Shown here: positions 1 through 64,000 of the stretch, piece by piece
Numbering within the stretch: position 1 is the first letter of the stretch
How the letters are laid out: every line of letters starts with the position of its first letter
Assembly (NCBI GenBank): GCA_026995045.1
Contig: JALWPK010000042.1
Location: 12,733 to 76,732 of the forward strand
Origin: Gammaproteobacteria bacterium
GTDB taxonomy: Bacteria; Pseudomonadota; Gammaproteobacteria; SZUA-229
Direction of reading: 5' to 3'
DNA length: 64,000 nucleotides
Program-made: the position numbers and the translations under genes
The notes under the pieces: model-generated
Seen by the model: the letters and a program-made list of their open reading frames with translations, nothing else
What the model was told of the DNA's origin: nothing
Database searches by the model: none

Positions 1-1932
1 CATTTCCTGTGACACTTCGGTGGTATCGCGCTCTTCGAAATCGCGCAACTTGCTCCAATCAATGTCAGGCATGGCCTTCATAGCTTCTTCATACTCTACC
101 CGAGTGATTGGCTGCTCTGGCGCTTGCTGGTATACGGTGTCATCGAGAGGCAAAAATGACAGCCCTGTTATTTCATTGAAGTTTCGATACACCCATGCGG
201 CAACGTCAAGCCACTCATGGTCACGCACATATATAGTGCAGCTTACTGTGTGCATTGAGTAGTGCTTCTTCACATGTAGCCAATGTCTACATTGCTGCAC
301 TGCGGATACATCCGCCACCAGTTTGGCTTCGTCAGGAGCTTTAACTGGGAACGAAAACACGATGTCGCGCGTGTTTTGCACACTGATCTCCCAAGGCACG
401 CCTTGCGCTTTCAGGAATTCTGTTACGGGACTTGTTGCGGATTGGCGTATTGTTCTGATCATGTAGCGCGAACGGCGCGGATGAATGCCACTCGCAACAT
501 TCAGCAATTGACCACTGTTGCCAGCGGGTTTTACGCTTGTCACAGCTTGTGACTGAGGAATACCTAGTTTCTTGGCCTCTTTTTTATTTGTCTCAATGGC
601 GACTTTTTTCAATTCCTGAAGCCATTCAGCACATTCATCTGACGTTGTACTGAGTACCGGATGATCATAGAAGCCTGTAAGGCATACACCCAGCAGCCTG
701 TCCTCATCAATGGTTTTTTTCCACACACTGCGCACATAGTCGAAGTCTGTGATAGTGCTTTGCCAAGTCCCCAACACAGTAGCGAGCCTGACTTTTTCCT
801 TCAACGTCTCCAATGTGTCGTCGGCACGGATGACGGCGGTTGAAAGGTTACACGCTTGGTGCGGCCTTAGGAATATCTCAGCACAAGGATTCGTCAGGAA
901 CACGTATTCCTGTCCATTGGAACCTTCAACACGTCTGCCATTAGCCTTGGCGTGACGAAGTGCACCGGCGCGGTTGAATATCCCCGGCTCACCAGCCCGG
1001 CCTTTTATGAGGTCTTTCCACGTGGCCATAAACTCAAGCAGCGACGGTTTGCTGGTATACACGGCGCTGATATTCGCCATGGCGTAGTGTGCATGAGGCC
1101 CCGGTTGCCACGAACCGTCGTCAGCTTGCACATACATAATTGCCTCAGCACCTTTCACATTACGCATCGGCGCGTCATCTTGGTCAAACAGACAAATGGT
1201 GGCACTTCGCCGCACGCCGCCGACAACAATTGTCTGCGCAATGAATGTGGCAATACTAAAGCATTCAACGCTTGTCAGACGCCGCCCCTTAGCTTTTTTG
1301 AACACGGAAACAACGTGCTCGAACAACTCAACGAGTGGCTCCGGGCCAGATGCGAATCCGCCGAATGTCTTCAAAGGTGCACCGGCTGGACGCACTTTTG
1401 ACACATCCCATCTCAGAATCCGCCCCTCATAAAGCGCGCTGATGAGTTTAAGCAGCGCTTTAGCCCAGCCTTCACGGGAGTCAGCCACGACGATGATCTG
1501 ATCATCATCGTCGAGATATTCAGGCACTTTTGGCAGGTTACGGATGAATTTACGCTCTACGCTGAAGCCCACACCAGCCCCAGTAGCCAAAGTATGGAGT
1601 AGCTCCGAAAAACTCCGTGGACTATCAATAGGCAGCGCCGTGCAGTTAAATGCCGCCATGTTGGCACTGCGCAAGGCTTTGCCAGCAGTAGCGACTACAC
1701 GCATTGAAGGCGTAATCTCCATATTATTCATGGCTTTTGAGAGGGTCTTGATCTCACTGGCAGGAATAGCGTAGCCGTGTTTATCTTTGATATGCTTTTC
1801 AAAGAATTTCAGCACACGCGCGTTTGTTTCATCAAACGTTTCGCGGCGTTTGTCCTCTTCGCGCCACCGCGCATAGCGTGTTTTGTGGATAACATGCTGA
1901 TATGGTGTGATTTCTTGTGTTTTTTTACTCAT
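1..1932 (-). CDS. nrdJ: Ribonucleotide reductase, class II (adenosylcobalamin-dependent) type; C-terminal end runs off the left window edge
   Basis: Not in the ORF track because there is no stop inside the window. My own minus-strand translation from the ATG at 1932-1930 gives an open 644-codon frame to position 1 (MSKKTQEITPYQHVIHKTRYARW...). It contains GVGFS, FGGFASGPEPL and TNPCAEIFL motifs that I recognise from class II RNRs. The plus-strand ORFs listed over 20-1774 are antisense shadows. Confidence 0.8.
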   Translation of the reverse strand, partial: MSKKTQEITPYQHVIHKTRYARWREEDKRRETFDETNARVLKFFEKHIKDKHGYAIPASEIKTLSKAMNNMEITPSMRVVATAGKALRSANMAAFNCTALPIDSPRSFSELLHTLATGAGVGFSVERKFIRNLPKVPEYLDDDDQIIVVADSREGWAKALLKLISALYEGRILRWDVSKVRPAGAPLKTFGGFASGPEPLVELFEHVVSVFKKAKGRRLTSVECFSIATFIAQTIVVGGVRRSATICLFDQDDAPMRNVKGAEAIMYVQADDGSWQPGPHAHYAMANISAVYTSKPSLLEFMATWKDLIKGRAGEPGIFNRAGALRHAKANGRRVEGSNGQEYVFLTNPCAEIFLRPHQACNLSTAVIRADDTLETLKEKVRLATVLGTWQSTITDFDYVRSVWKKTIDEDRLLGVCLTGFYDHPVLSTTSDECAEWLQELKKVAIETNKKEAKKLGIPQSQAVTSVKPAGNSGQLLNVASGIHPRRSRYMIRTIRQSATSPVTEFLKAQGVPWEISVQNTRDIVFSFPVKAPDEAKLVADVSAVQQCRHWLHVKKHYSMHTVSCTIYVRDHEWLDVAAWVYRNFNEITGLSFLPLDDTVYQQAPEQPITRVEYEEAMKAMPDIDWSKLRDFEERDTTEVSQEM

Positions 1933-1964
1933 CATTGATCTCGAATTCTCGACTATAAAAGGCG

Positions 1965-1993
1965 ATAATAACGAAAGCCGCGAAACGTGTCAA
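1965..1993 (-). promoter_or_regulatory. Candidate sigma70-type promoter for the RNR gene (TTGACA-N17-TATTAT)
   Basis: The minus strand reads gttgTTGACAcgtttcgcggctttcgtTATTATcgcc, about 30 nt upstream of the ATG at 1932. It lies in the divergent intergenic region between RNR and portal. Confidence 0.45.
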
Positions 1994-2152
1994 CAACAAT
2001 TTTTAAGAAAAATGCCTATAAGCGTCATGGTCACAGGAAGTACCAAAAAACATAGCGAAAACAGTATAATAACGCGCAGAGCCCACAAAACACGATAAAA
2101 AGTGTATAACATAGTATACCCTCACACATCAAAAGACAGTATAACCCCCAAT

Positions 2153-3868
2153 ATGCCAAAGAACAATGTCACGCTCCTTCGCGGTATAGAGTACTCTAAT
2201 GCGCGCATAAGCAATCTGGTACACCCAGATTATAGAAACGTGTCTACGTCATGGCAAAAGCTGCGCGACGTGTTGGCAGGTGCCGAGACAATAAAGGCCG
2301 AAGGTGAGACATATCTCCCCAGCTTCTCGCAAGACGCGATTCAGACTAAGGGCTACGCAGACTACCTTGCCCGCGCAGTTTTTACGCCTTTTACGCAGAA
2401 GGTACATAAGGGCATGTTGGGTACGCTATTCAAGCGTAAACCGATTCTGAAGTCAAACTTATCTGAAAGATTGGTTAACTTTGACGGAATAAGCCTAGTT
2501 CATGCGGATTTCTCAGAGTTCATGCATAACGTGTGCTCAGAGACGTTGGCAATGGGCCGGGCGGGTGTGTTGGTTGACTACAACGATACCGTCAAACGTG
2601 CGCGAGCATTACTGTTCCGTACAGAGAATATTTTGTCGTGGGAAGAGACGACAGACGGTAAGCTGGTGTATTTGCTGCTCCGTCAAAACATGCTGAAAAT
2701 CCCACGGATAACTGACGCAAACGCACCTATTGAGCCCACAAATCCCGCATCGAACTATACAAAGTCAACCTACTTGGCGTATGAAATATCGCCCACAGAC
2801 GGTCTGTGCTACGCAACGCTGTTCGATGACAGCCTGAACCCAGTTTCGAAAACACTTATCAGAGCGCGCGGCAAGGCTCTGACACATATCCCATTCACAT
2901 TTTTTGGTTCCGAAGATAATACAGCACGCATTCAGTCGTCGTCACTCATAGACGTGGCAGATATGAACATAGCGCATTATCAGAACTATGCCCTGTTGCA
3001 GCTTGGCCGGAAACATACAGCGTTTCCAATATATGTGGTACAAGTTCCTGAAAACGCAGCGGAAACAGCGAGCTATGCGCTGAATCCAAGCGTTGTTTGG
3101 GAAGTACCTGAGTCCTCAAAACCTATGGTGCTGGAGTTCTTTGGTCAGGGTCTCAACCATCTCCGAGAATCCCTGACCCAGCTCGAATCCCAGATGGTGC
3201 AGATCAGTGCGCGCCTTGTCGGCTTGCGTGACTTGACGAGCAAGTATGAGGACAGGGAAATCTTCAAAATCCTATTCAGCGCTGAGCAGTCTACGCTTTT
3301 GGACATGGCCAAGGTTGTAACGCGCGGTATGGAGAAGGTGTTGGAGGACTATGTACTGTTTAACAGTATCCCCGGCAAGCCTGATGATTGGGGCATTCAG
3401 GTGAAGTTCAACCATGATTTGCGCGTCTCCAACATCGAAGCACGTGAGCTACGCGCTGTAGCACTTATGCACGCCGATGGCCTTCTCCCCCTCAGCGAGT
3501 CTTATAGAATCCTTAAAGCGAACAACTTCATTGATGAGGATACGAGCTTCAACGACTATAAGAACCTTGTGATGGCTGAGCGGGAAGAGCGTCGGCAAGA
3601 GAAGTTCGAAGAACTCATCCTACGCAAAACCGGCAATAATCCCGAAGATGTTGGCGATAACCTACAATCAACACCTGACAATAAAACGGACAATAAAACG
3701 GACAATAAACCGGACAATAAACCGGACAACGGGATTGACAACAACGTTGACGACGCGCAGAATTCCAAGCGAAAACAGCCGGTTAAAGCAGTAAAAACCG
3801 CCGCAAAAACCGCAAAGAAACGGACAGCGAAGCGGACAAAAACCGCTAAAACCCGCAAAACGCAGTAA
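2153..3868 (+). CDS. Portal protein with a repeat-containing, polybasic C-terminal tail
   Basis: The track ORF is 2102..3868. I prefer the in-frame ATG at 2153 (MPKNNVTLLRG...). The call rests on its size (about 570 aa), its position as the first gene of the head module just before scaffold and capsid, and an N-terminal region that resembles portal families I know. The C-terminus carries DNKT/DNKP repeats and KTAAKTAKKRTAKRTKTAKTRKTQ. Confidence 0.7.
   Translation: MPKNNVTLLRGIEYSNARISNLVHPDYRNVSTSWQKLRDVLAGAETIKAEGETYLPSFSQDAIQTKGYADYLARAVFTPFTQKVHKGMLGTLFKRKPILKSNLSERLVNFDGISLVHADFSEFMHNVCSETLAMGRAGVLVDYNDTVKRARALLFRTENILSWEETTDGKLVYLLLRQNMLKIPRITDANAPIEPTNPASNYTKSTYLAYEISPTDGLCYATLFDDSLNPVSKTLIRARGKALTHIPFTFFGSEDNTARIQSSSLIDVADMNIAHYQNYALLQLGRKHTAFPIYVVQVPENAAETASYALNPSVVWEVPESSKPMVLEFFGQGLNHLRESLTQLESQMVQISARLVGLRDLTSKYEDREIFKILFSAEQSTLLDMAKVVTRGMEKVLEDYVLFNSIPGKPDDWGIQVKFNHDLRVSNIEARELRAVALMHADGLLPLSESYRILKANNFIDEDTSFNDYKNLVMAEREERRQEKFEELILRKTGNNPEDVGDNLQSTPDNKTDNKTDNKPDNKPDNGIDNNVDDAQNSKRKQPVKAVKTAAKTAKKRTAKRTKTAKTRKTQ
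3677..3748 (+). repeat. In-frame 12-bp tandem repeat (gacaataaaacg x4 plus 2 degenerate units) inside the portal 3' end
   Basis: Read directly: gacaataaaacg gacaataaaacg gacaataaaccg gacaataaaccg gacaacgggatt gacaacaacgtt. It encodes DNKT DNKT DNKP DNKP DNGI DNNV. Confidence 0.9.
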
Positions 3869-3928
3869 TTTTTGTATAACTTATTGTAATAACCACGCAA
3901 ACCACGCACGAAAGGATGTATATACACA

Positions 3929-4699
3929 ATGTATGATATGAAATTCGACTCAGCCGACGCTGTGCCAGCAGAACTGAAGGACTTCGTCGGCGAAGACCTT
4001 ACAGTCAAACTTGTACCGCATCAAAAACTCGAAGAACTGCGAAACAACAATGTTGAGCTTTCCAAGCGCATTGAGGGCGCCTCAAAACTCGAAGCGGCTT
4101 TGAAGCCTGTGCTCGAAGGTATCGAGGACCCCGCAGAGCTTGTTAACGAGTTCAACAACCTTAGGGAACTTCAGCAAAAGGTGGAAGATGGTAAACTCAA
4201 GGCTTCTGATTCAGTTACGGCTGAAGTTGAGAAACGCACTAAGGAAATGCAGCAGCGTTTCCAGAACGATATTCAGGAGCGTGAAGCGCAGCTTAATGAG
4301 ATGCGTAAGGCTCTTCAGGAAAAAGACGCGCAGATCAAGGACAACATCCTGATTGGCGAAATTCGCGCACTGCTCCACAACGAAAAGCTCGGCCTGAACC
4401 CCGCCGCCGAGAAAGCGGTTATTGCTGAGGCGCGGGAACAGTTCGTCGTCAAAGACGACGGCACGATTCTCGCCGTCGATAAACAGGGCAACACTGTATG
4501 GGGGCCAAACGGGGATAAATCTCTGACGCTGGAACAGTGGGCTGAGGGCACGCTTCGCGAGCGTGCACCGTATCTGTACCTACAAAGCCAAGGCGCGAAT
4601 GCGTATGGCGACGGCGGTAAAACTAATGACGCCATTACGCAGGAAGCACTCAACAGCATGTCTGTCGACGAGTTGTGGCGTATGGCGGCAAATTCGTAA
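3929..4699 (+). CDS. Scaffolding protein (putative)
   Basis: 256 aa, E/K/Q/L-rich with coiled-coil character (e.g. LRELQQKVEDGKLKASDS...QQRFQNDIQEREAQLNEMRKALQEKDAQIK). It lies between portal and major capsid, and AAAGGA sits upstream of the ATG. Confidence 0.6.
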   Translation: MYDMKFDSADAVPAELKDFVGEDLTVKLVPHQKLEELRNNNVELSKRIEGASKLEAALKPVLEGIEDPAELVNEFNNLRELQQKVEDGKLKASDSVTAEVEKRTKEMQQRFQNDIQEREAQLNEMRKALQEKDAQIKDNILIGEIRALLHNEKLGLNPAAEKAVIAEAREQFVVKDDGTILAVDKQGNTVWGPNGDKSLTLEQWAEGTLRERAPYLYLQSQGANAYGDGGKTNDAITQEALNSMSVDELWRMAANS

Positions 4700-4736
4700 T
4701 CTTCACAACTATATTTAGCACAACAGGACACTCGAA

Positions 4737-5666
4737 ATGGCTAGATTGACGGCGCATGAAGCGTCAAAAATTTCTTCGGGAATCGTAAAAAGAGAAGCGA
4801 TTGTGCGCACGTTTGAAACGAGTGCGCTGTTGCGGAACATCGGTATCCGAAACATTAATGGCGACACCTACACCTACAACGTTGAGGCTGTGTTGCCGCA
4901 AGTCGGGTTCCGCGCCTACAACCAAGGGTTTCAAAGCTCTGTAGGTACGGTGAACCAAAAGGCGGAGGTGTTGAAGCTGCTCGGCTCTGACGCTGACGTC
5001 GATAAGCGCATCGAGCGCAACCATCCCGGCTCGCGCGCTGAAGTAGAGCGGAGCCATGCCTTGGCCATCGCCTTGGCTGCTGAGCGGTACATCATGAACG
5101 GTGACGCCACCACGAACCCTGCTGAGTTCGACGGTTTGCGTAAACGTGTATCCGGCAATATGGCTGTTCCAGCCAACCTCAATAACCCGACGGCAAACTC
5201 ACCGCTGAGCCTTAGCGCATTGCTGAAGGCCCGCGATAACGTCATGAATCCAACGGCATTTTTGATGTCCAAAGACATGGCGCGCATTGTTTCGCAGGCT
5301 GCACATGCAAACCTCGGCGGTACCATCCAGATTGGTAAGGATGACTTCGGTTTCCGCACCACCTTCTTCGATGGTCTACCTATCTGGGTTGTAGATATGG
5401 ATGACCGTGGTCAGCGCATCATCGACTTCAATGAAGTCGGTCCTGCTGGCGGCGCAGCTAACACGTCTTCGATTTATATCGTGTCGAGTGGTGCAAACGG
5501 TGTAACACTGTTGCAGAACGGCGGCATCATGATCGAAGACCTCGGCGAAATCCATGCAGAGCCAATCTTGCGTACTCGTATTGAGTGGCAGCTCGGTCTC
5601 GCAGTTCATCATGAGCGTGCAGCCGCGCGCGTATGGGGCATCACCAACGCTCCGGCTACTGCGTAG
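4737..5666 (+). CDS. Major capsid protein (HK97-fold type, putative)
   Basis: 309 aa, directly after the scaffold gene. Size and position are canonical, and the N-terminal region (MARLTAHEASK...GDTYTYNVEA) is reminiscent of phage major capsid families. No homology search was run. Confidence 0.7.
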   Translation: MARLTAHEASKISSGIVKREAIVRTFETSALLRNIGIRNINGDTYTYNVEAVLPQVGFRAYNQGFQSSVGTVNQKAEVLKLLGSDADVDKRIERNHPGSRAEVERSHALAIALAAERYIMNGDATTNPAEFDGLRKRVSGNMAVPANLNNPTANSPLSLSALLKARDNVMNPTAFLMSKDMARIVSQAAHANLGGTIQIGKDDFGFRTTFFDGLPIWVVDMDDRGQRIIDFNEVGPAGGAANTSSIYIVSSGANGVTLLQNGGIMIEDLGEIHAEPILRTRIEWQLGLAVHHERAAARVWGITNAPATA

Positions 5667-5687
5667 CTTACTTACAATCCAACCATA

Positions 5688-5805
5688 CTCGCCCAAAGGT
5701 CAGAGGAGAGTCTAAACGCACATAAGAGTCTAAGTCAATGCGCTTGCGTAAACTAAGACGGTGACGATGTGAACTTAACACTTTATATACGGAACATAGT
5801 TAATT
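5688..5805 (+). repeat. Copy A of the TnpB-3'-end/omega-RNA-like cassette (leader part only, no promoter, no TnpB codons)
   Basis: ctcgcccaaaggtcagaggagagtctaaacgcacataagagtctaagtcaatgcgcttgcgtaaactaagacggtgacgatgtgaac... aligns with the 3' halves of copies B, C and D. It ends at the ATG of 5806. Confidence 0.85.
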
Positions 5806-6261
5806 ATGGCCTCCATCACTTCGCAATCTAATTACCTGTTTGACGTTGAGCCGCTTGTAACGCTGCGCAACGGCAATGATGCCCCCGAAACGGCAACCGC
5901 GTCTGAAGCACCTGTGTCTTTGCAGGCACAGGGCGGTGCTTATTGGCAGAATGACGAACAGACATTCCGCTACGCCGCCGTTGTTTTCAACGTGCAGAAC
6001 ACACTGCCCACGGCTGGCGGGGAGACCTATGCCTTGTCTGTGGAAGTTGCACAGGATGCAGCATTCACCCTCGGCGTAGCAACCGTCGGTACTGTAGCAA
6101 GTGTCACCGCACCGGGTTACTACACTGTAACTCTTAACGGCGATACTATTGACACGTTGTCTCCGGGCGCTAAATACATTCGCGTGACTGCGACGTTGGC
6201 CGGTACTGCACCAGTCATCGACTACGCCGCATTCATTGCCCCTGTAGTCGGCGCGCACTAA
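5806..6261 (+). CDS. Hypothetical virion protein (possible capsid decoration or accessory protein, by position)
   Basis: 151-aa ORF immediately after the capsid gene. It is preceded by cassette copy A and followed by a strong intrinsic terminator. Confidence 0.55.
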   Translation: MASITSQSNYLFDVEPLVTLRNGNDAPETATASEAPVSLQAQGGAYWQNDEQTFRYAAVVFNVQNTLPTAGGETYALSVEVAQDAAFTLGVATVGTVASVTAPGYYTVTLNGDTIDTLSPGAKYIRVTATLAGTAPVIDYAAFIAPVVGAH

Positions 6262-6277
6262 ACCGCGAGCTGACACT

Positions 6278-6320
6278 GTGGCGGGGGTAGTGTGTGTGTG
6301 GGCTCCCCCGCCACTTATTT
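6278..6320 (+). terminator. Rho-independent terminator
   Basis: Perfect 10-bp GC-rich stem gtggcggggg (6278-6287) / cccccgccac (6305-6314), a 17-nt loop, then ttatttg. It lies 17 nt after the stop of 5806..6261. Confidence 0.7.
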
Positions 6321-6369
6321 GCAAAACATACACACACACTCTTAACTTACCACATACAAGGAATGTTTC

Positions 6370-6675
6370 ATGGCTAAGGAAAAAGTCGCCCCTGAAGATA
6401 TGCGCGTATGGGTTGAGAGCCCAGACGGTAAACTCATCCAAGAGCACACCATTGCAAATGCGCGTGATCTCGTAAAAAACGCTGGTTGGAAACAGGTTGT
6501 TGATCCTAAAGCGCAGAACACGTTGGCTGTTGATAAAGGTGACGACGTAATTGACCCGTCAGCCAATCCAGATAAAGCGCCTGCAAAGGATGCTGCGCCT
6601 GCAAAGGACAAGGCACCTGCGAAAGATGCTGCGCCTGCGAAGGACAGCGGCGGCAAGAAATTTCAGACCCGCTAA
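6370..6675 (+). CDS. Hypothetical protein with a C-terminal (K/A)APAKD x4 repeat
   Basis: 101-aa ORF with AAGGAA upstream of the ATG. The 18-bp in-frame repeats at 6574-6645 encode KAPAKD AAPAKD KAPAKD AAPAKD. Confidence 0.6.
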   Translation: MAKEKVAPEDMRVWVESPDGKLIQEHTIANARDLVKNAGWKQVVDPKAQNTLAVDKGDDVIDPSANPDKAPAKDAAPAKDKAPAKDAAPAKDSGGKKFQTR

Positions 6676-6693
6676 TCTTGATCGGTAAACCAC

Positions 6694-7251
6694 ATGCCCG
6701 CCTTTTTAGTCGCCGATGGGACACCGGCAACAAACGCAGCCACGTCATACGCCTCCGTATCGGAGGCTGATGACTATCTGAGCCTGTCAAGAGAATACTT
6801 GACGGCATGGACAGCGCTGACCACGGCGGAAAAACAGGTGTACTTGATGCACGCAAGTCGTCTGATGGATCAGACTATCAAGTACACAGGCACCTTGGCC
6901 AGTGCTGACACGAATTTACGCTGGCCAAGGGACAACGCATTCGATTGTGATGCTAAGCTGTACGACAATACCGAGATACCTGAGCCGATAAAGGCGACAG
7001 CCATCGAAATCGCGGGGTACTACGCAACTAACACAACGATAAACGCATCTGACAAGGTCGGCGATGACGAAGGATTGCAATCCATGCGTGTCGATGTCCT
7101 TAGTTTCACTTGGAAGAAGTCCGCAATATCCGCAACAACTGCAAACAAGTATCCAAGATACATAGCGAATACACTGCAATGCCTAGGAACTGTAGACTAC
7201 ACCGCAATGGGACAACCTCTAGGCGTGCGGTTTAAGCAAGGAGCCTTCTGA
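6694..7251 (+). CDS. Head-tail connector/adaptor protein (putative, gp6-like)
   Basis: 185 aa. The N-terminal NAATSYASVSEADDYLSL resembles the start of gp6-like head-tail connector proteins. It lies downstream of the capsid genes. Confidence 0.45.
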   Translation: MPAFLVADGTPATNAATSYASVSEADDYLSLSREYLTAWTALTTAEKQVYLMHASRLMDQTIKYTGTLASADTNLRWPRDNAFDCDAKLYDNTEIPEPIKATAIEIAGYYATNTTINASDKVGDDEGLQSMRVDVLSFTWKKSAISATTANKYPRYIANTLQCLGTVDYTAMGQPLGVRFKQGAF

Positions 7252-7637
7252 TGGCGCTGGCAGACTTAGCAGCGAATTTAACAAAGAAGGCGCTTACAAT
7301 TGCCGATTCGTTTTTGGTTGACGTCGTTATAGAACAGCACACGCAATCAGGATATGATGTTACCACGGATAGTCCTATTGAGACAATCACTAATCATATT
7401 CTGCGTGGGTTGCTCTATAACATCAGCGACTACGAGAAGACGACGCTGTATCCTAAGTTCCCCGAAGTGGGACAAGAGAAGCGCAAACTTCTAATTGCGA
7501 AGACGGATGTGACACCCGGCTTCAAGCCGTCTACAAATGATTCCGTGCGTATAGACACTGAGGCTTGGGAGATATGGCGTGTAACAACTCCACCATCTGA
7601 GCCACTATACATTCTATATATAGCTAAGGCCACATAA
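7251..7637 (+). CDS. Hypothetical head-tail joining protein (by position)
   Basis: 128-aa ORF. Its start overlaps the previous stop (TGATG), indicating translational coupling within the morphogenesis operon. Confidence 0.5.
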   Translation: MALADLAANLTKKALTIADSFLVDVVIEQHTQSGYDVTTDSPIETITNHILRGLLYNISDYEKTTLYPKFPEVGQEKRKLLIAKTDVTPGFKPSTNDSVRIDTEAWEIWRVTTPPSEPLYILYIAKAT

Positions 7638-8185
7638 TGATCAACGCGCGCGTGTTAGGTATATCGAAGGGCAAAGAGACAACGGATAAGTGGCTGGCCA
7701 GCATTAAGCGTGAAGTGTCCGCACAACAGCGCCGAGTGACACAGCAAACACTTGAGGCAATACGTCAGCGTTTGTCAGTCTGGTCTGGACAGACGCAGAA
7801 CTCCATCACTGTCAGCCACGGCTCGCGCGTAACGAAGATGGCGAGGCGGGATTGGTCAGAGTGTGCCGAGTGGCGCACACACGCAGGCGGCTCAACAAAC
7901 GATGTACCTACTGGGCAAAACCTTGAGAAGAAGGCCAACTACGCTGTTTATCAACAATTGCTTAATAATGTAAGCGCGACAAGGCCCTTTGACCCGATTT
8001 GGATAACAGCGGATTCGCGCGCAGGCCGGAATGGTCTTTGGTTAGGCATGGCACCTGCTGGTGCGTTTCGGCATCTCGAAAACAGACAATGCGGTGTCCG
8101 ATTTAGACCAAGGATGGGTGCGACGGCGTTGGATGACATAGTACGACAGGGCGCTAAAGGTACGGCGTTTTCGGTGAAAACATGA
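7637..8185 (+). CDS. Hypothetical head-tail joining protein (by position)
   Basis: 182-aa ORF with a TAATG overlap with the upstream gene. It is the only long ORF covering this interval. Confidence 0.5.
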   Translation: MINARVLGISKGKETTDKWLASIKREVSAQQRRVTQQTLEAIRQRLSVWSGQTQNSITVSHGSRVTKMARRDWSECAEWRTHAGGSTNDVPTGQNLEKKANYAVYQQLLNNVSATRPFDPIWITADSRAGRNGLWLGMAPAGAFRHLENRQCGVRFRPRMGATALDDIVRQGAKGTAFSVKT

Positions 8186-8607
8186 CCCCGACTGAATCAC
8201 TGAGACAATACCTGATCGGAAAGTTCAATACTGTGTTCGCGGCGGCGCATCCTTCAGCACCAATCCGCTATGAGAACATCCGTATGGACAGGTTGCCAAA
8301 CATAACTGAGCCTGTGGTGTACGTCGCCGATGAGCCTGTACGTATTCGACACATGACACTTGGCAAACTACAGCAGCGTATTTCCGGGATGCTAAACGTG
8401 TTTTGTATGGCCCCAGAGGATTCCGGCACAAAGGCGATTCGTGAGTATGCGGATACGACTGTTGAGGCATTCAAGCTGCTTGATACATATATCCCCAATG
8501 TCGGGTACTTGCGCACACGCTCTATATCCTACGACGTAATAACGGTATATCAATCACTATACACAATACAAGTTACTATATCATATGAGTGTGATCTCTG
8601 CCCTTAG
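8182..8607 (+). CDS. Hypothetical tail completion/terminator-like protein (by position)
   Basis: 141-aa ORF with an ATGA overlap with the upstream gene. It is the last small gene before the putative major tail protein. Confidence 0.5.
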   Translation: MTPTESLRQYLIGKFNTVFAAAHPSAPIRYENIRMDRLPNITEPVVYVADEPVRIRHMTLGKLQQRISGMLNVFCMAPEDSGTKAIREYADTTVEAFKLLDTYIPNVGYLRTRSISYDVITVYQSLYTIQVTISYECDLCP

Positions 8608-8633
8608 CGCAGCCACACTAACTGGAGTTTAAT

Positions 8634-10490
8634 ATGCCTACTAATTGCGGACTTTCGAGTTCAGAATCCAACCGTGTAAGGGTCAGATACCAAGTTGAAG
8701 ACCCGACATGCTATGGTAAGTTGCGCACTGTCGGCACGACTTACACTAACGAAGTACGTTCAAACGGCCTCGATTTCAAGGTTGACAAGAACACAAAAGT
8801 GTCCGAAGAAATCAGGGCAGACCGTATGATATCAGGCACCTTTGCACTTGGTGCGTCGTCTACAAGTGCTGTGGACTTCGAGTTTGCGCGCGGTACAATT
8901 GATGACTTCATCGCGGCGTATGTAGGCAAAGAGAATTGGTCAAAGCCAATGACCATGCACCTTACACGCGGAACAGCGCTGGCCGTCACAGCAAACAACA
9001 CAATCACTGTTCAGACCAAAGACTTGACGAATGTTATCGCCGCCAATGATCATATCAAGCTTGAAGGCTGGGCGACACCGGGCAACAACAGCTACTTTAC
9101 AGTTGCGTCAATAGCGTTTGCTGCGGGTGTTACGACAATCACCACAGTCGAGACTACGCTGACTGTTGAAGCTGGCTCGGCTACGTCTGCTTTGATGGAT
9201 GCCAACGATGTTATCGTCAGCGGTACAACTCTTCAGACTAATGCAACGGGCTTTAACGCAGGTGGCGCGACTGTGTTCGCCGCTCCCAGAGCCGCTGGTC
9301 TACTGGAGCCGGGGCGGGTTATTTACGCGCAGGGCCTAGGGCTTGAGGAAGGTACTTTGACTTTCGCAGGTTTGCCAACCAACGCTGAGACATTCGTTGT
9401 GGCTGACGGGACTGGCAACAGCGTGACTTTTGAGTACGTCACAACCGCTGGAACAGGTCTCCCAAACACGCGCGAAATCGTCATTGGCGCAACAGCTAAC
9501 GCGACTGGCACCGCGACTGAAGCGGCAATTATGAAGGCACTCAACGACGGCGCGCTAAAGTGTAGTGCATCCTTCAATCCGACGGGCAGTGTGTTGACTG
9601 TTCGGAACCTAAACCGTCTCGGAGGCGGTTCTTTGACGGGGACAGTAACCAACGTGACCATTGCAGCGTTTGCTGGTGGTGACGCGACTGTCAACGGATA
9701 TTTCACAATTCTCAGCGCCACTGACACGCAGTTGAATGTATCACCTGCGCCGACGACTAATACAAACGCCGCCGCAAAGCTGGTTGTACTGAAAGGCAGT
9801 CATGTCGCACCGCCGAGTGACCCTACGCAAATCGAGAAGATTGCATTCCAGTTAGAACGTGAACACACCGATATCAATGAGGTGTTCCTGTTCAAGGGTC
9901 AGCGCGTTGAGTCAATCGAGATGGACTTCAGTGCGAATGACCTTGTTAGTGGTAAAGTGTCATTCATGGGCTCTGAGGTGACTAACGGTACGCAGACTGT
10001 GCTGGGCGCCGCGCCTCATGTTCAGCGCGCCGCGCTGACATCGCCAGTCTATAACTCAACGGCGAATTTGAAGGACATCACACGTAATGGCGCACCCATG
10101 CCAGCCGCAGTGATGTCACTGAAGCTGAACATGGCAACGAACTTACGTAAGCAGAGCAAGCTTGGTGCGTACTGGAACGTTGGTGTTGGACAAGGACGGC
10201 TGGATGTAAAGGCAACACTTGACATTTACTTCCAAAATGCTACAATGTATAACGACTTCATCAATAACACAGAGTTCGGCATCGACGTCACTGTAGAGGA
10301 TACGGACTCGTGGGCATACGTAATATCATTGCCCCGTGTTTTTCCCGCAACAGAGAGCCTAAACGGTATCGGCGGCATTGATGAAGATGTGATGGAGACC
10401 ATCGAGACTACGGCAAATATTGACACTAATCTGTCGCAGACAGAGATTGTATTCTCGCGATTCTCCAGCACAACTCCCCCTACAGCGTAG
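8634..10490 (+). CDS. Major tail (tube) protein, unusually large (putative)
   Basis: 618 aa, with GGAG 7 nt upstream of the ATG. It lies immediately before the chaperone pair and tape measure. The Thr/Ala/Gly-rich central part looks like an inserted domain. Confidence 0.5.
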   Translation: MPTNCGLSSSESNRVRVRYQVEDPTCYGKLRTVGTTYTNEVRSNGLDFKVDKNTKVSEEIRADRMISGTFALGASSTSAVDFEFARGTIDDFIAAYVGKENWSKPMTMHLTRGTALAVTANNTITVQTKDLTNVIAANDHIKLEGWATPGNNSYFTVASIAFAAGVTTITTVETTLTVEAGSATSALMDANDVIVSGTTLQTNATGFNAGGATVFAAPRAAGLLEPGRVIYAQGLGLEEGTLTFAGLPTNAETFVVADGTGNSVTFEYVTTAGTGLPNTREIVIGATANATGTATEAAIMKALNDGALKCSASFNPTGSVLTVRNLNRLGGGSLTGTVTNVTIAAFAGGDATVNGYFTILSATDTQLNVSPAPTTNTNAAAKLVVLKGSHVAPPSDPTQIEKIAFQLEREHTDINEVFLFKGQRVESIEMDFSANDLVSGKVSFMGSEVTNGTQTVLGAAPHVQRAALTSPVYNSTANLKDITRNGAPMPAAVMSLKLNMATNLRKQSKLGAYWNVGVGQGRLDVKATLDIYFQNATMYNDFINNTEFGIDVTVEDTDSWAYVISLPRVFPATESLNGIGGIDEDVMETIETTANIDTNLSQTEIVFSRFSSTTPPTA

Positions 10491-10498
10491 AGCTAAGT

Positions 10499-10699
10499 AT
10501 GGAACATCCACACGACACTACAGAGAAGATCATATCCTCAGCCAAAGTACTGGCTGAGGACAGCCAAGCACTGCTTGACGATGCAATAGGTACAATTGTA
10601 AATATTGCACTGAGAGACAGTGTTAATAGACGCTTCCCTATAACAACTATACTACCAAAGGACACCACACATGACGAAGCCGAACGTAAACATCAGTAA
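10499..10699 (+). CDS. Small hypothetical ORF (uncertain)
   Basis: 66-aa ORF between the tail protein and the chaperone. It overlaps the next gene by 29 nt and has no clear SD. Confidence 0.3.
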   Translation: MEHPHDTTEKIISSAKVLAEDSQALLDDAIGTIVNIALRDSVNRRFPITTILPKDTTHDEAERKHQ

Positions 10700-11066
10700 A
10701 TTTTTTCGCAGCGACAGAGATGCTGTTGAGAATGGCAAATGGTTCCCGGTCGCACCGGGCATTGAGTTGAAGATTCGGAAGGCTACTTCTAAAAAGGCCG
10801 CAGACATTCGACGCAAACTCGCAGCAGGTTTTCCTGCCGGTATCCCAGAAGAAATGCAGCATGAGAACGGGCTGAAGAACTTAGCTTACGGCATCATTGT
10901 TGATTGGAAAGGCATCGAAATCGACGGCGAAGAAGCACCGGAGTACGATGCGGATTTGATGCTGGACCTACTCAATGACTTACCTGATTTGGCGGAGTTC
11001 GTTGCCAGTATTTCCATTGACGACAATAACTATAGAGTTGACGACACCGCTACGGCAAAAAACTAA
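10671..11066 (+). CDS. Tail assembly chaperone (G-like, zero-frame product)
   Basis: 131 aa, acidic C-terminus, directly upstream of the tape measure gene. It ends at a slippery heptamer followed by a stop. Confidence 0.6.
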   Translation: MTKPNVNISKFFRSDRDAVENGKWFPVAPGIELKIRKATSKKAADIRRKLAAGFPAGIPEEMQHENGLKNLAYGIIVDWKGIEIDGEEAPEYDADLMLDLLNDLPDLAEFVASISIDDNNYRVDDTATAKN

Positions 11067-11383
11067 CCAAGCACTTTGATTTTCAACTTCGTAATAGGAA
11101 GAAACTCCAGTATAAGGACCGTATAGAACGTCAGACTGGTAAGAAGATCGAAGTGCCTGAACTGGTTAACGATGAAGCGCGCTTCATCTATCAGTTGTAT
11201 ATATACCTGCACACACAGCGCGGTGATAAGCTGAAGCCCATAAGTATATCAGATATCGCCGCGTTGTTCAACATATACAATGTTGACGAATACGAAAGAT
11301 GTATATACATGGACTTCATCATCAAGCTGGATGAGATATGGCTAAAGTTCGCCGCTGAAGAAGCCCGCAAGAATTCGAAATAA
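10671..11383 (+). CDS. Tail assembly chaperone frameshift fusion (G-T-like; slip at 11057-11063)
   Basis: ORF 11153..11383 is in the -1 frame relative to 10671..11066. That frame is open back to the slippery site, and the ORF has only a GTG start and no SD of its own. This arrangement upstream of a tape measure gene is the conserved long-tailed phage pattern. Confidence 0.5.
11057..11063 (+). promoter_or_regulatory. -1 programmed ribosomal frameshift slippery site A_AAA_AAC
   Basis: The zero frame reads gca AAA AAC taa. The -1 frame from 11057 is open (KK LTKHFDFQLRNRKKLQYKDRIERQTGKKIEVPELVND...) and runs into track ORF 11153..11383 with no stop. Confidence 0.6.
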
Positions 11384-11386
11384 GCC

Positions 11387-14300
11387 ATGGCAATCCAACA
11401 ACTCAATATACAAGTCGAGACACGCGCAGCGCGGCTGGCAATCTCTGCGTTGGAGGCCCGCCTTGCGCGCCTACGCACTGCCTTCGCCGCTCTTAATTCA
11501 GTCGGAGGCATTACACAGCTTGACAGACTGAATCAAGCATTCAACGCGAATGTGAGCGCTACAGAGCGCGCCACACGTGCAACTGCAACATATGTAAGAG
11601 CATCAACAGGTCTAAACCGGAGCCTCGCCAGAATGGGTGCAAGGGCACGGGCAAGTCACGCCGCAACAGAACGTATGCGCGAGCAGATGGCGCGCACAGC
11701 ACGTGGTATGGATGAGGCAACCGTTTCGTCAACACGCTTAGGCGCAGCAATGACCCTGATAGGCGGCAGGGGCCTCGATACTTTCACAAGGATAGCCACA
11801 AATCTGCGTGGGTATGTAGCCGCTTCGCGTGAGTCAGGGAGCGCCACAAGACGTTTAGCGGGCGCTGTACTGGGCCTAGTGGGCGCATTCGCTGGTTTTG
11901 CATTGTTTCGAATAGTTGCCGCTATAAAACATTTCGTACAAACGTCGTTTGAAGCAATAACTGTTACACAAGGCTTCAAGAATGCGTTAACAGCGATAAC
12001 CGGGTCCACAAAGGAAGCGGACAAGAACCTCGAGTTTGTTAGGCGCACTTCTGAACGTTTGGGTCTAGGCTTCAAGGCCAGCGTAGATGGTTTCCGCAAG
12101 TTCATAGCGTCAGCATCGTTGTCCGGTGTCGCTACGAACAAAGCGCGCTCGGCATACGCCAAGATGTCCGAAGTACTTACTGTGCTCCACGCCAATTCCT
12201 CGCAGACAAGTCGCGTGTTTCTAGCCCTCGAACAGATGTTCTCTAAGGGTAAAGTAGCGACTGAAGAACTGCGAAGGCAGTTGGGCGATGCCATCCCCGG
12301 CGCGTTCAATATTATGGCTGAAAGCATTGGCGTCACGTCTGGTCAGTTAGATCAAATGCTGCGACGCGGTGAGGTCGGTGTCGAGCGCATTATCCCATTC
12401 ATAGACCTGTTGAACGAAAAATTCAAAGGGGGCTTGGCTGAAGCGTTGCGCTCACCAATCGTCGCCTTCACACGCCTAGGCAATGTGCTGGAGCAGTTAC
12501 AAGTAACAGGCGGTCAGAAGTTCTTCGGATCGTTGGCCACGAGCATAGCATTATTTACAGCCGCTATAAAAGGCGACGGCATACAGGCGCTTATAGAGTT
12601 CGGCGCTACGCTTGCTGGGCTCGGCATCGCGGCTGTTGTGTCAGCCGTTACAGCCCTTACCGCCGCTTTGAACATCTTAGCGCAGCCGTTGATTATCGTT
12701 AACAACGGATTGGCTGCTATAGGTTCAACTATATCTACTGCACTTGACTGGTTGAACAAGCTTGTATTCGGCACTGAAGATAGCGCTAGCGCGCTAGAGA
12801 ACATGGACAGTAAAGTGACTACGCTGTCGCGTGTATTCGACGCGTTTATTGCTGGCGTACAAGCGTTTATAACATTGCCATTACTAGGCAAGTTATTGAG
12901 GTGGACTGGCGCATTGGGCGCGCTTTCAAGCGCAGTCGGTATGGCATCAAAGGCGGTTACAGCGCTAACGCTTACCACCTCATTCATGCAGGCGCAGTTC
13001 TTCGGCGGCGCTATGTTGTCCGCACTGTCAACTAGTATAACAAAGTACGGCCTTATGGCAACGGCTATGACGGTGCTAGGCGGCGCAGTTAATGCGCTAA
13101 AGAATGGATTCATAGCGCTGACTGCGGTTATGCGGGCTAACGCTATTGGACTTATAATATCGTTGGCGGCTGGAGCAGCGGCGGCGTTTGTAGCATACCG
13201 TAAAAGCGCCGATGAGACTAAGAAATCCATGGCTGCGCTGTATCCTGAAATAGCCAAACTCAACATAGGGCTTCGCGCTGGTGCTATAAGCTCTGGGCAG
13301 TACGCCAAACGGTTGCTGAGTTTGCAAAACTTCAGAATACCTAAGCTTGAAATACCTATAGACGGGCTGAGCGAGTCTACGCAGAAGAAATTCGACGCCC
13401 TTACTAACACCATCAAAAATCTGGCATCAGAGTTCGGTGCAAACAAAACGCAAGCTAAGAGTATGGGTCAGGAATACGCGCAGCTTGTCATAATATCCGA
13501 GGGACTTGTCACTGTCAATGATAAGTTGCTGGCTGAGTACGAGAAACAGATCAAGGTCAATGAGCGTATCCAGCGGGCAATTGAAGCGCGTGTGTTTATT
13601 TTGGCGCAAGAAGTCGCTGAGCGCAAAAAGAATGAGCAGTCAGTTGTCGCGCAAACAGCAGAACTCAAGAAGCTGGTAGACTTCAGTAACAAACTACGCG
13701 GAAAAACAGCCATACTACGTGTTCAGGCCGACGGCTTGGCCGACGGAGTAAATGCTATAACCAAGGCTGGTGAGAAGCTCGATGAATTAAGTGCACGCCC
13801 AGCCCTCCGCCTGAAAATAGCTGAAGGCGATGTTGACGGCGTATTACGTGCTTTGAAACTGATAGATGATCTGAGCACTAGCCTTAACGGGACTCACGAA
13901 CCAGCGATTAACGCAGCTAACGCAATAGACGGTTTGGATAAACGTTTGAAGACGTTAAACACAACTAATCCAATTCAGAGCTTTGCAGACTCCTTCGTTG
14001 ACGCGATGAACCGTGTTATTGATGCAATATTCCGGTACAACAGCACGCCGGTTAAAGCGAAGAATATACCCACCAACGCTGGGAATGATATCCCGCAAGC
14101 GCGCAACGGTGGGGTTGTCCCTAGCTTTGCATCTGGTACGCCGAACACCACAAGTCAACTCGCTACATTGGCAACTGGCGGCGATGGCGGTTTCCCTGCA
14201 ATTCTCCATCAGGGCGAGGCGGTTGTACCGTTACCGGATGGCAGGAACATTCCTGTGAAGATTGATTTCCCCGCTGGCGGTGAAGTTCTCAATCAGGCAT

Positions 14301-14458
14301 CAAGTCCTAATGTGAACCGCGAAGCAGGCAACACCAACGTGAACTTGACTGTGAACATACAGGCACAAGATGCTGCGTCATTCAACAGGTCTCAGGATCA
14401 AATATATCTTGACCTACAACGCAGCGTAACACGCGCAGTGCGCACAATCCGCAATTAA
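11387..14458 (+). CDS. Tail tape measure protein
   Basis: 1023 aa, Ala/Leu-rich and helical, with hydrophobic central segments. It contains the motif ...KVATEELRRQLGDAIPGAFNIMAESIGVTSGQLDQMLRRGEV..., typical of the tape-measure core region. It follows the chaperone pair. Confidence 0.9.
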   Translation: MAIQQLNIQVETRAARLAISALEARLARLRTAFAALNSVGGITQLDRLNQAFNANVSATERATRATATYVRASTGLNRSLARMGARARASHAATERMREQMARTARGMDEATVSSTRLGAAMTLIGGRGLDTFTRIATNLRGYVAASRESGSATRRLAGAVLGLVGAFAGFALFRIVAAIKHFVQTSFEAITVTQGFKNALTAITGSTKEADKNLEFVRRTSERLGLGFKASVDGFRKFIASASLSGVATNKARSAYAKMSEVLTVLHANSSQTSRVFLALEQMFSKGKVATEELRRQLGDAIPGAFNIMAESIGVTSGQLDQMLRRGEVGVERIIPFIDLLNEKFKGGLAEALRSPIVAFTRLGNVLEQLQVTGGQKFFGSLATSIALFTAAIKGDGIQALIEFGATLAGLGIAAVVSAVTALTAALNILAQPLIIVNNGLAAIGSTISTALDWLNKLVFGTEDSASALENMDSKVTTLSRVFDAFIAGVQAFITLPLLGKLLRWTGALGALSSAVGMASKAVTALTLTTSFMQAQFFGGAMLSALSTSITKYGLMATAMTVLGGAVNALKNGFIALTAVMRANAIGLIISLAAGAAAAFVAYRKSADETKKSMAALYPEIAKLNIGLRAGAISSGQYAKRLLSLQNFRIPKLEIPIDGLSESTQKKFDALTNTIKNLASEFGANKTQAKSMGQEYAQLVIISEGLVTVNDKLLAEYEKQIKVNERIQRAIEARVFILAQEVAERKKNEQSVVAQTAELKKLVDFSNKLRGKTAILRVQADGLADGVNAITKAGEKLDELSARPALRLKIAEGDVDGVLRALKLIDDLSTSLNGTHEPAINAANAIDGLDKRLKTLNTTNPIQSFADSFVDAMNRVIDAIFRYNSTPVKAKNIPTNAGNDIPQARNGGVVPSFASGTPNTTSQLATLATGGDGGFPAILHQGEAVVPLPDGRNIPVKIDFPAGGEVLNQASSPNVNREAGNTNVNLTVNIQAQDAASFNRSQDQIYLDLQRSVTRAVRTIRN

Positions 14459-14460
14459 TA

Positions 14461-17400
14461 ATGGCAATCAAAACTGCGAAACTGATCAACAAGTTCTTGC
14501 GCAAGCAAGGCGGTGTTGGCCCTGAGTGCTATCCGGGAGCACCCGGTGAGTACACTAAGAAGTGGTGCCTACAGCACGCCAAGCTTCAGTACACAAAGAT
14601 CATGAACGATGTGTTGCACGGCGCAACCGCCAACTTAACTACTGACGGACTTATTCCAACTGAAGGACTGTATGGTAATGAGTTTGAAGAAGCCATCAAC
14701 AATACATCGTATGATCAGACAGCTTATTCAATATCGACTCAGATTGTTTCAAACAGAGCAAACTTCAAGCGCGGATATAATCTGAAATACAGCGAGAACC
14801 TGACGCGCCGCCCCGTCGGCGTACTGAAGGCTGACGACGTATTGAAGATCAGCGAAGAGAAGCTTAACACGGTGAACAAAGTCGCCATTGATCTTGATTA
14901 TTTTTCAGGACTAATAGAGCCGTGTTATTGTAATGAGTATGTCAATGAGGAGATAACCCGCTACCCGTTTGGCGATGCGCAGACACAACCAGATAGCGCT
15001 GATAAAACAGACGACACGGCGCCGCGTAGTGGCGAAGACAACAACACCGTATCTGGTAACGGCGCAGACAACATAAGTCAAGTATCCCGCGCAATCCCTG
15101 ATGTGTATGGCAGATATCGGATAAAGTGCAACCTGATTGAGAGACGCACAGATGGCGATGTGTTCGGCGTATGCTTGGCCAAGGACAATATCCGCCTTTT
15201 ACGTATAATGTTCAATGATGTCACTGTGTTTGAGCGAGGCGCTGTGGTGGAGCCGTCACTTATTGCCGGTGTCACAGTAAACGCAATAGGGTATCGTGAT
15301 CTTTTCACAGTGACGTTGCACGGTATAAACGTGTCTCGCATTGTGACAGAGTACGGTGGTTTGGTCTACGCAGAAGTAGTTGAAGGTGCGGCATCAGGCA
15401 CGTCGGTCGCTCCGGTGTATAAGACAATTGCTGGAGCAAGCATAACAGCAGTCGATGCGTCATCCGGTGCGTTACTTGTAACTGATGCCAATGGTGATGT
15501 CATTGTTGACGACACTATAACCATTACAAGCGCTGATCCGGCAAACGCGCTTGTACGCACAGCGGGTGCAGCACTTGTCGGAGACAGTGTATATATCAAC
15601 GATAAAGTTGTGAACATATTTGCTGCATCTGTTCGGACTGTTTCACCGATAATGACCCCGCCTATAGGCGTGCATCATAACTCCGTCGGTGAGACTGTGT
15701 TGATCACAAATTCACAGGTCTATAATCTACACACAGACAAGGCGTTTGGCCTTCTAGCACCTAATCCCAATGCCGCGTTTTATGCAGGTAACATCGGCGT
15801 GTCATCGGACGGCGCTACACTATACACGGTAGATGAAAAAGCGCTAACACACACCACGACAAACGCGCCAGCGCTGAACTACAATACGTTTGCATACAGC
15901 GGCAACGACATAGTGCTAATTGACGCAGCGAACGGCATCGGGCACGTGTTCAAAGGCACAGAGTTCATGAGGCGCATTCAGTTCGGCGCAGCTATTGTTC
16001 CACACATCAGCGGGCCTAGGTTCAGCAAGGGCGCGATAAACATAGTACGCCTTAGCGACAATCGCATATTGACAACCGACTTACAGACTGGGGATGTGCG
16101 GGATACTGGCGTGTCGGCACCGGTCAGCCTAACGCGATATGTAGATTTCGGTAACACAATCGTAGGTGAGACTACAGGCGGCGACGTTGTGTATGTCAGC
16201 ATACCGGATGCGAACACAGCCACGACGTTTGATAATATGGTGACGGCGGCGTCTGATGGTGTATTCAGTGGGACAGCGGATGTGCTCTATGGACATCTAC
16301 TGTCTGACCCTGAGCGTTCTTATCTTGATTATCTCACCACAGACTTCGCAAACGCTTACAACAGATACACCACAAACTACGGCGGCGCTGGCGTGCTGAG
16401 TACGTCAGACAACGCCAACCAACCAGTGCTTGAGCTGACGCGCGACACTGTTACAAAGCCGATTGTTGTTGCGTCAGACGCAACAGCTATTGTGGAGGCT
16501 GTGACGTTCTCCAACGTCAGAACAGACTATTCCGTGCGTGATATAGACACCGCGCCAGTTAGTGACACAAATCCACTCAGTGACTTCGCGACTACAGCAA
16601 TGGTGTCCGACGACGCGACAGCCGCCGCACTAGCAGCGGCATATGCCAACAGGGGGCGTACTGTTGTCAATATGTCTACAACAACAGCCGCGCCATTTCG
16701 CAATATACAAGTCGGCGCTGGTGGTAACGTAGACAAGTACGTATTCAGCCCAGACGGTACAGCATATGAGCTTGAGAGTGAGAAACTAGGTGTCGATGTA
16801 TCCTACACACTGACAGCGCCGACGCCGACACCGAGCCTCACTACAGACATCAAGACAATTCTCCCCGGAATGGCGACGGGTGCGTTGATCGTCCCGCATG
16901 AAACAATATGCAAATACGACGACAATCTACTCGTTGGTAAAGTCATTACACAGTTACCTACGCAACATGTTTGGCGTCTTCAGCAGCACTATGACACCTT
17001 TATAGAAGTGGACTTCCTGACAGCGCCGACTAGTTTACCGACAACGGTGACGTATGAGCAACTGCTTGCAGATGAAAAGCTCAATACAGCCTGTATTGGC
17101 GGCATTGAGTGGATACAGTTTCAAACAGTCACCGTGGTGAGTCCGACGAGGATTCGCTTAGACGGAATCATGCGCGGGAGGTTCGGAACGACGCCGAGGG
17201 AAACACGCGCGCAAGCAGGTGATGTCATTGTGTTCTACAATTCAATATCGTGTAAGGATGCTGTAAACGTAAACGCACCGACGCTGGAAGTTCCGGCTAT
17301 ACATATTACAGATGTGGTGCACAACTTCGATGCGAGCGTAAACTATTTCCAGATATCTGAAGCAGAGTTGAAGTATTGGATGCGTCTTGTAGCGGCTGGG

Positions 17401-17862
17401 AGGATTATAGATATACGTGATGTTCTGAAAGAGCGATTCTACGCCGACGGCTATAACGTATATACCGATAAGCAGTATGAGCCGACATATTACGATGTAC
17501 CAAATAGAGTTCAGGAAATATCAGCAGCGGCAAATGATGCGTTTCCGGCTGATGCCGATGTTCAGCTTTTTCTTTTGAACAGAGGTACAAAGTTCACAAG
17601 CGGATGGTGGCTCCCTTATAAAAAGTATGACAACACTCATATCTCCTACACATCACTGCACGACACGGGCAATGTCAGGGGTGTCATAAAGTTGAACAAC
17701 CGTGTGCTCGTTGATGAGACTTTCCAGTTTGGCGTGCGCACGCTTGTGGATACTTCATTGCTCGGCGACACGTACACCGATGCGTGGGTGGTGACACCTG
17801 ACTTCAATCCCCTTACGGAGACACTGGACATTGCGATACACCAGTTGCCAAATCGACGATAA
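14461..17862 (+). CDS. Giant tail protein 1 (host-specificity/gpJ- or GTA g15-like C-terminal motif)
   Basis: 1133 aa, starting 3 nt after the tape measure stop. It contains CIGGIEWIQFQTVTVVSPTRIRLDGIMRGRFGTTP, which resembles the conserved motif of lambda J / GTA g15-type proteins. Its last roughly 9 codons and its stop lie inside cassette copy B. Confidence 0.6.
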   Translation: MAIKTAKLINKFLRKQGGVGPECYPGAPGEYTKKWCLQHAKLQYTKIMNDVLHGATANLTTDGLIPTEGLYGNEFEEAINNTSYDQTAYSISTQIVSNRANFKRGYNLKYSENLTRRPVGVLKADDVLKISEEKLNTVNKVAIDLDYFSGLIEPCYCNEYVNEEITRYPFGDAQTQPDSADKTDDTAPRSGEDNNTVSGNGADNISQVSRAIPDVYGRYRIKCNLIERRTDGDVFGVCLAKDNIRLLRIMFNDVTVFERGAVVEPSLIAGVTVNAIGYRDLFTVTLHGINVSRIVTEYGGLVYAEVVEGAASGTSVAPVYKTIAGASITAVDASSGALLVTDANGDVIVDDTITITSADPANALVRTAGAALVGDSVYINDKVVNIFAASVRTVSPIMTPPIGVHHNSVGETVLITNSQVYNLHTDKAFGLLAPNPNAAFYAGNIGVSSDGATLYTVDEKALTHTTTNAPALNYNTFAYSGNDIVLIDAANGIGHVFKGTEFMRRIQFGAAIVPHISGPRFSKGAINIVRLSDNRILTTDLQTGDVRDTGVSAPVSLTRYVDFGNTIVGETTGGDVVYVSIPDANTATTFDNMVTAASDGVFSGTADVLYGHLLSDPERSYLDYLTTDFANAYNRYTTNYGGAGVLSTSDNANQPVLELTRDTVTKPIVVASDATAIVEAVTFSNVRTDYSVRDIDTAPVSDTNPLSDFATTAMVSDDATAAALAAAYANRGRTVVNMSTTTAAPFRNIQVGAGGNVDKYVFSPDGTAYELESEKLGVDVSYTLTAPTPTPSLTTDIKTILPGMATGALIVPHETICKYDDNLLVGKVITQLPTQHVWRLQQHYDTFIEVDFLTAPTSLPTTVTYEQLLADEKLNTACIGGIEWIQFQTVTVVSPTRIRLDGIMRGRFGTTPRETRAQAGDVIVFYNSISCKDAVNVNAPTLEVPAIHITDVVHNFDASVNYFQISEAELKYWMRLVAAGRIIDIRDVLKERFYADGYNVYTDKQYEPTYYDVPNRVQEISAAANDAFPADADVQLFLLNRGTKFTSGWWLPYKKYDNTHISYTSLHDTGNVRGVIKLNNRVLVDETFQFGVRTLVDTSLLGDTYTDAWVVTPDFNPLTETLDIAIHQLPNRR

Positions 17863-17977
17863 GCTGACGCTTGGCCACCGCCAATTCAACTGTAAGAGCT
17901 GTGGAGTTTCTATAGACCGGGACTTAAACGCAGCGTATAATCTAAACAGCTCGCCTAAGGTTCAGAGGAGAGCTTAA
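17834..17977 (+). pseudogene. tnpB: tnpB 3'-terminal remnant (frame broken by a 1-nt deletion relative to copies C/D)
   Basis: Translates as RYTSCQIDDKLTLGHRQFNCKSCGVSIDRDLNAAYNLNSSPKVQRRA*. It retains the second CxxC of the Zn ribbon and the RuvC-III DRDLNAAxN motif. There is no start codon. Confidence 0.75.
17913..17941 (+). promoter_or_regulatory. Candidate sigma70 promoter inside copy B (TAGACC-N17-TATAAT; weakened -35)
   Basis: Positional homolog of the perfect promoters in copies C and D. The -10 is intact; the -35 matches TTGACA at 4 of 6 positions. Confidence 0.4.
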
Positions 17978-18062
17978 GCGCACATAAGAGTCTAAGTCCC
18001 TGCGCTTGCGTAAACTAAGACGTTGACGATGTGAACTTTGTTATAGGATTTTATAGCAAATT

Positions 18063-19211
18063 ATGACCCGGTACATTCGGTTTAACGAGCAGAAGGTGGA
18101 GTACGAAGTCGCTAAGCGCGATGGGTACCTGCCTGAGTGCATAAAGTGCGTAAAGACAGACGCACTAACGCTTAACACATCATCCCGTAAGCACGGGCTC
18201 ACGCACACCGGCGCAGTCGGCGTTAGTGCTGCATCGCCATGTAGTGATAAAACAATAGTGCCTGTGCCAAATGCAGGTTTTGCGCGTCTGTATGACGTAC
18301 TAACAACCTCCGAAGTCGATGTCAGTCAGATACCCGGCAAAGCAAATCCAGCTAATGTCAAAGGTGTCGCCGGTAAGCACTACACGCAACCGAAGCTCGG
18401 CGCCGGTGTCGAATACATTGGTGTAATACGCCTGAGCGGCCCATGTAACCACACACCTGAGCACGTAGCTTTGCTGTTATCAAAGATATACGGCAATGTT
18501 TTCACGCCTGTGAAGGATGCGGCACTGGCAGGCACCGATGTATCTGAGACAACGCAGACGAATGCACTCACGGCGGCATTGCAGACATACAGCGCGGAGG
18601 ATAAAATCCTATTGACACAATTGGCCAAACAGGCAGCGCGTAATGCTGCGCGTGACGCCTTCAAGACAGTGTTCGCGACATCCTTCACCGCCGGTCTCAG
18701 CGCGGCTAGGGATACAGGCACAAGGCTGTTCAACGCCAAGCAAGCTACGCCGACTCAGATATTCACAGCGATGGTTGAGCAAGCGTTGCTGACTGACATC
18801 AATCACGTAACCAACGCCGCGTTGAAGAAGGCGCTGATATACAGTGCAGACGATGCGTATTTTGAGCTTGCGAAGCAGTTCAATGTGATGTCTTCTGACA
18901 CAACGGGCGAAACAGGTTCTGACTTGACAAACAGGTTAACACAAGCTACAATAACAGAGATTAGCGTAGATCAAGGGCTAAGGCCAGAAGTCCTCATAGC
19001 CCCTCAAAGCTTGTTTGGTGAGGATTGGCGCTTTGTGACTGAGAAGTTCAACTTCGAAGTAAACCCACCAGTATTAGAATTCTCCGCATATCCAGACACG
19101 CCAATGTCATCGGGCACGTCTATGTCCGCAGGTGCGTGGCTTCTGACAGCGCAAGTTCAGTTTAACGCCGCTATTCTCAACGACACTATAAATTACCGAT
19201 ACAGGATTTAG
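18063..19211 (+). CDS. Hypothetical protein (virion-associated by context)
   Basis: 382-aa ORF whose ATG directly abuts cassette copy B. No motifs recognised. Confidence 0.6.
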   Translation: MTRYIRFNEQKVEYEVAKRDGYLPECIKCVKTDALTLNTSSRKHGLTHTGAVGVSAASPCSDKTIVPVPNAGFARLYDVLTTSEVDVSQIPGKANPANVKGVAGKHYTQPKLGAGVEYIGVIRLSGPCNHTPEHVALLLSKIYGNVFTPVKDAALAGTDVSETTQTNALTAALQTYSAEDKILLTQLAKQAARNAARDAFKTVFATSFTAGLSAARDTGTRLFNAKQATPTQIFTAMVEQALLTDINHVTNAALKKALIYSADDAYFELAKQFNVMSSDTTGETGSDLTNRLTQATITEISVDQGLRPEVLIAPQSLFGEDWRFVTEKFNFEVNPPVLEFSAYPDTPMSSGTSMSAGAWLLTAQVQFNAAILNDTINYRYRI

Positions 19212-19214
19212 CTT

Positions 19215-20072
19215 ATGGCTTGCGTCAAGCAGTATCCGGCCGCGCTGTATTATGACCCTACGCTTGAAACGTATGGCGATTTTAGTACGTCAACAGGTGT
19301 ACCTGATGGCGGGGCGGCGTCGGACATTAAAGAGCGGGCGGATACGCAAAAGCTCACAATAAACCCTACATACTCATTCCAGTCCCATCCTGTGTCTGAG
19401 CAGGAATGCTCAACGATAAACAGCAATCTGAGTGCGCAGGAATCGGAATGTGCAGAAGCCCGTATATCTGAGCGCACGCAGCACTATAATATGTGCAGGG
19501 CCACTGGCGCGTATGTGTTGCGCACAATCGTGGCCCGTGTTAAAGACAGATGCGCACCAACTGGTGAAATAGTCAGGGAGTGCAGACGGTGTTATCACCA
19601 ACGCTCTCGCGCGCCTGAGAAGTGGTGGCGCGGCCCAACGACGGATGCGGCTGAGGCTGAGAAAGGCCCTACAGTCAAGCTAAAAGCGCGTCTCTATAAG
19701 CCCGACAATCGGGTAGACACAATCGCCACTGATCCTTATATAAAGCAGGAAGCGCGCTTTTACTGCCTAGAGTACTCACATGATGAGATACTGACCACGT
19801 TGGTTCAGCAGTGTATTGACGGAACCGCAGCGTATTATGATGAGCATCCATATATCAGCCCAACAGGATCAGGCGGCATCTCATTCTGCATAGCGTTTTA
19901 TAACAACGCTTTTTCGCGCGCTGACACTGAGCGTCAAAAGGTCATTGATCATTTGGACAATAAATATGATCCGCCGTTTGATTCCTACTCAGACGACTAT
20001 GATACAGCCATAGCAAAGCGCATTACCGCCGCTGAGAAAGCGCGGGCGCGTAAACGTAAGAAGAAGAAGTAA
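19215..20072 (+). CDS. Hypothetical Cys-rich protein with a polybasic C-terminus (ARARKRKKKK)
   Basis: 285-aa ORF tightly packed between 18063..19211 and the next giant gene. Confidence 0.6.
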   Translation: MACVKQYPAALYYDPTLETYGDFSTSTGVPDGGAASDIKERADTQKLTINPTYSFQSHPVSEQECSTINSNLSAQESECAEARISERTQHYNMCRATGAYVLRTIVARVKDRCAPTGEIVRECRRCYHQRSRAPEKWWRGPTTDAAEAEKGPTVKLKARLYKPDNRVDTIATDPYIKQEARFYCLEYSHDEILTTLVQQCIDGTAAYYDEHPYISPTGSGGISFCIAFYNNAFSRADTERQKVIDHLDNKYDPPFDSYSDDYDTAIAKRITAAEKARARKRKKKK

Positions 20073-20073
20073 G

Positions 20074-23000
20074 TTGGCACGACGCAAATTCACCGAGGAT
20101 GATCATCTCAACGCTGCGTGGTACACGCGGCAAGTGCCTGTCAATGACATATGCAGGGACATGCCACAAGCGGATTGTATTGACTACAACCTTGCAACAT
20201 ATAAGCCCAACGATGAATATGAGCCCGCTGCCATCGCCGCTATGATCAAGGAAGGCTACGACGGCAATGAAGTGTCACCTGTGTTGGGCCATATGCTCAG
20301 CAACCTGAATGGGCTGAACCACGCCGGTGTTGCGGCGTTTTGTGCTGAGGACACTATAGAGAAGTTTGGCGAGTACCCGCATGAAGAGGACTGCTTCTGC
20401 TTAAATTACAGCTACGCCGAAACCGATAAGGATAACAGTACAACAACGCTCGGCGCAGATGCGAATGCCGAGGACAGTGTAAACACAGATACGCTGACTG
20501 CCAATAGTGTAACAGTCACCGATGAATTCACGCAGCCGTCTATCGCGCGTGCTGATATAGAGGGCGTTGTAATCCCTGAGCAGTATGGGACAGTGCTGTT
20601 GACTGGTGACATCATATGGATGGACACGCCGTACTATGACGTTACAACACATTTTTACAACGATGTGCAGCGTGCAGCAATTGCCGATGACCCGGCTTTG
20701 CAGGGACCTAACAACGCAGCAAAGACTTTTGCAGGCAAGGATTCTTTTGACGCGTCATCTGTGACCGTGCTCGATAGGGCGCCTGTACCTAACAAACGCC
20801 TGACGAAAAAACGTATTGCGCGTACAAACGTGATCATAAGTCTAGGCGTACGCAAACCTGCATCAATTCTCACGGTGTACGTCAACGGCGCACCGATAAG
20901 TCAGGACAAATACAGGTTTGGGAACGGTGTATCATTCGCGCATAATGGGGACTTGAATGCACTGCATTACATCCCAGCGTACAAAGACCTGACAACGCTG
21001 ATAGTTGAAGGTGTTGAGGTTACAACGGACCTTAAGATACAGGCATTGGCGTCGTTTTCGAAAGTGCTGAATCCGAAGAGTCCGTTTCAACAAGGCGCTG
21101 CACCGCTTCAGACACCTGATCCAGCGCTTAAATTCTTACGCAATAGCGTATTATATCGCAACACTACAACAAACACGCTTAGACAGGTGTCGCGCATACC
21201 GCCATACACAGAAGCGCCTGCCAGCTATGACATACAGCTCCCAGCAGGTGTCACACTGTACGATGTCGCTAATGACGGAACAGTTGTGTATTACGACGCA
21301 GCCAATAGCTCTATTATAAAGACATCGGCAACAGGTGTTGCGACAACGTTGTTTCATAACCTCACAGCATCGCCGACGTTTGTGAAGTTAGGAAACAACA
21401 CACTGTGCTTTGATGATGTGGCCAACAGTCAACTCGTTGTAGCGCCGCTAGGTGGCAACGTCACACGTATTGATTATCCAGCAGGTACAACAGTCTCTAA
21501 GGCAGTTGTGTTTGACGACGCATTCGTAGACGTGTTCGTCAACAACTATTCCGCAGTTCTCCGCATCGAGCTGACCGGCGGTGTGTCGGCTACGCAGTTT
21601 AACCTGATCAACGCAACAAACGTGGCGAATGTCGCCAGCACGGCGGACAGGTATCTGGTGTTCAGCGACGACGGCCTCGATGTATACCGCCTATCTGACA
21701 TCACGCACATGAAGCGCATCAAAGCAGCGCCGAGTACCGTTGGGACAATCATAGCCGCAAGTACGTACTCTGAGAACACGAATACGTATGCGTATGTATC
21801 CGGTATGTCCCTGTACGTCGTTGATATGAATACTTATAACATAAACATGCACGCGCTGCCTGATGCGGTATTTGCGGCGCCAAAGCTACAGGCATATAAG
21901 GATGGCGAGTTACTGTGCCTTTGCGCCGATGATATTATACGGATTGCAACAGTGAGCGCTGTTACAGGTTATGGCGCTGACGTCGCTGTGAAGGACATAC
22001 TAACCGCGCTTGGGCACCCAAAACCAGACTATGCGGATGTGTTTATGCGGGGCTTCACATCAAACAACAACGTTGAGGCCATGGATGCGCTGCTGCGTGT
22101 GTATAGTCATCCGCGTGCGTCATCCGGTGTGCCGACAGTGGACATATCAGCATCGCAAAACTTGTACGATACAAAGGCTACAACATATGTCGATGACACA
22201 ACTGCACTGTCCATCACGTACAAGAGCACGTCAATCAATGACGACGACGGCTTGGTCACAGCGGAATATCGACGCAATAATACGTCAGGCGGAACCACTC
22301 AGGACATCCGCATAAACGCATTCTACTCTGACACGCAGGCAAGCTTGGCGGCGGCTAACGCTTTTGAACAGTTTGTTGCGCGCAATGACGTTGTCGAGAT
22401 CACGACTAGATCACTTGCTGAGGAGCTTGGGGATACAATCCGCGCGCCTAATGGAGTGTTGTATGTTATATATGACTATACAGTCGGTATTGACGGCATA
22501 GTCAGTTATAAAGCACACAGGGCAGCAGTTCCAGAAGTGACACAGGCACCGTATAACGCTGTTGTCGAAGACACTGCGCAGTCGTCTGAAGCTGTTATCA
22601 CATGGGACTTTGATAATACAGAGCTGCTACACATTCCTATACGTATAACAGACACAAGCACATCCAGTCTATGCTATAGAGGCGCAAAGCCATCAGCGTT
22701 GTGCGTTGATGGGGACTGCACTGTAGCGCCACCGGCGCAGCCAATGGTGTTGTCAGGCGTGCTTGTGCCACCGATGCCCAGATATAATACATTTAACGGC
22801 GCTATGGCTGTAGATGACTTTGTATATGTGAAATTCGATGTGAATCCTTCCGCAAGTTTAAGCGCCGCAACGTACACACAACTGCTCGATGACGCTTATC
22901 TGAATCTGTTGTTCGTTGGGTATGAAGCCATCCAGTTCACCGACTTTGTTTTGATGCCGGACAACGTTACTGTGAAGTTCACAGGACTGTTGAGAGGGCG

Positions 23001-23547
23001 GATGAATACCGCATTCTTCACTAACTTCCACCGCGCTGGTGAGTTGTGCTTTGTATATTCTTCAGACACGGTTGTGCCGATCACCGTAAATAACAGATCA
23101 TTCATGGTAAGCGCCAACGACACTACAACCGATGCGCGTCTTGTAACGAATGATATTCTGGGATATGACGATACAGTTACGGTGAACAGCATTGGCTATA
23201 CAGACAGTAGGCAGCGTCGTATATTGCTACGATACAATGCGAAAGAGCCAGACGGTTTTCTGTATCTTAGCACACGTCCCATAATATGGAACCAGCCGTC
23301 GGAGTATGTGTTCTCTGTGAACGAGGTCGTTAGCACATCAACAAACCTGATAGATGTGCCCCTACACAATGGTGATGTACTGTACTGGATGATCACGGCT
23401 GATAACACTCTTCCAGCATATGGCGTGTTACAGACGCATCCAACTAGTAGAACAATGCGCGTGACTAAGACAGGCGCGTATTGTGTAACGGCGCCTAGGA
23501 ACAGCGCTGGCGTTAGCAAACTAACCACACATGTAGCGATGGTATAA
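20074..23547 (+). CDS. Giant tail protein 2 (paralog-like; gpJ/GTA g15-type motif)
   Basis: 1157 aa, TTG start 1 nt after the upstream stop. It contains LLFVGYEAIQFTDFVLMPDNVTVKFTGLLRGRMNT, equivalent to the motif in 14461..17862. Confidence 0.6.
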   Translation: MARRKFTEDDHLNAAWYTRQVPVNDICRDMPQADCIDYNLATYKPNDEYEPAAIAAMIKEGYDGNEVSPVLGHMLSNLNGLNHAGVAAFCAEDTIEKFGEYPHEEDCFCLNYSYAETDKDNSTTTLGADANAEDSVNTDTLTANSVTVTDEFTQPSIARADIEGVVIPEQYGTVLLTGDIIWMDTPYYDVTTHFYNDVQRAAIADDPALQGPNNAAKTFAGKDSFDASSVTVLDRAPVPNKRLTKKRIARTNVIISLGVRKPASILTVYVNGAPISQDKYRFGNGVSFAHNGDLNALHYIPAYKDLTTLIVEGVEVTTDLKIQALASFSKVLNPKSPFQQGAAPLQTPDPALKFLRNSVLYRNTTTNTLRQVSRIPPYTEAPASYDIQLPAGVTLYDVANDGTVVYYDAANSSIIKTSATGVATTLFHNLTASPTFVKLGNNTLCFDDVANSQLVVAPLGGNVTRIDYPAGTTVSKAVVFDDAFVDVFVNNYSAVLRIELTGGVSATQFNLINATNVANVASTADRYLVFSDDGLDVYRLSDITHMKRIKAAPSTVGTIIAASTYSENTNTYAYVSGMSLYVVDMNTYNINMHALPDAVFAAPKLQAYKDGELLCLCADDIIRIATVSAVTGYGADVAVKDILTALGHPKPDYADVFMRGFTSNNNVEAMDALLRVYSHPRASSGVPTVDISASQNLYDTKATTYVDDTTALSITYKSTSINDDDGLVTAEYRRNNTSGGTTQDIRINAFYSDTQASLAAANAFEQFVARNDVVEITTRSLAEELGDTIRAPNGVLYVIYDYTVGIDGIVSYKAHRAAVPEVTQAPYNAVVEDTAQSSEAVITWDFDNTELLHIPIRITDTSTSSLCYRGAKPSALCVDGDCTVAPPAQPMVLSGVLVPPMPRYNTFNGAMAVDDFVYVKFDVNPSASLSAATYTQLLDDAYLNLLFVGYEAIQFTDFVLMPDNVTVKFTGLLRGRMNTAFFTNFHRAGELCFVYSSDTVVPITVNNRSFMVSANDTTTDARLVTNDILGYDDTVTVNSIGYTDSRQRRILLRYNAKEPDGFLYLSTRPIIWNQPSEYVFSVNEVVSTSTNLIDVPLHNGDVLYWMITADNTLPAYGVLQTHPTSRTMRVTKTGAYCVTAPRNSAGVSKLTTHVAMV

Positions 23548-26500
23548 TGGCTATTGACTTTTCCAAGAAGTGGACCACCACAGGTATCGCTGATATACCC
23601 AACGACGGGTACGACGGTTCAAACTCGTGCATAGAGCGCGCCGAGACGGCGTGTAGTGGCGTTGCTTCGACGGAGTATAACGCCTGTGTGCAGGCCAGAC
23701 TGCGCAGTTTTGGCTGTACGCCGAGCGCGTCGCCAGAGAAGCGTACAGCGGCTACGCAGGTCCAGATGTCTGCGCGACGGGGGACACCGCTAAGAGACGG
23801 ATTCGTACCTGATGAAGAGTTGTCAGGTGTGGCTGAAACAGATGTGCGCGACGGCGTGCGGTACACGTATTCATTAGACAAGCCTAAACCGGCGAAGAAG
23901 AAGAAGAAACTCAAAAAGTCGAAGGATGGGCATAAGGCGCATGTGCTTGAGGATTATCGCTCGATAAAGAGCGATGCCATTGATGTCAGTGATGTGTTTT
24001 CGTCGGATGTTGTGTTATCTCAGCAGTGCAACACAGCGCAGTTCAACGCGATGTACCCTGAAGCAGTAGCCTCAAAACTTGGCCTGTCTCAAATACCGCT
24101 TGGATATGGTCCTAACTGTAATCCTAGTAAAGAGCAAGGCGAGAAAGAGGCGCGCATATGTTATCACGATGCGTATATGGGATGCGTTGTAAAGTTTTTG
24201 GAAGATCAGAAGGCGGCTGCTGAGCGTGCGTTGGAAGTGGCTGAGACAAATCACGCGAACAGGTTGGACTATGAAGCCGACAAGCGGCTACGTGCGCGTG
24301 GTGCTAAAGGGATTGCTGTATCCCAGCCATTCCATGAGTTAGCTATTCCGTTCCACAGAGTGACAAGTGTTGAAGAGTGTATGTCTGCGCTGACGTATCA
24401 GGGGGATGACCCCGTTGATTGGCGGCAGGACACACGCTCTGTGACAAGACGCCGCGACGAAAACGATTCTGACAAACAGGCGACGGACACAGAGCCACAG
24501 TTCTGCTTGGATACAGCCGTTGTGCCGAAGCAAAATACCGTAGACATTATAACGGATATCAATCCTCTAGCTGCACAGTCCGGTGTTGCCAAATATGATC
24601 AACGGTTGAATGTGCGTAGACTTATTCGTAGTCATGTTATGGAGGCGCTTGGTCCGGCGAAAGGTGAGCTAACTGACTGCTCGTGCAGCAAGTGTCTTGT
24701 TGTGCAGAACAAGTCATATGACAGTTCATCAACGGAAGGCGCACAAGCGGCGCTAGTCACCGCCGCACTTGAGCGTAAGGCCAACACATCACCGGATGAC
24801 TTAATCGCGACAAGTGAAGCTGAAAGCGTAGGTGTGATTCTCCCTTATGTCGTTGGGCGGATAATCATACGCGGCACAGTTATAACCGTTGACGAAGAGC
24901 AGGCGGCGGCGTGCGGCTTAGCTCATCCTAGGTTTGACTGTGTTGTGAAGCTTGCCGCCAATCGCGTAGATAAGGTTGTGCGCATTCTTCGACTAGGCGC
25001 TGATGTTACGAATGATGTAGCGTTTGAGTTGTTTTACACCGCTGATGGTCATAGCGCTGTGCGTATGTTCGGCGTGCCTAAAGAGTGGCTGAAGGCCGAG
25101 GGCACGTTAGATGTTGTGTTCGACACATACACAGCGGTGGAGCTTGTTCCAACTGTAAAGCTACGGTCTGACATAGCTGTAAGCACGCGCAGTACCGTTG
25201 TACGCGCTGATATGCGTCGCGTATATGTGAACACAACTACCAATGCGGTTGACGTCTATAGTATAGTGACAGGTGCGAAGCTAGAAACACTCAACGTCAT
25301 AATCAACGCCGGTGATGTCTGGGACGTAACACCTGTTGGGGATGTTGTTATAAAGCGCAACGGCACTGGTGATGTTGATCTATATATCCCGGCCACAGAT
25401 ACGCTAAAAACCTTTGCGAATGTCGTAAATCCAGCAACGGCGGATTTCAGCTACTCGTTGAGCGGTGCTGTGAATCTTGTAAAGTCGAAGCGTTACCAGT
25501 ACGAGACATTGCGAGGTAATCCGCGCGCAGAATTCGATACATGGATACCGCTAAAAGCTGGCGAGGCGTACACGTCAGCTTACAACATTCACAGCAACCA
25601 CGGCAGTGACACCGCAAAGGTCATATCTGTGCCAGCGCACGTTATTGATGCTGATTTAGCCGACGCGCAAACGTATTATAAGGATGTATTCCCCGGAGGT
25701 GAGTTACGTGGCGGTGTGTCTGTTGATGAGTACGGCTCCGATGTGTTTATCCTTCACAACGAGAATTCTTTCAGCATAACGGTTGCGGAGTTTGCTAAGA
25801 ACTACACCGCCGCTAACGCGCCGTTGATTGACACGGTTGCGGCTTATGCGGTGGACTACGACTTCAACAGCAACCTGAAGACCGGAATGGCGGCGCACAG
25901 CCGGACAACATACCTGACGCCTCAGCGTTTTTTCACCAGAGACAACGGCGTTGGTCAAGTACTATTCTCACCTGAATATCAAAAGCTAGTGGTCAACGAC
26001 GGCGCGAATTGGTTCATTGCGGAGCATCGCCTTAGTTTGTTCGAAGCAGGTTTATTCAACTCAGCCAACGCTTCAGTGTCTATGGCACAATCATACATGA
26101 AGCAGATCAATGCACCTCAGCCTGCTGCTAGAGTGACACTCAGTGTTACATCCGATTCCCGCATCAGCATGGGGCGCGAAGCGGTATTTCAGTACATAGA
26201 CACAAATGGAGACATGATTGAGTTTGATGTCGCCAATGACACTTGGCGCAAAGTCGGTGTCGTAAACGAAGCGCGCAACATAACGTCACAGACATACACA
26301 ACGTACGACGGCGGCACCGTGATCTACACAACAGACGACGGCGCGGTAAATGCTGTTACGCCAAACAGCAGTGCCGTGTTCTTCGATGTCGCCGCAGGCC
26401 TTGTGAAAATGTTCAGCTTCCTTGGTATTAAGGCAAATGCGGTTGACTCTGTGCCGTCGTTCTTGACCGGCTTTGCGCTGATAGGCGATTCCACTGTTGA

Positions 26501-28850
26501 GTTGTTGAAGAATCTGTACTATGCAACGGGTGTTGTAGCTGATTTCAATACAGGCACAGACGTCGTAGAGGTGCGCAAAGCCGAAACGCTGAAGCTGGAT
26601 ATACAGCAGCACAAGTACTATAGAGATCATATTATCTTTGCCGATGAACCTGAAGAGACTCCCACGGTTGATATATCGTACTTGGAACCGGCGCACGGTG
26701 TGAGGGAACTATACACGCGTACAGCAGACACATCCAAACTCCTAAGCATGAAGACCAATGCGAGTGTTTGGGACATCGCGTCGGTGGTGGACAACGCGCA
26801 GGAACTCGCAAAACGCCGGTCTGACGGCGACACGATTGTACTGTCTGTTGCCGAAGCGCTGGCGAGTCCGTATGAGGACATTACCTTTGACACTGCAAAG
26901 TTCAGCGCTGGCGTTGAACAACGTTACAGGGATGGTTTGGTCAAATATCCATCCGGTGCCGACGCCTTGCTGATATTCACAACTGACGCTGCGGCGTCTG
27001 CCGACGTCGCACGTCCAGTGTTTGACGGTACAGATACATTGAACGACATTGGACAGCTTAACTGGGGAAAAATAGCTACAATCCCAAACAGTTTTGATCT
27101 GACCTTCACAGCCTACGGCACAGCGGATGCCGCAACGTTAAACACCGCTAAGGGGCTGTTCGGGCTGCGCAACAACGAGTGGATACTGTTCGACGCGGCT
27201 GTGCATGTATCTGGCAACACATACACGTTGCAGAACGCACGTAGAGGCGTACACCACTCACACTACGCTAGAGATTTTAACATACGTTATGCTGACAATG
27301 ACAAAGACGACGGTGTCTGGCTAGTGCGCGCTGTTCCTGATACATACGCGCTACCGGCCAAACCAGCAGCCATCGACAACGCTATTGTTTTGCCACAACA
27401 TGCCATGTCTGCGCAAGTTCCGCTGCAAACACGCTTCTACAACAAAATTCCTGCACCGACCAATATTGTCGTTGGCGAGGATGTCATTAGTTGGACTTCG
27501 CAAAACATCATAGACGACAGGCAGCTTGGCACAGGTGAATATATTGTAGGGTTCTTCTGGGGCTATATGCGCGACGGTATGGATGCGTTGTATTTGCTCA
27601 ACACATTATCAAGGACAAACCCTGAATCTTACAACGATGTTCTATATAAAGGTGAGAACAGATTCCTACACGCGAAGTATGTCACCGGCACTGATATGTT
27701 GTTCCCAAAAGACTATAAGGCGAATCTGGTTGACAGTATCACCAAACACACGGTGACGCCGATTGACATACCTGATACATCAATACCCTTCCAGACAGAT
27801 AATGGATGGTGGTTCTACTCTGATACCGAGCAGGCCGTCGCAGCGGCGCTCACAGCCTTGAACCATCCTGCATACTGGAAAGGCTTTGTACGCGGCACCA
27901 GTCCCGCGCATCCGGCATTTTATGAGTGGATGAAGCGGCTGCTCGTCCCTTCATATAACGGCTGGCATTGGACATGGGACGGCGCTGGTGATGTTATTCA
28001 GGTAATGCCCGAGCTGCCCAAGCTGACTGGGCTTTATGACTACTATGGCGACGGCGCTAAGAATCCCGGAAAAGTTGTGTATCCGGCTGCGGATGTGGGA
28101 AAACTTGCTGAAACGTGGTTTCCAGCGTTTCCCGTTCCTTCCACAGTGTTCCCAATCCGTCACTTTCTAAGCCTGTTCTTGTATAAGCTCGCATCACAGC
28201 GTTTCCCGTTGGTAGATGTCGCACTCAACAGAACTGAGTATCACAATCCAAACACAACACTGTATAACGAGCCCGGCGGAATGCCTAGATACAGTAGCCC
28301 ATTCACTGAAAAACTTCATGTCGCGCGTATTCTGCTGGATCAATTCTATGGCGTACAGACACCTTCAGCAGCCGACAAAACACTTCTCAACGAGTACGGA
28401 CTGGGCGGACTATACACACTACAGACGCACGATGCCGCCAGTACTCACCTGAATGCGCTAGTAAACGAAGCACTGTATAAGGACACAGAGCATTATTTGG
28501 CGCTGCACAACGCTGAGAAAATCGGCATCATCATTGCTGAAGTACAGACTGACGGCACGCTCGGGCACTTTGAACTGCTGGAAGGTGTTGCGCCAGCAAA
28601 GAAGCATGAATGGTGTGTAACAGACAGGCTGAACAACTCAGCTAAGGTACATAAGAGCACAACATACGCGCTGATTGAGGAACTCGGCGTCGGGTGCTCC
28701 ATGTTCTCGATGACGCTGGTTGTGCCTAAATACACGCCACCTGTAAATGCGATGCGTGTGCGTAAGGCGACGACGTACGCAGCAATCGTCAGGGAGTCAA
28801 ACAGGCTGTTGAAGACAGGTACATATTGCGCGTTCGCGCCAAAGGCCTAG
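23547..28850 (+). CDS. Giant tail protein 3 (paralog-like; gpJ/GTA g15-type motif)
   Basis: 1767 aa with a TAATG overlap with the upstream gene. It contains GLFGLRNNEWILFDAAVHVSGNTYTLQNARRGVHHS. The N-terminal roughly 125 aa are Cys-containing and end in KPKPAKKKKKLKKSK. Confidence 0.6.
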   Translation: MAIDFSKKWTTTGIADIPNDGYDGSNSCIERAETACSGVASTEYNACVQARLRSFGCTPSASPEKRTAATQVQMSARRGTPLRDGFVPDEELSGVAETDVRDGVRYTYSLDKPKPAKKKKKLKKSKDGHKAHVLEDYRSIKSDAIDVSDVFSSDVVLSQQCNTAQFNAMYPEAVASKLGLSQIPLGYGPNCNPSKEQGEKEARICYHDAYMGCVVKFLEDQKAAAERALEVAETNHANRLDYEADKRLRARGAKGIAVSQPFHELAIPFHRVTSVEECMSALTYQGDDPVDWRQDTRSVTRRRDENDSDKQATDTEPQFCLDTAVVPKQNTVDIITDINPLAAQSGVAKYDQRLNVRRLIRSHVMEALGPAKGELTDCSCSKCLVVQNKSYDSSSTEGAQAALVTAALERKANTSPDDLIATSEAESVGVILPYVVGRIIIRGTVITVDEEQAAACGLAHPRFDCVVKLAANRVDKVVRILRLGADVTNDVAFELFYTADGHSAVRMFGVPKEWLKAEGTLDVVFDTYTAVELVPTVKLRSDIAVSTRSTVVRADMRRVYVNTTTNAVDVYSIVTGAKLETLNVIINAGDVWDVTPVGDVVIKRNGTGDVDLYIPATDTLKTFANVVNPATADFSYSLSGAVNLVKSKRYQYETLRGNPRAEFDTWIPLKAGEAYTSAYNIHSNHGSDTAKVISVPAHVIDADLADAQTYYKDVFPGGELRGGVSVDEYGSDVFILHNENSFSITVAEFAKNYTAANAPLIDTVAAYAVDYDFNSNLKTGMAAHSRTTYLTPQRFFTRDNGVGQVLFSPEYQKLVVNDGANWFIAEHRLSLFEAGLFNSANASVSMAQSYMKQINAPQPAARVTLSVTSDSRISMGREAVFQYIDTNGDMIEFDVANDTWRKVGVVNEARNITSQTYTTYDGGTVIYTTDDGAVNAVTPNSSAVFFDVAAGLVKMFSFLGIKANAVDSVPSFLTGFALIGDSTVELLKNLYYATGVVADFNTGTDVVEVRKAETLKLDIQQHKYYRDHIIFADEPEETPTVDISYLEPAHGVRELYTRTADTSKLLSMKTNASVWDIASVVDNAQELAKRRSDGDTIVLSVAEALASPYEDITFDTAKFSAGVEQRYRDGLVKYPSGADALLIFTTDAAASADVARPVFDGTDTLNDIGQLNWGKIATIPNSFDLTFTAYGTADAATLNTAKGLFGLRNNEWILFDAAVHVSGNTYTLQNARRGVHHSHYARDFNIRYADNDKDDGVWLVRAVPDTYALPAKPAAIDNAIVLPQHAMSAQVPLQTRFYNKIPAPTNIVVGEDVISWTSQNIIDDRQLGTGEYIVGFFWGYMRDGMDALYLLNTLSRTNPESYNDVLYKGENRFLHAKYVTGTDMLFPKDYKANLVDSITKHTVTPIDIPDTSIPFQTDNGWWFYSDTEQAVAAALTALNHPAYWKGFVRGTSPAHPAFYEWMKRLLVPSYNGWHWTWDGAGDVIQVMPELPKLTGLYDYYGDGAKNPGKVVYPAADVGKLAETWFPAFPVPSTVFPIRHFLSLFLYKLASQRFPLVDVALNRTEYHNPNTTLYNEPGGMPRYSSPFTEKLHVARILLDQFYGVQTPSAADKTLLNEYGLGGLYTLQTHDAASTHLNALVNEALYKDTEHYLALHNAEKIGIIIAEVQTDGTLGHFELLEGVAPAKKHEWCVTDRLNNSAKVHKSTTYALIEELGVGCSMFSMTLVVPKYTPPVNAMRVRKATTYAAIVRESNRLLKTGTYCAFAPKA

Positions 28851-30499
28851 TAGTGGATACTCAACGGCTTTGCGCCATAGGCGCGCCGTTTTGTATTATC
28901 CCTGACATATTGCGAAAGCGCGTCGGGGTAGTCGTCATATTTCCCATTTGGGAAGGCGACAATTTCGTTGACAATATCGGCGAGCCACGAAGCTTTTTTA
29001 GGGAATATAAGGGAGCCTGACTGAATGGCGGGCAATAGGTAACTTTCGACGTTGAACGCTTTTGAGCCCTTATTCTGGGCGCTCACAGGCTTTACAGGAC
29101 AGATGAATGCTTTGCTGTAGTTTTCGATTATCTGCGAACCCATGGCGGCGTCTTCGACAAGTATCACATGCGCACCGTGCGTTTTTGCCATTTTGCCTAT
29201 GATGCTTACGATCTCAAACAACGGCTTCTGAACAGCCGTTGCCTCAAGAACATAACTGGTTTTGTCTTTATAGCGCGCTACGGCGACAATCGCGGTTCTG
29301 TTCGATCCTGTTGTGCTTTTCTGAGCGGCGTCAACTGTGATTGTCACAGTTGCGTCGCCTTTTGGTAATTTGTCGTAGTATTTGAAATCACCGTGCTCGA
29401 CATAATCGCCGAGTTCGTCCATCGGTACGCCTAGATAAGTAGCACTCCACAGCGCGGGTGTCAGTGTTGTCTTGATGTTGATATAGTGTTGTGCGCCGTA
29501 GAACTCTTCCCACAGCCAATGTCCGGGTTTAACAAACTGGTGATCTTCAGAACCCTCAGCGCTGATGTTCACAATCTCATATGGCGACGGCATCGTGTCA
29601 GGGTGCTCTATAAGCATTTTTTCAACATACCCCATAGGGTCCTCTGACATCCAGCGTGTGCCGATCAACAGCACAACAGCTCCCGGCAATACACGCGGAA
29701 ATACGTCAGCAGTGAGCCACTGAATAGCGCGCCGCCGCTCTTTAGGCGACAAAGCACTCTCAGCCCCGCCAACAATGTCGTCAAGAACGATTAGATTGGC
29801 GCGTATCCCAGACGTGTTTGCGCCTACTGATCTTACTGTATAGCGGCCTCCGAAGCCATCTAGTGCCCAAAGATCAGATGATCTAAACGATGTGTCGATA
29901 CTTATATCTGGGAATATCGTCAAGTAATCTGCAGTCTTCAGCGTCTCCCTGTTCGGTATGGAGAACTCTCTACAGACAAAGTTCATTCCGTAGCCGCCAG
30001 CCAACACTTTGTGAGTTGGGTTACGGCCCATGTACCACTGAACAAAGCTCTTTGATGCGTATGAACTTTTTGCAGAACCCGGCGGCAGGCTTAACAGGAT
30101 GATCTTTGTCTTACGGCTTTCTAAGTCCTGCATCTTATTACACATATACCGGTGATGCTCCGCTGGCACTTCAGTCGGATTTATATACTCATGGTATGCT
30201 GTTATGTCGTGCTGCGCCATTGCCGCCAGCACTCTGAAGTACCGGTCTTCTTCACTCGAAAATGTCTGGAACAGATTTATGTTCGGGTGGTTATTCAGGA
30301 ATTGTTGTTCTATTGGTTTGAGATCATGCGTGGTTCTTCCTTCCTGTATTTGTGTATACAAGTCGTGCAGGAACATGACCTTGGCGCGCTCTTTCGCACG
30401 CTCAGCCCATGTGTCGAACCACAATCCCTGTGCTTTTAACTCATCTATAGATGTGAGGCGATTAGTAACCGCCTCATCGAGTAGGAGCCTTGGGGCCAT
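28847..30499 (-). CDS. terL: Terminase large subunit
   Basis: 550 aa. Walker A-like LSLPPGSAKSSYAS, Walker B-like ANLIVLDDIVGG, LLIGTRW, and a C-terminal nuclease-like half with conserved acidic residues (TVDAAQK..., VLVEDAAMG). Confidence 0.85.
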   Translation of the reverse strand: MAPRLLLDEAVTNRLTSIDELKAQGLWFDTWAERAKERAKVMFLHDLYTQIQEGRTTHDLKPIEQQFLNNHPNINLFQTFSSEEDRYFRVLAAMAQHDITAYHEYINPTEVPAEHHRYMCNKMQDLESRKTKIILLSLPPGSAKSSYASKSFVQWYMGRNPTHKVLAGGYGMNFVCREFSIPNRETLKTADYLTIFPDISIDTSFRSSDLWALDGFGGRYTVRSVGANTSGIRANLIVLDDIVGGAESALSPKERRRAIQWLTADVFPRVLPGAVVLLIGTRWMSEDPMGYVEKMLIEHPDTMPSPYEIVNISAEGSEDHQFVKPGHWLWEEFYGAQHYINIKTTLTPALWSATYLGVPMDELGDYVEHGDFKYYDKLPKGDATVTITVDAAQKSTTGSNRTAIVAVARYKDKTSYVLEATAVQKPLFEIVSIIGKMAKTHGAHVILVEDAAMGSQIIENYSKAFICPVKPVSAQNKGSKAFNVESYLLPAIQSGSLIFPKKASWLADIVNEIVAFPNGKYDDYPDALSQYVRDNTKRRAYGAKPLSIHY

Positions 30500-30728
30500 A
30501 ATTTGTTATAACTCCTATAACAAAGTTCACATTGTCGACATTTCAGTTTACGCAAGCGCAGGGACCGAAACTCTTATGTGCGTTTAAGCTCTCCTCTGAA
30601 CCTTGGGCGAGCGTGTTTAGATTATACGCTGCGTTTAAGTCTCTGTCAAGAGAAATTCCACAGCTCTTACAATTGAATTGGCGATGGCTAAGAGTCAGCT
30701 TGTCGTCGATTTGGCAACTGATGTATCG
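30500..30728 (-). repeat. Copy C of the TnpB-3'-end/omega-RNA-like cassette
   Basis: 229 bp on the minus strand, ending at the terminase ATG (30499). The antisense track ORF 30532..30756 shares the peptide ASVFRLYAAFKSLSREIPQLLQLNWRWLRVSLSS with ORF 41071..41436, which exposes the repeat. Confidence 0.9.
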
Positions 30729-30731
30729 AGA
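30543..30731 (-). pseudogene. tnpB: tnpB 3'-terminal remnant (62 codons plus stop, no start codon)
   Basis: The minus strand translates as SRYISCQIDDKLTLSHRQFNCKSCGISLDRDLNAAYNLNTLAQGSEESLNAHKSFGPCACVN*, preceded by an in-frame TGA. Confidence 0.8.
30621..30649 (-). promoter_or_regulatory. Perfect consensus sigma70 promoter TTGACA-N17-TATAAT inside copy C
   Basis: The minus strand reads tctcTTGACAgagacttaaacgcagcgTATAATctaaacacgctcgcc. The spacer was counted as 17 nt. The predicted TSS is about 115 nt upstream of the terminase ATG. Confidence 0.6.
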
Positions 30732-30841
30732 TCAAGAACAGCGCACTGTTGCATAGCGCGGGATGTCTCATTTAAGAAGCTGAAGTCCTGCCTAAGCCTT
30801 ATTGTTCATAACTTAAGCGTATTCATATAGCCTTTTATAGC

Positions 30842-33670
30842 TTATTTGTCAACCTTTTCCTCTGGGATGTATATATAACCATCCTCGATAACTATGCCCG
30901 CGTCTTCTTTGAACTTCGTCATGCGCGTAATCGTCGTAACGTCGTTGGTTACGTGCTTACCGCGTTTTGCCAGATGTGCGCCAGCGATTGTGCGTGTATT
31001 GATGACGTACTTGCCATCAATCTTCGACACTGTGTCTTTTGACACAATTGTATCCAGCGCGCCTGTCGCGCCCACAGCGACAGCGCTGTCACCGGCTAGG
31101 AAGCCGTCGAGAAAATAATCCACCGTGTCCTTTGGCGCTGTGATACGTCTGCGCCGTTCATTATTCTCGAAGGGCCTTGACAGGATTTGCCAATTCATAC
31201 CGTGATCTTCTGGGCGGAAATTGCGAAGGAAGTACTTCATCTTTCCGATGAATACAGGGTCCTGTACGCGCGCGATTTGCTCTGCCCAAAACGTCGGTGC
31301 ATTGCTGTATTTGCGATTGACGACGAAGTAGGATAAGCGCCTGTCATGATCATCAAGAACAACGACATTGTGGTTGTTGGAGGCCATGACTAAGTGGTGA
31401 AAACTGTCTATCTCAACAGAGTCCACACCCTTAGGCTCAATGCGTATCTTGTCTGACGTGATGAAGTACTTCAACTGGCCATCGTCTTTGAAGTTCAGTG
31501 TCTCCGACACCTCATCGTAAAAGACCATATGTTTACCGGCGAGGAGGGCATTGAAGTTGGAGAAAATCTCACGTTTAGCAGACGCAGCCAGTCCGAAGTC
31601 ACCGTGGGGCTCAACAAACATTGCCTTTATTAGCACACTCTTACCTGCGCCTTGGATACCTTCAAAGAACATACACGTCGGCAACTTCTTGCTTGTGAAT
31701 TGATGCGTATGGGCACACCACGCCAGCATATAGTTGAAGGCGTCTTCATCATTGCACGCAAGCACTTCTTTAAACAAGGCGAGTTCTTTGTCATAGAACT
31801 CATTCATGTCGCAGGGGATGCTTTTTATGTTGGCTTCGGGGTCATATGTGTTGAAGGTCACAAGATCAGGCATACTCCCGAACTTATGCTTCGGCGTACA
31901 AGTGATGGCTTCTATCTCAGGATATATGTACGGCAGCCTCAGCCAGTATGACACTACGTTTACGTCATTTTCTATGCGCGCGTCGAACACTCGCATACCC
32001 CTATGGAGTTCGACTAACGCCTCTTCATTATATACGCCGACGCGGGGCGCGATTGTGTTCATAGTGCGGGCCATGTCAACGTATAGCACACCAGTCAACG
32101 CCTGTTTCGCGACAACGGATTTATTGACGCGGCGCATGTTTTTATCAAGCGCTTTGAATGTGTCGATGTACGCTTTCGCATGTTCCGTACTGGTGAAGGC
32201 ATACGCCTGATCCACGAATTCTTCCACACGCACACCTGTGAAGACATCGGCAATCGTGTCGTAGTCCAACCCGTACACATCCATTAGCTTTGTGATTGGT
32301 TTACTGTAATCAGTGAGAAAATGCTGCGTAGTGATTATCCTACGCACAGCAGACGGGAGGCTACGACACTGTAGGCGATAAGCCTTCAACATGTCAGTAC
32401 GCGCAACAACGCCGTGTGTAAGCGCATCAGTGAGGGGTACAGCGGTAAACGCTAACGCATAGAGTTTATCGCTATCCGACAAGTCTCTGTCTTTGCACAG
32501 CTCTTGAAATGTCGGGATATCCTCACAGTCAAACAGAGCTTTCGACCACTTGGCGTCTGACAGTACTTTTTGTGTAAATACGTCGGCATCGTACTCACTG
32601 GCGACGGCCGGGTCAACATACTCGATTGGTTTGAACACAGCGGTGTCGTCAGGTACAAAGTTTTCCTTGACCTGTACTTCACTGAGCGGAAAGTCTAGAA
32701 TGTTCGGCGGTGCAGCGGCGCTCAGCGCGTCGAAGGACAACGTGCCATCAGTCAGTAGTCTGTGAATGAATGTAGGTGTATCACGATCGTTGCAATGTTC
32801 ATGTAAACAGCTTATCGTCGCAAAGCAATATTCATCGTTTGGCGGCGCGGCGAAACATGCTTTGTCACCGTCTCGCTGCGTGCTGTGCTCATGTTCAAAC
32901 GGGCATCTTATGTGATACCCGCCGGAATCCCTGTCGCTTATAATGATTTCAGGGCAGTTGTCGTTGATGACTTGTGCGATGTCAACAGTGCTGTTGATGT
33001 CGAACCACTCCCTAACATCCACAGTCTGGTTGTCGTGCGTAATCCACAGCGCATCGCCGCTGGCCGTGCGTCTGTTGTTTTGATGGTTTGGCGCTATGCC
33101 TGACGCCTCAACATTCTGTATGCTTAAATCCGGGACAAGCGCTTCAGCATCAATGAACGTGCTGGTGTGCTGCACTGTAGAGTTCGCAGGCTTACTTGCG
33201 ACGAAGTACATACGCTCAAGCTGATTGCTCGTTATATCATAATTTACGAAGCCTAAGCTAGCCGCTATGTGCGCGTGGAAATCCGCATACCAGCGCTGTT
33301 TTGGCTCATTGACTTTTTCAGCAAAAGGGATGACTACGCGGTATTTCGGCGTCTTGCCGTCTGACAGATGCGAATATGTAGTGTAGACATAGCTTGTTAG
33401 GTTGCCTTCACGCAGCGCTGACACAGCCACGTCAAATGGCGTAGCATTACTGGCGTCGAAGTCATACACGAGTCCAGCTACACTAATGACATTACGCTTC
33501 TTGCGGCGATTGTCTCTGAACTCAGCCATGCTGAAGCACGGCGTGCGCTCTTTCGACGGAACTTCAAGGTGACTTGTCGCCTTGAATAGCTCGGCAAACG
33601 TCTTCGTAGCGCGCCACTGATCCACAGAATACATGCTGTCGCATGTAGTTATCTTTGTAGCAATCGGCAC
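30842..33670 (-). CDS. Bifunctional primase-polymerase / SF3-type (D5/P4-like) helicase
   Basis: 942 aa. The N-terminal AEP-like region has LVYDFD and YRVVIPF. A Cys/His cluster follows (HIRCPFEHEH...CLHEHC). The C-terminal NTPase has Walker A FEGIQGAGKSV and Walker B MVFYDEV. The GTG start overlaps the sigma gene stop. Confidence 0.8.
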   Translation of the reverse strand: MPIATKITTCDSMYSVDQWRATKTFAELFKATSHLEVPSKERTPCFSMAEFRDNRRKKRNVISVAGLVYDFDASNATPFDVAVSALREGNLTSYVYTTYSHLSDGKTPKYRVVIPFAEKVNEPKQRWYADFHAHIAASLGFVNYDITSNQLERMYFVASKPANSTVQHTSTFIDAEALVPDLSIQNVEASGIAPNHQNNRRTASGDALWITHDNQTVDVREWFDINSTVDIAQVINDNCPEIIISDRDSGGYHIRCPFEHEHSTQRDGDKACFAAPPNDEYCFATISCLHEHCNDRDTPTFIHRLLTDGTLSFDALSAAAPPNILDFPLSEVQVKENFVPDDTAVFKPIEYVDPAVASEYDADVFTQKVLSDAKWSKALFDCEDIPTFQELCKDRDLSDSDKLYALAFTAVPLTDALTHGVVARTDMLKAYRLQCRSLPSAVRRIITTQHFLTDYSKPITKLMDVYGLDYDTIADVFTGVRVEEFVDQAYAFTSTEHAKAYIDTFKALDKNMRRVNKSVVAKQALTGVLYVDMARTMNTIAPRVGVYNEEALVELHRGMRVFDARIENDVNVVSYWLRLPYIYPEIEAITCTPKHKFGSMPDLVTFNTYDPEANIKSIPCDMNEFYDKELALFKEVLACNDEDAFNYMLAWCAHTHQFTSKKLPTCMFFEGIQGAGKSVLIKAMFVEPHGDFGLAASAKREIFSNFNALLAGKHMVFYDEVSETLNFKDDGQLKYFITSDKIRIEPKGVDSVEIDSFHHLVMASNNHNVVVLDDHDRRLSYFVVNRKYSNAPTFWAEQIARVQDPVFIGKMKYFLRNFRPEDHGMNWQILSRPFENNERRRRITAPKDTVDYFLDGFLAGDSAVAVGATGALDTIVSKDTVSKIDGKYVINTRTIAGAHLAKRGKHVTNDVTTITRMTKFKEDAGIVIEDGYIYIPEEKVDK

Positions 33671-34245
33671 TATAACAACTCTTTAATCAAATCCAATATC
33701 ATCCCATACTTAGCGCGTATGGCGTCTCTTGACATGTTCAGCCTATTCGAAATCTCTTCAAAAGTCAAGCCTCTTATGCTACGCATTATGAAGATGTCCA
33801 CATACTCATCGGGTAACGCCTCAAGTTTACGACTCAACAACGCTTGACTTTCGCGCATCAGTGTGTTAGACTCTGGGTCTAATTGCGTTGCACGGGCATT
33901 ACGCGCTTCCTCAATTGGGACAGTATCTACTGCACGGCGGCTTTTTGCGCATGTGTTTAGCATTCTCCCCCTAATGTGCGCGACGGCAAACGTGGTGAAA
34001 CTTGCTTGTTTAACGTTGTCCTCAGCGTACCGTCTTGCGGCGTTTAGCAGGCCGATCAAACCTTCGGCGTACAGGTCATCAGCAGATACCGCCTCATTCA
34101 CTGACGCAGACAAACGTGTGCTATAGTACAATAGGTACGGGTGCATGATCTGCACAATCTCAGAGAATAGTGCGTCTTGCTCAGTGTTTTGAAACTTAGC
34201 AATCAGTGCGCTGAGTTTCACATTCTTCGCTGTTGTTGAACTCAT
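33670..34245 (-). CDS. RNA polymerase sigma factor (sigma-70 family, ECF/group 4-like size)
   Basis: 191 aa. Region 2-like: DLYAEGLIGLLNAARRY...FTTFAVAHIRGRMLN. Region 4-like HTH: LPDEYVDIFIMRSIRGLTFEEISNRLNMSRDAIRAKY. Confidence 0.8.
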   Translation of the reverse strand: MSSTTAKNVKLSALIAKFQNTEQDALFSEIVQIMHPYLLYYSTRLSASVNEAVSADDLYAEGLIGLLNAARRYAEDNVKQASFTTFAVAHIRGRMLNTCAKSRRAVDTVPIEEARNARATQLDPESNTLMRESQALLSRKLEALPDEYVDIFIMRSIRGLTFEEISNRLNMSRDAIRAKYGMILDLIKELL

Positions 34246-34271
34246 TGTTTTATTTAATTGGACAGGTAAAA

Positions 34272-34682
34272 ATGTTTATAAGCATCCTTACACAAGTACT
34301 AGGTTTTTTAGGCGGCGGCGCTTTGAAAAGTATCATGCGTCACCTCGATAAAAAGGCTGAACTGGCCAACGACGTCAAGAGGTTAGAAACAGAGGTCGTC
34401 AAAAAAGCGATTGATGCAGAGCTTGAGCTACGTAAAGTGAATGCTGAAATTGTGAAGGTTGAGCAGGGATGGTGGCTTACAGCGCTTATCAGACCAATGT
34501 TTGCTCTTCCGTTCATATTCTATGTGTGGTTCGCCGCTATAGATGTCATCTTTGATATGGGCTGGAACTTGAGACCTTTACCGGCTTCAGTAATGGAATG
34601 GGGCGGCTGGATTGTCGGCGCATACTTCCTGTCAAGGCCACTGGAAAAAGCATGGCGGGGATATATGCACCGACGCAAGTAA
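34272..34682 (+). CDS. Membrane protein, possible 3-TM holin (GTA-type holin-like)
   Basis: The track ORF starts at 34233; I prefer the ATG at 34272 (MFISILTQVLGFLGGGAL...). It has hydrophobic segments at the N-terminus, at WWLTALIRPMFALPFIFYVWFAAIDVIF and at WGGWIVGAYFL, with a coiled-coil linker. It is the only plus-strand gene inside the minus arm. Confidence 0.45.
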   Translation: MFISILTQVLGFLGGGALKSIMRHLDKKAELANDVKRLETEVVKKAIDAELELRKVNAEIVKVEQGWWLTALIRPMFALPFIFYVWFAAIDVIFDMGWNLRPLPASVMEWGGWIVGAYFLSRPLEKAWRGYMHRRK

Positions 34683-34709
34683 TGTAGCACAGACTTAAAA
34701 AAATGTCAA

Positions 34710-36197
34710 TTAGTGAAACACGATTGTGCGCGCGCCATTTCGATACATAACAACGCTCGCGTGAGCCCATGAACTCAGCCCCACATTGTAGCCCATATCC
34801 AATTGAGACAAAGTGCCTGCAACAAATACGCCTTCATGCACAAACGGACTGTGCGTGTGTGCTGATATCGTTTTCTTCCCCATGCGTGTAAAACTCATAG
34901 GCGTTGCGCGTGCTCCATTCGCGCCGTTGTGACCATGTATGCCGAGTTCGACGCCATTAACAACATAGCTCTCATCCTGCTTCAGCAATTTTATGCGTCG
35001 TCTGTACGATGGATTGCAGTGCACGCCACCGAGCGATATCATTGCCCAATGAAGCGCGTTCGGTGAACTAACGCCTCGGCGAGCTGCGCGGAACCTGTAA
35101 AGTTCGCATTGCAGGAAAAGCTCCGTGTTCTTGTGGTCTGTTTTATAATCGCAATTGTCGAGCCAATAGTCGAAGTGATAATCGTGGTTGCTGTCAACAA
35201 CAACGATGTCTGTGTCTGGATGTGTGTCGCTTAAGTCTTTAAGCCAACTACACACCTCGATAATTGTCTCGTCAATTGGTTGATCTGTATCAGGGTGCCA
35301 GTACTGTGTGTGGCGCTTCAGCGCGTCATTCATGCTGTACTTGGCGCGTGCTGAGAAGTCAAACACGTCGTGAAGCGCAATAGTCCGGGGTTTGAGCCGC
35401 TTGCATAGCTTAAGCGCCGCAGTAACCGCGCGTCTGTCACGCCTCTCAAAGTGGATGTCACCAAGTACCACAGCTTCAGCAGTGCCTTCTTTTGGCTTAG
35501 TAACAACGCCATGGTTTACAAAATATTGCATGTCATAAAAGCTGCCGTCATCATCGGCTCTAATGCTGCGTACACCGCGCTTGTCGAGAACAACCGCACC
35601 TATACAGTGATGATAACCGGCGCGCACGCCGATCTTTGTGGTGAGGTTGTAGTCAGGTAACGTACAAGCGCCGGTTGTCTGAATGATCTTCGGCGGCTCA
35701 CCTTTCTGCCTTGGAATACTCGCCAGACAAATCTTGGTGTGCGCGAACACAGCGGAACGTGCGCCGCTGAATGTTTCCATACCGACTAGCGGCTTAACGC
35801 TGGTAGGATTAATGGCTACGTTACTACACACTTCTGTGTTCGTTGGCTCATGTATGATGTTATCGACAGCCTCCTTGCCGAGCACAACAAGCTCAGCCTT
35901 TATACGCACAGCGTAAGCCCGCAGATTTGTCATGAATGTTTCATGTGTATGTGCGTCATCACCTGCTGCAAATGTCACTAGCAAGTTCTTGTGCGTGGTT
36001 CGTGTGTTGTGCGGTTGTGCGCTGGCAACTGTACGGTGCCACATATCTTCATGGATGTTTGACAAGCGTCGCCTAAGTGTTGTGCGCGGTACACCCAACG
36101 CCTTAGCCGTTAGTGTTTTATTGCCGTCGAAGGTGTTGAGGCGTGCCAGCACATCGGCATCGCTAAGTTCCTCCATGCGTGTGTTACGTTTTGTCAC
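34710..36197 (-). CDS. HTH domain + calcineurin-like metallophosphoesterase
   Basis: 495 aa. The N-terminal HTH is LTAKALGVPRTTLRRRL. Phosphoesterase motifs are VVLGDIHF, LHDVFD, VDSNHD, GIHGHNG and AHTHSP. Confidence 0.7.
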   Translation of the reverse strand: MTKRNTRMEELSDADVLARLNTFDGNKTLTAKALGVPRTTLRRRLSNIHEDMWHRTVASAQPHNTRTTHKNLLVTFAAGDDAHTHETFMTNLRAYAVRIKAELVVLGKEAVDNIIHEPTNTEVCSNVAINPTSVKPLVGMETFSGARSAVFAHTKICLASIPRQKGEPPKIIQTTGACTLPDYNLTTKIGVRAGYHHCIGAVVLDKRGVRSIRADDDGSFYDMQYFVNHGVVTKPKEGTAEAVVLGDIHFERRDRRAVTAALKLCKRLKPRTIALHDVFDFSARAKYSMNDALKRHTQYWHPDTDQPIDETIIEVCSWLKDLSDTHPDTDIVVVDSNHDYHFDYWLDNCDYKTDHKNTELFLQCELYRFRAARRGVSSPNALHWAMISLGGVHCNPSYRRRIKLLKQDESYVVNGVELGIHGHNGANGARATPMSFTRMGKKTISAHTHSPFVHEGVFVAGTLSQLDMGYNVGLSSWAHASVVMYRNGARTIVFH

Positions 36198-36757
36198 AGA
36201 TTGCTCTCCTGCGCTACATTAGATAGACGTGTTGCGAGTTCGCAAACAACCGCATTTTGCTTCTTCAACGATGGTGACAGGCGTGGCACATATTGCCATG
36301 TGTTAATGTCGAATGCGACGACGCCGCTTCCGGTGCTTGATATAACCTTTGATGCAGCCACAACGGATGCTGCTGGATCATGGCACTCTCGCATAGCTGC
36401 GCTTGCGGCAACCGCACCGGAGCCCTCACATAGATAACCGCTGTTACGCTTAAGCACAATCGGATACGGTGTCACACTCGCACCCTCGCAAACCCACACT
36501 ACAGATGGGTCACTACGAAGACGCCACACAATTGTGGATTGATCACCGTCGGCGACGGTGCGCGGCACATGTTCCAATGGGACGTTGGCTAGTATAGCAT
36601 AGACTATAGGATGTGATGCCGACAATGAACCTGAAAAGGCACACACAACTTCGTCGTTTGAAAATATCTTCAAAAACGGCGTGCCAAGGCGCAGGTCACC
36701 GGCGTTGACCTGTGTATCGGCGGCAATTGTGTTGTAGTCCATTGCAATTGTCGTCAT
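36194..36757 (-). CDS. HslV/proteasome-like Ntn-hydrolase peptidase (putative)
   Basis: 187 aa beginning MTTIA (Thr directly after Met, as in HslV TTIV...). It has a Lys around position 30 (FLKIF) and EGSGAVAASAAM, comparable to the HslV GSGGxxAxAAA segment. Confidence 0.55.
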   Translation of the reverse strand: MTTIAMDYNTIAADTQVNAGDLRLGTPFLKIFSNDEVVCAFSGSLSASHPIVYAILANVPLEHVPRTVADGDQSTIVWRLRSDPSVVWVCEGASVTPYPIVLKRNSGYLCEGSGAVAASAAMRECHDPAASVVAASKVISSTGSGVVAFDINTWQYVPRLSPSLKKQNAVVCELATRLSNVAQESNL

Positions 36758-37446
36758 TGGTTGTCTCCGATGATGGCTACGTTGAACAGATTAGCGGATT
36801 TCGCCGGGTCTTCGGCGCGTGTTATCGGCCTTCCCACAACAATATACGTAGCTCCGGCGCTTGCGGCTGATGCGGGAGTGGCGATGCGTTTTTGATCACC
36901 CGGCGCGTCTCCGGGGAAACGTATGCCGGGCGTCACCATAGCGAAATCGCCAGACACATGCGGTTTAATGAGGGGCAACTCATTCGCTGACAACACAGCG
37001 CCATCAAAGCCCAAAGTGTCGGCTAAAGTGGTGCGCAGCCGAGCTAGTTTGGAAACGCTCACGGCCATGCCATGCTCCAATAACAGCTCACTTGCGCCTA
37101 CATGCGTTAGCACGGACACTGCTAGCAACTTGAGGCGGGATTTACCCCGCCCTCGCACGGCGGCTCGCAGTATCTCTGATCCCGCACTGTGCACTGTGAG
37201 AAAGTCAACGCCTAAAAGCGCCGCGCGCGCCACCGCTTTTTCCACAGTGTTAGGGATGTCATGTAGTTTCGCATCCAAGAACACAGATTTACCACGGCGC
37301 TTCAGCTCCTTTATCAGCGCTACGCCGTCGCCAAACATCAGTTCAGGTCCAACCTTATACACACCGACGGCTTCACCTATCTTGTCAACAACGGTAAGCG
37401 CGTCGCGGCAACTGGCAAAGTCTAGTGCAACAATCAACGCTGTCAT
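36754..37446 (-). CDS. pyrF: Orotidine 5'-phosphate decarboxylase
   Basis: 230 aa. LIVALDF at the N-terminus plus the OMP decarboxylase signature VFLDAKLHDIPNTVEKA, and a C-terminal GATYIVVGRPI. Confidence 0.85.
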   Translation of the reverse strand: MTALIVALDFASCRDALTVVDKIGEAVGVYKVGPELMFGDGVALIKELKRRGKSVFLDAKLHDIPNTVEKAVARAALLGVDFLTVHSAGSEILRAAVRGRGKSRLKLLAVSVLTHVGASELLLEHGMAVSVSKLARLRTTLADTLGFDGAVLSANELPLIKPHVSGDFAMVTPGIRFPGDAPGDQKRIATPASAASAGATYIVVGRPITRAEDPAKSANLFNVAIIGDNQ

Positions 37447-37961
37447 CGTGGCCCGCCTTTGCTACACCAATCGCTTTTCTTGCCGCCGTCATATGGTCTA
37501 GCAAAACCAGCAGTCTTCAGCAGCTCGGCCAAGTCGGCGTAGTTCGCAAAAAACTGTTGATATTTGATATCAGCGACAACCCGGCCTGCGTACTTTCCGA
37601 GTTTAGGATTTACAACAATTATTGGATCACCGGGTTTTATCAAATCCCGAACATATTGCTTTGCTTTGACGCCTAGCACCCTTTCTTCGTCACACTTCGC
37701 AAAACGGCGTGAGCTTTCAGGTGTATCGACACCCGCCAATCTCACTGATGTTTTGATCAATACACGCGGCCAAACCTCAACGTTGGCTACAATTGTATCA
37801 CCATCGACAACGCGCACGACCTGTGCCATATATGCGGAGTCAAACACTCTAGGCACGCGCCGTGTAGCCGCGTGTGTCGCCATCACGTATAGTGTCACAG
37901 AAATAAGAGTGACGACTATAGCAAGTACAAACCGTTCAAAACTACGCAAATCTAACTCCAC
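37443..37961 (-). CDS. Staphylococcal-nuclease (SNase/thermonuclease) family nuclease with an N-terminal TM/signal segment
   Basis: 172 aa. VVRVVDGDTIVANVE, VRLAGVDTPES and YAGRVVADI match SNase-fold motifs. The N-terminal segment FVLAIVVTLISVTLYVMA is hydrophobic. Confidence 0.75.
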   Translation of the reverse strand: MELDLRSFERFVLAIVVTLISVTLYVMATHAATRRVPRVFDSAYMAQVVRVVDGDTIVANVEVWPRVLIKTSVRLAGVDTPESSRRFAKCDEERVLGVKAKQYVRDLIKPGDPIIVVNPKLGKYAGRVVADIKYQQFFANYADLAELLKTAGFARPYDGGKKSDWCSKGGPR

Positions 37962-38553
37962 TGTTTTGACTGTCGATAATATCGGAAATTGTTAACGCCT
38001 CTTTACGTAAGTCATCCAAAGAACCGTTGTTGTATACTGTGTGATCTGCGACGATGCCATCCATCTCTGTCTCAGAGGGGTGCTCGTCCGCCGCACCGTC
38101 TAGCTTAGGCACATCTCTAACAACACGGATAATGTATGCCCCGGCATCACTGAGGGCTTCCGCCTCATTGACATAGCGCACATCGCTGACCACTACATAG
38201 TCACATAGTGACTTGTTAATTCGGCGCAATAAGGACTTTACCCATATGTCTTTGCCTAGAACGTCACGGCCGAACTCTGTTCCGAACAACTGCATACAGC
38301 GCCTAAGCGTAACTTTGTCAGAGAATGGTACGAAGTCCATCTCCTTGCGCCATCTGTCCTCCATAAATGCTTCGTATTTGTTAGCCGTGCTCGGCTCGCC
38401 TACAAGTGTGGCCATGAGATGCGCCATCGTAGTCTTGATCGGTGTAGCCAGCTTGAACTTAAAATATCCACGCTCAGTTGACAGTACATCAGCAAAGGCA
38501 TCCTTACCGCTTCCGCGCTTTCCTACAATTGCAATTACCACTTTACCGTTCAC
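37942..38553 (-). CDS. P-loop (deoxy)nucleoside monophosphate kinase-like protein
   Basis: 203 aa. Walker A IAIVGKRGSGKDAFA at the N-terminus; overall like phage dNMP kinases. It sits within a nucleotide-metabolism context. Confidence 0.55.
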   Translation of the reverse strand: MNGKVVIAIVGKRGSGKDAFADVLSTERGYFKFKLATPIKTTMAHLMATLVGEPSTANKYEAFMEDRWRKEMDFVPFSDKVTLRRCMQLFGTEFGRDVLGKDIWVKSLLRRINKSLCDYVVVSDVRYVNEAEALSDAGAYIIRVVRDVPKLDGAADEHPSETEMDGIVADHTVYNNGSLDDLRKEALTISDIIDSQNSGVRFA

Positions 38554-38592
38554 AGAAGTTGCTCCAAATGTATATGATTGCCAAACAGATGA

Positions 38593-40965
38593 TTAATGCG
38601 TTTCCAGCCAACTCATACCTCGCTTAACATCAGCAGCGACAGGGCAACGCATACCCAATTCACTGCCCGCTTCAACAGCAGATTTGCTAAGCACATCTGC
38701 AAGAACATCGGCTATGTCAGGCGCTACGCTACACTGTATCTCATCGTGGATATGTGCCAACATAGTCCAATAGCCCTGCTCAATACCCATTGGACACCCC
38801 AATTCGCGCATATTGTCAAATACTTTTACTGCCCAGAGTTTCGCCACCGCAGCAGCCTGTCCCTGAAGCTTCGTGTTGAGTGCGCCGTACATTGACCTTA
38901 TGCGGATACGTCTGCCATCAAGACCAATGATATAACCTCGCTCAGCCTCAGCACGCACGGCGGCGATTGCTGGCGCTAGTCCGGGTACGCTTCTGAGCAG
39001 CTTAGCGCGAATGTCCGCGCCGATTTGTCGCTTTGATGCGTCCGGCGCAGTTGGTTCTGCCGTGTGGCCTAGTTTCCAATCTCCAGCGCCGTAAAGCAGG
39101 CCAAAAAGACACCGCTTCACAATTGCTTTTGAGCGTACACCGGTGCGCTCAAGATTAACACTGTGCACATCGTTGTTAAGCACGATGTCAATAAGCTCGC
39201 CGTCGTCGAATGTTGAGCATACATCCGCCAAGCACCTGACCTCGATATTCTTCAAATCCGCGCCGAGCATGACATGGCCTTCATGAGGGATAAAACAATC
39301 TCTGCACTCAGCGCCAAACCGCCCACGCTTGCCTAGCACAGCAACGGTTCCATCGGGTAACTGGCGGTACTCATGAGGCTCCAGAGGGCCTTTCTTGGTG
39401 CGCGCAACGCCATTCTCGACGAAGCCTGTTTCGAGACTTGGTACTTGGCCAATGTTGAAATTTGAGTGACTGCACCGCCCTGTGACTGTCCCGCCTGCGT
39501 TAGTTCGGCAATGCGCGATGCCTTTGTCATCAACGTGTTTTATCCAAGCCTGTCTCCCTGTTGATATCTGACCTAGAAGTTTTGCGTGGAACAGATAGTC
39601 CGCGATAGACTTTATCATGTCCATGCCTACAGCGTCGTCGATGTCGATGCTGTCAAGGGTGTCAACAGTGACTTGCGGCGTGCCCTTGTCTGTGAATTCT
39701 GTTGGCTGCCAATCGTACAGTGTTGTCAGCCTGTTGACGATTTGTGGGCGACTTGCAGGATTAAATGTCACACGCTTCAGCTTACAGGACTTAGCACCTT
39801 CCGTCGTATTGAAGAAGTAGACCCTGTTGCCGTCTTTATCAAGCTTGAACAGCTTCTTATAATTTACTGTGCGTTTGCTAACATACACAGCACCCCACCA
39901 ACGTCTAGACCCGTCTTCACCGTGTTCGGGGTTGTGCGCTTCATACTTGTCAACCTGACACTTTGTGTCTGCCGCAATGAAGCCATGTTTTCTGAAGGCG
40001 TTGAGTATGATTTGTTTTTCGGGAATTGTCCTGTCTTGCCAGAACAACAGCGCGCGGCTTTTATATTTCCAAAAACTTCTCTCGCGGATCACCGGTACGC
40101 TGACGCCGGCGCTCGTAGTGGCGCGCAACATTGCGGCATGATCTGCGCCGACTGGTGGTTTGCGCATACCATCCAAGAATATATCGAAGTCAAGCTTGTT
40201 GTCCTCATCAAAGGCAGGCCACGCCTCCTTCTTTTTCGCCGCTGTGTACCATGTTCCGAAATGATTGACCAATTTTTCGTGGAGGCTATTAACGGTTGTT
40301 GACACGGCACTAATCAATGCACGCAATCTGTCAAGATGCACTGGGAACCCGTCACGCTGCATCTGTGCAAAGACTTCATGCACGCGCTGTTCGGCTTGAA
40401 TAGCTACGTCATCCTGAGCAGTATTATGTTCTATGATATGGGAAAACAGCTTTGCAGACACGCGCACATCCTGCTCGCAGTAGTCTGACATGGCTTGGTT
40501 CCAGACGCCCCATGTGTGCTCAATCACGTCAACGCCGAGCTTTTCCGCTTCGGCTGCGCGCTCTTTTGCATAGTCCCCCTTCAACATACCGAAGCGATAG
40601 CCCCATGCTTCGAGGGATTGTGAGCCTGTTAATCTGCGCGGTAAGCCTGAGGCGATGTGTTTGCGGTAATCATCGTCGGAAACAGTGCTGAACAACACCT
40701 GACAATAAACCAACGTGTCGTATACAGTGCCGCTGAACTTGAAATCCTTGAAAACTTTGGCGATTGCCGGTAAGTCAAACGCGATGATGTTGTGACCAAC
40801 AAGTGCATCAGCGTTTGACAACAGCTCTACAGCCTTTGGTACATCTTCCTTGTCAAACCGCACAACTTCATCACTGCCTACACGCATGACGTGTATGCAG
40901 TGGATTTTTGTCATCGATGGCAACAGGCCATCAGTCTCGATGTCGAATATATAGCTGTGGGCCAT
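38593..40965 (-). CDS. polA: DNA polymerase I family A with 3'-5' exonuclease domain (no 5'-3' exonuclease domain)
   Basis: 790 aa. Exo I: YIFDIETDGL. Exo II: GHNIIAFDLPAI. Pol motif A: LGADLKNIEVRCLA. Motif B: RSKAIVKRCLFGLLYGAG. Motif C: AHIHDEIQ. Confidence 0.9.
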   Translation of the reverse strand: MAHSYIFDIETDGLLPSMTKIHCIHVMRVGSDEVVRFDKEDVPKAVELLSNADALVGHNIIAFDLPAIAKVFKDFKFSGTVYDTLVYCQVLFSTVSDDDYRKHIASGLPRRLTGSQSLEAWGYRFGMLKGDYAKERAAEAEKLGVDVIEHTWGVWNQAMSDYCEQDVRVSAKLFSHIIEHNTAQDDVAIQAEQRVHEVFAQMQRDGFPVHLDRLRALISAVSTTVNSLHEKLVNHFGTWYTAAKKKEAWPAFDEDNKLDFDIFLDGMRKPPVGADHAAMLRATTSAGVSVPVIRERSFWKYKSRALLFWQDRTIPEKQIILNAFRKHGFIAADTKCQVDKYEAHNPEHGEDGSRRWWGAVYVSKRTVNYKKLFKLDKDGNRVYFFNTTEGAKSCKLKRVTFNPASRPQIVNRLTTLYDWQPTEFTDKGTPQVTVDTLDSIDIDDAVGMDMIKSIADYLFHAKLLGQISTGRQAWIKHVDDKGIAHCRTNAGGTVTGRCSHSNFNIGQVPSLETGFVENGVARTKKGPLEPHEYRQLPDGTVAVLGKRGRFGAECRDCFIPHEGHVMLGADLKNIEVRCLADVCSTFDDGELIDIVLNNDVHSVNLERTGVRSKAIVKRCLFGLLYGAGDWKLGHTAEPTAPDASKRQIGADIRAKLLRSVPGLAPAIAAVRAEAERGYIIGLDGRRIRIRSMYGALNTKLQGQAAAVAKLWAVKVFDNMRELGCPMGIEQGYWTMLAHIHDEIQCSVAPDIADVLADVLSKSAVEAGSELGMRCPVAADVKRGMSWLETH

Positions 40966-41009
40966 AATTAATTATAAATACTTATAACAAAGTTCACATC
41001 GTCAACGTC

Positions 41010-41222
41010 TTAGTTTACGCAAGCGCAGGGACTTAGACTCTTATGTGCGTTTAAGCTCTCTTCTGAACCTTTGGCGAGCGTGTTTAGATTATACGCTGCG
41101 TTTAAGTCTCTGTCAAGAGAAATTCCACAGCTATTACAGTTGAATTGGCGATGGCTAAGAGTCAGCTTGTCGTCGATGGTGCCACAGTTCGAACAAGTCT
41201 TCGACGACGGGAAAAACCGTGT
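41010..41222 (-). pseudogene. tnpB: tnpB 3'-terminal remnant (70 codons plus stop, no start codon)
   Basis: The minus strand translates as TRFFPSSKTCSNCGTIDDKLTLSHRQFNCNSCGISLDRDLNAAYNLNTLAKGSEESLNAHKSLSPCACVN*. FPSSKxCSxCG ... CxxCG ... DRDxNAAxN is the hallmark TnpB/OrfB Zn-ribbon plus RuvC-III C-terminus. An in-frame TAA lies immediately upstream. Confidence 0.85.
41088..41116 (-). promoter_or_regulatory. Perfect consensus sigma70 promoter TTGACA-N17-TATAAT inside copy D
   Basis: The minus strand reads tctcTTGACAgagacttaaacgcagcgTATAATctaaacacgctcgcc, the same sequence as in copy C. Confidence 0.6.
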
Positions 41223-41250
41223 TTACCTTAGGCGCGGACTCATCATGTTG

Positions 41251-42213
41251 CTATTGATTTGCCATATACTGCGTTTCTTCGTCGCTCATAAGTTGGCCGC
41301 GCTGTGCGATGGATACCGTTCTCTCAGCGGACCATACCGTCAGGCATGTCAGTGTTATCGACACACCGATAGTCTTTATACACGCAATGATGTGCGGCAC
41401 GAGTGCTGCGCGTACATCAGCCGGAGCATCCTGTAGTGAGAATATTTCACCAGTGCATCGGCTGAGCTCGGTCGTTAGCGCCGTGGTGATTGCCGTCAAT
41501 GCTGTTTCGATGTACTTGTGTGCGTCGCCATTTGGGTCAGTGTCGTGGATGTCAGCGATAAGGCTTTTATTCACCGATGCGTTTGTCAGCGCGGGATACA
41601 GTTTACATACAGCCTCAACTACAGTTTGGTCATTTTCGGAGGCGCTACGCAAATCTTGCATCCAGTCCGAAACAGATGAAACCTCGTTGAAGTTTATTGC
41701 CAATTCAGCCAGTACTTCTGACACAGTTGGCATTTCACCATTGCTGTTGTTCTTCGTTTCGGCAAGGTTCATCATAAAACGCTTAAGCCAGTTGTCAGTG
41801 ATCAAGCCGCTATTACATACATCACATATTAGCCGCCTGAATTCATTAACACGCTCATCTGATGGTGTTGACTCGACGTCGCAAGGTTCATGAGACTTCA
41901 GAACCTCCAATACTGACTCTATTTCGTTGCGCGTACTGTGGCGGTCTGCACTTTCTTCTAGCTTACGCTTTATAAACGCACGCCCAGCGGGGGTTAGGCT
42001 GTCGTCACAGAACAAGGCCCCGCTGAGCGCTGTCAGCGACGTCGTTGATGAACCCTTCGCAGCATTATCAAAACCTCTAAACACTCTGGCCGCTGTCGCT
42101 ACCAATGTCAGGATGTGAATATACAGTCGCATCAGCTCCAATAATTTATCGGAGTCAGTGCTGTCGCTGTTGTGATTGCTGCCAAAAGCGTTTTTAAGTA
42201 TGCTCGAAATCAT
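41251..42213 (-). CDS. Hypothetical protein
   Basis: 320-aa ORF with no motifs recognised, between the lysozyme gene and cassette copy D. Confidence 0.6.
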   Translation of the reverse strand: MISSILKNAFGSNHNSDSTDSDKLLELMRLYIHILTLVATAARVFRGFDNAAKGSSTTSLTALSGALFCDDSLTPAGRAFIKRKLEESADRHSTRNEIESVLEVLKSHEPCDVESTPSDERVNEFRRLICDVCNSGLITDNWLKRFMMNLAETKNNSNGEMPTVSEVLAELAINFNEVSSVSDWMQDLRSASENDQTVVEAVCKLYPALTNASVNKSLIADIHDTDPNGDAHKYIETALTAITTALTTELSRCTGEIFSLQDAPADVRAALVPHIIACIKTIGVSITLTCLTVWSAERTVSIAQRGQLMSDEETQYMANQ

Positions 42214-42219
42214 TGGCGA

Positions 42220-42927
42220 TTAGCCTTCTCTGATATCTTGGTATCTGCGGTAAATGATAAACATAGCAGCAACCACAACTCCGATGCCTATACCGGCCAA
42301 GAAGCGTGGGTCAGTTGCTACGTCGAGCACAATACCAGCAGCGCCAGCAAAAGCAAGTAATACTTGCGCTACAGCCGCCCTAAATGTTGTACTATGCTTA
42401 ATGAGTTGCTTAGCGGGTGACTTATTTACAGGTTGCGGATTATCTGATTTTGGCAGTTTTTCCTTCTTTGTCGCCGTGTTTACCTTAGGTGTGGACTCGT
42501 CATCCATGAATAGAGCTGTCTCAGCGCGCCGCCGCCGTACCAAGCCTTTATACACCCTTCCACCGGCGTGCACCCAGCGGATGAACTGTTCAGCAGCACC
42601 TTCATAATCACCACGGTTCAGCTTGCGGCGAAGCGTGGACTTGCGGAAAGCGCCGCAGCCTAGGTTGTATGAGAAGCTGACAAGAGCATCAAACTGTCCC
42701 TGCGTCAGTGGAACAGTGGTGTATTTATTTACACATTTCTCATGCTTGGCAAGCTCAGCGCGCAGCATTTCTTCAGCCTGTTTGCGTGTGATACGCATAC
42801 CGCGCTTTACGCCTTCGGTGCAGCCCCATCCGATTGTCCAAACGCCGACGACATCTTTATACGCCTTAAGGTATAAGCCTTCAAAACTTTTTATTAGGGC
42901 TAGGCCCTTATCACTGATCCGTTGCAT
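42220..42927 (-). CDS. Lysozyme (T4-type/GH24-like) with a C-terminal membrane-spanning region
   Basis: The track ORF extends to 43089. I prefer the ATG at 42927 (MQRISDKGLALIKSFEGLYLKAYKDVVGVWTIGWG...), because the upstream extension runs through a terminator hairpin and the previous gene. The EG..L.AY.D..G..TIG.G motif is typical of phage lysozymes. The C-terminal segment AAVAQVLLAFAGAAGIVLDV...GIGIGVVVAAMFIIY is hydrophobic. Confidence 0.8.
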   Translation of the reverse strand: MQRISDKGLALIKSFEGLYLKAYKDVVGVWTIGWGCTEGVKRGMRITRKQAEEMLRAELAKHEKCVNKYTTVPLTQGQFDALVSFSYNLGCGAFRKSTLRRKLNRGDYEGAAEQFIRWVHAGGRVYKGLVRRRRAETALFMDDESTPKVNTATKKEKLPKSDNPQPVNKSPAKQLIKHSTTFRAAVAQVLLAFAGAAGIVLDVATDPRFLAGIGIGVVVAAMFIIYRRYQDIREG

Positions 42928-42940
42928 GTTCGTTCCAATT

Positions 42941-42980
42941 ACGAAAAGAATAATAAGACACGCCGGGCATTTGCCCGGCG
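42941..42980 (-). terminator. Rho-independent terminator (minus strand)
   Basis: The minus strand reads cgccgggc-aaat-gcccggcg (8-bp GC stem, tetraloop) followed by tgtcttattattcttttcg. It lies 15 nt downstream of the stop of 42995..43735. Confidence 0.6.
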
Positions 42981-42994
42981 CGCTGTGTGTGTGG

Positions 42995-43735
42995 TTAAAC
43001 TGAGTCCTCAGTAACAGGCGTCTGGAACTCAATACCTTCGGCAGACCAGTCCTTAATCGAGAAGACGGGTTTATGTGTATATGATCCAAACGAATTCTTC
43101 ATCCTGACAACTTCAATGTCAATCATCGGGATGTGTGAGCGCCACTTAGAACCCGGAGCAAGTAACTGGCCAATGAGCCCTTTAACAGCGATGTTCCCTG
43201 TGGTGTTTTTCACCGTCAGTACGTGTTCGCTGTCTGCCTCCGTGTTGCGCAGACACATACGATAACCACGATTGAGCTCATATTTGACCTGTGTACCGTC
43301 GGGCTTTGTGCCAGACACTGTAGCCTTGTCACGCTCACTTTCAACACTTACGTCAGTGAGCTCGTTTAGCGTTTCAACCGACTTCACAACCTCATCCCAT
43401 TGAATTGGGCGTGGGTTCATGAATACGGTTCTGTCAACTGCGCAAACGCGCTGGTTGTCCGCATCCCACACGGAGACTTCAGCTTTCATGCTTAGCATGT
43501 TTAGCGCAAGCCCTTGTTTAGGGACAGTGAACTCATCACCGTCTGAGGTGACAAACTCCCCAGTGACACCATTAAGCCGTACAAACGGTGCGCCTGACGA
43601 TGCTGCGTGCTGGCTCTGTACCTCGCCGAGGACGTCATCGGGAATGCTGATCCCTAATGCCCCTGCTAGTTCTGTTGCTGTATCTTCTTTAACCGCTAAA
43701 CTTTTTGCCATATACGTTAACCTTCTATACTTCAC
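42995..43735 (-). CDS. Hypothetical protein (possibly ssDNA-binding/recombination-associated by context only)
   Basis: 246-aa ORF with an ATGA overlap with the upstream gene, next to the Cas4-like exonuclease. No motif recognised. Confidence 0.5.
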   Translation of the reverse strand: MKYRRLTYMAKSLAVKEDTATELAGALGISIPDDVLGEVQSQHAASSGAPFVRLNGVTGEFVTSDGDEFTVPKQGLALNMLSMKAEVSVWDADNQRVCAVDRTVFMNPRPIQWDEVVKSVETLNELTDVSVESERDKATVSGTKPDGTQVKYELNRGYRMCLRNTEADSEHVLTVKNTTGNIAVKGLIGQLLAPGSKWRSHIPMIDIEVVRMKNSFGSYTHKPVFSIKDWSAEGIEFQTPVTEDSV

Positions 43736-44055
43736 CGACGCTTAACAGGTTTCACTTTCACCGACGGCGTCGATTTTGCGTCAGTGGGTGATATCATGTA
43801 GTCATCAAGCGTGTCAACACCTAATTCATCCATGATGCGCTTTTTATCCAGCCGTGCTCTTGGCGTTGGATATGAGTAGCTCACAATGTAGCCATCGACG
43901 ACTATATCATTATCGCCGGTGACTGTCAAATACTCCGCAATAGCTGCTTCGAGTTCCTGTTTGCGTCTCTTGTGGACATCAATCTGATCTACACAATCCA
44001 CTATGTCATGAACATAGGCACTGACGCCATCCCGATCAATCATTTCAATCCACAC
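43732..44055 (-). CDS. Hypothetical protein
   Basis: 107-aa ORF that overlaps both neighbours by a few nt (operon packing). Confidence 0.5.
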   Translation of the reverse strand: MWIEMIDRDGVSAYVHDIVDCVDQIDVHKRRKQELEAAIAEYLTVTGDNDIVVDGYIVSYSYPTPRARLDKKRIMDELGVDTLDDYMISPTDAKSTPSVKVKPVKRR

Positions 44056-44759
44056 CTTTCATCTGCGTTGTATTTACAACTTGCACATTCGTTTTTCATC
44101 ATAGCCGCTGTCGTATCAATGTCCAGACCATCGTGCGCATTCATTACGATGTCAGCATTCACAACTGCTGCTTTATAAACCGCGTCATCATACGGTATCT
44201 TGAATACTGTGAAGTTGAAGTAGTCACTAGCATCCACGTACATAAGTCTGGTGTACGTCTTTATGCCGGTAACACCCATCTGAACATGGGTTTGCAGCAC
44301 ATGGTTGAGTTTCGGCTGCGTCAAAGAGGCGCGCGGGTCAATTGTTTTGATTTCGATGAGCGACTTCGATCCATCGGGTTCGGTGAGGATTCCGTCTGGC
44401 GTTGCTGTGAGGTTTGGCGTGTCTGGGCTCAACAGCGTTTCCTGATCATCACCGACGTGCGATATGGCGTCGCCGAACAAGAACTTCAACAGCGGTGCAA
44501 CATACGCATCCTCCATAACCTTGCCGCGCATCATAAAGCCGCCGTTCTCCATCAACGGCGCTTCGTCGTTTGGATTGGCGTTTTGCTTTGCGATGTCCTG
44601 CTTCGTTATATAGAGTGCTCTTGGACAGTTAAATGCTTCAGATGCTCCGACGCTCTTACTTCTATCGCGGGTGAACTGTGTTGCGTTATCTCGCTGATAC
44701 GTCATGGCGGCTATACGCATCTTTTCAGCGAATTCATGATCAAGTTGTGGTTGTTGCAT
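44040..44759 (-). CDS. PD-(D/E)XK exonuclease, Cas4/RecB-like with a Cys cluster
   Basis: The track ORF starts at 44795; I prefer the ATG at 44759 (MQQPQLDHEF...). It has a D...EIK core (TATPDGIL...SLIEIKT), one N-terminal Cys (FNCPRALY) and C-terminal CASCKYNADERC, consistent with a Cas4-type Fe-S cluster arrangement. Confidence 0.6.
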   Translation of the reverse strand: MQQPQLDHEFAEKMRIAAMTYQRDNATQFTRDRSKSVGASEAFNCPRALYITKQDIAKQNANPNDEAPLMENGGFMMRGKVMEDAYVAPLLKFLFGDAISHVGDDQETLLSPDTPNLTATPDGILTEPDGSKSLIEIKTIDPRASLTQPKLNHVLQTHVQMGVTGIKTYTRLMYVDASDYFNFTVFKIPYDDAVYKAAVVNADIVMNAHDGLDIDTTAAMMKNECASCKYNADERCGLK

Positions 44760-44920
44760 AAAAAATCTCTGCGGGAAAAAGCATAGGTAATGCAATAATT
44801 ATAGTGTTACTGGCGGCGTCTGATTCGATGTGCTTTATTACGCGAAAACTATTATGCACAAAGCGCCTGACATCTTGAAAATTATCGGCGGTGATTTTTA
44901 TATGGACCTGCAAAACGACG

Positions 44921-45130
44921 CTAATCATCAAGCAAACCTAACTGGTGTATAATGTACGTTGGACGTATTGCGAGTTCGCGCTCAACGTTTTCAGGACTTG
45001 TGTCGAGCAGCGGCGTAAAGTTTCGGTCCGCACTCATCAGAGTCATGAGAAGGCTAAGCTTAAAAACACTGTGCGGGAGGTCAAACTCGCATCGGGTCAC
45101 AGTGACGAGCGGAGTAGTAAGCATGGTCAT
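44921..45130 (-). CDS. Small hypothetical protein
   Basis: 69-aa ORF whose ATG overlaps the stop of 45127..45333 (ATGA). Confidence 0.4.
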   Translation of the reverse strand: MTMLTTPLVTVTRCEFDLPHSVFKLSLLMTLMSADRNFTPLLDTSPENVERELAIRPTYIIHQLGLLDD

Positions 45131-45333
45131 TGACTGTTTGCCGATTTGTGAATGCGGGCCATGGTTGCGTTGACGGCGTTTTCACGCTCACGAACCTGTC
45201 GCATAACTTTGTGGTTTCTGAACTTAATATAGCCGATAGGTTCTGCAAACGCGCGGGAGTACCGGAACAGCTTATACATATCATTGATCTGCTGTCTGCG
45301 CAAGTCCTTCATCCTGATAGCTTTGTGTGACAC
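45127..45333 (-). CDS. Small basic hypothetical protein
   Basis: 68-aa ORF, Lys/Arg-rich, coupled to the downstream small ORF. Confidence 0.4.
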   Translation of the reverse strand: MSHKAIRMKDLRRQQINDMYKLFRYSRAFAEPIGYIKFRNHKVMRQVRERENAVNATMARIHKSANSQ

Positions 45334-45356
45334 ACTCGTTCTCCGATAAAAATTGT

Positions 45357-46961
45357 CTAACCAACGTTACTACGAATTTTATCCCATGTCAAGTTTGGCT
45401 GCTCTGGCGGCGGGCCAAGTGCTGCGAATGTGAGGACCTTATAGGCTCTGACATAAAATGGGAATACCTGCTCAAGCGTTGCGTAGCCATTTATCTTTAG
45501 CACAATGTTATAGTGTCCGTCAAACACTGCATATGTATTGAGTTTAATGGCGATGTTATTCGTGGCTGGCGGCGGGCCAACAACGCTGTACCCTGTGAGC
45601 TTTGCAGACTTTGCTATGTCACGGATGTTCCCGAACACAGCATATCCAGTTGTCTTACGGAGGCGTGACTTATCTAACGGTTTCTCCAGCAGTACATACG
45701 CGGAAAGTTTGCGCGCCTTGTTTGGCGCTATGGCGTATTCCATAGCCACATATGCTGTCTGTTTATATACGTGATTCCATACAAAATTGTTCAGAGTGGC
45801 ATAGCTTGTGATCTTCTTGGCTGTCGTAACACGTTGCTTAGCGGTGGCATAGGATGTCAATTTCCTAGCGCGTAGGGCCTCAACCTTCATGACACCATAC
45901 GCCGCCAATTTCTTTGCTCTGACGTAGCTTGGAGGCGTCACAGCAGCATATGATGTTAGCTTGTGCGCATAAGTCGGCGGGTGCAGGTACAGTGCTGCAT
46001 ATGCTGTTTGTTTGCGCAGTTTCAAGTCGCCGTCGAAAAAAACCGCGGCGTATGACGTCTGCTTGTGTGTCTTTATCGTCAGCGCACGCGCAGCCACATA
46101 GGCGGCGACTTTTCGCAACTTCGCTGTTAAAGGCGTCGGAATGGCGGCGTAGGCGCTGGCCTTATGTAGACGCGCCAAGACTGGCTGAACAACTGTTGCG
46201 AATGCTGTTTGCTTGAACAGTTTAGCTGGAAATACCGGCGGCGGCTCTTGTAGCACAGTGTAGGCTGTGAGCTTGTGTGCGTGTATTCGCACGCGCGGCG
46301 CTGGATCATATATCACAGCATTAGCATGGGCCTTTACAGCCTGCGCAGCTTTATTCAGGCTTACGACGGCATTGGTGTGTGCCTTATTCGTCTCAACTAT
46401 GGGGCCATGATTCAGTACGAAATTCGCGTGTTGCTTTTGCGTATATACAAACGGGTCAGCAAACAGCGCATAGGATACCACCTTGTACGCCCTTGAGGCA
46501 TTATTGCGCTGTAGTGGCGCAAATGCAGACGCCTTATATGTCTTCAATCGCTGCTGCGGTTGCAGCGTTACTGTTGATGTCAGCTTGTGGGCTTTTGTGA
46601 ATTGCGGCTCTTGAACACCTGCGTAGCCTGTATGTTTTAGCAGTTTAGTCTTTGTGCCTGTAAACATGGCGGCATAGGCCGTCTGTTTATATGTGTAGGC
46701 ATTTGGCGGGCTCATAGTCCCATAGCCAGTGTGCTTGTAGAGCTTGTCTGACCCTTGCGGCTGATATATAACCGCGTTGAAAAACGTCTTGGCGACGTTT
46801 GTGAACGGAGGAACTATTACAGCATTTTCGTGCTCTTTGGCGGTGCTGACAGGTTGCGTTGGCGACAAAACAGCATTATATGTCACCTTAGCAGTCTGTC
46901 CCGCCTGCGCGGGTGCTATGGCGGCATTATAATGCTGCTTATGGGTTTCGTTGAGAGCCAA
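45357..46961 (-). CDS. Tandem-repeat protein (about 30 degenerate 14-20-aa repeats, core K-x-[TS]-[AG]-Y-A-x-hydrophobic)
   Basis: 534 aa. Repeats can be read directly in the translation: HKLTAYTVLQEP, FKQTAFATVVQP, HKASAYAAIPTP, RKVAAYVAARA, HKQTSYAAVFF, RKQTAYAALYL, HKLTSYAAVTPP, KKLAAYGVMK, RKLTSYATAK, KKITSYATLN, YKQTAYVAMEY, RKLSAYVLLEKP, RKTTGYAVFGN, AKLTGYSVVGPP, IKLNTYAVFDG, LKINGYATLEQ, YKVLTFAALGPP. N-terminal variants include HYNAAIAP and TYNAVLSP. Confidence 0.7.
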   Translation of the reverse strand: MALNETHKQHYNAAIAPAQAGQTAKVTYNAVLSPTQPVSTAKEHENAVIVPPFTNVAKTFFNAVIYQPQGSDKLYKHTGYGTMSPPNAYTYKQTAYAAMFTGTKTKLLKHTGYAGVQEPQFTKAHKLTSTVTLQPQQRLKTYKASAFAPLQRNNASRAYKVVSYALFADPFVYTQKQHANFVLNHGPIVETNKAHTNAVVSLNKAAQAVKAHANAVIYDPAPRVRIHAHKLTAYTVLQEPPPVFPAKLFKQTAFATVVQPVLARLHKASAYAAIPTPLTAKLRKVAAYVAARALTIKTHKQTSYAAVFFDGDLKLRKQTAYAALYLHPPTYAHKLTSYAAVTPPSYVRAKKLAAYGVMKVEALRARKLTSYATAKQRVTTAKKITSYATLNNFVWNHVYKQTAYVAMEYAIAPNKARKLSAYVLLEKPLDKSRLRKTTGYAVFGNIRDIAKSAKLTGYSVVGPPPATNNIAIKLNTYAVFDGHYNIVLKINGYATLEQVFPFYVRAYKVLTFAALGPPPEQPNLTWDKIRSNVG

Positions 46962-46973
46962 CGTGCGCCTCGC

Positions 46974-47975
46974 TTATACGGCTTTGACGCCGAACTCTGC
47001 TCCGTCGATTTCAGTGCGTGTCCACGGCTGTCCAGTGAACGGGCTTGTGGCCAGCAGCGTTGTATGCTGCTGCACCGAGTTGTCTTTTACGATTCCGAGG
47101 TTTGTTGTAACATGATCAGTAGCGCCGCTGCGAATCATGTGCTGTATATCGTTTACAGCAGACGACGGGCTTATTCGCGAAGTCGTTGTGATGGCCAACG
47201 CGTCAACCGCGTAGCCGACGTATGTGGCGCTTATGTTCGCGAAATTGGCGGTGAAGCGCGCGTTCAGCGTTTCAGTTGATACAAAATCGTTGATGTCCAA
47301 TCCGGGATTGTCATCAACGTCCAGATACGAACCTGTCCACTCGCTGTACGTTCCAGCAGCGTTCGGTTTACCAGTCGCTAACTTCTTCCCAATGGTTGAT
47401 ACAGTGTCATCGACAATGAGCTGTGAGTAGTACCAATTCTTCGCGTTTGATGAACTATGCGTAAGTCTGACTCCGTCGAACTGTGTATTCCCGGCGACCG
47501 TAGTGTCGCCAGTGAATGTGGCGCGCAATGAATCATCGACATACACTTTTATTGAACCTGTGACGCCTCTAACATACTCCAAATCTATTGTGTGTAATGT
47601 GCTCGACGACACGTCAAACGACGTGTTAGTTAGTACGGTCCCGTTTAGATGAAGTGCCATCGTTTGTGCCGCCCCGTTTGCGCCTGTAGTGCGAATCCCG
47701 GCGACGTTCACACCACCCGCTGAGTCATAGAAATTGATGACATTTGTCGCGATATTTGTAGAGCCGTTCATGTAAAGCGTACAGTGGAACCAGCATGTGT
47801 TCGTGGCGGGTGTTGTGAACTTCAGATAGTCGTCACGAAAGCTGTAGCTTCCCTGATATAGTGATGCGTAGCTCAGTGTTGTGTCAAACGTGCCGCTGAA
47901 CGTCCCCCACGATATAGGTGTGCCCGCAATTGGAGTAAACTCTTCGGGCTCTGATGCGGTTGCTATGATAGCCAT
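46974..47975 (-). CDS. Virion-associated paralog 3 of 3 (jelly-roll/lectin-like by composition; function unknown)
   Basis: 333 aa. It shares architecture and C-terminal motifs with 49030..50016 (SAVNDIQ..., ...TSPFTGQPWTRTEIDGAEFGVKAV versus ...TNPATGNPWTQAEVNALEIGVKSV). Confidence 0.6.
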   Translation of the reverse strand: MAIIATASEPEEFTPIAGTPISWGTFSGTFDTTLSYASLYQGSYSFRDDYLKFTTPATNTCWFHCTLYMNGSTNIATNVINFYDSAGGVNVAGIRTTGANGAAQTMALHLNGTVLTNTSFDVSSSTLHTIDLEYVRGVTGSIKVYVDDSLRATFTGDTTVAGNTQFDGVRLTHSSSNAKNWYYSQLIVDDTVSTIGKKLATGKPNAAGTYSEWTGSYLDVDDNPGLDINDFVSTETLNARFTANFANISATYVGYAVDALAITTTSRISPSSAVNDIQHMIRSGATDHVTTNLGIVKDNSVQQHTTLLATSPFTGQPWTRTEIDGAEFGVKAV

Positions 47976-49030
47976 TATGACTGCTCCAAAACGAATCCAA
48001 TCGACGCCTCTTCATCATTCGGATCAAGCGGCGTGTCTGTTATAAATTTAACGTGTGTAGGGCCTGTGTTGACTGTATATGTGTTAGACAAATCAGTGAG
48101 GTTCTCACCACGCGACTCCGTGAAGGCGACGGCTGATCTGGTATTCATGCCGCCGTAAAACACCGCATTCAATTGAGTTGCAACAACGCCGTTTGGTGTG
48201 GCGGTGTGCGGGAACTTGAATGTCTGTGCTGCGGCATCATAATGCGCTATTACCGAGCTCTCTGGTACAAGGTTGTGTGCCTCACGTCTATCGACAAACT
48301 CATTTGCGCCGTCCGACGGTGCCCAGTCGTCAACAAACGTGTCGCGCGCGCTGGGCCATACTGTGTACGCTTCGTAGTCGAACAACGGATCAAGTCCAAT
48401 GATCACATACTTGTACTTCATGTTCCGATACATGACACGCTGCGTGTCATGAAACAGCACTCTTTCAATCGCCGTTGTTAGCGGATATGTCGCACCGTGT
48501 GTGAGTGTCTGAAATACACCGTCTATGTATATTGCGAAATTCTGATGTGCAAAATGTATGTCGATGTCAAACACTGCTCCGATTGGTAGCGCAATCGGTT
48601 CGCTATACGGGCCTGCATATAATCTGTGCTCGATTATATTTGCATCTTCGTCAACAGTCTGCTCAATTCGTACAACGCTTTGGCCATTCGTATTGATAAA
48701 ATCCAACACTGTGCATATCGCCTGCGTGCCCGGCTCTGGGTAATAGTCAGCAGTGCCTCCAACGAACATCTTTGCATGTATCCATATATCGTCAGATGGC
48801 TGTGTTAGCGTCAACGCCGCGCCGGTCCGCGTAAGTGTACCCGGAACAGTCAAGTAATACTCGTTATTGTCCGCAGGCACTTGTGAGAACACCGGATATT
48901 TGTATATCTCAGGGTGCCGTAAACAGTCTGTGTCTCGGACAGTGTTCGTTATATAGTTGAATGTCGGCTCCAAGCACACGAAGTCCTGATATGACTCCAT
49001 GGCGTTACCGACGGCGACGACGCGCACCAT
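47975..49030 (-). CDS. Virion-associated paralog 2 of 3 (more divergent)
   Basis: 351 aa with TAATG junctions on both sides. Its length and layout are similar to the flanking paralogs. Confidence 0.55.
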   Translation of the reverse strand: MVRVVAVGNAMESYQDFVCLEPTFNYITNTVRDTDCLRHPEIYKYPVFSQVPADNNEYYLTVPGTLTRTGAALTLTQPSDDIWIHAKMFVGGTADYYPEPGTQAICTVLDFINTNGQSVVRIEQTVDEDANIIEHRLYAGPYSEPIALPIGAVFDIDIHFAHQNFAIYIDGVFQTLTHGATYPLTTAIERVLFHDTQRVMYRNMKYKYVIIGLDPLFDYEAYTVWPSARDTFVDDWAPSDGANEFVDRREAHNLVPESSVIAHYDAAAQTFKFPHTATPNGVVATQLNAVFYGGMNTRSAVAFTESRGENLTDLSNTYTVNTGPTHVKFITDTPLDPNDEEASIGFVLEQS

Positions 49031-50016
49031 TATACCGACTTAACGCCGATCTCCAGCGCGTTTACCTCTGCCTGTGTCCAAGGATTGCCTGTAGCGGGAT
49101 TCGTAGTGAAGACAGCCTGCTTAACCTGCTCTGAGCCGTCTTTTACCACATTCGCGGCTGCCGTTTGCGTTGTACCGTTGGTCTGCAATGCAAACTGGGT
49201 ATCGTTGACTGCGGAACCGGCGTCGTTGCTGAAAATACCTGTCGTCACAATGCTCTTCACATTGTAAGTGCTGAGACTAGCTGGGATGTCTGTTACATTC
49301 ATAGTCTCGATCTGGTTGAGACTGTTGGTCTCAATGAAGTCAGCGTTGTTATACGCCACTTCATCAACGGCGGTGTAGTCCCCAGTCCAAGCTCCGAAGG
49401 TTCCAGTCGCCACCGGTGCCAGCGTTGCGAGTTTCCAGTTCAGGAATGTTTCATCGCCGACGATGACCTGTGAGATCATCATGCGGTTCGTGCCACCGGC
49501 CAAGCCTACAAAGCGGACAACACCCATCGTCGCCGGTGTTGACGTGTCGGCGGCTGTGACGTTCAGCACATCGACATTGTTGCGCTTGATGTTGAATTCA
49601 CCGATTGTGGCACTCTGCACAATCTTCATATCTACCGTGATTGCGCCGTTAATAGCCATCGTAGCCGATGTTGTGCCGATGTCAACAAATGCCGTGCCGT
49701 TGAAGCGCTGCGCCGTCCAAGTTCCAGACGCATCCATTCTGATGCGGTACTGTACTTGCGTCTTGGCCTCGTTATAGATGTCGATGTAGTTGGCCAGCGC
49801 AACGCTTTCTTGATACAAGTTGAAATGTATATACAATGTAGACACGCCGCCAGTCTGATTGAGTGGCAACTCAAGCTCAGACGTTCCGGTTGTCACAATC
49901 ATAGCGCACCGACTTATTGCGGAGTCATAGTGCGCGACGTTGGTTGATACTGCATAGCTGTGGCCAGCAGGTAAATCGAAAGAGTCAGCTTCACCGCCGA
50001 CAGCGAAAACAGGCAT
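49030..50016 (-). CDS. Virion-associated paralog 1 of 3
   Basis: 328 aa; see 46974..47975 for the shared motifs. Confidence 0.6.
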   Translation of the reverse strand: MPVFAVGGEADSFDLPAGHSYAVSTNVAHYDSAISRCAMIVTTGTSELELPLNQTGGVSTLYIHFNLYQESVALANYIDIYNEAKTQVQYRIRMDASGTWTAQRFNGTAFVDIGTTSATMAINGAITVDMKIVQSATIGEFNIKRNNVDVLNVTAADTSTPATMGVVRFVGLAGGTNRMMISQVIVGDETFLNWKLATLAPVATGTFGAWTGDYTAVDEVAYNNADFIETNSLNQIETMNVTDIPASLSTYNVKSIVTTGIFSNDAGSAVNDTQFALQTNGTTQTAAANVVKDGSEQVKQAVFTTNPATGNPWTQAEVNALEIGVKSV

Positions 50017-50049
50017 CGGGATTCCTCATGGTTTTGTAGTGTTGTAATT

Positions 50050-50805
50050 TTACAACATAAACTGGCCAAAGTCAAGTCTTAGCTCTTTTGGCCATTCAAT
50101 TCTATAAAATGTATCGACTTGCTTGTCGATTGCCACGTCTAAGATGACAAACGGTAAGAAGTCCGGGTATCCTTTGTATCCTTCAAAGAATATCCCCGTG
50201 TCACGCACCTTCTCAAGATACGCATCGTTGACAGGTGTCAATGTCCTGAACCAGCCGCCTTCACGCCAATACTTCACATTTTCTTCGAGAAGCTTATCGG
50301 CGTAAGGGATCATCTTTGTGATAAAACAGGCTGCACGGCCCCTGTCCAGCACAAGTTTTGCTTTATCCGGCTCAGATGCTACGCTAACACCGTAGAACGG
50401 TAATGTGTTGTGGATAGATATTAGCTTATGTACTTCATCAAGCTCAAACAGCATAACGGGTTGACCGTTTTCGTCAACCTCAAAATGCTCTGCAAACAGG
50501 TTTCGCCTGTCACGCTCACCGTCTTTATTCGGTATCCACCACTTACGCGCAGCCCTATGTGCAAATTGGGGCTTGTCGCCTTTTTCCGCATACTCAGCCG
50601 ACACATGCAACATGTCCGGCGTGGGTGTGAAATACACGTCTTGACGTTTGTCAATCCGTGTTATTGTGCCCTCGCCAAACTCGCCCCATTCGTTATACAG
50701 GTTGATTTTACCTGCATTCGCTGAATACAAGTCTGCGACAGACATTGGCCCAAGGCGTGTGTCGAAAAGCTTTGTGTACGGTACTGTCTCAATCCAGTTG
50801 TTCAC
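50050..50805 (-). CDS. Hypothetical protein
   Basis: 251-aa ORF, Trp/Tyr/Phe-rich, no motif recognised. Confidence 0.55.
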   Translation of the reverse strand: MNNWIETVPYTKLFDTRLGPMSVADLYSANAGKINLYNEWGEFGEGTITRIDKRQDVYFTPTPDMLHVSAEYAEKGDKPQFAHRAARKWWIPNKDGERDRRNLFAEHFEVDENGQPVMLFELDEVHKLISIHNTLPFYGVSVASEPDKAKLVLDRGRAACFITKMIPYADKLLEENVKYWREGGWFRTLTPVNDAYLEKVRDTGIFFEGYKGYPDFLPFVILDVAIDKQVDTFYRIEWPKELRLDFGQFML

Positions 50806-50808
50806 TGC

Positions 50809-51567
50809 CTAAACCTTCGTTGCGAACAGCGTTATGCTGACATCTTCAAGCGTGGCGTCTTGCGCCGGTGATAATATTGTGAGCACGTCACCCGGAGCCC
50901 ACAACGATACAGCCGCCGCGTTGAATACGTGTGTACCCGACACGTTAAACTGTACTGTCCCGACAGTAGTCCCGTTCTTTTGAATTGTAAAGGTTGTTGC
51001 TGCCGTAGGGTTAATGCGTGCCGATGCGCGGCTCCCGCCGAAATTGATCTGCATCGTCAAGTTTTGCGTGATTGCCTGACGGTACACCTCTTTATTCGCT
51101 GGCGGCAAGCCCGATATGAATACAGATACATCATATGTAAGGCTTGGTGACGTTGACGTTACACCATATGAGCCAAGGATGTTTACGGCGGTGCCGTTGA
51201 TGTGTAGAAGTACGCTTGAACCCGGCGTCAGTGTTAGCAGTGTTGCGGCGTTTCCGCTGATTTTCACCGCAATATCTGCGGTGTTTGCGGCATCGCTCGA
51301 CACAGATACAAAACGCTTTGCAGGTTGCAGGATGGTTATCGAGCTTTCAAGCGTGAACACCCGTGCGGCTGTGACATTGATGCAGTCGAAATTGAAGTAC
51401 CTGTTCTGATCTGTTGCAGTAAGCGCAACGTCGCCACCGCTGAAGTCAATAACCTTGACATCCTGCGTGGCCCGCTCAAGACTTGCAAAAGCGTCGTTTA
51501 TTGACTGATCCCACTGCACCTGCGTGCGTGATGTTTCAGGTAAACTGAGGTATGGCGTGATGCCCAT
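50809..51567 (-). CDS. Fibre/spike-like protein (N-terminus resembles DUF2793-type GTA head-spike/tail-fibre proteins)
   Basis: 252 aa. The N-terminal TPYLSLPETSRTQVQWDQSINDAFASLE resembles the L.LP...Q...N.A...LD start of DUF2793 proteins, from memory only. It lies immediately downstream of the hub-like gene. Confidence 0.4.
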   Translation of the reverse strand: MGITPYLSLPETSRTQVQWDQSINDAFASLERATQDVKVIDFSGGDVALTATDQNRYFNFDCINVTAARVFTLESSITILQPAKRFVSVSSDAANTADIAVKISGNAATLLTLTPGSSVLLHINGTAVNILGSYGVTSTSPSLTYDVSVFISGLPPANKEVYRQAITQNLTMQINFGGSRASARINPTAATTFTIQKNGTTVGTVQFNVSGTHVFNAAAVSLWAPGDVLTILSPAQDATLEDVSITLFATKV

Positions 51568-51568
51568 T

Positions 51569-53494
51569 CTAAACTCCGAGTATCTGGCCTAGTTTAACCG
51601 CGCCGGGTAAATAAGGCTCGCCTCTAAAATTAATGGCATTGTTGAATGTTCCACCGCACGTTAATATGTGGCGGTTACACCCAAGTGCGACGATGATTTT
51701 ATCTCCAGCCGCCATAGGGAACGGTAAGCGTGAATCCAGCTCTATGCGCTTTGTTGTCGGGTCAAAGGCACGCGCCGAGCGTGTGAAACCGGCGTTTGCG
51801 CCGTCTACAAAATATATCTGACCAATATGCGTTACAGACGGTGGAATGACACCGCCTTCGACGAATACTTGATCTGTATATGGTGTGACAACGCTTGCGA
51901 CTGTTGTGTTGTAATACAGCGGCGTTGTCTCAGTAAGCCAAATATCGCTGAGCGTACCTTTATCGGATGGTGTAGCCAGTGTGACCGTCTGAGGGTCGCT
52001 TGGAGCAGCGAGAAGTGCGTTGTAAATATAGACTTCAACATCGCTCAGTGACACCGCTGTGCCTGCTGGGAACGTGTATGTTATCCTCAGACTTACAGGG
52101 TCATTGGTCATCTGGAATGACAAGCCGGAGGTTGTTGCTGTTGCGCTGGCGGTGGTCAAAACGTTGCCCAATTCGTCAAGCGTTTCCAGCGTGACGTTCA
52201 GCGCACCGCCTGTTATTGTGTTATAAAGTGTTGTAAAGTAGCACCCTGCACTAAGGCTGTTACACGCTAACGGCGGCAACAGCACAGTCTGACTTATTGT
52301 CATATCCTGCGCAGTTAGCACGCTTGACGAAACACTGTATTGTCCAGTGCCTCCGAGTGTAATACTCCAATCAGTCAAACCGTTCGGGTTTGTTGAGTTC
52401 AGGATGGCACCGTCTTTATAGAATGCTGCATTGGGGATGATCAACTGATCACGCCCTGCCTTTGAAGTAACACGCGCAAGTTTATTCCGCGTTGTTGGGA
52501 TGTCCGCAGAAGCTACAACGTTCAAAGTAGGCGTAACCGTAATGGCGGTGTTTGGCGGCACTGTTATGCGTACAACATAGGATGCGTCATTCGGTTGAAC
52601 ATAAGTTGCGATGTTGTGCTTACCGGCAACGGCGAAGTCATAGCTGATAAGCTGCGTGATATCCCCAGCGGTGTCTAGCGACTGTATTTCCAGAGTGACA
52701 CCACCCGCCGAGCAATCCACTTCAAAGAACAGTAAATCACCATCGACGGCTGCTGGCGGTCTCGTAACCGTCTGAGACAGCGTTGAAGGCGTGGCCTGCG
52801 CTGTGCGTGTAAATGACGGACTCACGCATGTCCATGTTGCCGGACAGCCTGTTGCGCAGCTCCCGCCAGCGCACCACCCGTCGAATGAATATGTAGGAAC
52901 CGCGCCAAGTGTTGTGGGTCTGTCATATGTCTGTTCACCGACGGTAAAGGTGCGCGGATATGCTATGAATGCGTCTGGGCGGAATGCCGGTAATACCGGC
53001 ACCCCGCACTTTGTCGAGCCTAAATTAGTACGGCACGTTCGGCTATATTTGGGAAGGTACTTATTGCTTAACCGCTTTCCCAAGCCGGAGACTGTGAGCG
53101 AAAGCTCTTTCGTGTCTTCGTTCAGTGACAAAGCAGTGATAAACCCGAAAAATACGTCAATCGCACCCATCGTTTGAGATAGATCAGCGTGATTAACGTA
53201 AAAGATGGAGACATTAGCATTCTTCAGTCCTTCCATGTCTGCTAGGGTTTTATTACCGAGTTTTATTTCGGTATTGTCATTCCTAAAATCCTTAGAGACG
53301 TGTATGGCACTGAGCACAAAAGAATCGGCGGCGCGGTATGTTTCGCCACCATATACGATGTCCTTATCATGCTCAGTGAGCAGGATTTCGGGCTTGCGTG
53401 CGTTTTTGTCAGGTGTTATCCTAACGCACACAGCGAGTGTTGTTACCTCCTGTTTAATGTGCGCAGCCATCGCTGCTGTAATATTTCGGGCCAT
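51569..53494 (-). CDS. Tail hub protein, GTA g13-like (DUF2163 N-terminus + BR0599-type C-terminus) with a large central insertion
   Basis: 641 aa. N-terminal: AAHIKQEVTTLAVCVRITP...LTEHDKDIVYGGETYRAA. C-terminal: LGCNRHILTCGGTFNNAINFRGEPYLPG. Both resemble the two conserved ends of GTA ORFg13-family proteins. Confidence 0.65.
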   Translation of the reverse strand: MARNITAAMAAHIKQEVTTLAVCVRITPDKNARKPEILLTEHDKDIVYGGETYRAADSFVLSAIHVSKDFRNDNTEIKLGNKTLADMEGLKNANVSIFYVNHADLSQTMGAIDVFFGFITALSLNEDTKELSLTVSGLGKRLSNKYLPKYSRTCRTNLGSTKCGVPVLPAFRPDAFIAYPRTFTVGEQTYDRPTTLGAVPTYSFDGWCAGGSCATGCPATWTCVSPSFTRTAQATPSTLSQTVTRPPAAVDGDLLFFEVDCSAGGVTLEIQSLDTAGDITQLISYDFAVAGKHNIATYVQPNDASYVVRITVPPNTAITVTPTLNVVASADIPTTRNKLARVTSKAGRDQLIIPNAAFYKDGAILNSTNPNGLTDWSITLGGTGQYSVSSSVLTAQDMTISQTVLLPPLACNSLSAGCYFTTLYNTITGGALNVTLETLDELGNVLTTASATATTSGLSFQMTNDPVSLRITYTFPAGTAVSLSDVEVYIYNALLAAPSDPQTVTLATPSDKGTLSDIWLTETTPLYYNTTVASVVTPYTDQVFVEGGVIPPSVTHIGQIYFVDGANAGFTRSARAFDPTTKRIELDSRLPFPMAAGDKIIVALGCNRHILTCGGTFNNAINFRGEPYLPGAVKLGQILGV

Positions 53495-53497
53495 TGT

Positions 53498-54103
53498 TTA
53501 TTGCCGAACTTCAATAATCGGAATACGTTGAGCTGTACCCAACTGGAATGCTTCAAGTGTAATGTCCAGATGATCAGTGTCAAAACGCGCCGGTATGTCG
53601 AACTCCACTGTACCAACGACAATTGCAGCGTTAAGTGTTGGCGCTGTTGTGAATGTGAACACGCCAGTATCGTAGTTTACTATGAAGTCAGTGTTCTCAA
53701 CAGCCGCCACACCGCCAACAGTGACGCCTGTTAGTGTGCCTTGCACTGGATGTGTTATTGTCCTGTCAATCGTAACCGCGTTGACTGTATATGTTTTAAT
53801 CAACTGGAAAGTTGTTAGCGCACCATCGCCTGTGCCGATGTTCTGGTTTGTGATCTTGTAATCTGACCAGTCCTTGAAGCGAAACACATTGGCTCTACCG
53901 CGTACTTTTCGGAAAAACGCAATCAGCGCCGCTAAATCCGCTTCATCTGTGATGCCCGTTGAGGCGTCAGCCTTTATTCGCGGATTTGCCCACACCGAAT
54001 TGCGCTGTTCAAAGCCTGACGCAGCCGTAAATACTTGGGTTCTGAACTCAGGGCCTACAGTTGACCCATATGCAATTCCTGTCGGAAACGTATCGAGCGG
54101 CAT
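53498..54103 (-). CDS. Distal tail protein, GTA g12-like (DUF2460 family)
   Basis: 201 aa. FPTGIAYGSTVGPEFRTQVFTAASGFEQRNSVWANPR...LIAFFRKVRGRANVFRFKDWSDY closely follows the DUF2460 consensus as I remember it. Confidence 0.7.
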   Translation of the reverse strand: MPLDTFPTGIAYGSTVGPEFRTQVFTAASGFEQRNSVWANPRIKADASTGITDEADLAALIAFFRKVRGRANVFRFKDWSDYKITNQNIGTGDGALTTFQLIKTYTVNAVTIDRTITHPVQGTLTGVTVGGVAAVENTDFIVNYDTGVFTFTTAPTLNAAIVVGTVEFDIPARFDTDHLDITLEAFQLGTAQRIPIIEVRQ

Positions 54104-54109
54104 TTTCTT

Positions 54110-54397
54110 CTACGGTTTGAACAGATTAACTTGAATAGCTGTAACAGCAATGCCGATTATAGCAGCAATAACGGTGCGTGTCAACCACGTAGCGTTTTTG
54201 TCCAGCCTTTCTAGATCATTAAGGCACTGCCGAATGCTTTCCTTTCGTACATAATCTCTGGTTAATGCTTGGTCAAGCCGCTCAAGCCTGTCCAAAAGTG
54301 CGTCGAGTTTAACACTCAAGCGTATCACAGTATTTGCGATGTCTCGCAAGTCGCTGTCGTTGCTGCTGCTGTTATCCATTATTAGTCCGATGTTCAA
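54110..54397 (-). CDS. Small coiled-coil protein with a C-terminal TM helix
   Basis: 95 aa. The C-terminal segment WLTRTVIAAIIGIAVTAIQVNLF is hydrophobic. ATGA overlap with mazG. Confidence 0.5.
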   Translation of the reverse strand: MNIGLIMDNSSSNDSDLRDIANTVIRLSVKLDALLDRLERLDQALTRDYVRKESIRQCLNDLERLDKNATWLTRTVIAAIIGIAVTAIQVNLFKP

Positions 54398-54780
54398 ATA
54401 GTCTTTCCACCGGCCTTGCGTCGATTCTCAGGCTTGTGATCTTCACGCGTTTTATTGTAGCGCATTTTTCGAATAATCACATCTGCTAAATCCACGTTTA
54501 CACGGTGGCAATAGTCCATAACTCGAATTACAACGTCGGCGAGTTCTTCATACGTGCCGTGTGTATCTTCGAGCTTGTCCGACATTAAGTTCTTGCGGTG
54601 CGCTTCGAACGCTTCTGAAACCTCAGAGTGTATCAGCGCCGCCGTAGTTGGGAAATGCGGCTTCAGGGGTTCCCCTGTGTTTAAGTCTCTTGTCCAGCCG
54701 GAATCCTCAGCAACTTTACCTGCGAGGCGCTGCATCTGCGCGTATCCGATGGCGGCAATAATTTCTTCATCATTAGTCAT
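54394..54780 (-). CDS. mazG: MazG-like nucleoside triphosphate pyrophosphohydrolase
   Basis: 128 aa. LIHSEVSEAFEAHRK and EELADVVIRVMDY are the characteristic EExxE/ExxD helices. Confidence 0.75.
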   Translation of the reverse strand: MTNDEEIIAAIGYAQMQRLAGKVAEDSGWTRDLNTGEPLKPHFPTTAALIHSEVSEAFEAHRKNLMSDKLEDTHGTYEELADVVIRVMDYCHRVNVDLADVIIRKMRYNKTREDHKPENRRKAGGKTI

Positions 54781-54801
54781 GTGCGGAATCCTGTGTGTGT
54801 A

Positions 54802-55218
54802 TTACTTGTATTTGGCGTTTTTAGCAAGTATTTCCTCTTTTGTCAAGTAGTCACCGTATGTAAAAAACAGCGCACCGCCACATCTGACTGCCCAGTAGAA
54901 CACGGTTGCATAGCACCGATATAAGCGCTGTGTGTGCTTACAATCGCTCAACGCCGCAGCAGTCTGCATGTTTGTGAAAAACGCTCTGTCGGCTTCGGCT
55001 CTATCCGCGCCTGTGCCGCCACGCTGATATGCAAAGTCGTGCAGTTTGCACGCCAAATGGAAGACGCGCACTGTTTCGCTCCTAGTTATTTTATTCGGCC
55101 CGCAGCGGCCTACGAAGCCGCGCTGCTCTTCCTTGGTCAGATCATGCCAAGCGATGCGTGTGCCTGTTGGCTCCTTCCAGCGTAAAACATACCGAATTGT
55201 ATTGAAAATCTTCACCAC
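54802..55218 (-). CDS. Phospholipase A2-like domain protein (tentative)
   Basis: 138 aa. FVGRCGP (Ca-loop-like xGxxG), ACKLHDFAY (the HDxxY catalytic dyad context) and a downstream EADRAF Asp. Confidence 0.35.
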   Translation of the reverse strand: MVKIFNTIRYVLRWKEPTGTRIAWHDLTKEEQRGFVGRCGPNKITRSETVRVFHLACKLHDFAYQRGGTGADRAEADRAFFTNMQTAAALSDCKHTQRLYRCYATVFYWAVRCGGALFFTYGDYLTKEEILAKNAKYK

Positions 55219-55754
55219 ACCAATGCCTCCATTATCGCGTAGACCTCAGCCGTTGTCGCCGCATTGGCCACGGCTTGCCGACTTGTCACGTACTGACCAA
55301 ACACTGTTTGCAAGTATATGGCGAAGTTCTGCCCGAATCCCATCATACCATTGGCGTCAAAAACGTGCGGCGTGTAGGTGTCATCGTACCACGTTATTGA
55401 GAATGGAGTCTGTGCGATGGCTGCCTGCGTAGCGAATAGCGCCGCGCCAGTTAGCACGTCACGCGCATCGCGCGACACTGAAAACGTAGCGCCATTATAT
55501 GTGAAGGGTTTCTCGTTCGACGCCTCTTTGTGATGATACAGCGTGTTCAGTGCCACAGCCTTAGCAGTCTGAAGATCAGACGGCATATAGTCCTCAGTCG
55601 TGCCGAGTTCAATGTCTGTTTCTACTGTCACGACTTCACCAAAATTATTCAGCACCGCGTACCCATTGCCCGCAAACATATCTGGTGTGACAGGCTGCGT
55701 CATGGGATACAGCGTAAGTATCTGACGCGTATTTGTGTCGTAAAGCGCCTTCAT
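55212..55754 (-). CDS. Hypothetical protein (tail-fibre-associated, DUF4376-like, tentative)
   Basis: 180-aa ORF downstream of the beta-helix protein. Its central segment (...FTYNGATFSVSRDARDVLTGAA...) is reminiscent of DUF4376. Confidence 0.4.
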   Translation of the reverse strand: MKALYDTNTRQILTLYPMTQPVTPDMFAGNGYAVLNNFGEVVTVETDIELGTTEDYMPSDLQTAKAVALNTLYHHKEASNEKPFTYNGATFSVSRDARDVLTGAALFATQAAIAQTPFSITWYDDTYTPHVFDANGMMGFGQNFAIYLQTVFGQYVTSRQAVANAATTAEVYAIMEALVW

Positions 55755-56785
55755 CAGAAGTTGTACTCCCCAAATGCTCCGAATGTGTTGAGGGCCGGTG
55801 AATATACAGGCGAGCCTGTTATAGTGCCCAGTCTTTGTGTTATTGACGACCTAAGTGCTGTTATTTTAAATGCTGCGTCGAATGAACAATTTCCGTAGCT
55901 TGAGTACGCCTGTGCGTTTACGAGTATCCCGTTAACAGCGCCGCCTCCCTGCACAAAAGATACCGTGTTTAATGTTAAACCTGCCTGTCTAGCTACGTCA
56001 CAGCACCACGAAGAGTGCTGTTCAATTGTGGCTGTATACACACCTGCATAAGCGTTTTGTGTGACAATGACAGCTTTCCTGTTCCCGAACAGATCAAGGC
56101 TGCCTGAATTAAGATAAGCATTGTTAAAAACGTATAGCCCATCTCCGGGGTCGTTATACGCCACAAGTGTGTTTGTGAGGGATAGATAGGTGCCGTCTCG
56201 TGCTTGAATACTGTACCCGGTGCTATGGACTATAGCCAATCTATCTGACGTGCTAATGGTCTGCTCCATTAGGCGGATAGCTACAAAGTACCCTGAAAAC
56301 GCGCAATAGTTGAAATTTATAGCGCACCGACGTAAGTCAAAGCCGTATACGGCTGTACCTGTACCGGTGAATATGACACCTAGATTTATGAATGTGACAT
56401 TACGTACATTGATGTATGTTCGCGTAACGGTGGACTCAAGCACCGCCGAATATGTTGCGCGAATTGTTGCTTCATCTGTGGCCTTTACACCCGTGAAATT
56501 CGCGCGCGTCATACGTGTGTTTACCCCAGTTCCGACTATTTGAACTGCTGTGTTGAGTGGATTTGACATAACGAATGTGTCAATATTGTACGTACCGGCA
56601 GCGAGTACAATCTTAATGACCGCACCGCCCTGTGTCAGATACGTTGTTGCTTCGTCAAACGCCGCCTGAAGCGTCGGGAAATCAGCAGGCACGTTTATCG
56701 TCACATCTATAGATGTGACTTTAGGTACAAACGCGCTCAGTGCCGTATGATCCTGAATATCTGTGTATGACGTCAGAATTGCCAT
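55754..56785 (-). CDS. Right-handed beta-helix (pectate-lyase-fold) protein, putative tailspike/depolymerase
   Basis: 343 aa. N-terminal FPTLQAAFDEATTYLTQGGAVIKIVLAAGTY, followed by repetitive short Gly/Asn/Thr/Val-rich turns. Confidence 0.5.
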   Translation of the reverse strand: MAILTSYTDIQDHTALSAFVPKVTSIDVTINVPADFPTLQAAFDEATTYLTQGGAVIKIVLAAGTYNIDTFVMSNPLNTAVQIVGTGVNTRMTRANFTGVKATDEATIRATYSAVLESTVTRTYINVRNVTFINLGVIFTGTGTAVYGFDLRRCAINFNYCAFSGYFVAIRLMEQTISTSDRLAIVHSTGYSIQARDGTYLSLTNTLVAYNDPGDGLYVFNNAYLNSGSLDLFGNRKAVIVTQNAYAGVYTATIEQHSSWCCDVARQAGLTLNTVSFVQGGGAVNGILVNAQAYSSYGNCSFDAAFKITALRSSITQRLGTITGSPVYSPALNTFGAFGEYNF

Positions 56786-56786
56786 T

Positions 56787-57581
56787 TTATGCCAATATTA
56801 CTGCGCGCAGGCTGTTTGCAGCCGGTGCTGTGTTGAGGTTGATGACGACGTTATTGATGTCCTGCCTTGAGTCTGCTACAATAACTGTATTGTTCGTTGC
56901 CACTTCGCGTACTGTGACGATGACATCAAGTGTTCCTAGGTTGTGCGTCAAAACATATGACGTGGCCACGCCATCCCCAAAAGTCTGCGCAAACCGCCCT
57001 ACATTTCCTGACCAGTTATTCAGCGTTTGAGGTGTTACGGCAACGTCTGCAAGAGTCCCGGCGTTGACCTCAGTTTGCGTTGCAATGCGGATTTTACCGG
57101 CGACAGTCGTTGACGCCAACGGGACAACTGCGCCGAAGTTCGTCCATGCAATCGGATCAGTTCCTACTGTGCCGGTTGTCGTCGTCTGTCTGAATGTTGT
57201 GCCAGCATTAGCTGTTCCGCCTGCAACAGTTGTGACGGCATTGCTGAGTTCTGTCATCAAATCAGCATCCGGTGCGCGCGTCATCGCTGCGCCAGTCCCA
57301 GCGAACACGTAGATGCCATTCTCAAGTGCCGCTGTCTGGTCTTTCAGCAATACCCTGTCACCAACGACAAGCGTTACGCCGTCAATAGTGGCGGGGGCTG
57401 CGGCGATGTTTACGTTGGCTGTTGAAGCCGCAGCTACGTCGTCTTTCCATGCCAAGCCTTCGATGAGGTCATCGACATACTTTTTATTGGCGATGTCCCC
57501 AGTCGCGACTGGTGCTTTTACGTTGATGCCGGTGGCTATGTTGCCAAAATCCAGATCAACAAGAGTTGGTTTAACTGCCAT
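56787..57581 (-). CDS. Tail fibre protein
   Basis: 264 aa. N-terminal ...INVKAPVATGDIANKKYVDD..., then GDRVLLKDQTAALENGIYVF..., motifs common in phage tail fibre proteins. Confidence 0.65.
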   Translation of the reverse strand: MAVKPTLVDLDFGNIATGINVKAPVATGDIANKKYVDDLIEGLAWKDDVAAASTANVNIAAAPATIDGVTLVVGDRVLLKDQTAALENGIYVFAGTGAAMTRAPDADLMTELSNAVTTVAGGTANAGTTFRQTTTTGTVGTDPIAWTNFGAVVPLASTTVAGKIRIATQTEVNAGTLADVAVTPQTLNNWSGNVGRFAQTFGDGVATSYVLTHNLGTLDVIVTVREVATNNTVIVADSRQDINNVVINLNTAPAANSLRAVILA

Positions 57582-57594
57582 TGTTCATTCCAAT

Positions 57595-58110
57595 TTACAC
57601 AATATAAGCTGTACCTGATACAGCTTTATTAAATATGAATCTTACTGTATTTGTATCGACAATCTCAACACGCGGCGTAACCTCAACATTTGCGACGTAT
57701 GCTGATGCCGAAGTGGGTGCTCTGCCGAGTCCGTGTACTACAGTCCATGTCGTAGCAAGTCCGCTCTGCGTGTGTGTGTACGCTGTAATCCCTGCCCCGC
57801 CTCCACCTCCGCCACCTGCTGTGCCTATATCTCTTGTAGGGCCTGTGAAGGTCTCTATGATATGTTCAGCGGTTACGATGTTTTTGTGATAGTCGAGACC
57901 CAGTGCGTCAAGTGCGAATGATATGGGATTTGAATCATAGTTAGGAAATAACGCATTTACATCTATTGATGTATCTATGGTTGCGGGCTTAACTGTGCGA
58001 AAAGCAAGCGCATCCTGACCAACGACGCCGACAAGCGTCGTTGACGTGTTTTGCAGGCTTGTGCCTTTGAATGTCGCACCATTAGTGATGCCCGCTGTGA
58101 AGTTCATCAT
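57595..58110 (-). CDS. Hypothetical fibre-associated protein with a poly-Gly tract (GGGGGGGAG)
   Basis: 171-aa ORF with an ATGA overlap with the upstream gene. Confidence 0.5.
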   Translation of the reverse strand: MMNFTAGITNGATFKGTSLQNTSTTLVGVVGQDALAFRTVKPATIDTSIDVNALFPNYDSNPISFALDALGLDYHKNIVTAEHIIETFTGPTRDIGTAGGGGGGGAGITAYTHTQSGLATTWTVVHGLGRAPTSASAYVANVEVTPRVEIVDTNTVRFIFNKAVSGTAYIV

Positions 58111-58898
58111 TTCACCACAAGTGTAAGGCCGTCAGCGGCGATGCCGAAGCTCTCTGATATCGCCACCTGCGATGGAACAGCTACGGGGCCTGAGAATAAC
58201 ATATTTCCAGCGGATGCGGCGTCGAAGACTGCTATATGCGAAATAACGCCCCAAGCGTTTGTGTTACACACGTTGAACACAATATCGGCAGAACTCTTCA
58301 ACACTGTACCAATGCCCGGAGTCGGTGCAGGTGCATTAAAGCTGAACAGTTTTCGCGCATAGTTGTCAGTGGCCTGCGGCTCCGTTATTGTGGAGGCATC
58401 GCGCTTTGGTGTCGTGGTTGACAGTGCGCAATACAGACCTGCTGGCGGTGCAGGCATTGCCGTTCCCGCCAGCCAATTCAGTACAGCTTCACCAACGTAT
58501 TGAGACAAGAAGCCACCAGCTACCGCATTCACGTCAGACGGGCTGAATGATGCGCCGCCGCCTGCGTTGATTGTGATGGGCACATCGAGTGGACCATACA
58601 TGAGAATGTTGCCAAGATCATCATATATTGCGCCATGTGTGACTGTTGCAGCGGCGAGACCTGTGAAGGACAACGGATTTGTATTTGATGCCTTAGCGCC
58701 TTCAGCTTCGTTCGTAACGGGGGCTGAAAGAGCTATGGTGTTGTTGTGTGGACCACCTGCGTTGGTTATGATGCCCAGTCCCGCGTCTGTTGGGTCTTGG
58801 GTGGCCAAATGAAAGGTGAGACTTGCTGGCGACGCGCCCATGGCGGTGCCTGTCAGCCAGCCAGCAATCTTGCCTTGCATGTATCCTGAAAGCGCCAT
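58107..58898 (-). CDS. Virion protein with an internally duplicated domain
   Basis: 263 aa. The two halves start GKIAGWLTGTAMGASPASLTFHLATQDP and EAVLNWLAGTAMPAPPAGLYCALSTTTP. They end THGAIYDDLGNILMYGPL and SHIAVFDAASAGNMLFSGPV. Confidence 0.6.
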   Translation of the reverse strand: MALSGYMQGKIAGWLTGTAMGASPASLTFHLATQDPTDAGLGIITNAGGPHNNTIALSAPVTNEAEGAKASNTNPLSFTGLAAATVTHGAIYDDLGNILMYGPLDVPITINAGGGASFSPSDVNAVAGGFLSQYVGEAVLNWLAGTAMPAPPAGLYCALSTTTPKRDASTITEPQATDNYARKLFSFNAPAPTPGIGTVLKSSADIVFNVCNTNAWGVISHIAVFDAASAGNMLFSGPVAVPSQVAISESFGIAADGLTLVVK

Positions 58899-59206
58899 TA
58901 TGCCACCTCAGTAACATACGCAGCACCCGCTGTGGTTGCAGCGATGATATTTACAGATTGCCCAACGCCAAGTGCTAGGAAAAGCTCTTGATTAGCCGGT
59001 AAAAAAGCGTCATTAAGCGTTGCAGCGCCAGCAGTACTGACATGCGCGTCAGTTGTGGATACAACACGTACAGAAGTGTTTCCGCCGGTTATCGGCGTAG
59101 ATGCCACAGAAGTGGCGGCTGAGGTTGTGAGGCGCTCAGTTTTTATGAGAGAAATTGCGTCGTCTGACATGTGAAGAATCCAATAAGAAATTAGCTGCTG
59201 AAACAT
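58898..59206 (-). CDS. Hypothetical protein (alternative start at 59170)
   Basis: 102-aa ORF. The internal ATG at 59170 (MSDDAISLIK...) is equally plausible. Confidence 0.5.
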   Translation of the reverse strand: MFQQLISYWILHMSDDAISLIKTERLTTSAATSVASTPITGGNTSVRVVSTTDAHVSTAGAATLNDAFLPANQELFLALGVGQSVNIIAATTAGAAYVTEVA

Positions 59207-59226
59207 AGCACTTTATAAGTTATATG

Positions 59227-60435
59227 TCAAACGAACGCTTTTCCGATAAAATCTTGGATATTAAACGTTTTTTGTGAGATAATCCTAGCAATGTGGTGAT
59301 CAATCGACGCTTCCTGCACAAAATACGTGATCTTGACATCGCGTGTCTGGCCAAACCTGTCAATGCGCTTCTTTGCTTGGTAAATCTGATACGCATTCCA
59401 CGGTAGTTCGCCAAAAATGGCGTGATTAGCCTCAGTGAGGTTCAGTCCCTCGGATGCTGATGTGAGGGACAGAACAAGGTTCAACACATCGCCAGCCTTA
59501 AAATCATCCAGCGCTTTGTCATTGATCTTATTGGTGTTTTTCCCATTAATTGTTGCAGCTTTGGGGATTTGCGCAGCCAATTGTTCGGCAAGATCAGTAT
59601 GGTGCATGAATATTATGCGTGCTTCGGAACTTAAACCATTGATATAATGCGCCAGCGGTGCAAGCTTTGCCTCGCCTGTCTTACGCCGTACTTCTGAGTA
59701 TTCTTCGAATGGAATAAGTGACGTTGGTTTCTTGAGGAAATCGTGAATCTGTGAACTCGTTATGCCGTCGAACACAGCCATGCCTTCGGTATGTATTGGG
59801 CTGACATATACTTCCTGAACTACTTCACGCTCTTCTTTATAGCTTGAAATTATGAAGAATTCATGTTCTTCAGTGAGCGATTTACGTAGTTTTGGGAGAT
59901 TTGACGCGCCGTCAACATCAAAGCCGAATGGTGTTCTGCGCCGATCACAGAACTCACCGGTGTAAGAAAACCAATCAGTGTAAATCTTTTCAGCCTGTAG
60001 AATCGGAAAAAGCTGAATAGGCTTTGAAAATGGTGTGGCTGAGAGGTATATGCGCTTAATGTCTGGCTGGCTCTTCAAAAGGCGCAGATATTTCTTGAGG
60101 CGCTTTGTCTTGTTTTTGGAGCCAAGTCTGGCGTGACACTCGTCAAAAATGACTATGGCGTTATCTGGAACCGTGTCCAGTGACTCGTACGTTGTATGCG
60201 TCAGACTTATGCCGTTGAGAATGCTGTGTTTTTTGACTTCATCGCGCCAATTCTTGTGTAGAACCCTAGGTGCGACAACGTGCACATCGGCGTTGCACAG
60301 CTTAGCAATGGTCAAGGCGATAAGCGTCTTACCCGCACCCGCATGTAACGCCAAATAAACACGGTTATGCTTCTTCAGAATGTTGAGGCCATCCTGAATT
60401 ATAGGTTTTTGATGATCAAGCAGTGTGAATGTCAT
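59227..60435 (-). CDS. SF2 helicase, SNF2/DEAD-like
   Basis: 402 aa. Motif I: ALHAGAGKTLIAL. Motif II: IVIFDECH. C-terminal helicase motifs: SASEGLNLTEANHAIF and QAKKRIDRFGQTRDV. Confidence 0.8.
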   Translation of the reverse strand: MTFTLLDHQKPIIQDGLNILKKHNRVYLALHAGAGKTLIALTIAKLCNADVHVVAPRVLHKNWRDEVKKHSILNGISLTHTTYESLDTVPDNAIVIFDECHARLGSKNKTKRLKKYLRLLKSQPDIKRIYLSATPFSKPIQLFPILQAEKIYTDWFSYTGEFCDRRRTPFGFDVDGASNLPKLRKSLTEEHEFFIISSYKEEREVVQEVYVSPIHTEGMAVFDGITSSQIHDFLKKPTSLIPFEEYSEVRRKTGEAKLAPLAHYINGLSSEARIIFMHHTDLAEQLAAQIPKAATINGKNTNKINDKALDDFKAGDVLNLVLSLTSASEGLNLTEANHAIFGELPWNAYQIYQAKKRIDRFGQTRDVKITYFVQEASIDHHIARIISQKTFNIQDFIGKAFV

Positions 60436-60554
60436 TGGCGTTGAAAAACTAGGCTGGCGTTGAAAAATTAGGCTGGTGTTGAAAAATTAGGCTGGTGTTG
60501 AAAAATTAGGCTGGTGTTGAAAAATTAGGCTGGTGTTGAAAAATTAGGCTGGTG
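60436..60554. repeat. Iteron-like array: 6 full plus 1 partial head-to-tail copies of a 19-bp unit (TGGTGTTGAAAAATTAGGC)
   Basis: Units at 60436, 60455, 60474, 60493, 60512 and 60531, plus a partial unit at 60550-60554. The first two units are variants (tggcgttgaaaaactaggc, tggcgttgaaaaattaggc). The array fills the gap between the stop at 60566 and the helicase ATG at 60435. Confidence 0.9.
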
Positions 60555-60565
60555 CGCGCGTGGCA

Positions 60566-61000
60566 TCACATGTCGAATGCTAACTCAGCGTCAGTTAGCT
60601 CAAACGCGGCGGACACGTCGCCCGCTGTAGCCATATATTCCTCAAATGCAGTTTCGTTGCCGGGTGCCACGCGCCAATCGGTGTGATGTGGATGCACAAC
60701 CATACGTTGTATTTGATCATCAAGTCCGCTGAGTTCATCGCTTGTGAAACCGTCGAACGGCGTAAAACACGACGCAGTTATCCGCCGGTGTATCCATCTG
60801 AGGAGCAGATTCCCGTCGTCGCCATCTAGTGCTACAGCGAAAACGCCGGTGAGGGGCGGCGTCACGGAATGGCTGAGTTTTGTTGCCGCTGGACTTGCCA
60901 TAAGGAGATTGGCGCGCGCATCGTTGAGCTGTTCCTCAACTTGACGGCGGCGGGTTTTTATGTAGTTCTGCACTACAAGCGCAGCGTTGTCGATGGTCAT
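60566..61000 (-). CDS. Hypothetical acidic protein
   Basis: The track ORF extends to 61042. The ATG at 61000 gives an ATGA overlap with the stop of the upstream gene (MTIDNAALVV...). Confidence 0.5.
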   Translation of the reverse strand: MTIDNAALVVQNYIKTRRRQVEEQLNDARANLLMASPAATKLSHSVTPPLTGVFAVALDGDDGNLLLRWIHRRITASCFTPFDGFTSDELSGLDDQIQRMVVHPHHTDWRVAPGNETAFEEYMATAGDVSAAFELTDAELAFDM

Positions 61001-62355
61001 GCCTTCAAAACTCCGAATGTGTAGATTGTATGTGCGTGGCAAGTTGTCCCTGCGAGACTGCTCATGAGGGTTTTCGGCGTTGCCTCGTTCTTGACGTCAA
61101 ACACCGAATGTCCAGTGCCTATGTACTTTTTGGGAATTCTGTCATCGGCGGCGGCGCTTATTGCCTCCAGCATTTCCTTGGTTGAAATCCGCTCGACAAA
61201 CAACTTACGCATCGCGGCATAGTTCAAGTTGATCTTGTGCGAAGCATGACGAACTATTTTGCGGCTATAGGCGGCGTTACTGTAGTTCTTAATATCGTCT
61301 ATGGGCTTGTCATTCAATGTCTCAGTCCACGCTCTATAGGCAATGTGTACGTCAGGATGACGCATATTGATACTGCCGGGTCTGCGGTTTGCGACATTAC
61401 TCATTGCCGCATATTGGCCTTCAGGATCAAGGCGCGCATATAGTGAGCCGTTGCCGTTGAATTGAGGTGCCAACAATGCTCTGTGGGACAGGCAATCCAC
61501 GTCAAACGGCACTATGAGGGCCTTTGTCCTCTTGGGAAATACACTTCTTGCCCGCGCGACGCGCGTATGTCGTGACTGCATACTCACAGACCTCCGTGTC
61601 AGTTGTGGCCAGAGAAGATTGTTGTGATATGCGTGACGAATTGCATAGAGGTGATGGATGTTCTCGACACAGAACTGTTGCCTCATCCTACTGCTTGACA
61701 CAGCCTTATCCATGACTTCGGTGGTGACTGAGGTTTCGAATTCCCGTGCTTTGATCCTATATGTGCCTCGGGGCTTGTGCGTGCCGAACTCACAGTTGTG
61801 ATGCACTTCCCAATGACCAATCTGCCGATGCGCATATGCCCATTTCATCGGGAAACAAGCTGCATACATATCTTTTATGCGCTGTACCGTTTTCTTCTGT
61901 GCAGGCGGATATTCGCTGAGATCATCATCAATCTGATACAGGCCTTTGACGTACAGAATACCATTTTCCAGCTTGACGATTTCGTTAAGCAATGCCATCA
62001 CGTCGTCGTCGAACTCTGTTGTAAGCATGATGTGTCTATAGCACGCGACATAGGCAAGAACCTTTGTAGGATTGTCAGTTATTGCGTAGTCCGGGACATA
62101 TCCCCTAAGACACCTTGACGCTATGACGTCAAAAGGCGGCGGCTCAAAATCTGTAAAGTTGAGGCCCAGCGCGACTTGGTTAAGGCGTCGTTCCGTGACA
62201 AGTTGTGCCAGAAGGGGCTTCAACACGCCTTTGTCAGGATCACCAACATAGCTATTATGATGAAATGATGTAACAGCTTTGGGCTTGGCTTTGCTTTCTT
62301 TGATAAAGTCTTGCAACCGAGTAACGGCTGCGCCTTCCATATCAATTTGCAACAT
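60997..62355 (-). CDS. Hypothetical protein
   Basis: 452-aa ORF, His/Arg-rich central region, no family recognised. Confidence 0.55.
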   Translation of the reverse strand: MLQIDMEGAAVTRLQDFIKESKAKPKAVTSFHHNSYVGDPDKGVLKPLLAQLVTERRLNQVALGLNFTDFEPPPFDVIASRCLRGYVPDYAITDNPTKVLAYVACYRHIMLTTEFDDDVMALLNEIVKLENGILYVKGLYQIDDDLSEYPPAQKKTVQRIKDMYAACFPMKWAYAHRQIGHWEVHHNCEFGTHKPRGTYRIKAREFETSVTTEVMDKAVSSSRMRQQFCVENIHHLYAIRHAYHNNLLWPQLTRRSVSMQSRHTRVARARSVFPKRTKALIVPFDVDCLSHRALLAPQFNGNGSLYARLDPEGQYAAMSNVANRRPGSINMRHPDVHIAYRAWTETLNDKPIDDIKNYSNAAYSRKIVRHASHKINLNYAAMRKLFVERISTKEMLEAISAAADDRIPKKYIGTGHSVFDVKNEATPKTLMSSLAGTTCHAHTIYTFGVLKA

Positions 62356-62551
62356 GCGGCACGCCTCTATAGTTTACGACAAATCTTTGTCCGGGGAATA
62401 TGTGGTGAATACCGTTGACGGAATGCGCAGCCAAGCCGCCGCGCATCCAATAAAACGTCGTTTCGGGGAACAGTTCCTGAAGCCTCAAGAATGAGTTGTA
62501 TGTCCCGTCGAATTTATGTTCCTTATATGTTGTGGCGTAGTACATGGTCAT
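62342..62551 (-). CDS. Small hypothetical protein
   Basis: 69-aa ORF with an ATGA overlap with the upstream VWA gene. Confidence 0.4.
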   Translation of the reverse strand: MTMYYATTYKEHKFDGTYNSFLRLQELFPETTFYWMRGGLAAHSVNGIHHIFPGQRFVVNYRGVPHVAN

Positions 62552-63885
62552 ACTCTAATAAGCTGGCCAAACGGAGGCGTTACAGAATCATTGCTGATAC
62601 ACCAAATTGTTGGTGTGCCTGTTTTACTTGGAAATTCACCATAGCCGTCAGTGATATATACCAACAGATCAGTGTTCGGTTTATTCTCGTTGATCCACTC
62701 AAATACCGGCACAAATGAAGTGCCGCCACCGCCTTTGGGGTTCAGCTTTATACGTTGCCGCTTAGTGAACTGTTCAACTGCGCATATCTCTGCATCACAA
62801 TGTAAGACTGTGAGTGTTTTGAACTTTCCACTGTCCCGGAGTTTTTCAAAAACAGCAGCGGCATTAGCTAAATCCTCATCGGATATAGATGCAGATGTGT
62901 CGATTGCAACAACTGCCTCGCCTTCACGCTTTTTACGCCGTCCCGGATATACCGATGCGCGCCGTGTTATTGATGAAATCGTTGCTGACATAGGTGTGTA
63001 ACGTGTATAATCGTGTTTTGCGCTGTTTTGCAGCGCCGGATGCCGTAGGATCAGGTTATTAAGGACCTCGGTGAATGGCTGTTTTCTATTTATGAGGGCG
63101 TCGATGTGTCTGTTAAGATTAGCAGACTGTGTACCGATGGCCTTAGCTGTGGCTGCTGCACGTCTAACAGCATCCGCAACCGCTTTGTCGATAGCATCTG
63201 TGCTTGCCTCACAAGCCTCACCATCCTCGGTGGATGAGATGTCCCCAGCCATTGCGGATGCAATGGCCTTTGACAATTCTTCACCGGCTTCGACTGCCTG
63301 CTTCTGATCAGGCGGTAATTTGTTGAGCAGCATGTTGTATATGTCGGCTGCGGACATCTCATCAATGTCGATCTGCTCGTCGTACATGCACGCATAAGCG
63401 TCTGGCAAAGTTGAGTATTTGCCTGTTTTCACCGCTTCTTCACGCATATCAGGCGACGATACTGCATCTGTATTGGTTCCGTCTATGAAAACATCGACGG
63501 TGATGTGCGGCGTCATGCGCTTCTTGGCTTCGGGGAATGCTGAAAAAAGGATGCTGTTGATGTAATAGTCACAGGCCACGTTCCATAGTGTTGGGTTACG
63601 ATGTCCGCGTGTCGCATCATGACGATGGATGATGTGCAGGATTTCATGAGCCAGCACGAAACACGCAACGTCGCGATGAAGGCTGTTCAGCCATCCCGGA
63701 TGTACGCCTATAACGTCGTTGCAATTCGTATATGCGCGCGCGTTTTTTTCGGCGAAGTCCGCGTCAGAGATTGTCTTAATGCGCATACGCTCTTGAAACA
63801 AAAATGCGCCGAAGAATGGGTATTTGCTATAGAGCCTAGAAGTTGTCTCGCTCTTTATCTGTTGAATAAGTCTGTTGTTGTCCAT
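62548..63885 (-). CDS. Metallopeptidase-like (HExxH, DUF2201-type) + von Willebrand factor A domain protein
   Basis: 445 aa. N-terminal VLAHEILHIIHRHD...WNVACDYYIN. C-terminal VWA/MIDAS-like VVAIDTSASISDEDL ... LLVYITDGYG. Confidence 0.7.
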   Translation of the reverse strand: MDNNRLIQQIKSETTSRLYSKYPFFGAFLFQERMRIKTISDADFAEKNARAYTNCNDVIGVHPGWLNSLHRDVACFVLAHEILHIIHRHDATRGHRNPTLWNVACDYYINSILFSAFPEAKKRMTPHITVDVFIDGTNTDAVSSPDMREEAVKTGKYSTLPDAYACMYDEQIDIDEMSAADIYNMLLNKLPPDQKQAVEAGEELSKAIASAMAGDISSTEDGEACEASTDAIDKAVADAVRRAAATAKAIGTQSANLNRHIDALINRKQPFTEVLNNLILRHPALQNSAKHDYTRYTPMSATISSITRRASVYPGRRKKREGEAVVAIDTSASISDEDLANAAAVFEKLRDSGKFKTLTVLHCDAEICAVEQFTKRQRIKLNPKGGGGTSFVPVFEWINENKPNTDLLVYITDGYGEFPSKTGTPTIWCISNDSVTPPFGQLIRV

Positions 63886-63911
63886 AGGTTTTCTCCGATT
63901 TTTTTCCCATT

Positions 63912-64000
63912 TTAACTGCGTTGTGGTGGTATGTCAAGCGTTTTTTTGTGTTGGAACCCTATGCCAGCATACTCATCTTGGTGTCGTTGAATATGACGTT
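63912..64000 (-). CDS. 3' end of an upstream minus-strand gene (partial; identity unknown)
   Basis: My own translation of the minus strand gives the open frame ...RHIQRHQDEYAGIGFQHKKTLDIPPQRS* ending at TAA (63914-63912), 26 nt before a GGAGAA SD and the ATG at 63885. It is too short to identify. Confidence 0.3.
   Translation of the reverse strand, partial: RHIQRHQDEYAGIGFQHKKTLDIPPQRS

Follow-up and report, generated by a model that had tools for sequence, protein, structure and literature searches.

Truncated copies of a tnpB-only IS at phage gene starts: probable sources of promoters and of guide RNAs for the TnpB of the phage

Four short cassettes in a phage genome (copies A to D) are 87-96% identical, are co-oriented with the genes that they precede and end as ...AATT|ATGRCC at the start of these genes. 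What are these cassettes, which TnpB could use them, and why did the phage keep them? An earlier note on the 64,000-nt window, i.e. the whole stretch of DNA that was analysed, had described them as orphan remnants of a tnpB 3' end with an omega-RNA-like segment. All four copies are present at or very near the positions given in that note and have the reported orientation, with corrected ends: A begins at ~5673 instead of 5688, C reaches 30833 instead of 30728, and D starts at 41218 instead of 41222. The claimed nucleotide similarity up to AATT-ATG was borne out as well and extends even as far as ATGRCC(C). Besides the four, the same phage contig holds a fifth copy of full length (E, the master copy), located 0.77-2.0 kb ahead of window position 1. 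The features of the window are:

5673..5805, forward strand: copy A, shortest of the stubs; right end preceded by an omega-RNA-like scaffold with P1, P2 and a diverged P3 hairpin
5806..6261, forward strand: gene adjoining copy A; phrog_427 protein of unknown function with 151 aa
5806-5825, forward strand: putative guide of copy A, first ~20 nt of the adjoining gene
17834..18062, forward strand: copy B; TnpB residues 331-385, frameshifted (tblastn), then scaffold and right end
17913..17941, forward strand: putative promoter of copy B, weakened to TAGACC-17-TATAAT with 10/12 consensus matches
18063..19211, forward strand: gene adjoining copy B; 382 aa, no family match, first ~20 nt representing the putative guide
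28847..30499, reverse strand: large terminase gene adjoining copy C, Pfam Terminase_6C
30480-30499, reverse strand: putative guide of copy C, first ~20 nt of the terminase gene
30500-30833, reverse strand: copy C as a whole; right-hand piece, internal piece and left end
30500..30710, reverse strand: right-hand piece of copy C; TnpB residues 331-383, scaffold, right end
30621..30649, reverse strand: putative promoter of copy C, TTGACA-17-TATAAT, 12/12 matches to the sigma-70 consensus
30723..30797, reverse strand: internal tnpB piece of copy C, 75 nt, residues ~60-86; 92% identical to the master copy
30801..30833, reverse strand: left end of copy C with the tnpB ATG; 97% identical to the left end of the master copy
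38593..40965, reverse strand: family-A DNA polymerase gene adjoining copy D, Pfam DNA_pol_A
40946-40965, reverse strand: putative guide of copy D, first ~20 nt of the polymerase gene
40966..41218, reverse strand: copy D; TnpB residues 317-385, scaffold, right end
41088..41116, reverse strand: putative promoter of copy D, TTGACA-17-TATAAT, 12/12 matches to the sigma-70 consensus

The translations of B, C and D represent the zinc-ribbon/RuvC-III end of TnpB, as had been recognized for the longer copies. Indeed, a profile search matched them to Pfam PF07282 (Cas12f1-like TNB domain) above the gathering score (D, 8.8e-14; C, 1.5e-9; B, 6.9e-9). Identity to the master copy amounts to 87.5% for A and 95.8% for D (blastn) and to 93.6% for the right-hand piece of C, and tblastn aligned A with TnpB residues 359-385. 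A scan of the window with a covariance model built from the copies, as suggested in the earlier note, retrieved A to D alone at 128-151 bits (A, 127.9; B, 151.4; right-hand piece of C, 149; D, 149.4), the next-best match scoring 14.9 bits (E ~0.6-2). The conserved core is confined to these copies, the expectation from shuffled sequence being 0 matches.

The copies are nested: C still possesses its left end but has lost two internal stretches, B carries the junction of C, and D and A are 5'-truncated. Their 5' ends differ, whereas the 3' end is invariant. Copy C has a left end, a tnpB start codon and an upstream part of the gene, all of which had been thought missing from the window; its left end may extend to ~30855, with GG|TTGACAA as at the start of the relative L148. 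The internal-deletion junction CGATAC|AyCAGTTGCCAA is common to B and C, by which B is to be read as derived from a C-type deletion derivative. The reading frames of the stubs are dead owing to stops, a frameshift in B and a mere 5-codon ORF in C. With a divergence of 4-12%, the copies are on this measure young. They reside inside co-directional operons and do not strictly head gene blocks, as had been supposed: the gene upstream of A encodes the major head protein, that upstream of B a tail protein of 1133 aa, with its stop codon (17860-17862) falling within the stub, and that upstream of C the primase; D is located before the DNA polymerase gene.

The full-length tnpB gene that the earlier note had advised to look for outside the window is present ~0.8 kb beyond it. 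Copy E encodes an intact TnpB of 385 aa and has its right end flush against a Holliday-junction resolvase gene, like the stubs against their genes. The stubs are therefore not orphans, as the same phage genome carries an intact tnpB, which is 94-96% identical to them at the DNA level over the common part; the left end and start codon of C and the origin of B from a C-type derivative also disagree with that label. The protein has the domain architecture PF12323 + PF01385 + PF07282 (HTH_OrfB_IS605, OrfB_IS605, zinc-ribbon/TNB) and aligns end to end with ISDra2 TnpB (PDB 8H1J, 8EXA; E 1e-53), about one third of the residues being identical by eye in this protein-level comparison. Its RuvC D-E-D triad is intact (GVDLG, IEDL and DRD versus D191, E278 and D361 of ISDra2 TnpB), with D188, E272 and D354 invariant across a 12-sequence alignment; an intact triad separates the nuclease from TldR-like dead repressors. 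ISDra2 encodes its guide RNA in the 3' end of tnpB together with the right end, as presumed for the phage element, and in both cases the scaffold overlaps with a conserved coding stretch, ...LNAH.... By contrast, ISDra2 employs a Y1 TnpA and a TTGAT TAM.

The copies are modules of the tnpB 3' end and right end, as the earlier note had recognized; the element is probably of the IS607 type rather than IS200/IS605 proper. Members of the IS607 family integrate at or after GG, use the TAMs AGGAG, GAGGG or TGGG and have right ends terminating in GG (PMC13565253, PMC10690162). The nearest genomic relatives of the phage TnpB are encoded directly downstream of a tnpA with MerR-HTH and resolvase domains (L069, L070, L071, L085, L086 and L090), as known for the IS607 family (CboIStron, PMC10690162; review, PMC13565253). 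The left-end flanks of the phage copies are G-rich and not AT-rich; both end in GG (...TAGGAGG| in the master copy, ...TAAAAGG| in C), and AGGAGG fits the published TAMs AGGAG/GAGGG. The right ends of the relatives read ...AGCGG, AGTGG or AACGG and thus finish with CGG or TGG, as compared to ...TTATGG| in three of the five phage copies (A, C, D) and ...TTATGA| in the other two (B and the master copy), the boundary between right end and flank being approximate. IS200/IS605 elements proper are characterized by a Y1 (HUH) TnpA, an AT-rich TAM and subterminal hairpins that TnpA binds at either end; in the phage element, the right end has a terminal hairpin (P3), and the left end comprises merely ~30 nt. 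Unlike IS607 elements, the phage element lacks tnpA: no transposase gene of this kind, and in particular no serine-recombinase TnpA (MerR HTH plus resolvase), was found in the 71.6 kb examined, and among the genes called in 42 kb none was noted as Y1_Tnp. The element is, as read from the contig, a tnpB-only derivative, and in the absence of tnpA from the 71.6 kb its mobility would need a host enzyme. A further difference to IS607 is that the phage RNA has no Rfam match. Taken together, the cassettes are right-end stubs of a tnpB-only IS of the IS605/IS607 superfamily, most likely of IS607 type. In L066, which encodes a terminase of 62% identity, site C is empty and the primase and terminase genes abut as TAATGG; the covariance model detected no element in the related phage loci L066 and L067. 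By this comparison, the insertion at site C is derived.

Does the part common to all copies encode an RNA? A segment of ~125 nt present in each copy folds as a series of three hairpins (P1, P2, P3). Compensatory double changes among the five copies affect 5 pairs as compared to 1.6+/-1.1 in shuffled controls (reached in 2/500) and 0 in slid controls, with the provisos that the sequences are few, that the structure was derived from the very copies tested and that few substitutions carry the covariation signal. Such changes occur in P1 and P3 of copy A and repeatedly in stem P2 of copy C. P3 is the most variable stretch (20/26 positions identical in D) and nonetheless forms a hairpin in every copy. 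Related tnpB genes are matched by the same covariance model at their 3' end (L148, 74.5 bits; L149, 40.9 bits; L144, 38.9 bits), and in a model-fitted alignment with the relatives 94% of the cells pair and 27/32 pairs show compensatory changes. Thus, a conserved RNA-type secondary structure is located where omega-RNAs are encoded, as expected of an omega-RNA scaffold and as predicted in the earlier note. Folding energies are no better than those of shuffled sequence (z -0.5 to +1.7), and the substitution density in the scaffold is not below that of the dead coding remnant. Rfam yielded no match at gathering score in the window and no relevant match at E<=10 over the master copy, and the stub RNA therefore has no match to RAGATH-18. 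The P3 loop contains GGA/GGAG 12-14 nt upstream of the ATG, and the start codon lies inside the putative guide, directly 3' of the scaffold.

The cassette also carries a promoter-like site of the sigma-70 type within the last tnpB codons, where the hexamers double as codons for the conserved L-D-R and Y-N residues. The presumed promoter-bearing nature of the cassette is supported by perfect consensus matches in C and D, and copy E has a perfect TTGACA-17-TATAAT as well. In copy B, four substitutions cluster within 15 nt around the -35 hexamer, and copy A has only a -10-like hexamer TACAAT (5673-5678) and no -35. Both hexamers are exact in the closest relative (59% aa identity), with 5 substitutions in the spacer, and -35 and -10 hexamers are identical in the relative L148. 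Comparable consensus promoter sequences occur elsewhere in the phage at 63937, 54184 and 1993.

We regard it as rather probable that the stubs are decayed IS copies, which were kept as promoter/leader modules and as donors of guide RNAs acting in trans with the phage TnpB. The RNA-guided nuclease of the phage would thus probably have additional modules at its disposal that provide guide RNAs and promoters. Of the previous proposal that the stubs provide guides for a TnpB encoded elsewhere, the version involving the phage tnpB on the contig is thereby the best-supported reading, while a host-encoded TnpB or TldR is not favored. The element would have multiplied inside the phage genome, all copies having in common a 3' module with the promoter site (lost in A), the ~125-nt scaffold and the right end at the start codon. 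Transcription may begin in the stub or, in A and B, read through from upstream, and the RNA would comprise the scaffold followed by 16-20 nt from the beginning of the downstream gene, before running on as mRNA of that gene. The TnpB of the master copy may load these RNAs in trans, and each complex would target its own locus in the insertion-free state, with a G-rich TAM beside the gene start. An insertion-free site could arise by excision or come with a co-infecting relative, and its cleavage would force repair from the element-bearing genome, leading to retention, homing or marker exclusion. Genome-size pressure would have deleted the 5' parts. The 3' part would be undeletable, as the downstream gene would now depend on it for its promoter and 5' leader and possibly for the context of its start codon; this would explain why the 5' ends vary and the 3' end does not. 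Retention of just the RNA-encoding part, previously taken as a sign of exaptation, fits such size-driven deletion equally well. Besides the folding energies, the substitution density, the youth of the copies and the missing tnpA, further points count against the guide-RNA reading: copy A is promoterless and the promoter of copy B is weakened; and if the right end is ATGG, an insertion-free ATGG start could resemble 'self'.

The statement in the earlier note that no element of this kind had been described is not supported. PATE-like derivatives of the IS200/IS605 superfamily, which lack proteins but encode omega-RNAs that TnpB uses in trans, are known in bacteria (Geobacillus stearothermophilus; Meers et al., PMC10055086). 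Like the stubs, they are non-autonomous derivatives of tnpB elements, keep the right end and the omega-RNA and rely on TnpB from another copy in the same genome. However, the stubs reside in a phage genome, look IS607-type, are flush with a gene start and carry or have lost a consensus promoter. PATEs (palindrome-associated transposable elements) keep both ends and lack protein genes, while among the stubs a left end is found in C alone; as A, B and D have lost it, the stubs are not transposable PATEs. Several tnpB-only IS copies within lytic phage genomes, as here, are also known from the virulent Campylobacter phages CP220/CPt10 (IS200/IS605 elements ISCaje1-4; PMC2853527), but these elements are full, and the description of them includes neither stubs reduced to the omega-RNA nor a role as promoter nor junctions with gene starts (PMC2853527).

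Could the stubs simply be remnants of dead IS copies devoid of a guide-RNA function? Deletions would then take away the unneeded body of tnpB and halt at the 3' end solely because this end is wedged against an essential gene and supplies its promoter, untranslated leader and start context. This is a possible, albeit not a likely explanation. It accounts for the variable 5' and invariant 3' ends, for the high and therefore recent similarity of the copies and for the stop codon of the upstream gene inside stub B, as a deletion would give, and it agrees with the unexceptional folding energy and with a scaffold conserved no better than the coding remnant. However, pairing in P1, P2 and P3 is kept by compensatory changes in A, C and D, the same small genome maintains an intact TnpB, and the promoterless copy A retains the whole scaffold, although ~30 nt would do for start context.

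Outward-reading promoters are known from IS elements, and T4-type phages possess PeSLs, which are mobile promoter/stem-loop cassettes. In these cases too, phage genes receive a promoter and a hairpin from a mobile module that occurs repeatedly; PeSLs, unlike the stubs, are not transposon ends and have no guide-RNA scaffold. Independently of TnpB, and combining the promoter/leader and the processing/stability readings of the earlier note, the stubs might have been exapted as portable promoters with a structured 5' leader, on which the downstream mRNA would depend for its transcription, processing or stability. The perfect promoter consensus before the polymerase, terminase and resolvase genes, its degradation in just those two copies that belong to the structural and presumably late operon, and the GGA/GGAG motif in the P3 loop are consistent with this idea. 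It is compatible with the guide-RNA reading rather than exclusive, and as a sole explanation we consider it unlikely, since it leaves unexplained why the structure matches the 3' end of distant tnpB genes and why an intact nuclease is retained.

The position of the start codon within the putative guide right after the scaffold would also suit a TnpB-responsive riboregulation, in which TnpB binds the leader scaffold, makes the start codon inaccessible by taking it up as 'guide' and either cuts the mRNA or blocks it. Expression of polymerase, terminase and resolvase would then be tied to the level of TnpB. It is known that TnpB converts its own transcript into omega-RNA (PMC10278001), which speaks for such an activity, but regulation of a downstream ORF in this manner is purely conjectural and without precedent, making this scenario very improbable. 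Finally, that the stubs are indeed orphans and work with a TnpB or TldR of the host was suggested solely by the absence of tnpB inside the window and can practically be discarded: a search of 185,579 species genomes gave no near-identical element, the most similar genomic TnpB reaches 49% identity, and the cognate tnpB is on the same contig.

The contig carries several copies of an IS, of which one retains an intact nuclease gene and four are decayed. A promoter motif is conserved in this IS together with an RNA-type structure at the omega-RNA position, and the insertions are flush with gene starts. The window belongs to a metagenomic scaffold of 75.8 kb (window position 1 is record position 7034), and the locus around gene 3929-4699 (L004) reaches 6 kb beyond the window start. 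The earlier note had called the four cassettes orphan; a check for tnpB outside the window overturned this by revealing a full-length gene on the same contig. The copies, with the genes that flank them, are as follows (coordinates refer to the window, except for copy E).

L004 4078-5303, minus strand: copy E, the full-length element, 0.77-2.0 kb before window position 1
L004 4122-5279, minus strand (window about -793 to -1947): tnpB of copy E
5673-5805, plus strand: copy A, immediately after the major head protein gene and before a 151-aa ORF
17834-18062, plus strand: copy B, immediately after a tail protein gene and before a 382-aa ORF
30500-30833, minus strand: copy C, immediately after the primase gene and before the large terminase gene
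40966-41218, minus strand: copy D, immediately after a 320-aa ORF and before the family-A DNA polymerase gene

Copy E encodes a TnpB of 385 aa with full architecture (HTH_OrfB_IS605, OrfB_IS605, TNB), which aligns end to end with ISDra2 TnpB (8H1J/8EXA; E about 1e-53). The catalytic D, E, D residues are kept in the alignments and therefore the protein is a nuclease-type TnpB rather than a dead TldR-type protein. Neither kind of tnpA turned up in the 71.6 kb covered, which makes the element a tnpB-only derivative that is mobile only via a host enzyme, if at all. The 3' end of E is the same cassette as in the window and leads with ...GAATT/ATGACCC (slashes denote boundaries) into the gene of a Holliday-junction resolvase of 193 aa.

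As described in the earlier note, the same sequence of ~120-260 nt is present at all four places of the window with an ATG next each time, and MAFFT alignment confirmed that similarity continues up to this ATG, the copies being near-identical from the tnpB remnant to ...AATTATG(G/A)CC. A 45-nt core and a 16-nt invariant block are restricted to these copies, while shuffles expect ~0. The proposed TnpB C-terminus was corroborated by a profile check, in which translated copies B, C and D matched Pfam PF07282 (Cas12f1-like TNB domain) with E-values of 6.9e-9, 1.5e-9 and 8.8e-14, respectively, all above the curated cut-off. When E was compared with the contig by blastn and tblastn, D proved to be the last 261 nt of E (95.8% identity; TnpB residues 317-385). 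Copy C consists of three pieces of E, i.e. the left end including the tnpB ATG (33 nt, 97%), an internal piece (75 nt, 92%; residues 60-86) and the last 219 nt (93.6%). Copy B corresponds to the last 219 nt of E (92.2%), and since its start shares the deletion junction CGATAC/AyCAGTTGCCAA with C, B derives from a C-type deletion derivative. Copy A retains the final ~133 nt of E, with 87.5% identity where the two can be aligned. No left-end remnants were detectable ahead of A, B or D, where local alignments did not exceed shuffled controls. All coding remnants in these stubs are dead, with stops present and the start codon missing; B additionally carries a 1-nt deletion, and the ATG in C opens an ORF of only 5 codons. 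The stop codon of the tail gene upstream of B falls within the cassette. Contigs from a second sequencing run (Logan SRR13853571; L002, L003, L005) were 100% identical to the window and exhibited no microdiversity; one of them breaks within copy C, as an assembler would do at a repeat.

The nearest genome-encoded TnpB relatives (45-49% identity) belong to sulfur-oxidising Gammaproteobacteria. In these, tnpB directly follows a serine recombinase gene (MerR-HTH plus resolvase type), which is the IS607 arrangement. IS607 elements integrate at or after GG without target duplication and mostly have GG ends, their TnpB TAMs are G-rich (AGGAG, GAGGG, TGGG), their scaffold ends in ...CGG, and the junction dinucleotides may differ at the two ends (PMC13565253; PMC10690162). 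In the phage, the left-end flank is preserved in two copies and ends in GG in both (...CATAGGAGG/ in E, ...TATAAAAGG/ in C), and the E flank CATAGGAGG is a canonical AGGAG TAM by sequence. The right ends of the relatives stop at ...AGCGG, AGTGG or AACGG, whereas the phage element reads ...TTATGG in A, C and D and ...TTATGA in B and E. Just upstream of the shared left end, the flank of copy C (window 30834-30860, minus strand) reads GAAAAGG/TTGACAAATAAGCTATAAAAGG/CTATATG, placing a TTGACA 17 nt ahead of the TATATG of the left end; this stretch also contains the stop codon of the primase gene. GG/TTGACAA also forms the first 9 nt of the contig carrying the closest TnpB relative (L148). Judged from these sequences, the left end proper may extend 22 nt further in C and have diverged in E.

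The ~125 nt from the -10 motif to the ATG fold into hairpin modules P1, P2 (inner hairpin) and P3, a terminal AU-rich hairpin. Folding stability of the cassettes is unremarkable (z-scores -0.5 to +1.7). The substitutions are few and often compensatory: both arms of P2 are changed in C (from GUCUAAGU and ACUAAGAC to GUUUCGGU and ACUGAAAU), a G-C pair in P1 is replaced by A-U in A, where also the base of P3 is re-created with different sequence, and P3 has become a perfect palindrome in D. Among the five copies, both-side changes were counted in 5 pairs; shuffles gave 1.6+/-1.1 (2/500), slid controls none. The most variable stretch is P3 (in D, 20/26 positions are identical vs 85/88 in P1-P2), and it forms a hairpin in 5/5 copies. 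A covariance model built from the five copies detected no further copy within the window; a weak match at 6686-6808 (plus strand; 14.9 bits, E 0.6-2) inside gene 6694-7251 is most likely due to chance. The same model matches the sequence directly after related tnpB genes, with 74.5 bits for L148, 40.9 bits for L149, a contig with a further TnpB relative, and 29-39 bits for loci of Thiorhodospira, Thiomargarita and Chromatium. In the resulting model-fitted alignment 94% of the cells pair and 27/32 pairs show compensatory changes, while slid controls pair at 31-44%. Position and behaviour of the predicted structure are as expected for the omega-RNA scaffold of this TnpB clade. Rfam searches yielded nothing relevant to the cassette and no family at gathering score anywhere in window 1-64000, which also lacks tRNA and tmRNA genes.

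Copies C, D and E carry the motif TTGACA-17-TATAAT, written into the codons S-L-D-R-D-L-N-A-A-Y-N. Within ~70 kb, 12/12 consensus matches are confined to these three copies and one other site at 54184. Both hexamers are exact in the closest TnpB relative (P0103, 59% identity, L148), the 17-nt spacer having 5 substitutions. Copy B reads TAGACC-17-TATAAT, with four substitutions clustered within 15 nt around -35, and copy A begins at the -10 position (TACAAT) and thus has no -35. Copies A and B reside inside the rightward structural operon, while C, D and E are located in leftward replication, packaging and lysis operons. Near-consensus promoters are also present at other operon starts of the phage. 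Perfect or 11/12 sigma-70 consensus sequences outside the cassettes (54156-54184, 63909-63937, 1965-1993 and 43901-43929, all minus strand) are plausibly placed to start leftward transcription units, and GGAG and then ATG follow the one near 63937. The phage also encodes a small sigma factor (33670-34245, minus strand; 191 aa, Sigma70_r2 and r4), which suggests a separate promoter class outside the sigma-70 consensus scan, probably for the structural operon. Regarding overall layout, the rightward structural block (portal at ~2153 to a 1767-aa gene ending at 28850) and the leftward replication/packaging block (64000 to the terminase ending at 28847) converge head-on at ~28847-28850, and a divergent region at ~2100 separates the portal from the leftward RNR/tnpB/resolvase/lysis block.

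In L066, a metagenomic phage with a terminase 62% identical to ours, primase and terminase genes abut with a stop/start overlap (GTGTAATGGCACGT) and without cassette; this phage is too diverged to fix the element boundaries at the uninterrupted junction. The cassette is also absent from a second terminase relative (L067, 53%) and from a polymerase relative (L065, 38%). The terminase N-termini are of equal length (MARLL... in L066, MAPRLL... in our phage), and the resolvase after E begins at position 2 of its PHROG profile, indicating that the present start codons coincide with the ancestral N-termini. By these comparisons the insertion is the derived state. Among further candidates for empty sites, terminase relatives in IMG/VR were at most 26% identical and the sole JGI polymerase relative 38%. 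Among 50,697 GenBank phages there was no DNA match to the 14-kb region or the cassette, and the closest terminase among known phages is ~30% identical. Exact-pattern scans gave no match to the cassette core in IMG/VR or 185,579 species genomes, and none to a promoter-containing pattern in IMG/VR.

Similarity of the five copies passes AATT and extends through ATGRCC(C), and three candidate right ends of the element were weighed with none preferred. Many ATG-initiated genes of the phage begin with ATG-RCN (22/40), whereas RCC follows ATG in 5/5 genes with cassette vs 2/36 ATG-initiated genes without; this excess is not due to chance. If the element ends with AATT/, the native ATG is retained, and the R of ATGRCC tracks the gene and not the copy lineage, which argues that R belongs to the flank. 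However, the presence of ATGRCC in all five flanks is then left without explanation. An end at ATGG/ would fit the GG rule of IS607 and the published freedom of junction dinucleotides to differ, but any model that places the AT of ATG inside the element reconstructs an empty site lacking a start codon, in this case unless the left flank was mutated. The third option, ATGRCC/, is suggested by AATTACGAAC in L148, which would make the stretch internal to the element, yet suffers from the same missing start codon. The shared ATGRCC could stem from a recombinase that prefers such targets, from copying of one gene start to another via microhomology, or from selection on initiation context. The only two other window genes starting with ATGRCCC, at 8182 (plus strand, ATGACCCCG) and 53494 (minus strand, ATGGCCCGA), have no cassette; if this context is what the element prefers, both would be candidates for targets still unoccupied.

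How the stubs might work can be outlined as follows. Most likely, C, D and E would each rely on the promoter they carry and A and B on read-through, giving RNAs composed of the scaffold and the first nucleotides of the downstream gene. The TnpB of copy E would then use such RNAs in trans, a role also proposed for omega-RNAs encoded by PATEs (PMC10055086). Its complexes would be aimed at insertion-free versions of the five loci, leading to retention or homing. Protein homing endonucleases act as homing and marker-exclusion agents between phages, and by analogy related phages could be excluded in mixed infections. Independently, the module would provide promoter and leader to the downstream genes, a role that would explain why deletions consumed the 5' side only. 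The main rival holds that this supply of promoter and leader is all that remains and that RNA function is lost. Against it speak the compensatory changes, the full scaffold kept in promoter-less copy A and the fact that tnpB has stayed intact, though only weakly since the copies are young. In a more novel reading, with the balance tilted against it, the phage has an RNA-guided nuclease system with multiple dispersed guides. A single TnpB gene, together with five omega-RNA modules fused to core-gene starts (polymerase, terminase, resolvase and two genes of the structural operon), would act on related phages lacking the insertions, either as a gene drive or as an exclusion weapon, the modules also being wired into the transcription programme, with the promoter kept before replication/packaging genes and inactivated in the late structural operon.

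TnpB elements in phages are already known (PMC2853527; bioRxiv 10.64898/2026.02.14.705889), as are omega-RNA-only derivatives used in trans in bacteria (PMC10055086) and phage-encoded TnpB-derived TldR regulators (reported in bioRxiv 10.1101/2023.11.30.569447). In the literature we found no description of a phage with a master TnpB and several left-end-less omega-RNA stubs at core-gene starts, whose consensus promoter is kept or lost by operon. If the dispersed-guide reading is true, this would be a natural case of one effector with several fixed guides in trans, outside the transposition cycle. Active stubs would show how a TnpB transposon ceases to be one: it has lost its transposase and most of its left ends but keeps the nuclease and several guide modules, coupled to promoters, leaders and start sites. 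This would bear on the domestication of RNA-guided nucleases (TnpB to TldR or Cas12; one effector, several guides) and on whether they serve competing phages for homing or marker exclusion. With a single nuclease of 385 aa and five natural putative guides of known target, the set is compact and testable. Should the stubs be inert, they would still illustrate cleanly how a dead IS is shielded from deletion at the end that abuts the start of an essential gene.

Among 79 viral contigs carrying a related tnpB, further occurrences of the 3' region within 10 kb are almost always full tnpB genes, with one possible stub. In L175 (IMG/VR UViG_3300010429_001094), a 163-nt repeat (6087-6246; 79% identical) of the region just after tnpB recurs ~1 kb downstream without tnpB and may likewise be a right-end-only stub, in this case of a different viral contig. 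L149 (154.6-kb contig ZHAN22-2 scaffold_19) encodes at 3001-4201 a TnpB 50% identical to that of the phage, in a dense, phage-like array of small co-oriented genes. This tnpB occupies the same kind of slot as the cassettes. Just 30 nt lie between it and the upstream stop codon, and the next gene call (TTG) begins right after the terminal hairpin of the omega-RNA-like region.

Follow-up and report, generated by a model that had tools for sequence, protein, structure and literature searches.

A promoter, a helix and a hairpin in front of a phage terminase gene as the probable remains of a TnpB insertion sequence

Introduction

In the 64,000-nucleotide stretch of DNA analysed here (the window), the gene for a phage large terminase subunit (TerL) is preceded by a short minus-strand segment with three conspicuous features: a consensus sigma70 promoter, a helix whose arms have changed in a compensatory manner, and a palindromic hairpin that ends just before the start codon. 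The locus raises the question of what this segment is, and whether its features belong to the terminase gene or have been brought in from elsewhere.

The segment at 30500-30833(-) is, with a probability of about 0.78, a decayed, internally deleted TnpB-only insertion sequence of the IS200/IS605-IS607 superfamily, with its right end at the terminase gene. With equal confidence, promoter, helix and hairpin 5' of the terminase gene can be traced to one shared origin, the promoter and omegaRNA gene of a TnpB element; the three features are explained together because the segment is an internally deleted copy of such an element. The TnpB element is an already known kind of selfish element, which has invaded this phage five times (one intact copy and four remnants). 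The main point of comparison is the TnpB-omegaRNA (reRNA) system of IS200/IS605 and IS607 elements, such as ISDra2, in which TnpB is expected to cleave the empty donor joint and thereby to ensure that the element is retained (Karvelis et al. 2021, PMC8612924; Meers et al. 2023, 10.1101/2023.03.14.532601).

One Intact Copy and Four Remnants

The phage contig contains five copies of the element: the intact copy E, located to the left of the window, and the remnants A, B, C and D within it (Table 1). Copy E lies about 0.8 kb from the window and encodes an intact TnpB of 385 amino acids, with the HTH, RuvC and zinc-finger domains of ISDra2-type TnpB. Its matches to PF12323 (E = 3.4e-9), PF01385 (E = 3.3e-23) and PF07282 (E = 4.6e-22), all above the cut-offs, give the family architecture HTH_OrfB_IS605 + OrfB_IS605 + Cas12f1-like_TNB, and the residues D188, E272 and D354, together with C325/C328/C344/C347, are invariant in an alignment with six homologues. 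Unlike in ISDra2-type elements, no tnpA was found in the 71 kb of the contig covered by the analysis, and copy E is flanked by ORFs of 178 and 193 amino acids that lack a transposase domain; an IS607 tnpA is present at a more distant relative (L147).

The closest known homologue of the protein, encoded at locus L137, shares 56% identity with it, about 120 nearest homologues fall within 45-56%, and the nearest homologues with known context are from phages: a T4-like 154-kb contig (L149, 50%) and Vibrio phages (~40%). Scans of IMG/VR and JGI metagenome proteins returned full-length TnpB relatives only at 36% identity or less, and a search with a 60-aa remnant peptide found generic TnpB fragments only. 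At the DNA level, no match was obtained, either by megablast/blastn, with which the region and copy D were compared with GenBank phages and E. coli genomes, or when IMG/VR was scanned for the exact pattern of the scaffold core.

Copy C is composed of nucleotides 46-78, 249-323 and 1060-1278 of copy E. Its internal fragment matches the TnpB HMM weakly at positions 80-106, while its 3' codons (IDDKLTLSHRQFNCKSCGISLDRDLNAAYN) still encode the second CxxC of the zinc finger and the RuvC-III motif, with in-frame stops upstream. The remnants B, C and D match the TnpB HMM at the C-terminal positions 328/342-376 only; they keep the last catalytic Asp alone, and their reading frame is broken by stop codons. 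Copy B has the same internal deletion junction as copy C and contains the stop codon of the tail gene 14461-17862. The deletions form a graded series (C > D > B > A), in which every remnant has lost 5' sequence and the stems P0-P2 of the scaffold described below have never been removed. An alignment of the left junctions shows that E and C have both element ends in common. The presence of ends at five unrelated loci is evidence of mobility. The left end comprises about 25 nt and has no clear hairpin, another difference from ISDra2-type elements. Copies C and D are young.

Table 1. Coordinates of the element remnants, their parts and the neighbouring genes within the window
Feature	Position	Strand	Remarks
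Copy A	5673-5805	+	TACAAT and scaffold alone; between capsid gene stop (5666) and ATG of ORF 5806-6261
Copy B	17835-18062	+	scaffold runs to ATG of ORF 18063-19211
Copy C	30500-30833	-	scaffold runs to terminase ATG
Copy D	40966-41250	-	degenerate left end, last ~70 tnpB codons, promoter (41088-41116), scaffold; ends at polymerase ATG
Family-A DNA polymerase gene (PolA)	38593-40965	-	directly 3' of copy D
Large terminase subunit gene (TerL)	28847-30499	-	phrog_38 E = 3.9e-75; PF17289 (Terminase_6C)
Primase/helicase-like gene	30842-33670	-	directly upstream; stop 8 nt from the left-end alignment with E
Copy C, left end (aggctatatgaatacgcttaagtt) and first tnpB codons (ATGAACAAT)	30801-30833	-	97% identity to E nt 46-78
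Copy C, internal tnpB fragment (codons ...RQDFSFLNETS.AMQQCAV.DLDT)	30723-30797	-	92% identity to E nt 249-323
Copy C, dead 3' tnpB codons (IDDKLTLSHRQFNCKSCGISLDRDLNAAYN)	30621-30710	-	TnpB HMM positions 342-376, E = 1.6e-13
Copy C, predicted sigma70 promoter	30621-30649	-	predicted start near 30614-30616
Copy C, predicted omegaRNA scaffold	30500-30620	-	~115 nt from predicted start to AATT
P0 hairpin (GCTCGCC...GGAGAGC)	30588-30612	-	covariation
P1 helix (CACAT 30580-30576 / ATGTG 30532-30528)	30528-30580	-	encloses P2; 4/6 pairs changed on both sides
P2 stem-loop (TTTCGG 30570-30565 / CTGAAA 30546-30541; apical UGCG-CUUG-CGUA)	30541-30570	-	5/6 pairs changed on both sides
P3 terminal hairpin (9-bp palindrome, loop GGAGT)	30502-30524	-	followed by TT and ATG
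Copy C, predicted guide segment (ATGGCCCCAAGGCTCCTACT)	30480-30499	-	first 20 nt of terminase ORF

A Predicted Promoter inside the RuvC-III Codons

The original prediction recognised the sequence TTGACA-N17-TATAAT at 30649-30621(-) and an identical 29-mer at 41116-41088(-) in copy D. Both are correctly placed and agree with the sigma70 consensus at 12/12 positions, and the hexamers do lie in the codons for LDRDLNAAYNL, which are remnants of tnpB. The description of a promoter written in dead codons has to be revised, however, since the same 29-mer is found in the live tnpB of copy E, so that the promoter has been inherited and not made in the remnant; L137 also reaches 12/12, keeping both hexamers although five positions of the spacer differ. 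In the same register, 62 other TnpB loci match at 5-9 of the 12 positions, with L137 as the exception, and only E and L137 have the Leu and Tyr residues whose codons contribute TT and TAT. The window contains nine sites with at most one mismatch to TTGACA-N17-TATAAT, compared with 0.31 expected, and consensus sigma70 promoters also occur elsewhere in the phage (e.g., 54156-54184). E, C and D share the 29-mer without any difference, while copy B retains TATAAT behind a -35 element degraded to TAGACC, and copy A has TACAAT and no -35 element.

On this comparison of sequences, the promoter was inherited as a dual-coding sequence and probably drives the omegaRNA of the element itself, with initiation predicted to occur there. 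A perfect sigma70 promoter within RuvC-III codons distinguishes the element from ISDra2-type systems. The omegaRNA thus appears to have a primary promoter of its own within the most conserved catalytic motif of TnpB, at full consensus in two lineages whose proteins are only 56% identical. This is relevant to omegaRNA biogenesis, for which primary transcription and processing of the tnpB mRNA are both under discussion.

A Covarying Scaffold of a Probable OmegaRNA

The predicted transcription start lies 2-4 nt before a scaffold that is recognised in copy C by the covariance model R1 with 75.8 bits (E = 4.8e-18). Within the phage the model finds exactly the five copies; outside it, matches occur at the tnpB 3' ends of L136/L149, L137, L139, L140, L141, L142 and L145, one at each locus and two at L140. 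The scaffold of copy E straddles the tnpB stop codon, extending from 55 nt upstream to 44 nt downstream of it, a layout shared by the other four copies, and, as in ISDra2-type systems, the predicted RNA overlaps the tnpB 3' end and extends to the right end of the element. Minimum free energy folds of E and C contain the same four elements, P0-P3. No Rfam 15 family reached its threshold in the window, and the matches at 30450-30900 were at chance level (E >= 3.8), which would not argue against membership if Rfam lacks a model for this class of omegaRNA.

P0, P1 and P2 covary strongly across homologous TnpB loci. For P0, 97.6% of the cells are paired and three of six pairs have changed on both sides (score 0.492, against 0.101 for shuffles). 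In an alignment of 12 sequences, P1 and P2 together are paired in 84.7% of the cells, and nine of their 12 pairs have changed on both sides; their score of 0.694 compares with 0.240 for shuffles (0/500) and at most 0.205 for slid controls. Cyanobacterial TnpB loci, retrieved with the C-terminal peptide, were excluded from this analysis, since their omegaRNAs belong to the canonical ...GAAGCAGGAAG...AGCAG type; their likeness at the DNA level is limited to the DRDLNAA codons and a GAGGAGA..TAAACGC motif.

The helix that had first drawn attention to the locus corresponds to P2. Its arms read TCTAAG...CTAAGA in A, B and D, as noticed at the outset, and also in E, and TTTCGG...CTGAAA in C; the loop of copy A is tcaatgcg, where tccctgcg had been given. 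The double changes in copy C raise the number of paired positions in the helix from 5/6 to 6/6, one of the pairs being G.U, and the fold energy of P2 is -9.0 kcal/mol in C compared with -6.0 kcal/mol in E. Five of the seven substitutions in the 94-nt scaffold core of copy C fall within the 12 arm positions (hypergeometric p = 2.6e-4), the changes in P2 pass through wobble intermediates, and P0 of copy A carries a double change from G-C to A-U. The proposal that such changes reflect selection on an RNA structure is supported by the stem at the same position, with unrelated sequences, in seven of seven homologous TnpB loci. The structure is not specific to the terminase gene; it also precedes PolA, two structural genes and a gene for a 193-aa protein, and corresponds to the omegaRNA scaffold of a mobile element.

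Template switching at a hairpin is an unlikely source of the changes in copy C, since both arms are altered and a G.U pair is kept where templating would give G-C. The compensatory changes could predate the insertion at the copy C locus. Copy C lacks a TAAG motif that is semi-conserved in relatives, a loss that might impair binding of TnpB.

Insertion Junctions and the Predicted Guide

All five copies are oriented in the same direction as the next gene and directly abut its ATG. This placement, precisely between the stop codon of one phage gene and the ATG of the following one, is unlike that of ISDra2-type elements. The five copies resemble one another, and L137, only as far as AATT(A), and the next 30 nt past AATT|ATG differ by 47-67% among the copies. 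As in ISDra2-type systems, the flanking DNA would constitute the guide. Because the scaffold ends at AATT|ATG, the guide of copy C would be the start of the terminase gene, and it is predicted to comprise the first ~16-20 nt of that gene, beginning with ATGGCCCCAAGGCTCC. No second guide match was found in the phage, each 16-mer matching its own locus only. Targeting of other sites, in the phage or in its relatives L090 and L091, was considered and rejected; there was no second match with fewer than two mismatches and no common motif upstream. The left flanks read cATAG (E), aATAA (C) and aATAG (D), and a TAM of the form ATAR is a tentative reading of these three sites.

In L090 and L091, whose TerL proteins share 62% and 53% identity with that of the phage, no cassette is present and TerL abuts the stop codon of the preceding gene. 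TerL directly follows the primase-like gene in L090, and in L091 it follows a 193-aa ORF located behind the primase-like gene. Judged from these genomes, the insertion appears to be specific to this phage's lineage; TerL relatives in IMG/VR, at 26% identity or less, are uninformative. A TnpB element can remodel a compact phage genome by inserting exactly at stop/start junctions; here, its guide-RNA and promoter remnants now precede the genes for terminase and DNA polymerase.

A Model for the Remnants and Comparison with Known Systems

Most likely, the remnants supply omegaRNAs in trans to the TnpB of the phage, and the promoter additionally reads into the downstream genes. In this model, the last tnpB codons (RuvC-III) would double as a sigma70 promoter that is fired by the host RNA polymerase, and TnpB from copy E would bind the omegaRNAs of the remnants. 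The complex could then cleave un-invaded stop|ATG junctions, possibly next to an ATAR TAM, leading either to retention of the element, as expected from empty-joint cutting by ISDra2-type TnpB, or to homing. Since the scaffold contains no terminator, the same promoter would read into the terminase gene and, from copy D, into PolA.

Two groups of elements provide parallels: PATEs, non-autonomous derivatives whose omegaRNAs serve in trans (Meers et al. 2023, 10.1101/2023.03.14.532601), and tnpB pseudogenes that have been truncated but retain a 3' RNA, the sotRNA (Gomes-Filho et al. 2015, PMC4615843). As in these, the coding part has been lost and the 3' RNA kept, and use in trans by a TnpB encoded elsewhere is presumed. 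The present remnants differ from them in that they reside in a phage genome, form a graded series and have their RNA fused to core genes as a leader. TldR proteins, nuclease-dead TnpB-derived repressors of temperate phages that work with a gRNA (Wiegand et al., PMC10705468; PMC13418256), share the combination of a phage-borne TnpB relative and an adjacent guide RNA. In TldR, however, RuvC residues are lost and the guide is directed against a host promoter, whereas the D-E-D triad of copy E is intact and the guides match their own flank only, at the starts of adjacent phage genes; a TldR-like repressor was rejected on these grounds. Free-standing homing endonuclease genes between phage genes, such as T4 mobE/seg (PMC2790892; PMC10055350), are likewise selfish nuclease cassettes located between essential genes, with spread by double-strand breaks and recombination as the expected outcome; unlike in T4, target recognition would here be RNA-guided and multiplexed over five junctions from a single gene.

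A more far-reaching and rather improbable version holds that one TnpB and five omegaRNA genes constitute a multiplexed, RNA-guided gene drive or a weapon that excludes related phages. In a co-infecting relative, each RNA would guide TnpB to cut the un-invaded stop|ATG junction of an essential gene, and the break could be repaired only by copying of the cassette, or else the competitor would be killed. The omegaRNA genes, being leaders of TerL, PolA, two structural genes and the 193-aa gene, would then persist as an array of guides, with the RuvC-III promoter tuned for early expression. If the remnants are used in trans, the phage would have an RNA-guided multi-target homing system that would be relevant to phage-phage competition, and compact, multiplexed guides for TnpB could be obtained from it as a natural source.

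Leader Function or Decay

Insertion sequences with outward-reading promoters and repeated phage promoter cassettes exemplify how a repeated cassette can drive a downstream gene. It is possible, although doubtful, that the copies have been domesticated as a mobile promoter and 5'-leader cassette independently of TnpB, an explanation that would be compatible with in-trans supply of omegaRNAs. The common orientation of all five copies and their contact with the next ATG fit this idea, as do the missing terminator between scaffold and ORF and the erosion that always affects the 5' side and never the scaffold. In addition, the P3 segment next to the ATG changes faster than the rest of the scaffold (10-21% in copies B-D), as if tuned for each gene. 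As the layout of the relatives indicates, the insertion displaced the gene starts from the upstream stop codon, and therefore a new initiation context was needed. The promoter, however, is not what all copies conserve, because its -35 element is missing in A and degraded in B. Furthermore, P0-P2 (~90 nt) would be dispensable for a leader, yet they retain at least 87% identity in all four remnants, their structure is that of omegaRNAs from non-phage TnpB loci, and an intact TnpB is present. The arrangement also differs from outward-promoter insertion sequences in that the promoter lies within a protein-coding motif and would primarily serve an RNA gene.

The remnants could also be functionless debris of a young insertion sequence, conserved for lack of time, with deletions bounded by the essential flanking genes; this is unlikely. 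C and D diverge little from E throughout, P3 is weak in E and D and missing from A, and single changes that disturb pairing occur, namely a P0-breaking G>A in D and a mismatch adjoining P2 in A, all of which would be expected of such debris. Dead codons and scaffold differ from E at 2/89 and 7/94 positions in copy C and at 0/89 and 3/94 in copy D, and no faster decay of dead codons is visible in these two because they are too young; in copy B the dead codons are ~2.6-fold more diverged than the scaffold (10/89 versus 4/94), a trend only (p = 0.10). Mere decay is less easily reconciled with this excess in B, with the clustering of the copy C substitutions in the helix arms, where wobble-compatible steps have raised complementarity, or with the G-C to A-U replacement in P0 of copy A. 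Moreover, 4/4 remnants have lost 5' sequence and 0/4 any part of P0-P2.

The Terminal Hairpin

The perfect 9-bp repeat predicted in front of the terminase gene is present as TTTGTTATA-GGAGT-TATAACAAA-TT-ATG at 30524-30497(-), with an energy of -5.6 kcal/mol (z = -3.4). Copy B does keep the hairpin with a U.G wobble (-6.3 kcal/mol) and copy D a 7-bp version, which is weak (-1.8 kcal/mol). The corresponding stem of E reaches -1.7 kcal/mol and copy A has none, so that the hairpin is weak or absent in three of five copies and its energy varies between -6.3 and about 0 kcal/mol. A conserved presentation of GGAG was not borne out: the motif occurs in C only, whereas B and E have GGATTT in the loop and D has AAGTATT. 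As a Shine-Dalgarno (SD) sequence it would also be unusual, located 12 nt from the ATG compared with 6-8 nt for the SD-like motifs of other phage genes. A terminase-specific riboregulator, in which the hairpin would present GGAG as SD and control terminase translation, accords with the perfect stem of copy C, the GGAG in its loop and its end 2 nt before the ATG, but is very improbable and largely refuted by the comparison of the copies, given that neither a loop SD nor a stem that could present or sequester it is conserved among them, that the same cassette precedes four unrelated genes, and that such a hairpin at the omegaRNA 3' end is characteristic of the family. L136 and L137, which have no terminase gene downstream, have, in this position, a terminal hairpin with another sequence.

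Origin of the repeat copies

The region upstream of the large terminase gene (TerL) is well supported as the right end of a TnpB element, carrying its native omegaRNA promoter and an omegaRNA gene. It belongs to the known TnpB/omegaRNA elements and their RNA-retaining remnants, and stands out in three particulars: a conserved consensus promoter within RuvC-III codons, the precise occupation of five phage stop/start junctions, and a pattern of RNA-level compensation in a remnant. The window is a metagenome-derived tailed-phage genome encoding portal, capsid, tail tube, TerL, a primase/helicase, a family-A DNA polymerase (PolA) and a sigma70-family factor; no close relative was found in GenBank phages or IMG/VR. 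Besides the four repeat copies within it (A to D), copy E, outside the view of the original prediction, came to light in the contig sequence retrieved around the capsid gene and lies approximately 0.8-1.95 kb to the left of the window start (window coordinates equal those of the fetched segment, L093, minus 5264). Its tnpB encodes 385 aa with all three Pfam domains, the D-E-D triad and the zinc finger intact, and it probably provides the TnpB for the four remnants. The sequence downstream of its promoter and its right junction (...gaattATGACC) are as in the remnants. The gene after copy E (193 aa, beginning MTHHVFVGIDTD...) has its start immediately at the right end of the element.

Copy C derives from copy E by deletion and is composed of E nt 46-78 (left end included), 249-323 and 1060-1278, and its deletion junction is also present in copy B. 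Copy D keeps the last ~70 tnpB codons, while copy A is reduced to TACAAT and the downstream RNA region. The last codons and stop of an 1133-aa tail gene are encoded by the copy B tnpB remnant, to which its end was evidently fused by a deletion.

Coordinates of the features discussed (window positions unless another sequence is named)
Feature	Position	Strand
Copy A	5673-5805	+
Copy B	17835-18062	+
Copy C	30500-30833	-
Copy D	40966-41250	-
Copy E, intact tnpB	L093 3314-4471	-
Perfect promoter, copy C	30649-30621	-
Perfect promoter, copy D	41116-41088	-
Perfect promoter outside cassettes	54156-54184	-
One-mismatch promoter sites outside cassettes (n=6)	1965-1993, 2229-2257, 13490-13518, 43901-43929, 63909-63937	-
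	18924-18952	+
Predicted transcription start, copy C	30614-30616	-
ATGRCC starts with cassette	5806, 18063	
	30499, 40965	-
ATGRCC starts without cassette	8182	
	53494	-
Tail gene, 1133 aa	14461-17862	
Part of tail gene encoded by copy B	17835-17862	+
1767-aa gene	23547-28850	+
TerL	28847-30499	-
Meeting point of plus- and minus-strand blocks	28847-28850	
Sigma70-family factor gene	33670-34245	-
Gene preceded by tandem units	59227-60435	-
Tandem 19-nt units	60417-60568	
tnpB of L149	L149 10001-11176	
Tandem scaffolds of L140	L140 1605-1676, 1788-1860	

An inherited promoter within coding sequence

TTGACA-N17-TATAAT is present upstream of TerL as originally described, and the identical 29-mer occurs in copy D. 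The hexamers lie within the codons for ...CGISLDRDLNAAYNL..., which encode the end of a TnpB protein that holds the zinc finger and RuvC-III. The proposal that this promoter was created in dead codons does not hold, as the same promoter is found inside the live codons of the intact copy E tnpB; the phage thus contains five copies in all, and the promoter descends from a working gene. Of the homologues found, L137 is the closest (56% identity) and carries TTGACA-N17-TATAAT within ISLDRDLNASYNL, with both hexamers intact and five spacer positions changed. In the register of the DRDxNA motif, 62 other TnpB loci match the promoter at 5-9 of 12 positions, except L137 with 12/12. The Leu before DRD, which gives TT, and the Tyr in NAAYN, which gives TAT, are peculiar to the phage TnpB and the L137 protein. 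By sequence comparison, this putative promoter is both dual-coding and specific to the lineage.

The window contains nine sites with at most one mismatch to this consensus, against 0.31 expected, which points to heavy use of host-type consensus promoters by the phage. Transcription of copy C would start ~7 nt past TATAAT, 2-4 nt before the first RNA helix. As no terminator was found between scaffold and downstream gene, transcription from the promoters of copies C and D should also extend into TerL and PolA, and a secondary role of the remnants as mobile promoter and leader, compatible with the omegaRNA role, is plausible.

The omegaRNA scaffold and its compensatory changes

The predicted RNA downstream of the promoter is an omegaRNA scaffold. 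Comparison of the phage copies with seven loci, six downstream of homologous tnpB (L136/L149, L139, L140, L141, L142, L145) and L137 as the seventh, shows the common architecture P0 hairpin - TAAACG - P1 5' strand - AAGAG - P2 stem-loop - TGTTGACG - P1 3' strand - terminal hairpin P3 - flank. The originally described helix forms the base of P2, and the 9-bp palindrome corresponds to P3. Across 12 sequences, 84.7% of P1 and P2 cells are paired, with changes on both sides in 9 of 12 pairs. The structure was derived from the very sequences tested and the relevant comparison is with slid and shuffled controls: the P1 and P2 covariation score is 0.694 versus 0.240 in shuffles (0/500) and <=0.205 for slid partners. 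In P0, 97.6% of cells pair and the score is 0.492 versus 0.101 in shuffles. A covariance model built from the alignment finds exactly five matches in the phage, namely the five copies, one at each of six homologous tnpB loci, two at L140 and none in the phage's cassette-free relatives. At L140 (Vibrio alfacsensis plasmid NZ_CP140106.1), the tandem matches follow one tnpB only, and the second, 183 nt beyond the first, is a solo scaffold.

The claimed compensatory changes are real: TTTCGG...CTGAAA occurs in copy C only, and TCTAAG...CTAAGA in the other copies. Of the seven substitutions in the 94-nt core of copy C, five affect the 12 positions of the arms (p = 2.6e-4). They convert C:G to U:A, an A/A mismatch to C:G and A:U to G.U, and an additional U>C makes a flanking G.U pair G:C. 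Hairpin correction templated by DNA is a poor fit, since it is expected to alter one arm only and to yield G:C, not G.U. Stepwise compensation at the RNA level fits, because every step can go via wobble. Together with the double change in P0 of copy A, from G:C to A:U, these changes support selection on RNA structure, either at these loci or in an ancestral element.

The hairpin at the TerL start codon

The sequence TTTGTTATA-GGAGT-TATAACAAA-TT-ATG precedes TerL as described, but its role as a regulator is less convincing. P3 is stable in copies C (-5.6 kcal/mol) and B (-6.3), weak in E (-1.7) and D (-1.8) and about 0 in A. GGAG occurs in copy C only, 12 nt from the ATG versus 6-8 nt for the SD-like motifs of other phage genes. 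L136 and L137 have a terminal hairpin at the P3 position that is unrelated in sequence, which makes this a family trait, and the segment next to the ATG changes faster than any other part of the cassette (10-21% in copies B-D).

Element ends, guides and insertion sites

The five copies resemble one another and L137 (...ttttataacTaatta|cgaac) up to AATT(A), which places the predicted guide at the start of the downstream ORF; for copy C it would be ATGGCCCCAAGGCTCCTACT. Each guide matches at its own locus only. The left end comprises ~25 nt and follows the upstream stop codon directly in copies E and D; in copy C, the two are separated by the 8-nt gctataaa, which resembles a partly duplicated left end. 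In cassette-free relatives (TerL identity 62% and 53%), TerL starts at or right after the preceding gene's stop. The element thus sits exactly in stop/start junctions. The left flanks end in cATAG (E), aATAA (C) and aATAG (D), tentatively suggesting ATAR as the TAM. The second-closest homologue (50% identity), in the T4-like L149 (ENA ERZ23498683 scaffold_19, 154 kb), is likewise placed between the stop codon upstream and the start of the next ORF, within a structural module (Gp23, gp13, sheath, gp19). An HNH endonuclease gene is located 8 kb downstream of it.

Cassettes precede four of the six genes starting with ATGRCC in the window versus 0/43 other genes (Fisher p = 7e-5), and the ATGGC start of TerL is ancestral. 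This bias may reflect a target preference beyond a TAM, or strong survivorship.

Function of the remnants

The remnants may still produce RNAs used in trans by the phage TnpB, for which there is precedent (10.1101/2023.03.14.532601; PMC4615843). TnpB loaded with remnant RNAs would cut un-invaded junctions, its canonical role in retention or homing. Evidence for present-day constraint is mixed: copy B diverges at 10/89 positions in dead codons versus 4/94 in the scaffold (p = 0.10), copy D has one pair-breaking change, and copies C and D are not old enough to be informative. The original prediction stands in its sequence observations and, in part, in its interpretation.

Further features of the phage genome

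The small sigma70-family factor (191 aa, Sigma70_r2 and r4_2) is encoded directly upstream of the primase/helicase gene. Six tandem 19-nt units (TGGYGTTGAAAAAYTAGGC), which look like iterons or repeated operators, lie immediately upstream of a minus-strand gene's ATG. Where the plus-strand structural block meets the minus-strand block, the 1767-aa gene and TerL are convergent with a 4-nt overlap. The TerL homologues P0023 and P0024 (705 and 898 aa) contain Hint/intein-type domains (PF07591, PF14890, PF01079); relatives of this phage therefore possess intein-containing large terminases.

Follow-up and report, generated by a model that had tools for sequence, protein, structure and literature searches.

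The stretch of DNA analysed in this study, hereafter the window (64,000 nucleotides), is phage DNA. An exact protein look-up placed it at bases 7034–71033 of an ENA metagenome scaffold of 75,781 bp, namely, JOHN19-1_SAMN10217895_METAG-scaffold_255. Genes for the portal, the major head protein, the tail tube and the tape-measure protein are carried by the plus strand of the window, and the minus strand encodes a sigma factor, nucleotide-metabolism proteins, a lysozyme, the terminase large subunit, a primase/helicase and PolA. A class II ribonucleotide reductase gene is situated just before the window start. The region downstream of polA (36754–38553, minus strand) holds genes for a dNMP kinase (DNMK), an SNase-like nuclease and an OMP-decarboxylase-family protein, the last of which is unusual in a phage. 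About seven head-to-tail 19-nt units (TGGYGTTGAAAAATTAGGC) occupy 60417–60568, directly upstream of a helicase-like gene (59227–60435, minus strand), and resemble the iterons of a replication origin; three tandem 18-nt repeats at 6571–6642 lie within the ORF 6370–6675 and encode the repeat D-K/A-A-P-A-K. No close relative of the phage was found in the collections searched. INPHARED phages and PLSDB plasmids gave no nucleotide matches to the phage or to the repeat described below, the exact core pattern of this repeat was not found in IMG/VR, and an Rfam search returned no matches; tRNAs were likewise not detected. The best matches of polA reached 36% identity among known phages and 38% in IMG/VR, and a scan of genome contigs produced matches of 33–41% identity only.

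Repeat finding and alignment revealed four copies of a repeat in the window, designated A, B, C and D (Table 1), in agreement with the copy label given to D in the original prediction, which had been made from the letters of this DNA. All four are non-coding, lie in the same orientation as their flanking genes and fill the intergenic gap. A fifth copy, E, is located on the same scaffold and contains an intact tnpB of 385 amino acids (L085 4122–5279, minus strand), ending approximately 0.8 kb before window base 1. An 89-nt RNA core, a terminal hairpin and an AATTATGRCC end are common to the copies. In an independent assembly from another run (Logan SRR13853571, L264), the sequence terminates within copy C and has the private variants of C beside the terminase gene; thus, the copies are real and do not represent an assembly artefact.

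Table 1. Positions of the repeat copies, their parts and the neighbouring genes in the window
Feature	Position	Strand	Basis or remark
Copy D, non-coding 5'-truncated derivative of the tnpB/omega-RNA element	40958–41218	−	blastn against the intact element
TnpB C-terminal pseudo-ORF of D (Zn ribbon and RuvC-III)	41010–41222	−	70 codons and stop
Filler at the 5' junction of D (30 nt)	41217–41246	−	27/30 identical to 42474–42503
Sigma-70 consensus promoter of D, TTGACA-17-TATAAT	41088–41116	−	12/12 consensus positions
Omega-RNA scaffold core of D	40992–41080	−	covariance model R1, 44.6 bits, E 2.1e-8
Terminal AU-rich hairpin and AATTATGGCC(C) right-end motif of D	40959–40991	−	kept in all five copies
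Predicted guide of D, polA codons 3–9, ACAGCTATATATTCGACATC	40939–40958	−	inferred from the right-end boundary, ± a few nt
polA	38593–40965	−	
ORF preceding copy D	41251–42213	−	
Copy C, upstream of the terminase large subunit gene	30493–30833	−	blastn segments
Parts of copy C	core 30525–30613; perfect promoter 30621–30649; ATG 30499–30497	−	
Terminase large subunit	28847–30499	−	
Primase/helicase	30842–33670	−	
Copy B, upstream of the 382-aa ORF at 18063	17834–18069	+	blastn and inverted repeat I2
Parts of copy B	core 17948–18036; weakened promoter 17913–17941; ATG 18063	+	
Copy A, flanked by the major head protein gene and the 151-aa ORF	~5673–5812	+	blastn
Parts of copy A	core 5686–5774, then divergent hairpin and AATTATGGCC; ATG 5806	+	

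Copy D corresponds to the last 261 nt of the intact element, with 95.8% identity (blastn). The minus-strand TnpB C-terminus that the original prediction had read here was recovered by a profile search, in which the peptide matched PF07282 (Cas12f1-like TNB domain) significantly (E = 7.5e-14, 52.1 bits, cutoff 26); a protein search with the same 70-aa peptide returned short fragments only. Read from 41010–41225 on the minus strand, the pseudo-ORF is TRFFPSSKTCSNCGTIDDKLTLSHRQFNCNSCGISLDRDLNAAYNLNTLAKGSEESLNAHKSLSPCACVN, and the peptide differs from the C-terminus of the intact TnpB by two amino acids. It is an incomplete TnpB ORF of 70 codons that lacks a start codon and, as had been predicted, contains no Met and is closed by a stop directly upstream. 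The spacings given in the prediction were also correct, namely, 28 nt to the preceding gene and 44 nt from the TnpB stop (41012–41010) to the polA ATG (40965–40963). Two other details required revision. The end of the repeat had been set at 40966, and the repeat continues through the polA ATG and codon 2 to approximately 40959. A length of about 257 nt had been regarded as a meaningful unit, and the copies span from about 140 to about 340 nt. The statement that the element cannot encode a protein is valid for D itself and does not extend to the scaffold, which carries the intact tnpB just outside the window. The filler at the 5' junction of D is a direct repeat of a stretch located 1257 nt upstream, within the lysozyme-like gene; the 30 nt look like filler DNA or the template-switch footprint of the event that truncated D.

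The remaining copies were shortened in other ways. Copy C is internally deleted and consists of 33 nt of the tnpB-proximal 5' end (30801–30833), an internal piece of 75 nt (30723–30797) and 219 nt of the 3' end. Copy B keeps the last 219 nt of E and has the same internal deletion junction as C (inverted repeat I2), indicating that B derives from a C-like deleted element. Copy A aligns with E over 104 nt at 87.5% identity and begins only 13 nt before the start of the RNA model described below, having thereby been trimmed almost exactly to the core. In element positions, the 5' breakpoints are 1121 for D, 1162 for B and C, and 1246 for A. The left end of the element is absent from D, B and A, and C alone retains its 33 nt; no left end was recognisable in the copies save approximately 25 nt upstream of the tnpB ATG, which is all that E and C have in common there. 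The differing breakpoints, the filler at the D junction and the mere 4% divergence of D from the intact copy are consistent with neutral decay, in which the copies would be recent relics that lost their 5' parts by deletion and kept their 3' ends since deletion of a start codon is lethal.

This explanation was weighed against the RNA core. The 3' regions of TnpB homologs with 38–48% protein identity match the repeat in the blocks GACACGCTC...TTAAACGCACNNAAGAG, a variable stem and GTTGACGGYGTGAAN. Ten other TnpB loci, none of which is on this scaffold, supplied the 3' regions from which alone covariance model R1 was built. The homologs P0068 and P0015 represent the same locus in several samples and provide no independent flanks for locating the ends or the TAM. 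In the ten-region alignment, the family consensus structure shows compensatory changes in 15 of its 21 pairs. When the window and two flanking loci (approximately 90 kb) were searched with R1, exactly E, D, C, B and A were retrieved, all matching model positions 1–90 with 41–45 bits and E-values of about 1e-7 to 1e-8 (C, 42.3 bits, E 7e-8; B, 41.8 bits; A, 41.0 bits, E 1.4e-7), and the next match scored 9.6 bits. A model derived from other loci fits D over its full length, so that this segment is compatible with the omega-RNA and right end of the family. The core of D spans the tnpB stop; hence, the RNA gene overlaps the 3' end of tnpB and passes the stop. Together with the peptide match, the model supports the original view that D retains an omega-RNA gene and is not a random IS relic.

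The five 89-nt cores differ by 23 substitutions in all. Three pairs changed on both sides and are still paired: A-U replaced G-C in the first stem of copy A, and in the second stem of copy C, U-A replaced C-G and C-G took the place of an A·A mismatch. Under random placement of the same substitutions, at least three such double compensations are expected with P of about 4e-4, a value to be read with the caveat that the phage sequences themselves had contributed to the definition of part of the inner stem. Three further single changes yield G·U wobbles, and one change, in copy D, breaks a pair. These compensatory changes may date from functional ancestors of the copies that had not yet been truncated. 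Fold energies were no better than those of shuffled sequences (Z-scores near 0) and are uninformative by themselves. In copy B, the former coding part has diverged from E by about 12%, compared with 3–4% in the core, and a 1-nt deletion occurs just before the core. In copy A, the core was kept and the sequence between the core and the ATG was replaced. Lethality of start-codon loss would guard the last 10–40 nt of a copy but not a core of about 90 nt, which all four copies match from end to end; the uneven divergence within B also speaks against decay, and the compensatory changes argue for constraint. Neutral decay of recent relics is therefore considered improbable as the explanation of the copies.

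Downstream of the core, alignments between independent elements of the family stop at TTATGAGCGG, and the right end of the family is defined by this terminus, which is mostly TTATGAGCGG with the variants TTATGAACGG, TTAGGAGCGG and TTATTAGCGG. Past GTGAAN, the relatives have a hairpin whose sequence varies and covaries, and then the conserved terminus. The phage copies have the same layout, with an AU-rich hairpin followed by AATTATGRCC as the equivalent of TTATGAGCGG. The hairpin is a perfect 9-bp stem in C, is present as compensated variants in E and D, reads TTTGTTATA-GGATTT-TATAGCAAA in B and is a different hairpin in A. The terminal hairpin with the right-end motif belongs to the five copies only and occurs nowhere else in the window, and the motif TTATARNNAATTATGRCC is restricted to the four copies in the window. 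The end of the scaffold RNA had initially been set at ...GATGTGAAC (GTGAAC), with the next 35 nt read as near-identical guides or as a phage promoter motif; this boundary was rejected because the relatives continue with the hairpin and the conserved terminus.

The ATG within this right end thus serves five genes as start codon, namely, polA (of which the motif in D contains the ATG and codon 2), the terminase large subunit gene, the 382-aa and 151-aa ORFs of the structural region, and a 193-aa ORF that adjoins copy E. The N-terminus of PolA (MAHSYIFDIETDG) offers no alternative start. RCC follows the ATG in all five genes at the copies, compared with 2 of the 48 other genes in the window. The phage terminus ATGRCC lacks the terminal GG of the family, and the junction between scaffold and guide is for this reason uncertain by a few nucleotides; the shared sequence of the copies ends within ATGR..CCY, leaving an uncertainty of about 3 nt in the boundary. 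In each gene, the predicted guide would start around codon 3 (ACAGCTATATATTCGA for D), and all guides are unique in the window. A viral contig in IMG/VR (IMGVR_UViG_3300022700_000085, L136) encodes a TnpB of 41% identity and has an RNA core ending in GATGTGAAC (2446–2570), followed by a short palindrome and, about 30 nt on, by an ATG-initiated ORF. Judging from this contig, gene starts that abut a right end may recur in phages.

The protein of copy E is a full ORF, unlike D, with the domains HTH_OrfB_IS605, OrfB_IS605 and TNB, and aligns with ISDra2 TnpB (8H1J/8EXA) over residues 9–377 (E 1e-53). The positions of the RuvC D/E/D residues were read from an alignment to 9YYG, an AI-designed, ISDra2-like nuclease, and not from the ISDra2 alignment; D188, E272 and D354 of E fall in the motifs GVDLG, EDL and DRDxNAA, respectively. 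The RuvC triad is apparently complete, and E does not appear to be a nuclease-dead TldR because its three residues sit in the RuvC motifs. Five relatives share the RNA and the right end over the whole length (L175, L272, L274, L177 and L281), and all have a TnpA with MerR-HTH and Resolvase domains upstream of tnpB (in L274, Resolvase E 3e-21 and MerR 6e-11). This is the IS607 architecture, and the nearest relatives are accordingly IS607-type. GG closes their left flanks and CGG their right ends, in keeping with the GG core dinucleotide described for IS607 (PMC10690162). The phage copies have AG at the left junction, ATGRCC at the right end and no TnpA. Among the precomputed Pfam matches of the called genes between scaffold positions 962 and ~72.5 kb (~71.5 kb), no Y1 or serine transposase was present, nor any match to PF01797 (Y1/HUH TnpA). 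With no TnpA on the scaffold as read and no recognisable left end beyond the ~25 nt of E and C, the copies cannot move in the canonical way. The sequence before the tnpB ATG (L085 5280–5305; window 30801–30833) reads ..AAGTTATGAAC and is similar to the right-end terminus ..AATTATGACC and to the stretch before the tnpA ATG in the IS607-type relatives (..ATTATGGAA); from this likeness, TTATG-type motifs mark both ends and three kinds of start codon. The best reading of copy D is that of a protein-less derivative of a TnpB/omega-RNA mobile element whose nearest relatives are IS607-type and whose nuclease is ISDra2-TnpB-like.

In D and C, a perfect sigma-70 promoter occupies the former L-D-R...A-Y-N (DRD..AAYN) codons of tnpB, with its −10 element ending 7–8 nt before the core, and E carries the same TTGACA-17-TATAAT by sequence identity in the alignment. 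The promoter of B is weakened (TAGACC-17-TATAAT), and no promoter of this kind was found in A. Perfect TTGACA-N17-TATAAT sites number 3 in the window against 0.02 expected. The third lies outside the copies, at 54156–54184 on the minus strand, just upstream of the ORF 53498–54103 (minus strand). The phage also encodes a sigma-70-family factor (Sigma70_r2 and r4; 33670–34245, minus strand), and phage-specific promoters may consequently exist that are invisible to a sigma-70 scan. Copies D, B and A and the sequences that follow them yielded no terminator-like sites. The only candidate, near C (30742–30760), lies in the internal tnpB piece, upstream of both promoter and core, and a role as intrinsic terminator was ruled out. 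As no terminator follows the predicted promoters, the transcripts would run into the downstream gene.

The main alternative is that the 3' ends persist as cis-regulatory sequences that provide the adjacent, mostly essential genes with a strong promoter, a 5' leader and a start codon, with the scaffold as a passenger that no longer acts as a guide. Such co-option would account for the perfect promoters of C and D, from which terminase and polA would be reached without an intervening terminator, for the presence of the first two codons of five genes within the repeat, and for the absence of another start in polA. It is less easily reconciled with copy A, which has no promoter, has had its leader by the ATG replaced and yet keeps the full core, or with the structure-preserving double substitutions in the core stems and the maintenance of an intact, apparently catalytic TnpB in the same genome. 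Co-option explains C and D well and A poorly. As the sole role of the copies it is rather unlikely, and co-option and a guide role may both hold.

We favour the interpretation that the copies represent orphan omega-RNA genes whose products the phage TnpB uses in trans (probability of roughly 0.6), a reading in which the guide function is inferred. The RNAs would be transcribed from the internal promoter or by read-through, and the phage TnpB would bind them in trans. Binding of TnpB to these scaffolds might instead serve post-transcriptional control, with the protein processing or occluding the 5' leaders of polA, terminase and the other genes and thereby tuning their expression. Scaffold, hairpin and AUG are contiguous on the transcript, the would-be guide coincides with the translation initiation region, and a conflict between omega-RNA maturation and the use of the host transcript has been documented for IStrons (PMC10690162). 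The retention of a nuclease-competent RuvC triad would be left unexplained by such control, and we regard it as very improbable.

If the orphan omega-RNAs do act as guides for the phage TnpB, the guides would be the first codons of the adjacent essential genes and could direct cleavage of insertion-free alleles, for example, those of co-infecting relatives. Cleavage would take place at alleles in which a TAM, and not the right end, precedes the target, and homologous repair from the occupied genome would copy the module in. The outcome would be a transposase-independent, 'non-restorative' homing accompanied by exclusion of competitors. The promoter and start codon of the right end would keep the interrupted gene expressed, making the insertions tolerable. 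In mixed infections, insertion-free alleles of a competitor would be cut at several essential loci at once and thus be converted or excluded. The full proposal, a virulent-type phage with transposase-free, multi-locus, RNA-guided homing from one TnpB and five modules that have their own promoter and are fused to gene starts, is offered tentatively, as a possibility that we would not yet expect to hold in its entirety.

The TnpB–omega-RNA pair is viewed as a means by which a transposon is maintained at its donor site. To our knowledge, transposase-free spread of TnpB has been shown for plasmids only. The scaffold studied here unites the loss of the transposase and left ends with the retention of a nuclease and five guide-RNA modules placed at the starts of essential genes. 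If the modules are active, they would provide RNA-guided homing or marker exclusion between phages, an RNA-programmed counterpart of T4 Seg/Mob. A right end that ends in ATG and carries a consensus promoter would also constitute a second route to phenotypic silence besides IStron splicing. If the modules are inactive, they are still a clear case of IS ends co-opted as portable promoter/start-codon cassettes in a phage. One protein, five scaffolds and five predicted guides are available as reagents for testing.

Phage-encoded TnpB proteins have been described before, as have orphan omega-RNAs of bacteria. The coexistence of one tnpB and four orphan modules scattered over a viral genome, the donation of a start codon to essential genes by a right end, and the embedding of a consensus promoter in tnpB codons appear to be new here. 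A scan of IMG/VR with the family pattern gave 17 stretches, none of them multi-copy, which is weak evidence given the strictness of the pattern. The proposed mechanism has precedents in the omega-RNAs of PATEs, in phage homing endonucleases located at conserved genes, and in the TnpA-independent and TnpB-dependent spread described on plasmids (PMC13565253). PATEs encode omega-RNAs that are used in trans (Meers et al. 2023, PMC10055086) and resemble the phage copies in having no protein-coding capacity, in keeping the right end and the omega-RNA, and in depending on a TnpB elsewhere in the genome. However, PATEs reside in bacterial chromosomes and have both of their transposon ends, whereas the present copies reside in a phage genome, A, B and D are without a left end, and each copy abuts a gene start to which it donates the ATG.

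IS607 elements and IStrons (Zedaveinyte et al., PMC10690162) are the closest in omega-RNA and right end, as seen in the five relatives named above, and the phage copies seem, like IStrons, to be built for phenotypic silence. They differ in that the scaffold, as read, is without TnpA and the terminal GG is not conserved; IStrons are silenced by RNA splicing, whereas the phage copies would be silenced by a right-end promoter and start codon. The likeness to ISDra2 lies in the protein alignment (E 1e-53) and in an RNA that overlaps the 3' end of tnpB and continues past the stop. ISDra2 is, however, of the IS605 type with a Y1 TnpA and pairs one element with one guide, whereas the phage has one nuclease gene and five RNA modules. 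TldRs, the nuclease-dead TnpB-derived repressors, some of which are encoded by prophages, likewise involve a TnpB-family protein in a phage and guides untied from active transposition; unlike them, the phage protein has an apparently intact RuvC triad, and its predicted guides are derived from flanking sequence and are not reprogrammed to a promoter. The free-standing homing endonucleases of T-even phages (Seg and Mob), which are associated with marker exclusion, are selfish nucleases at conserved essential phage genes, and the predicted targets of the present phage are similarly conserved 5' coding sequences. In contrast to Seg and Mob, targeting by this phage, for which homing is a proposal of the present analysis, would be RNA-guided and would address several loci with one protein.
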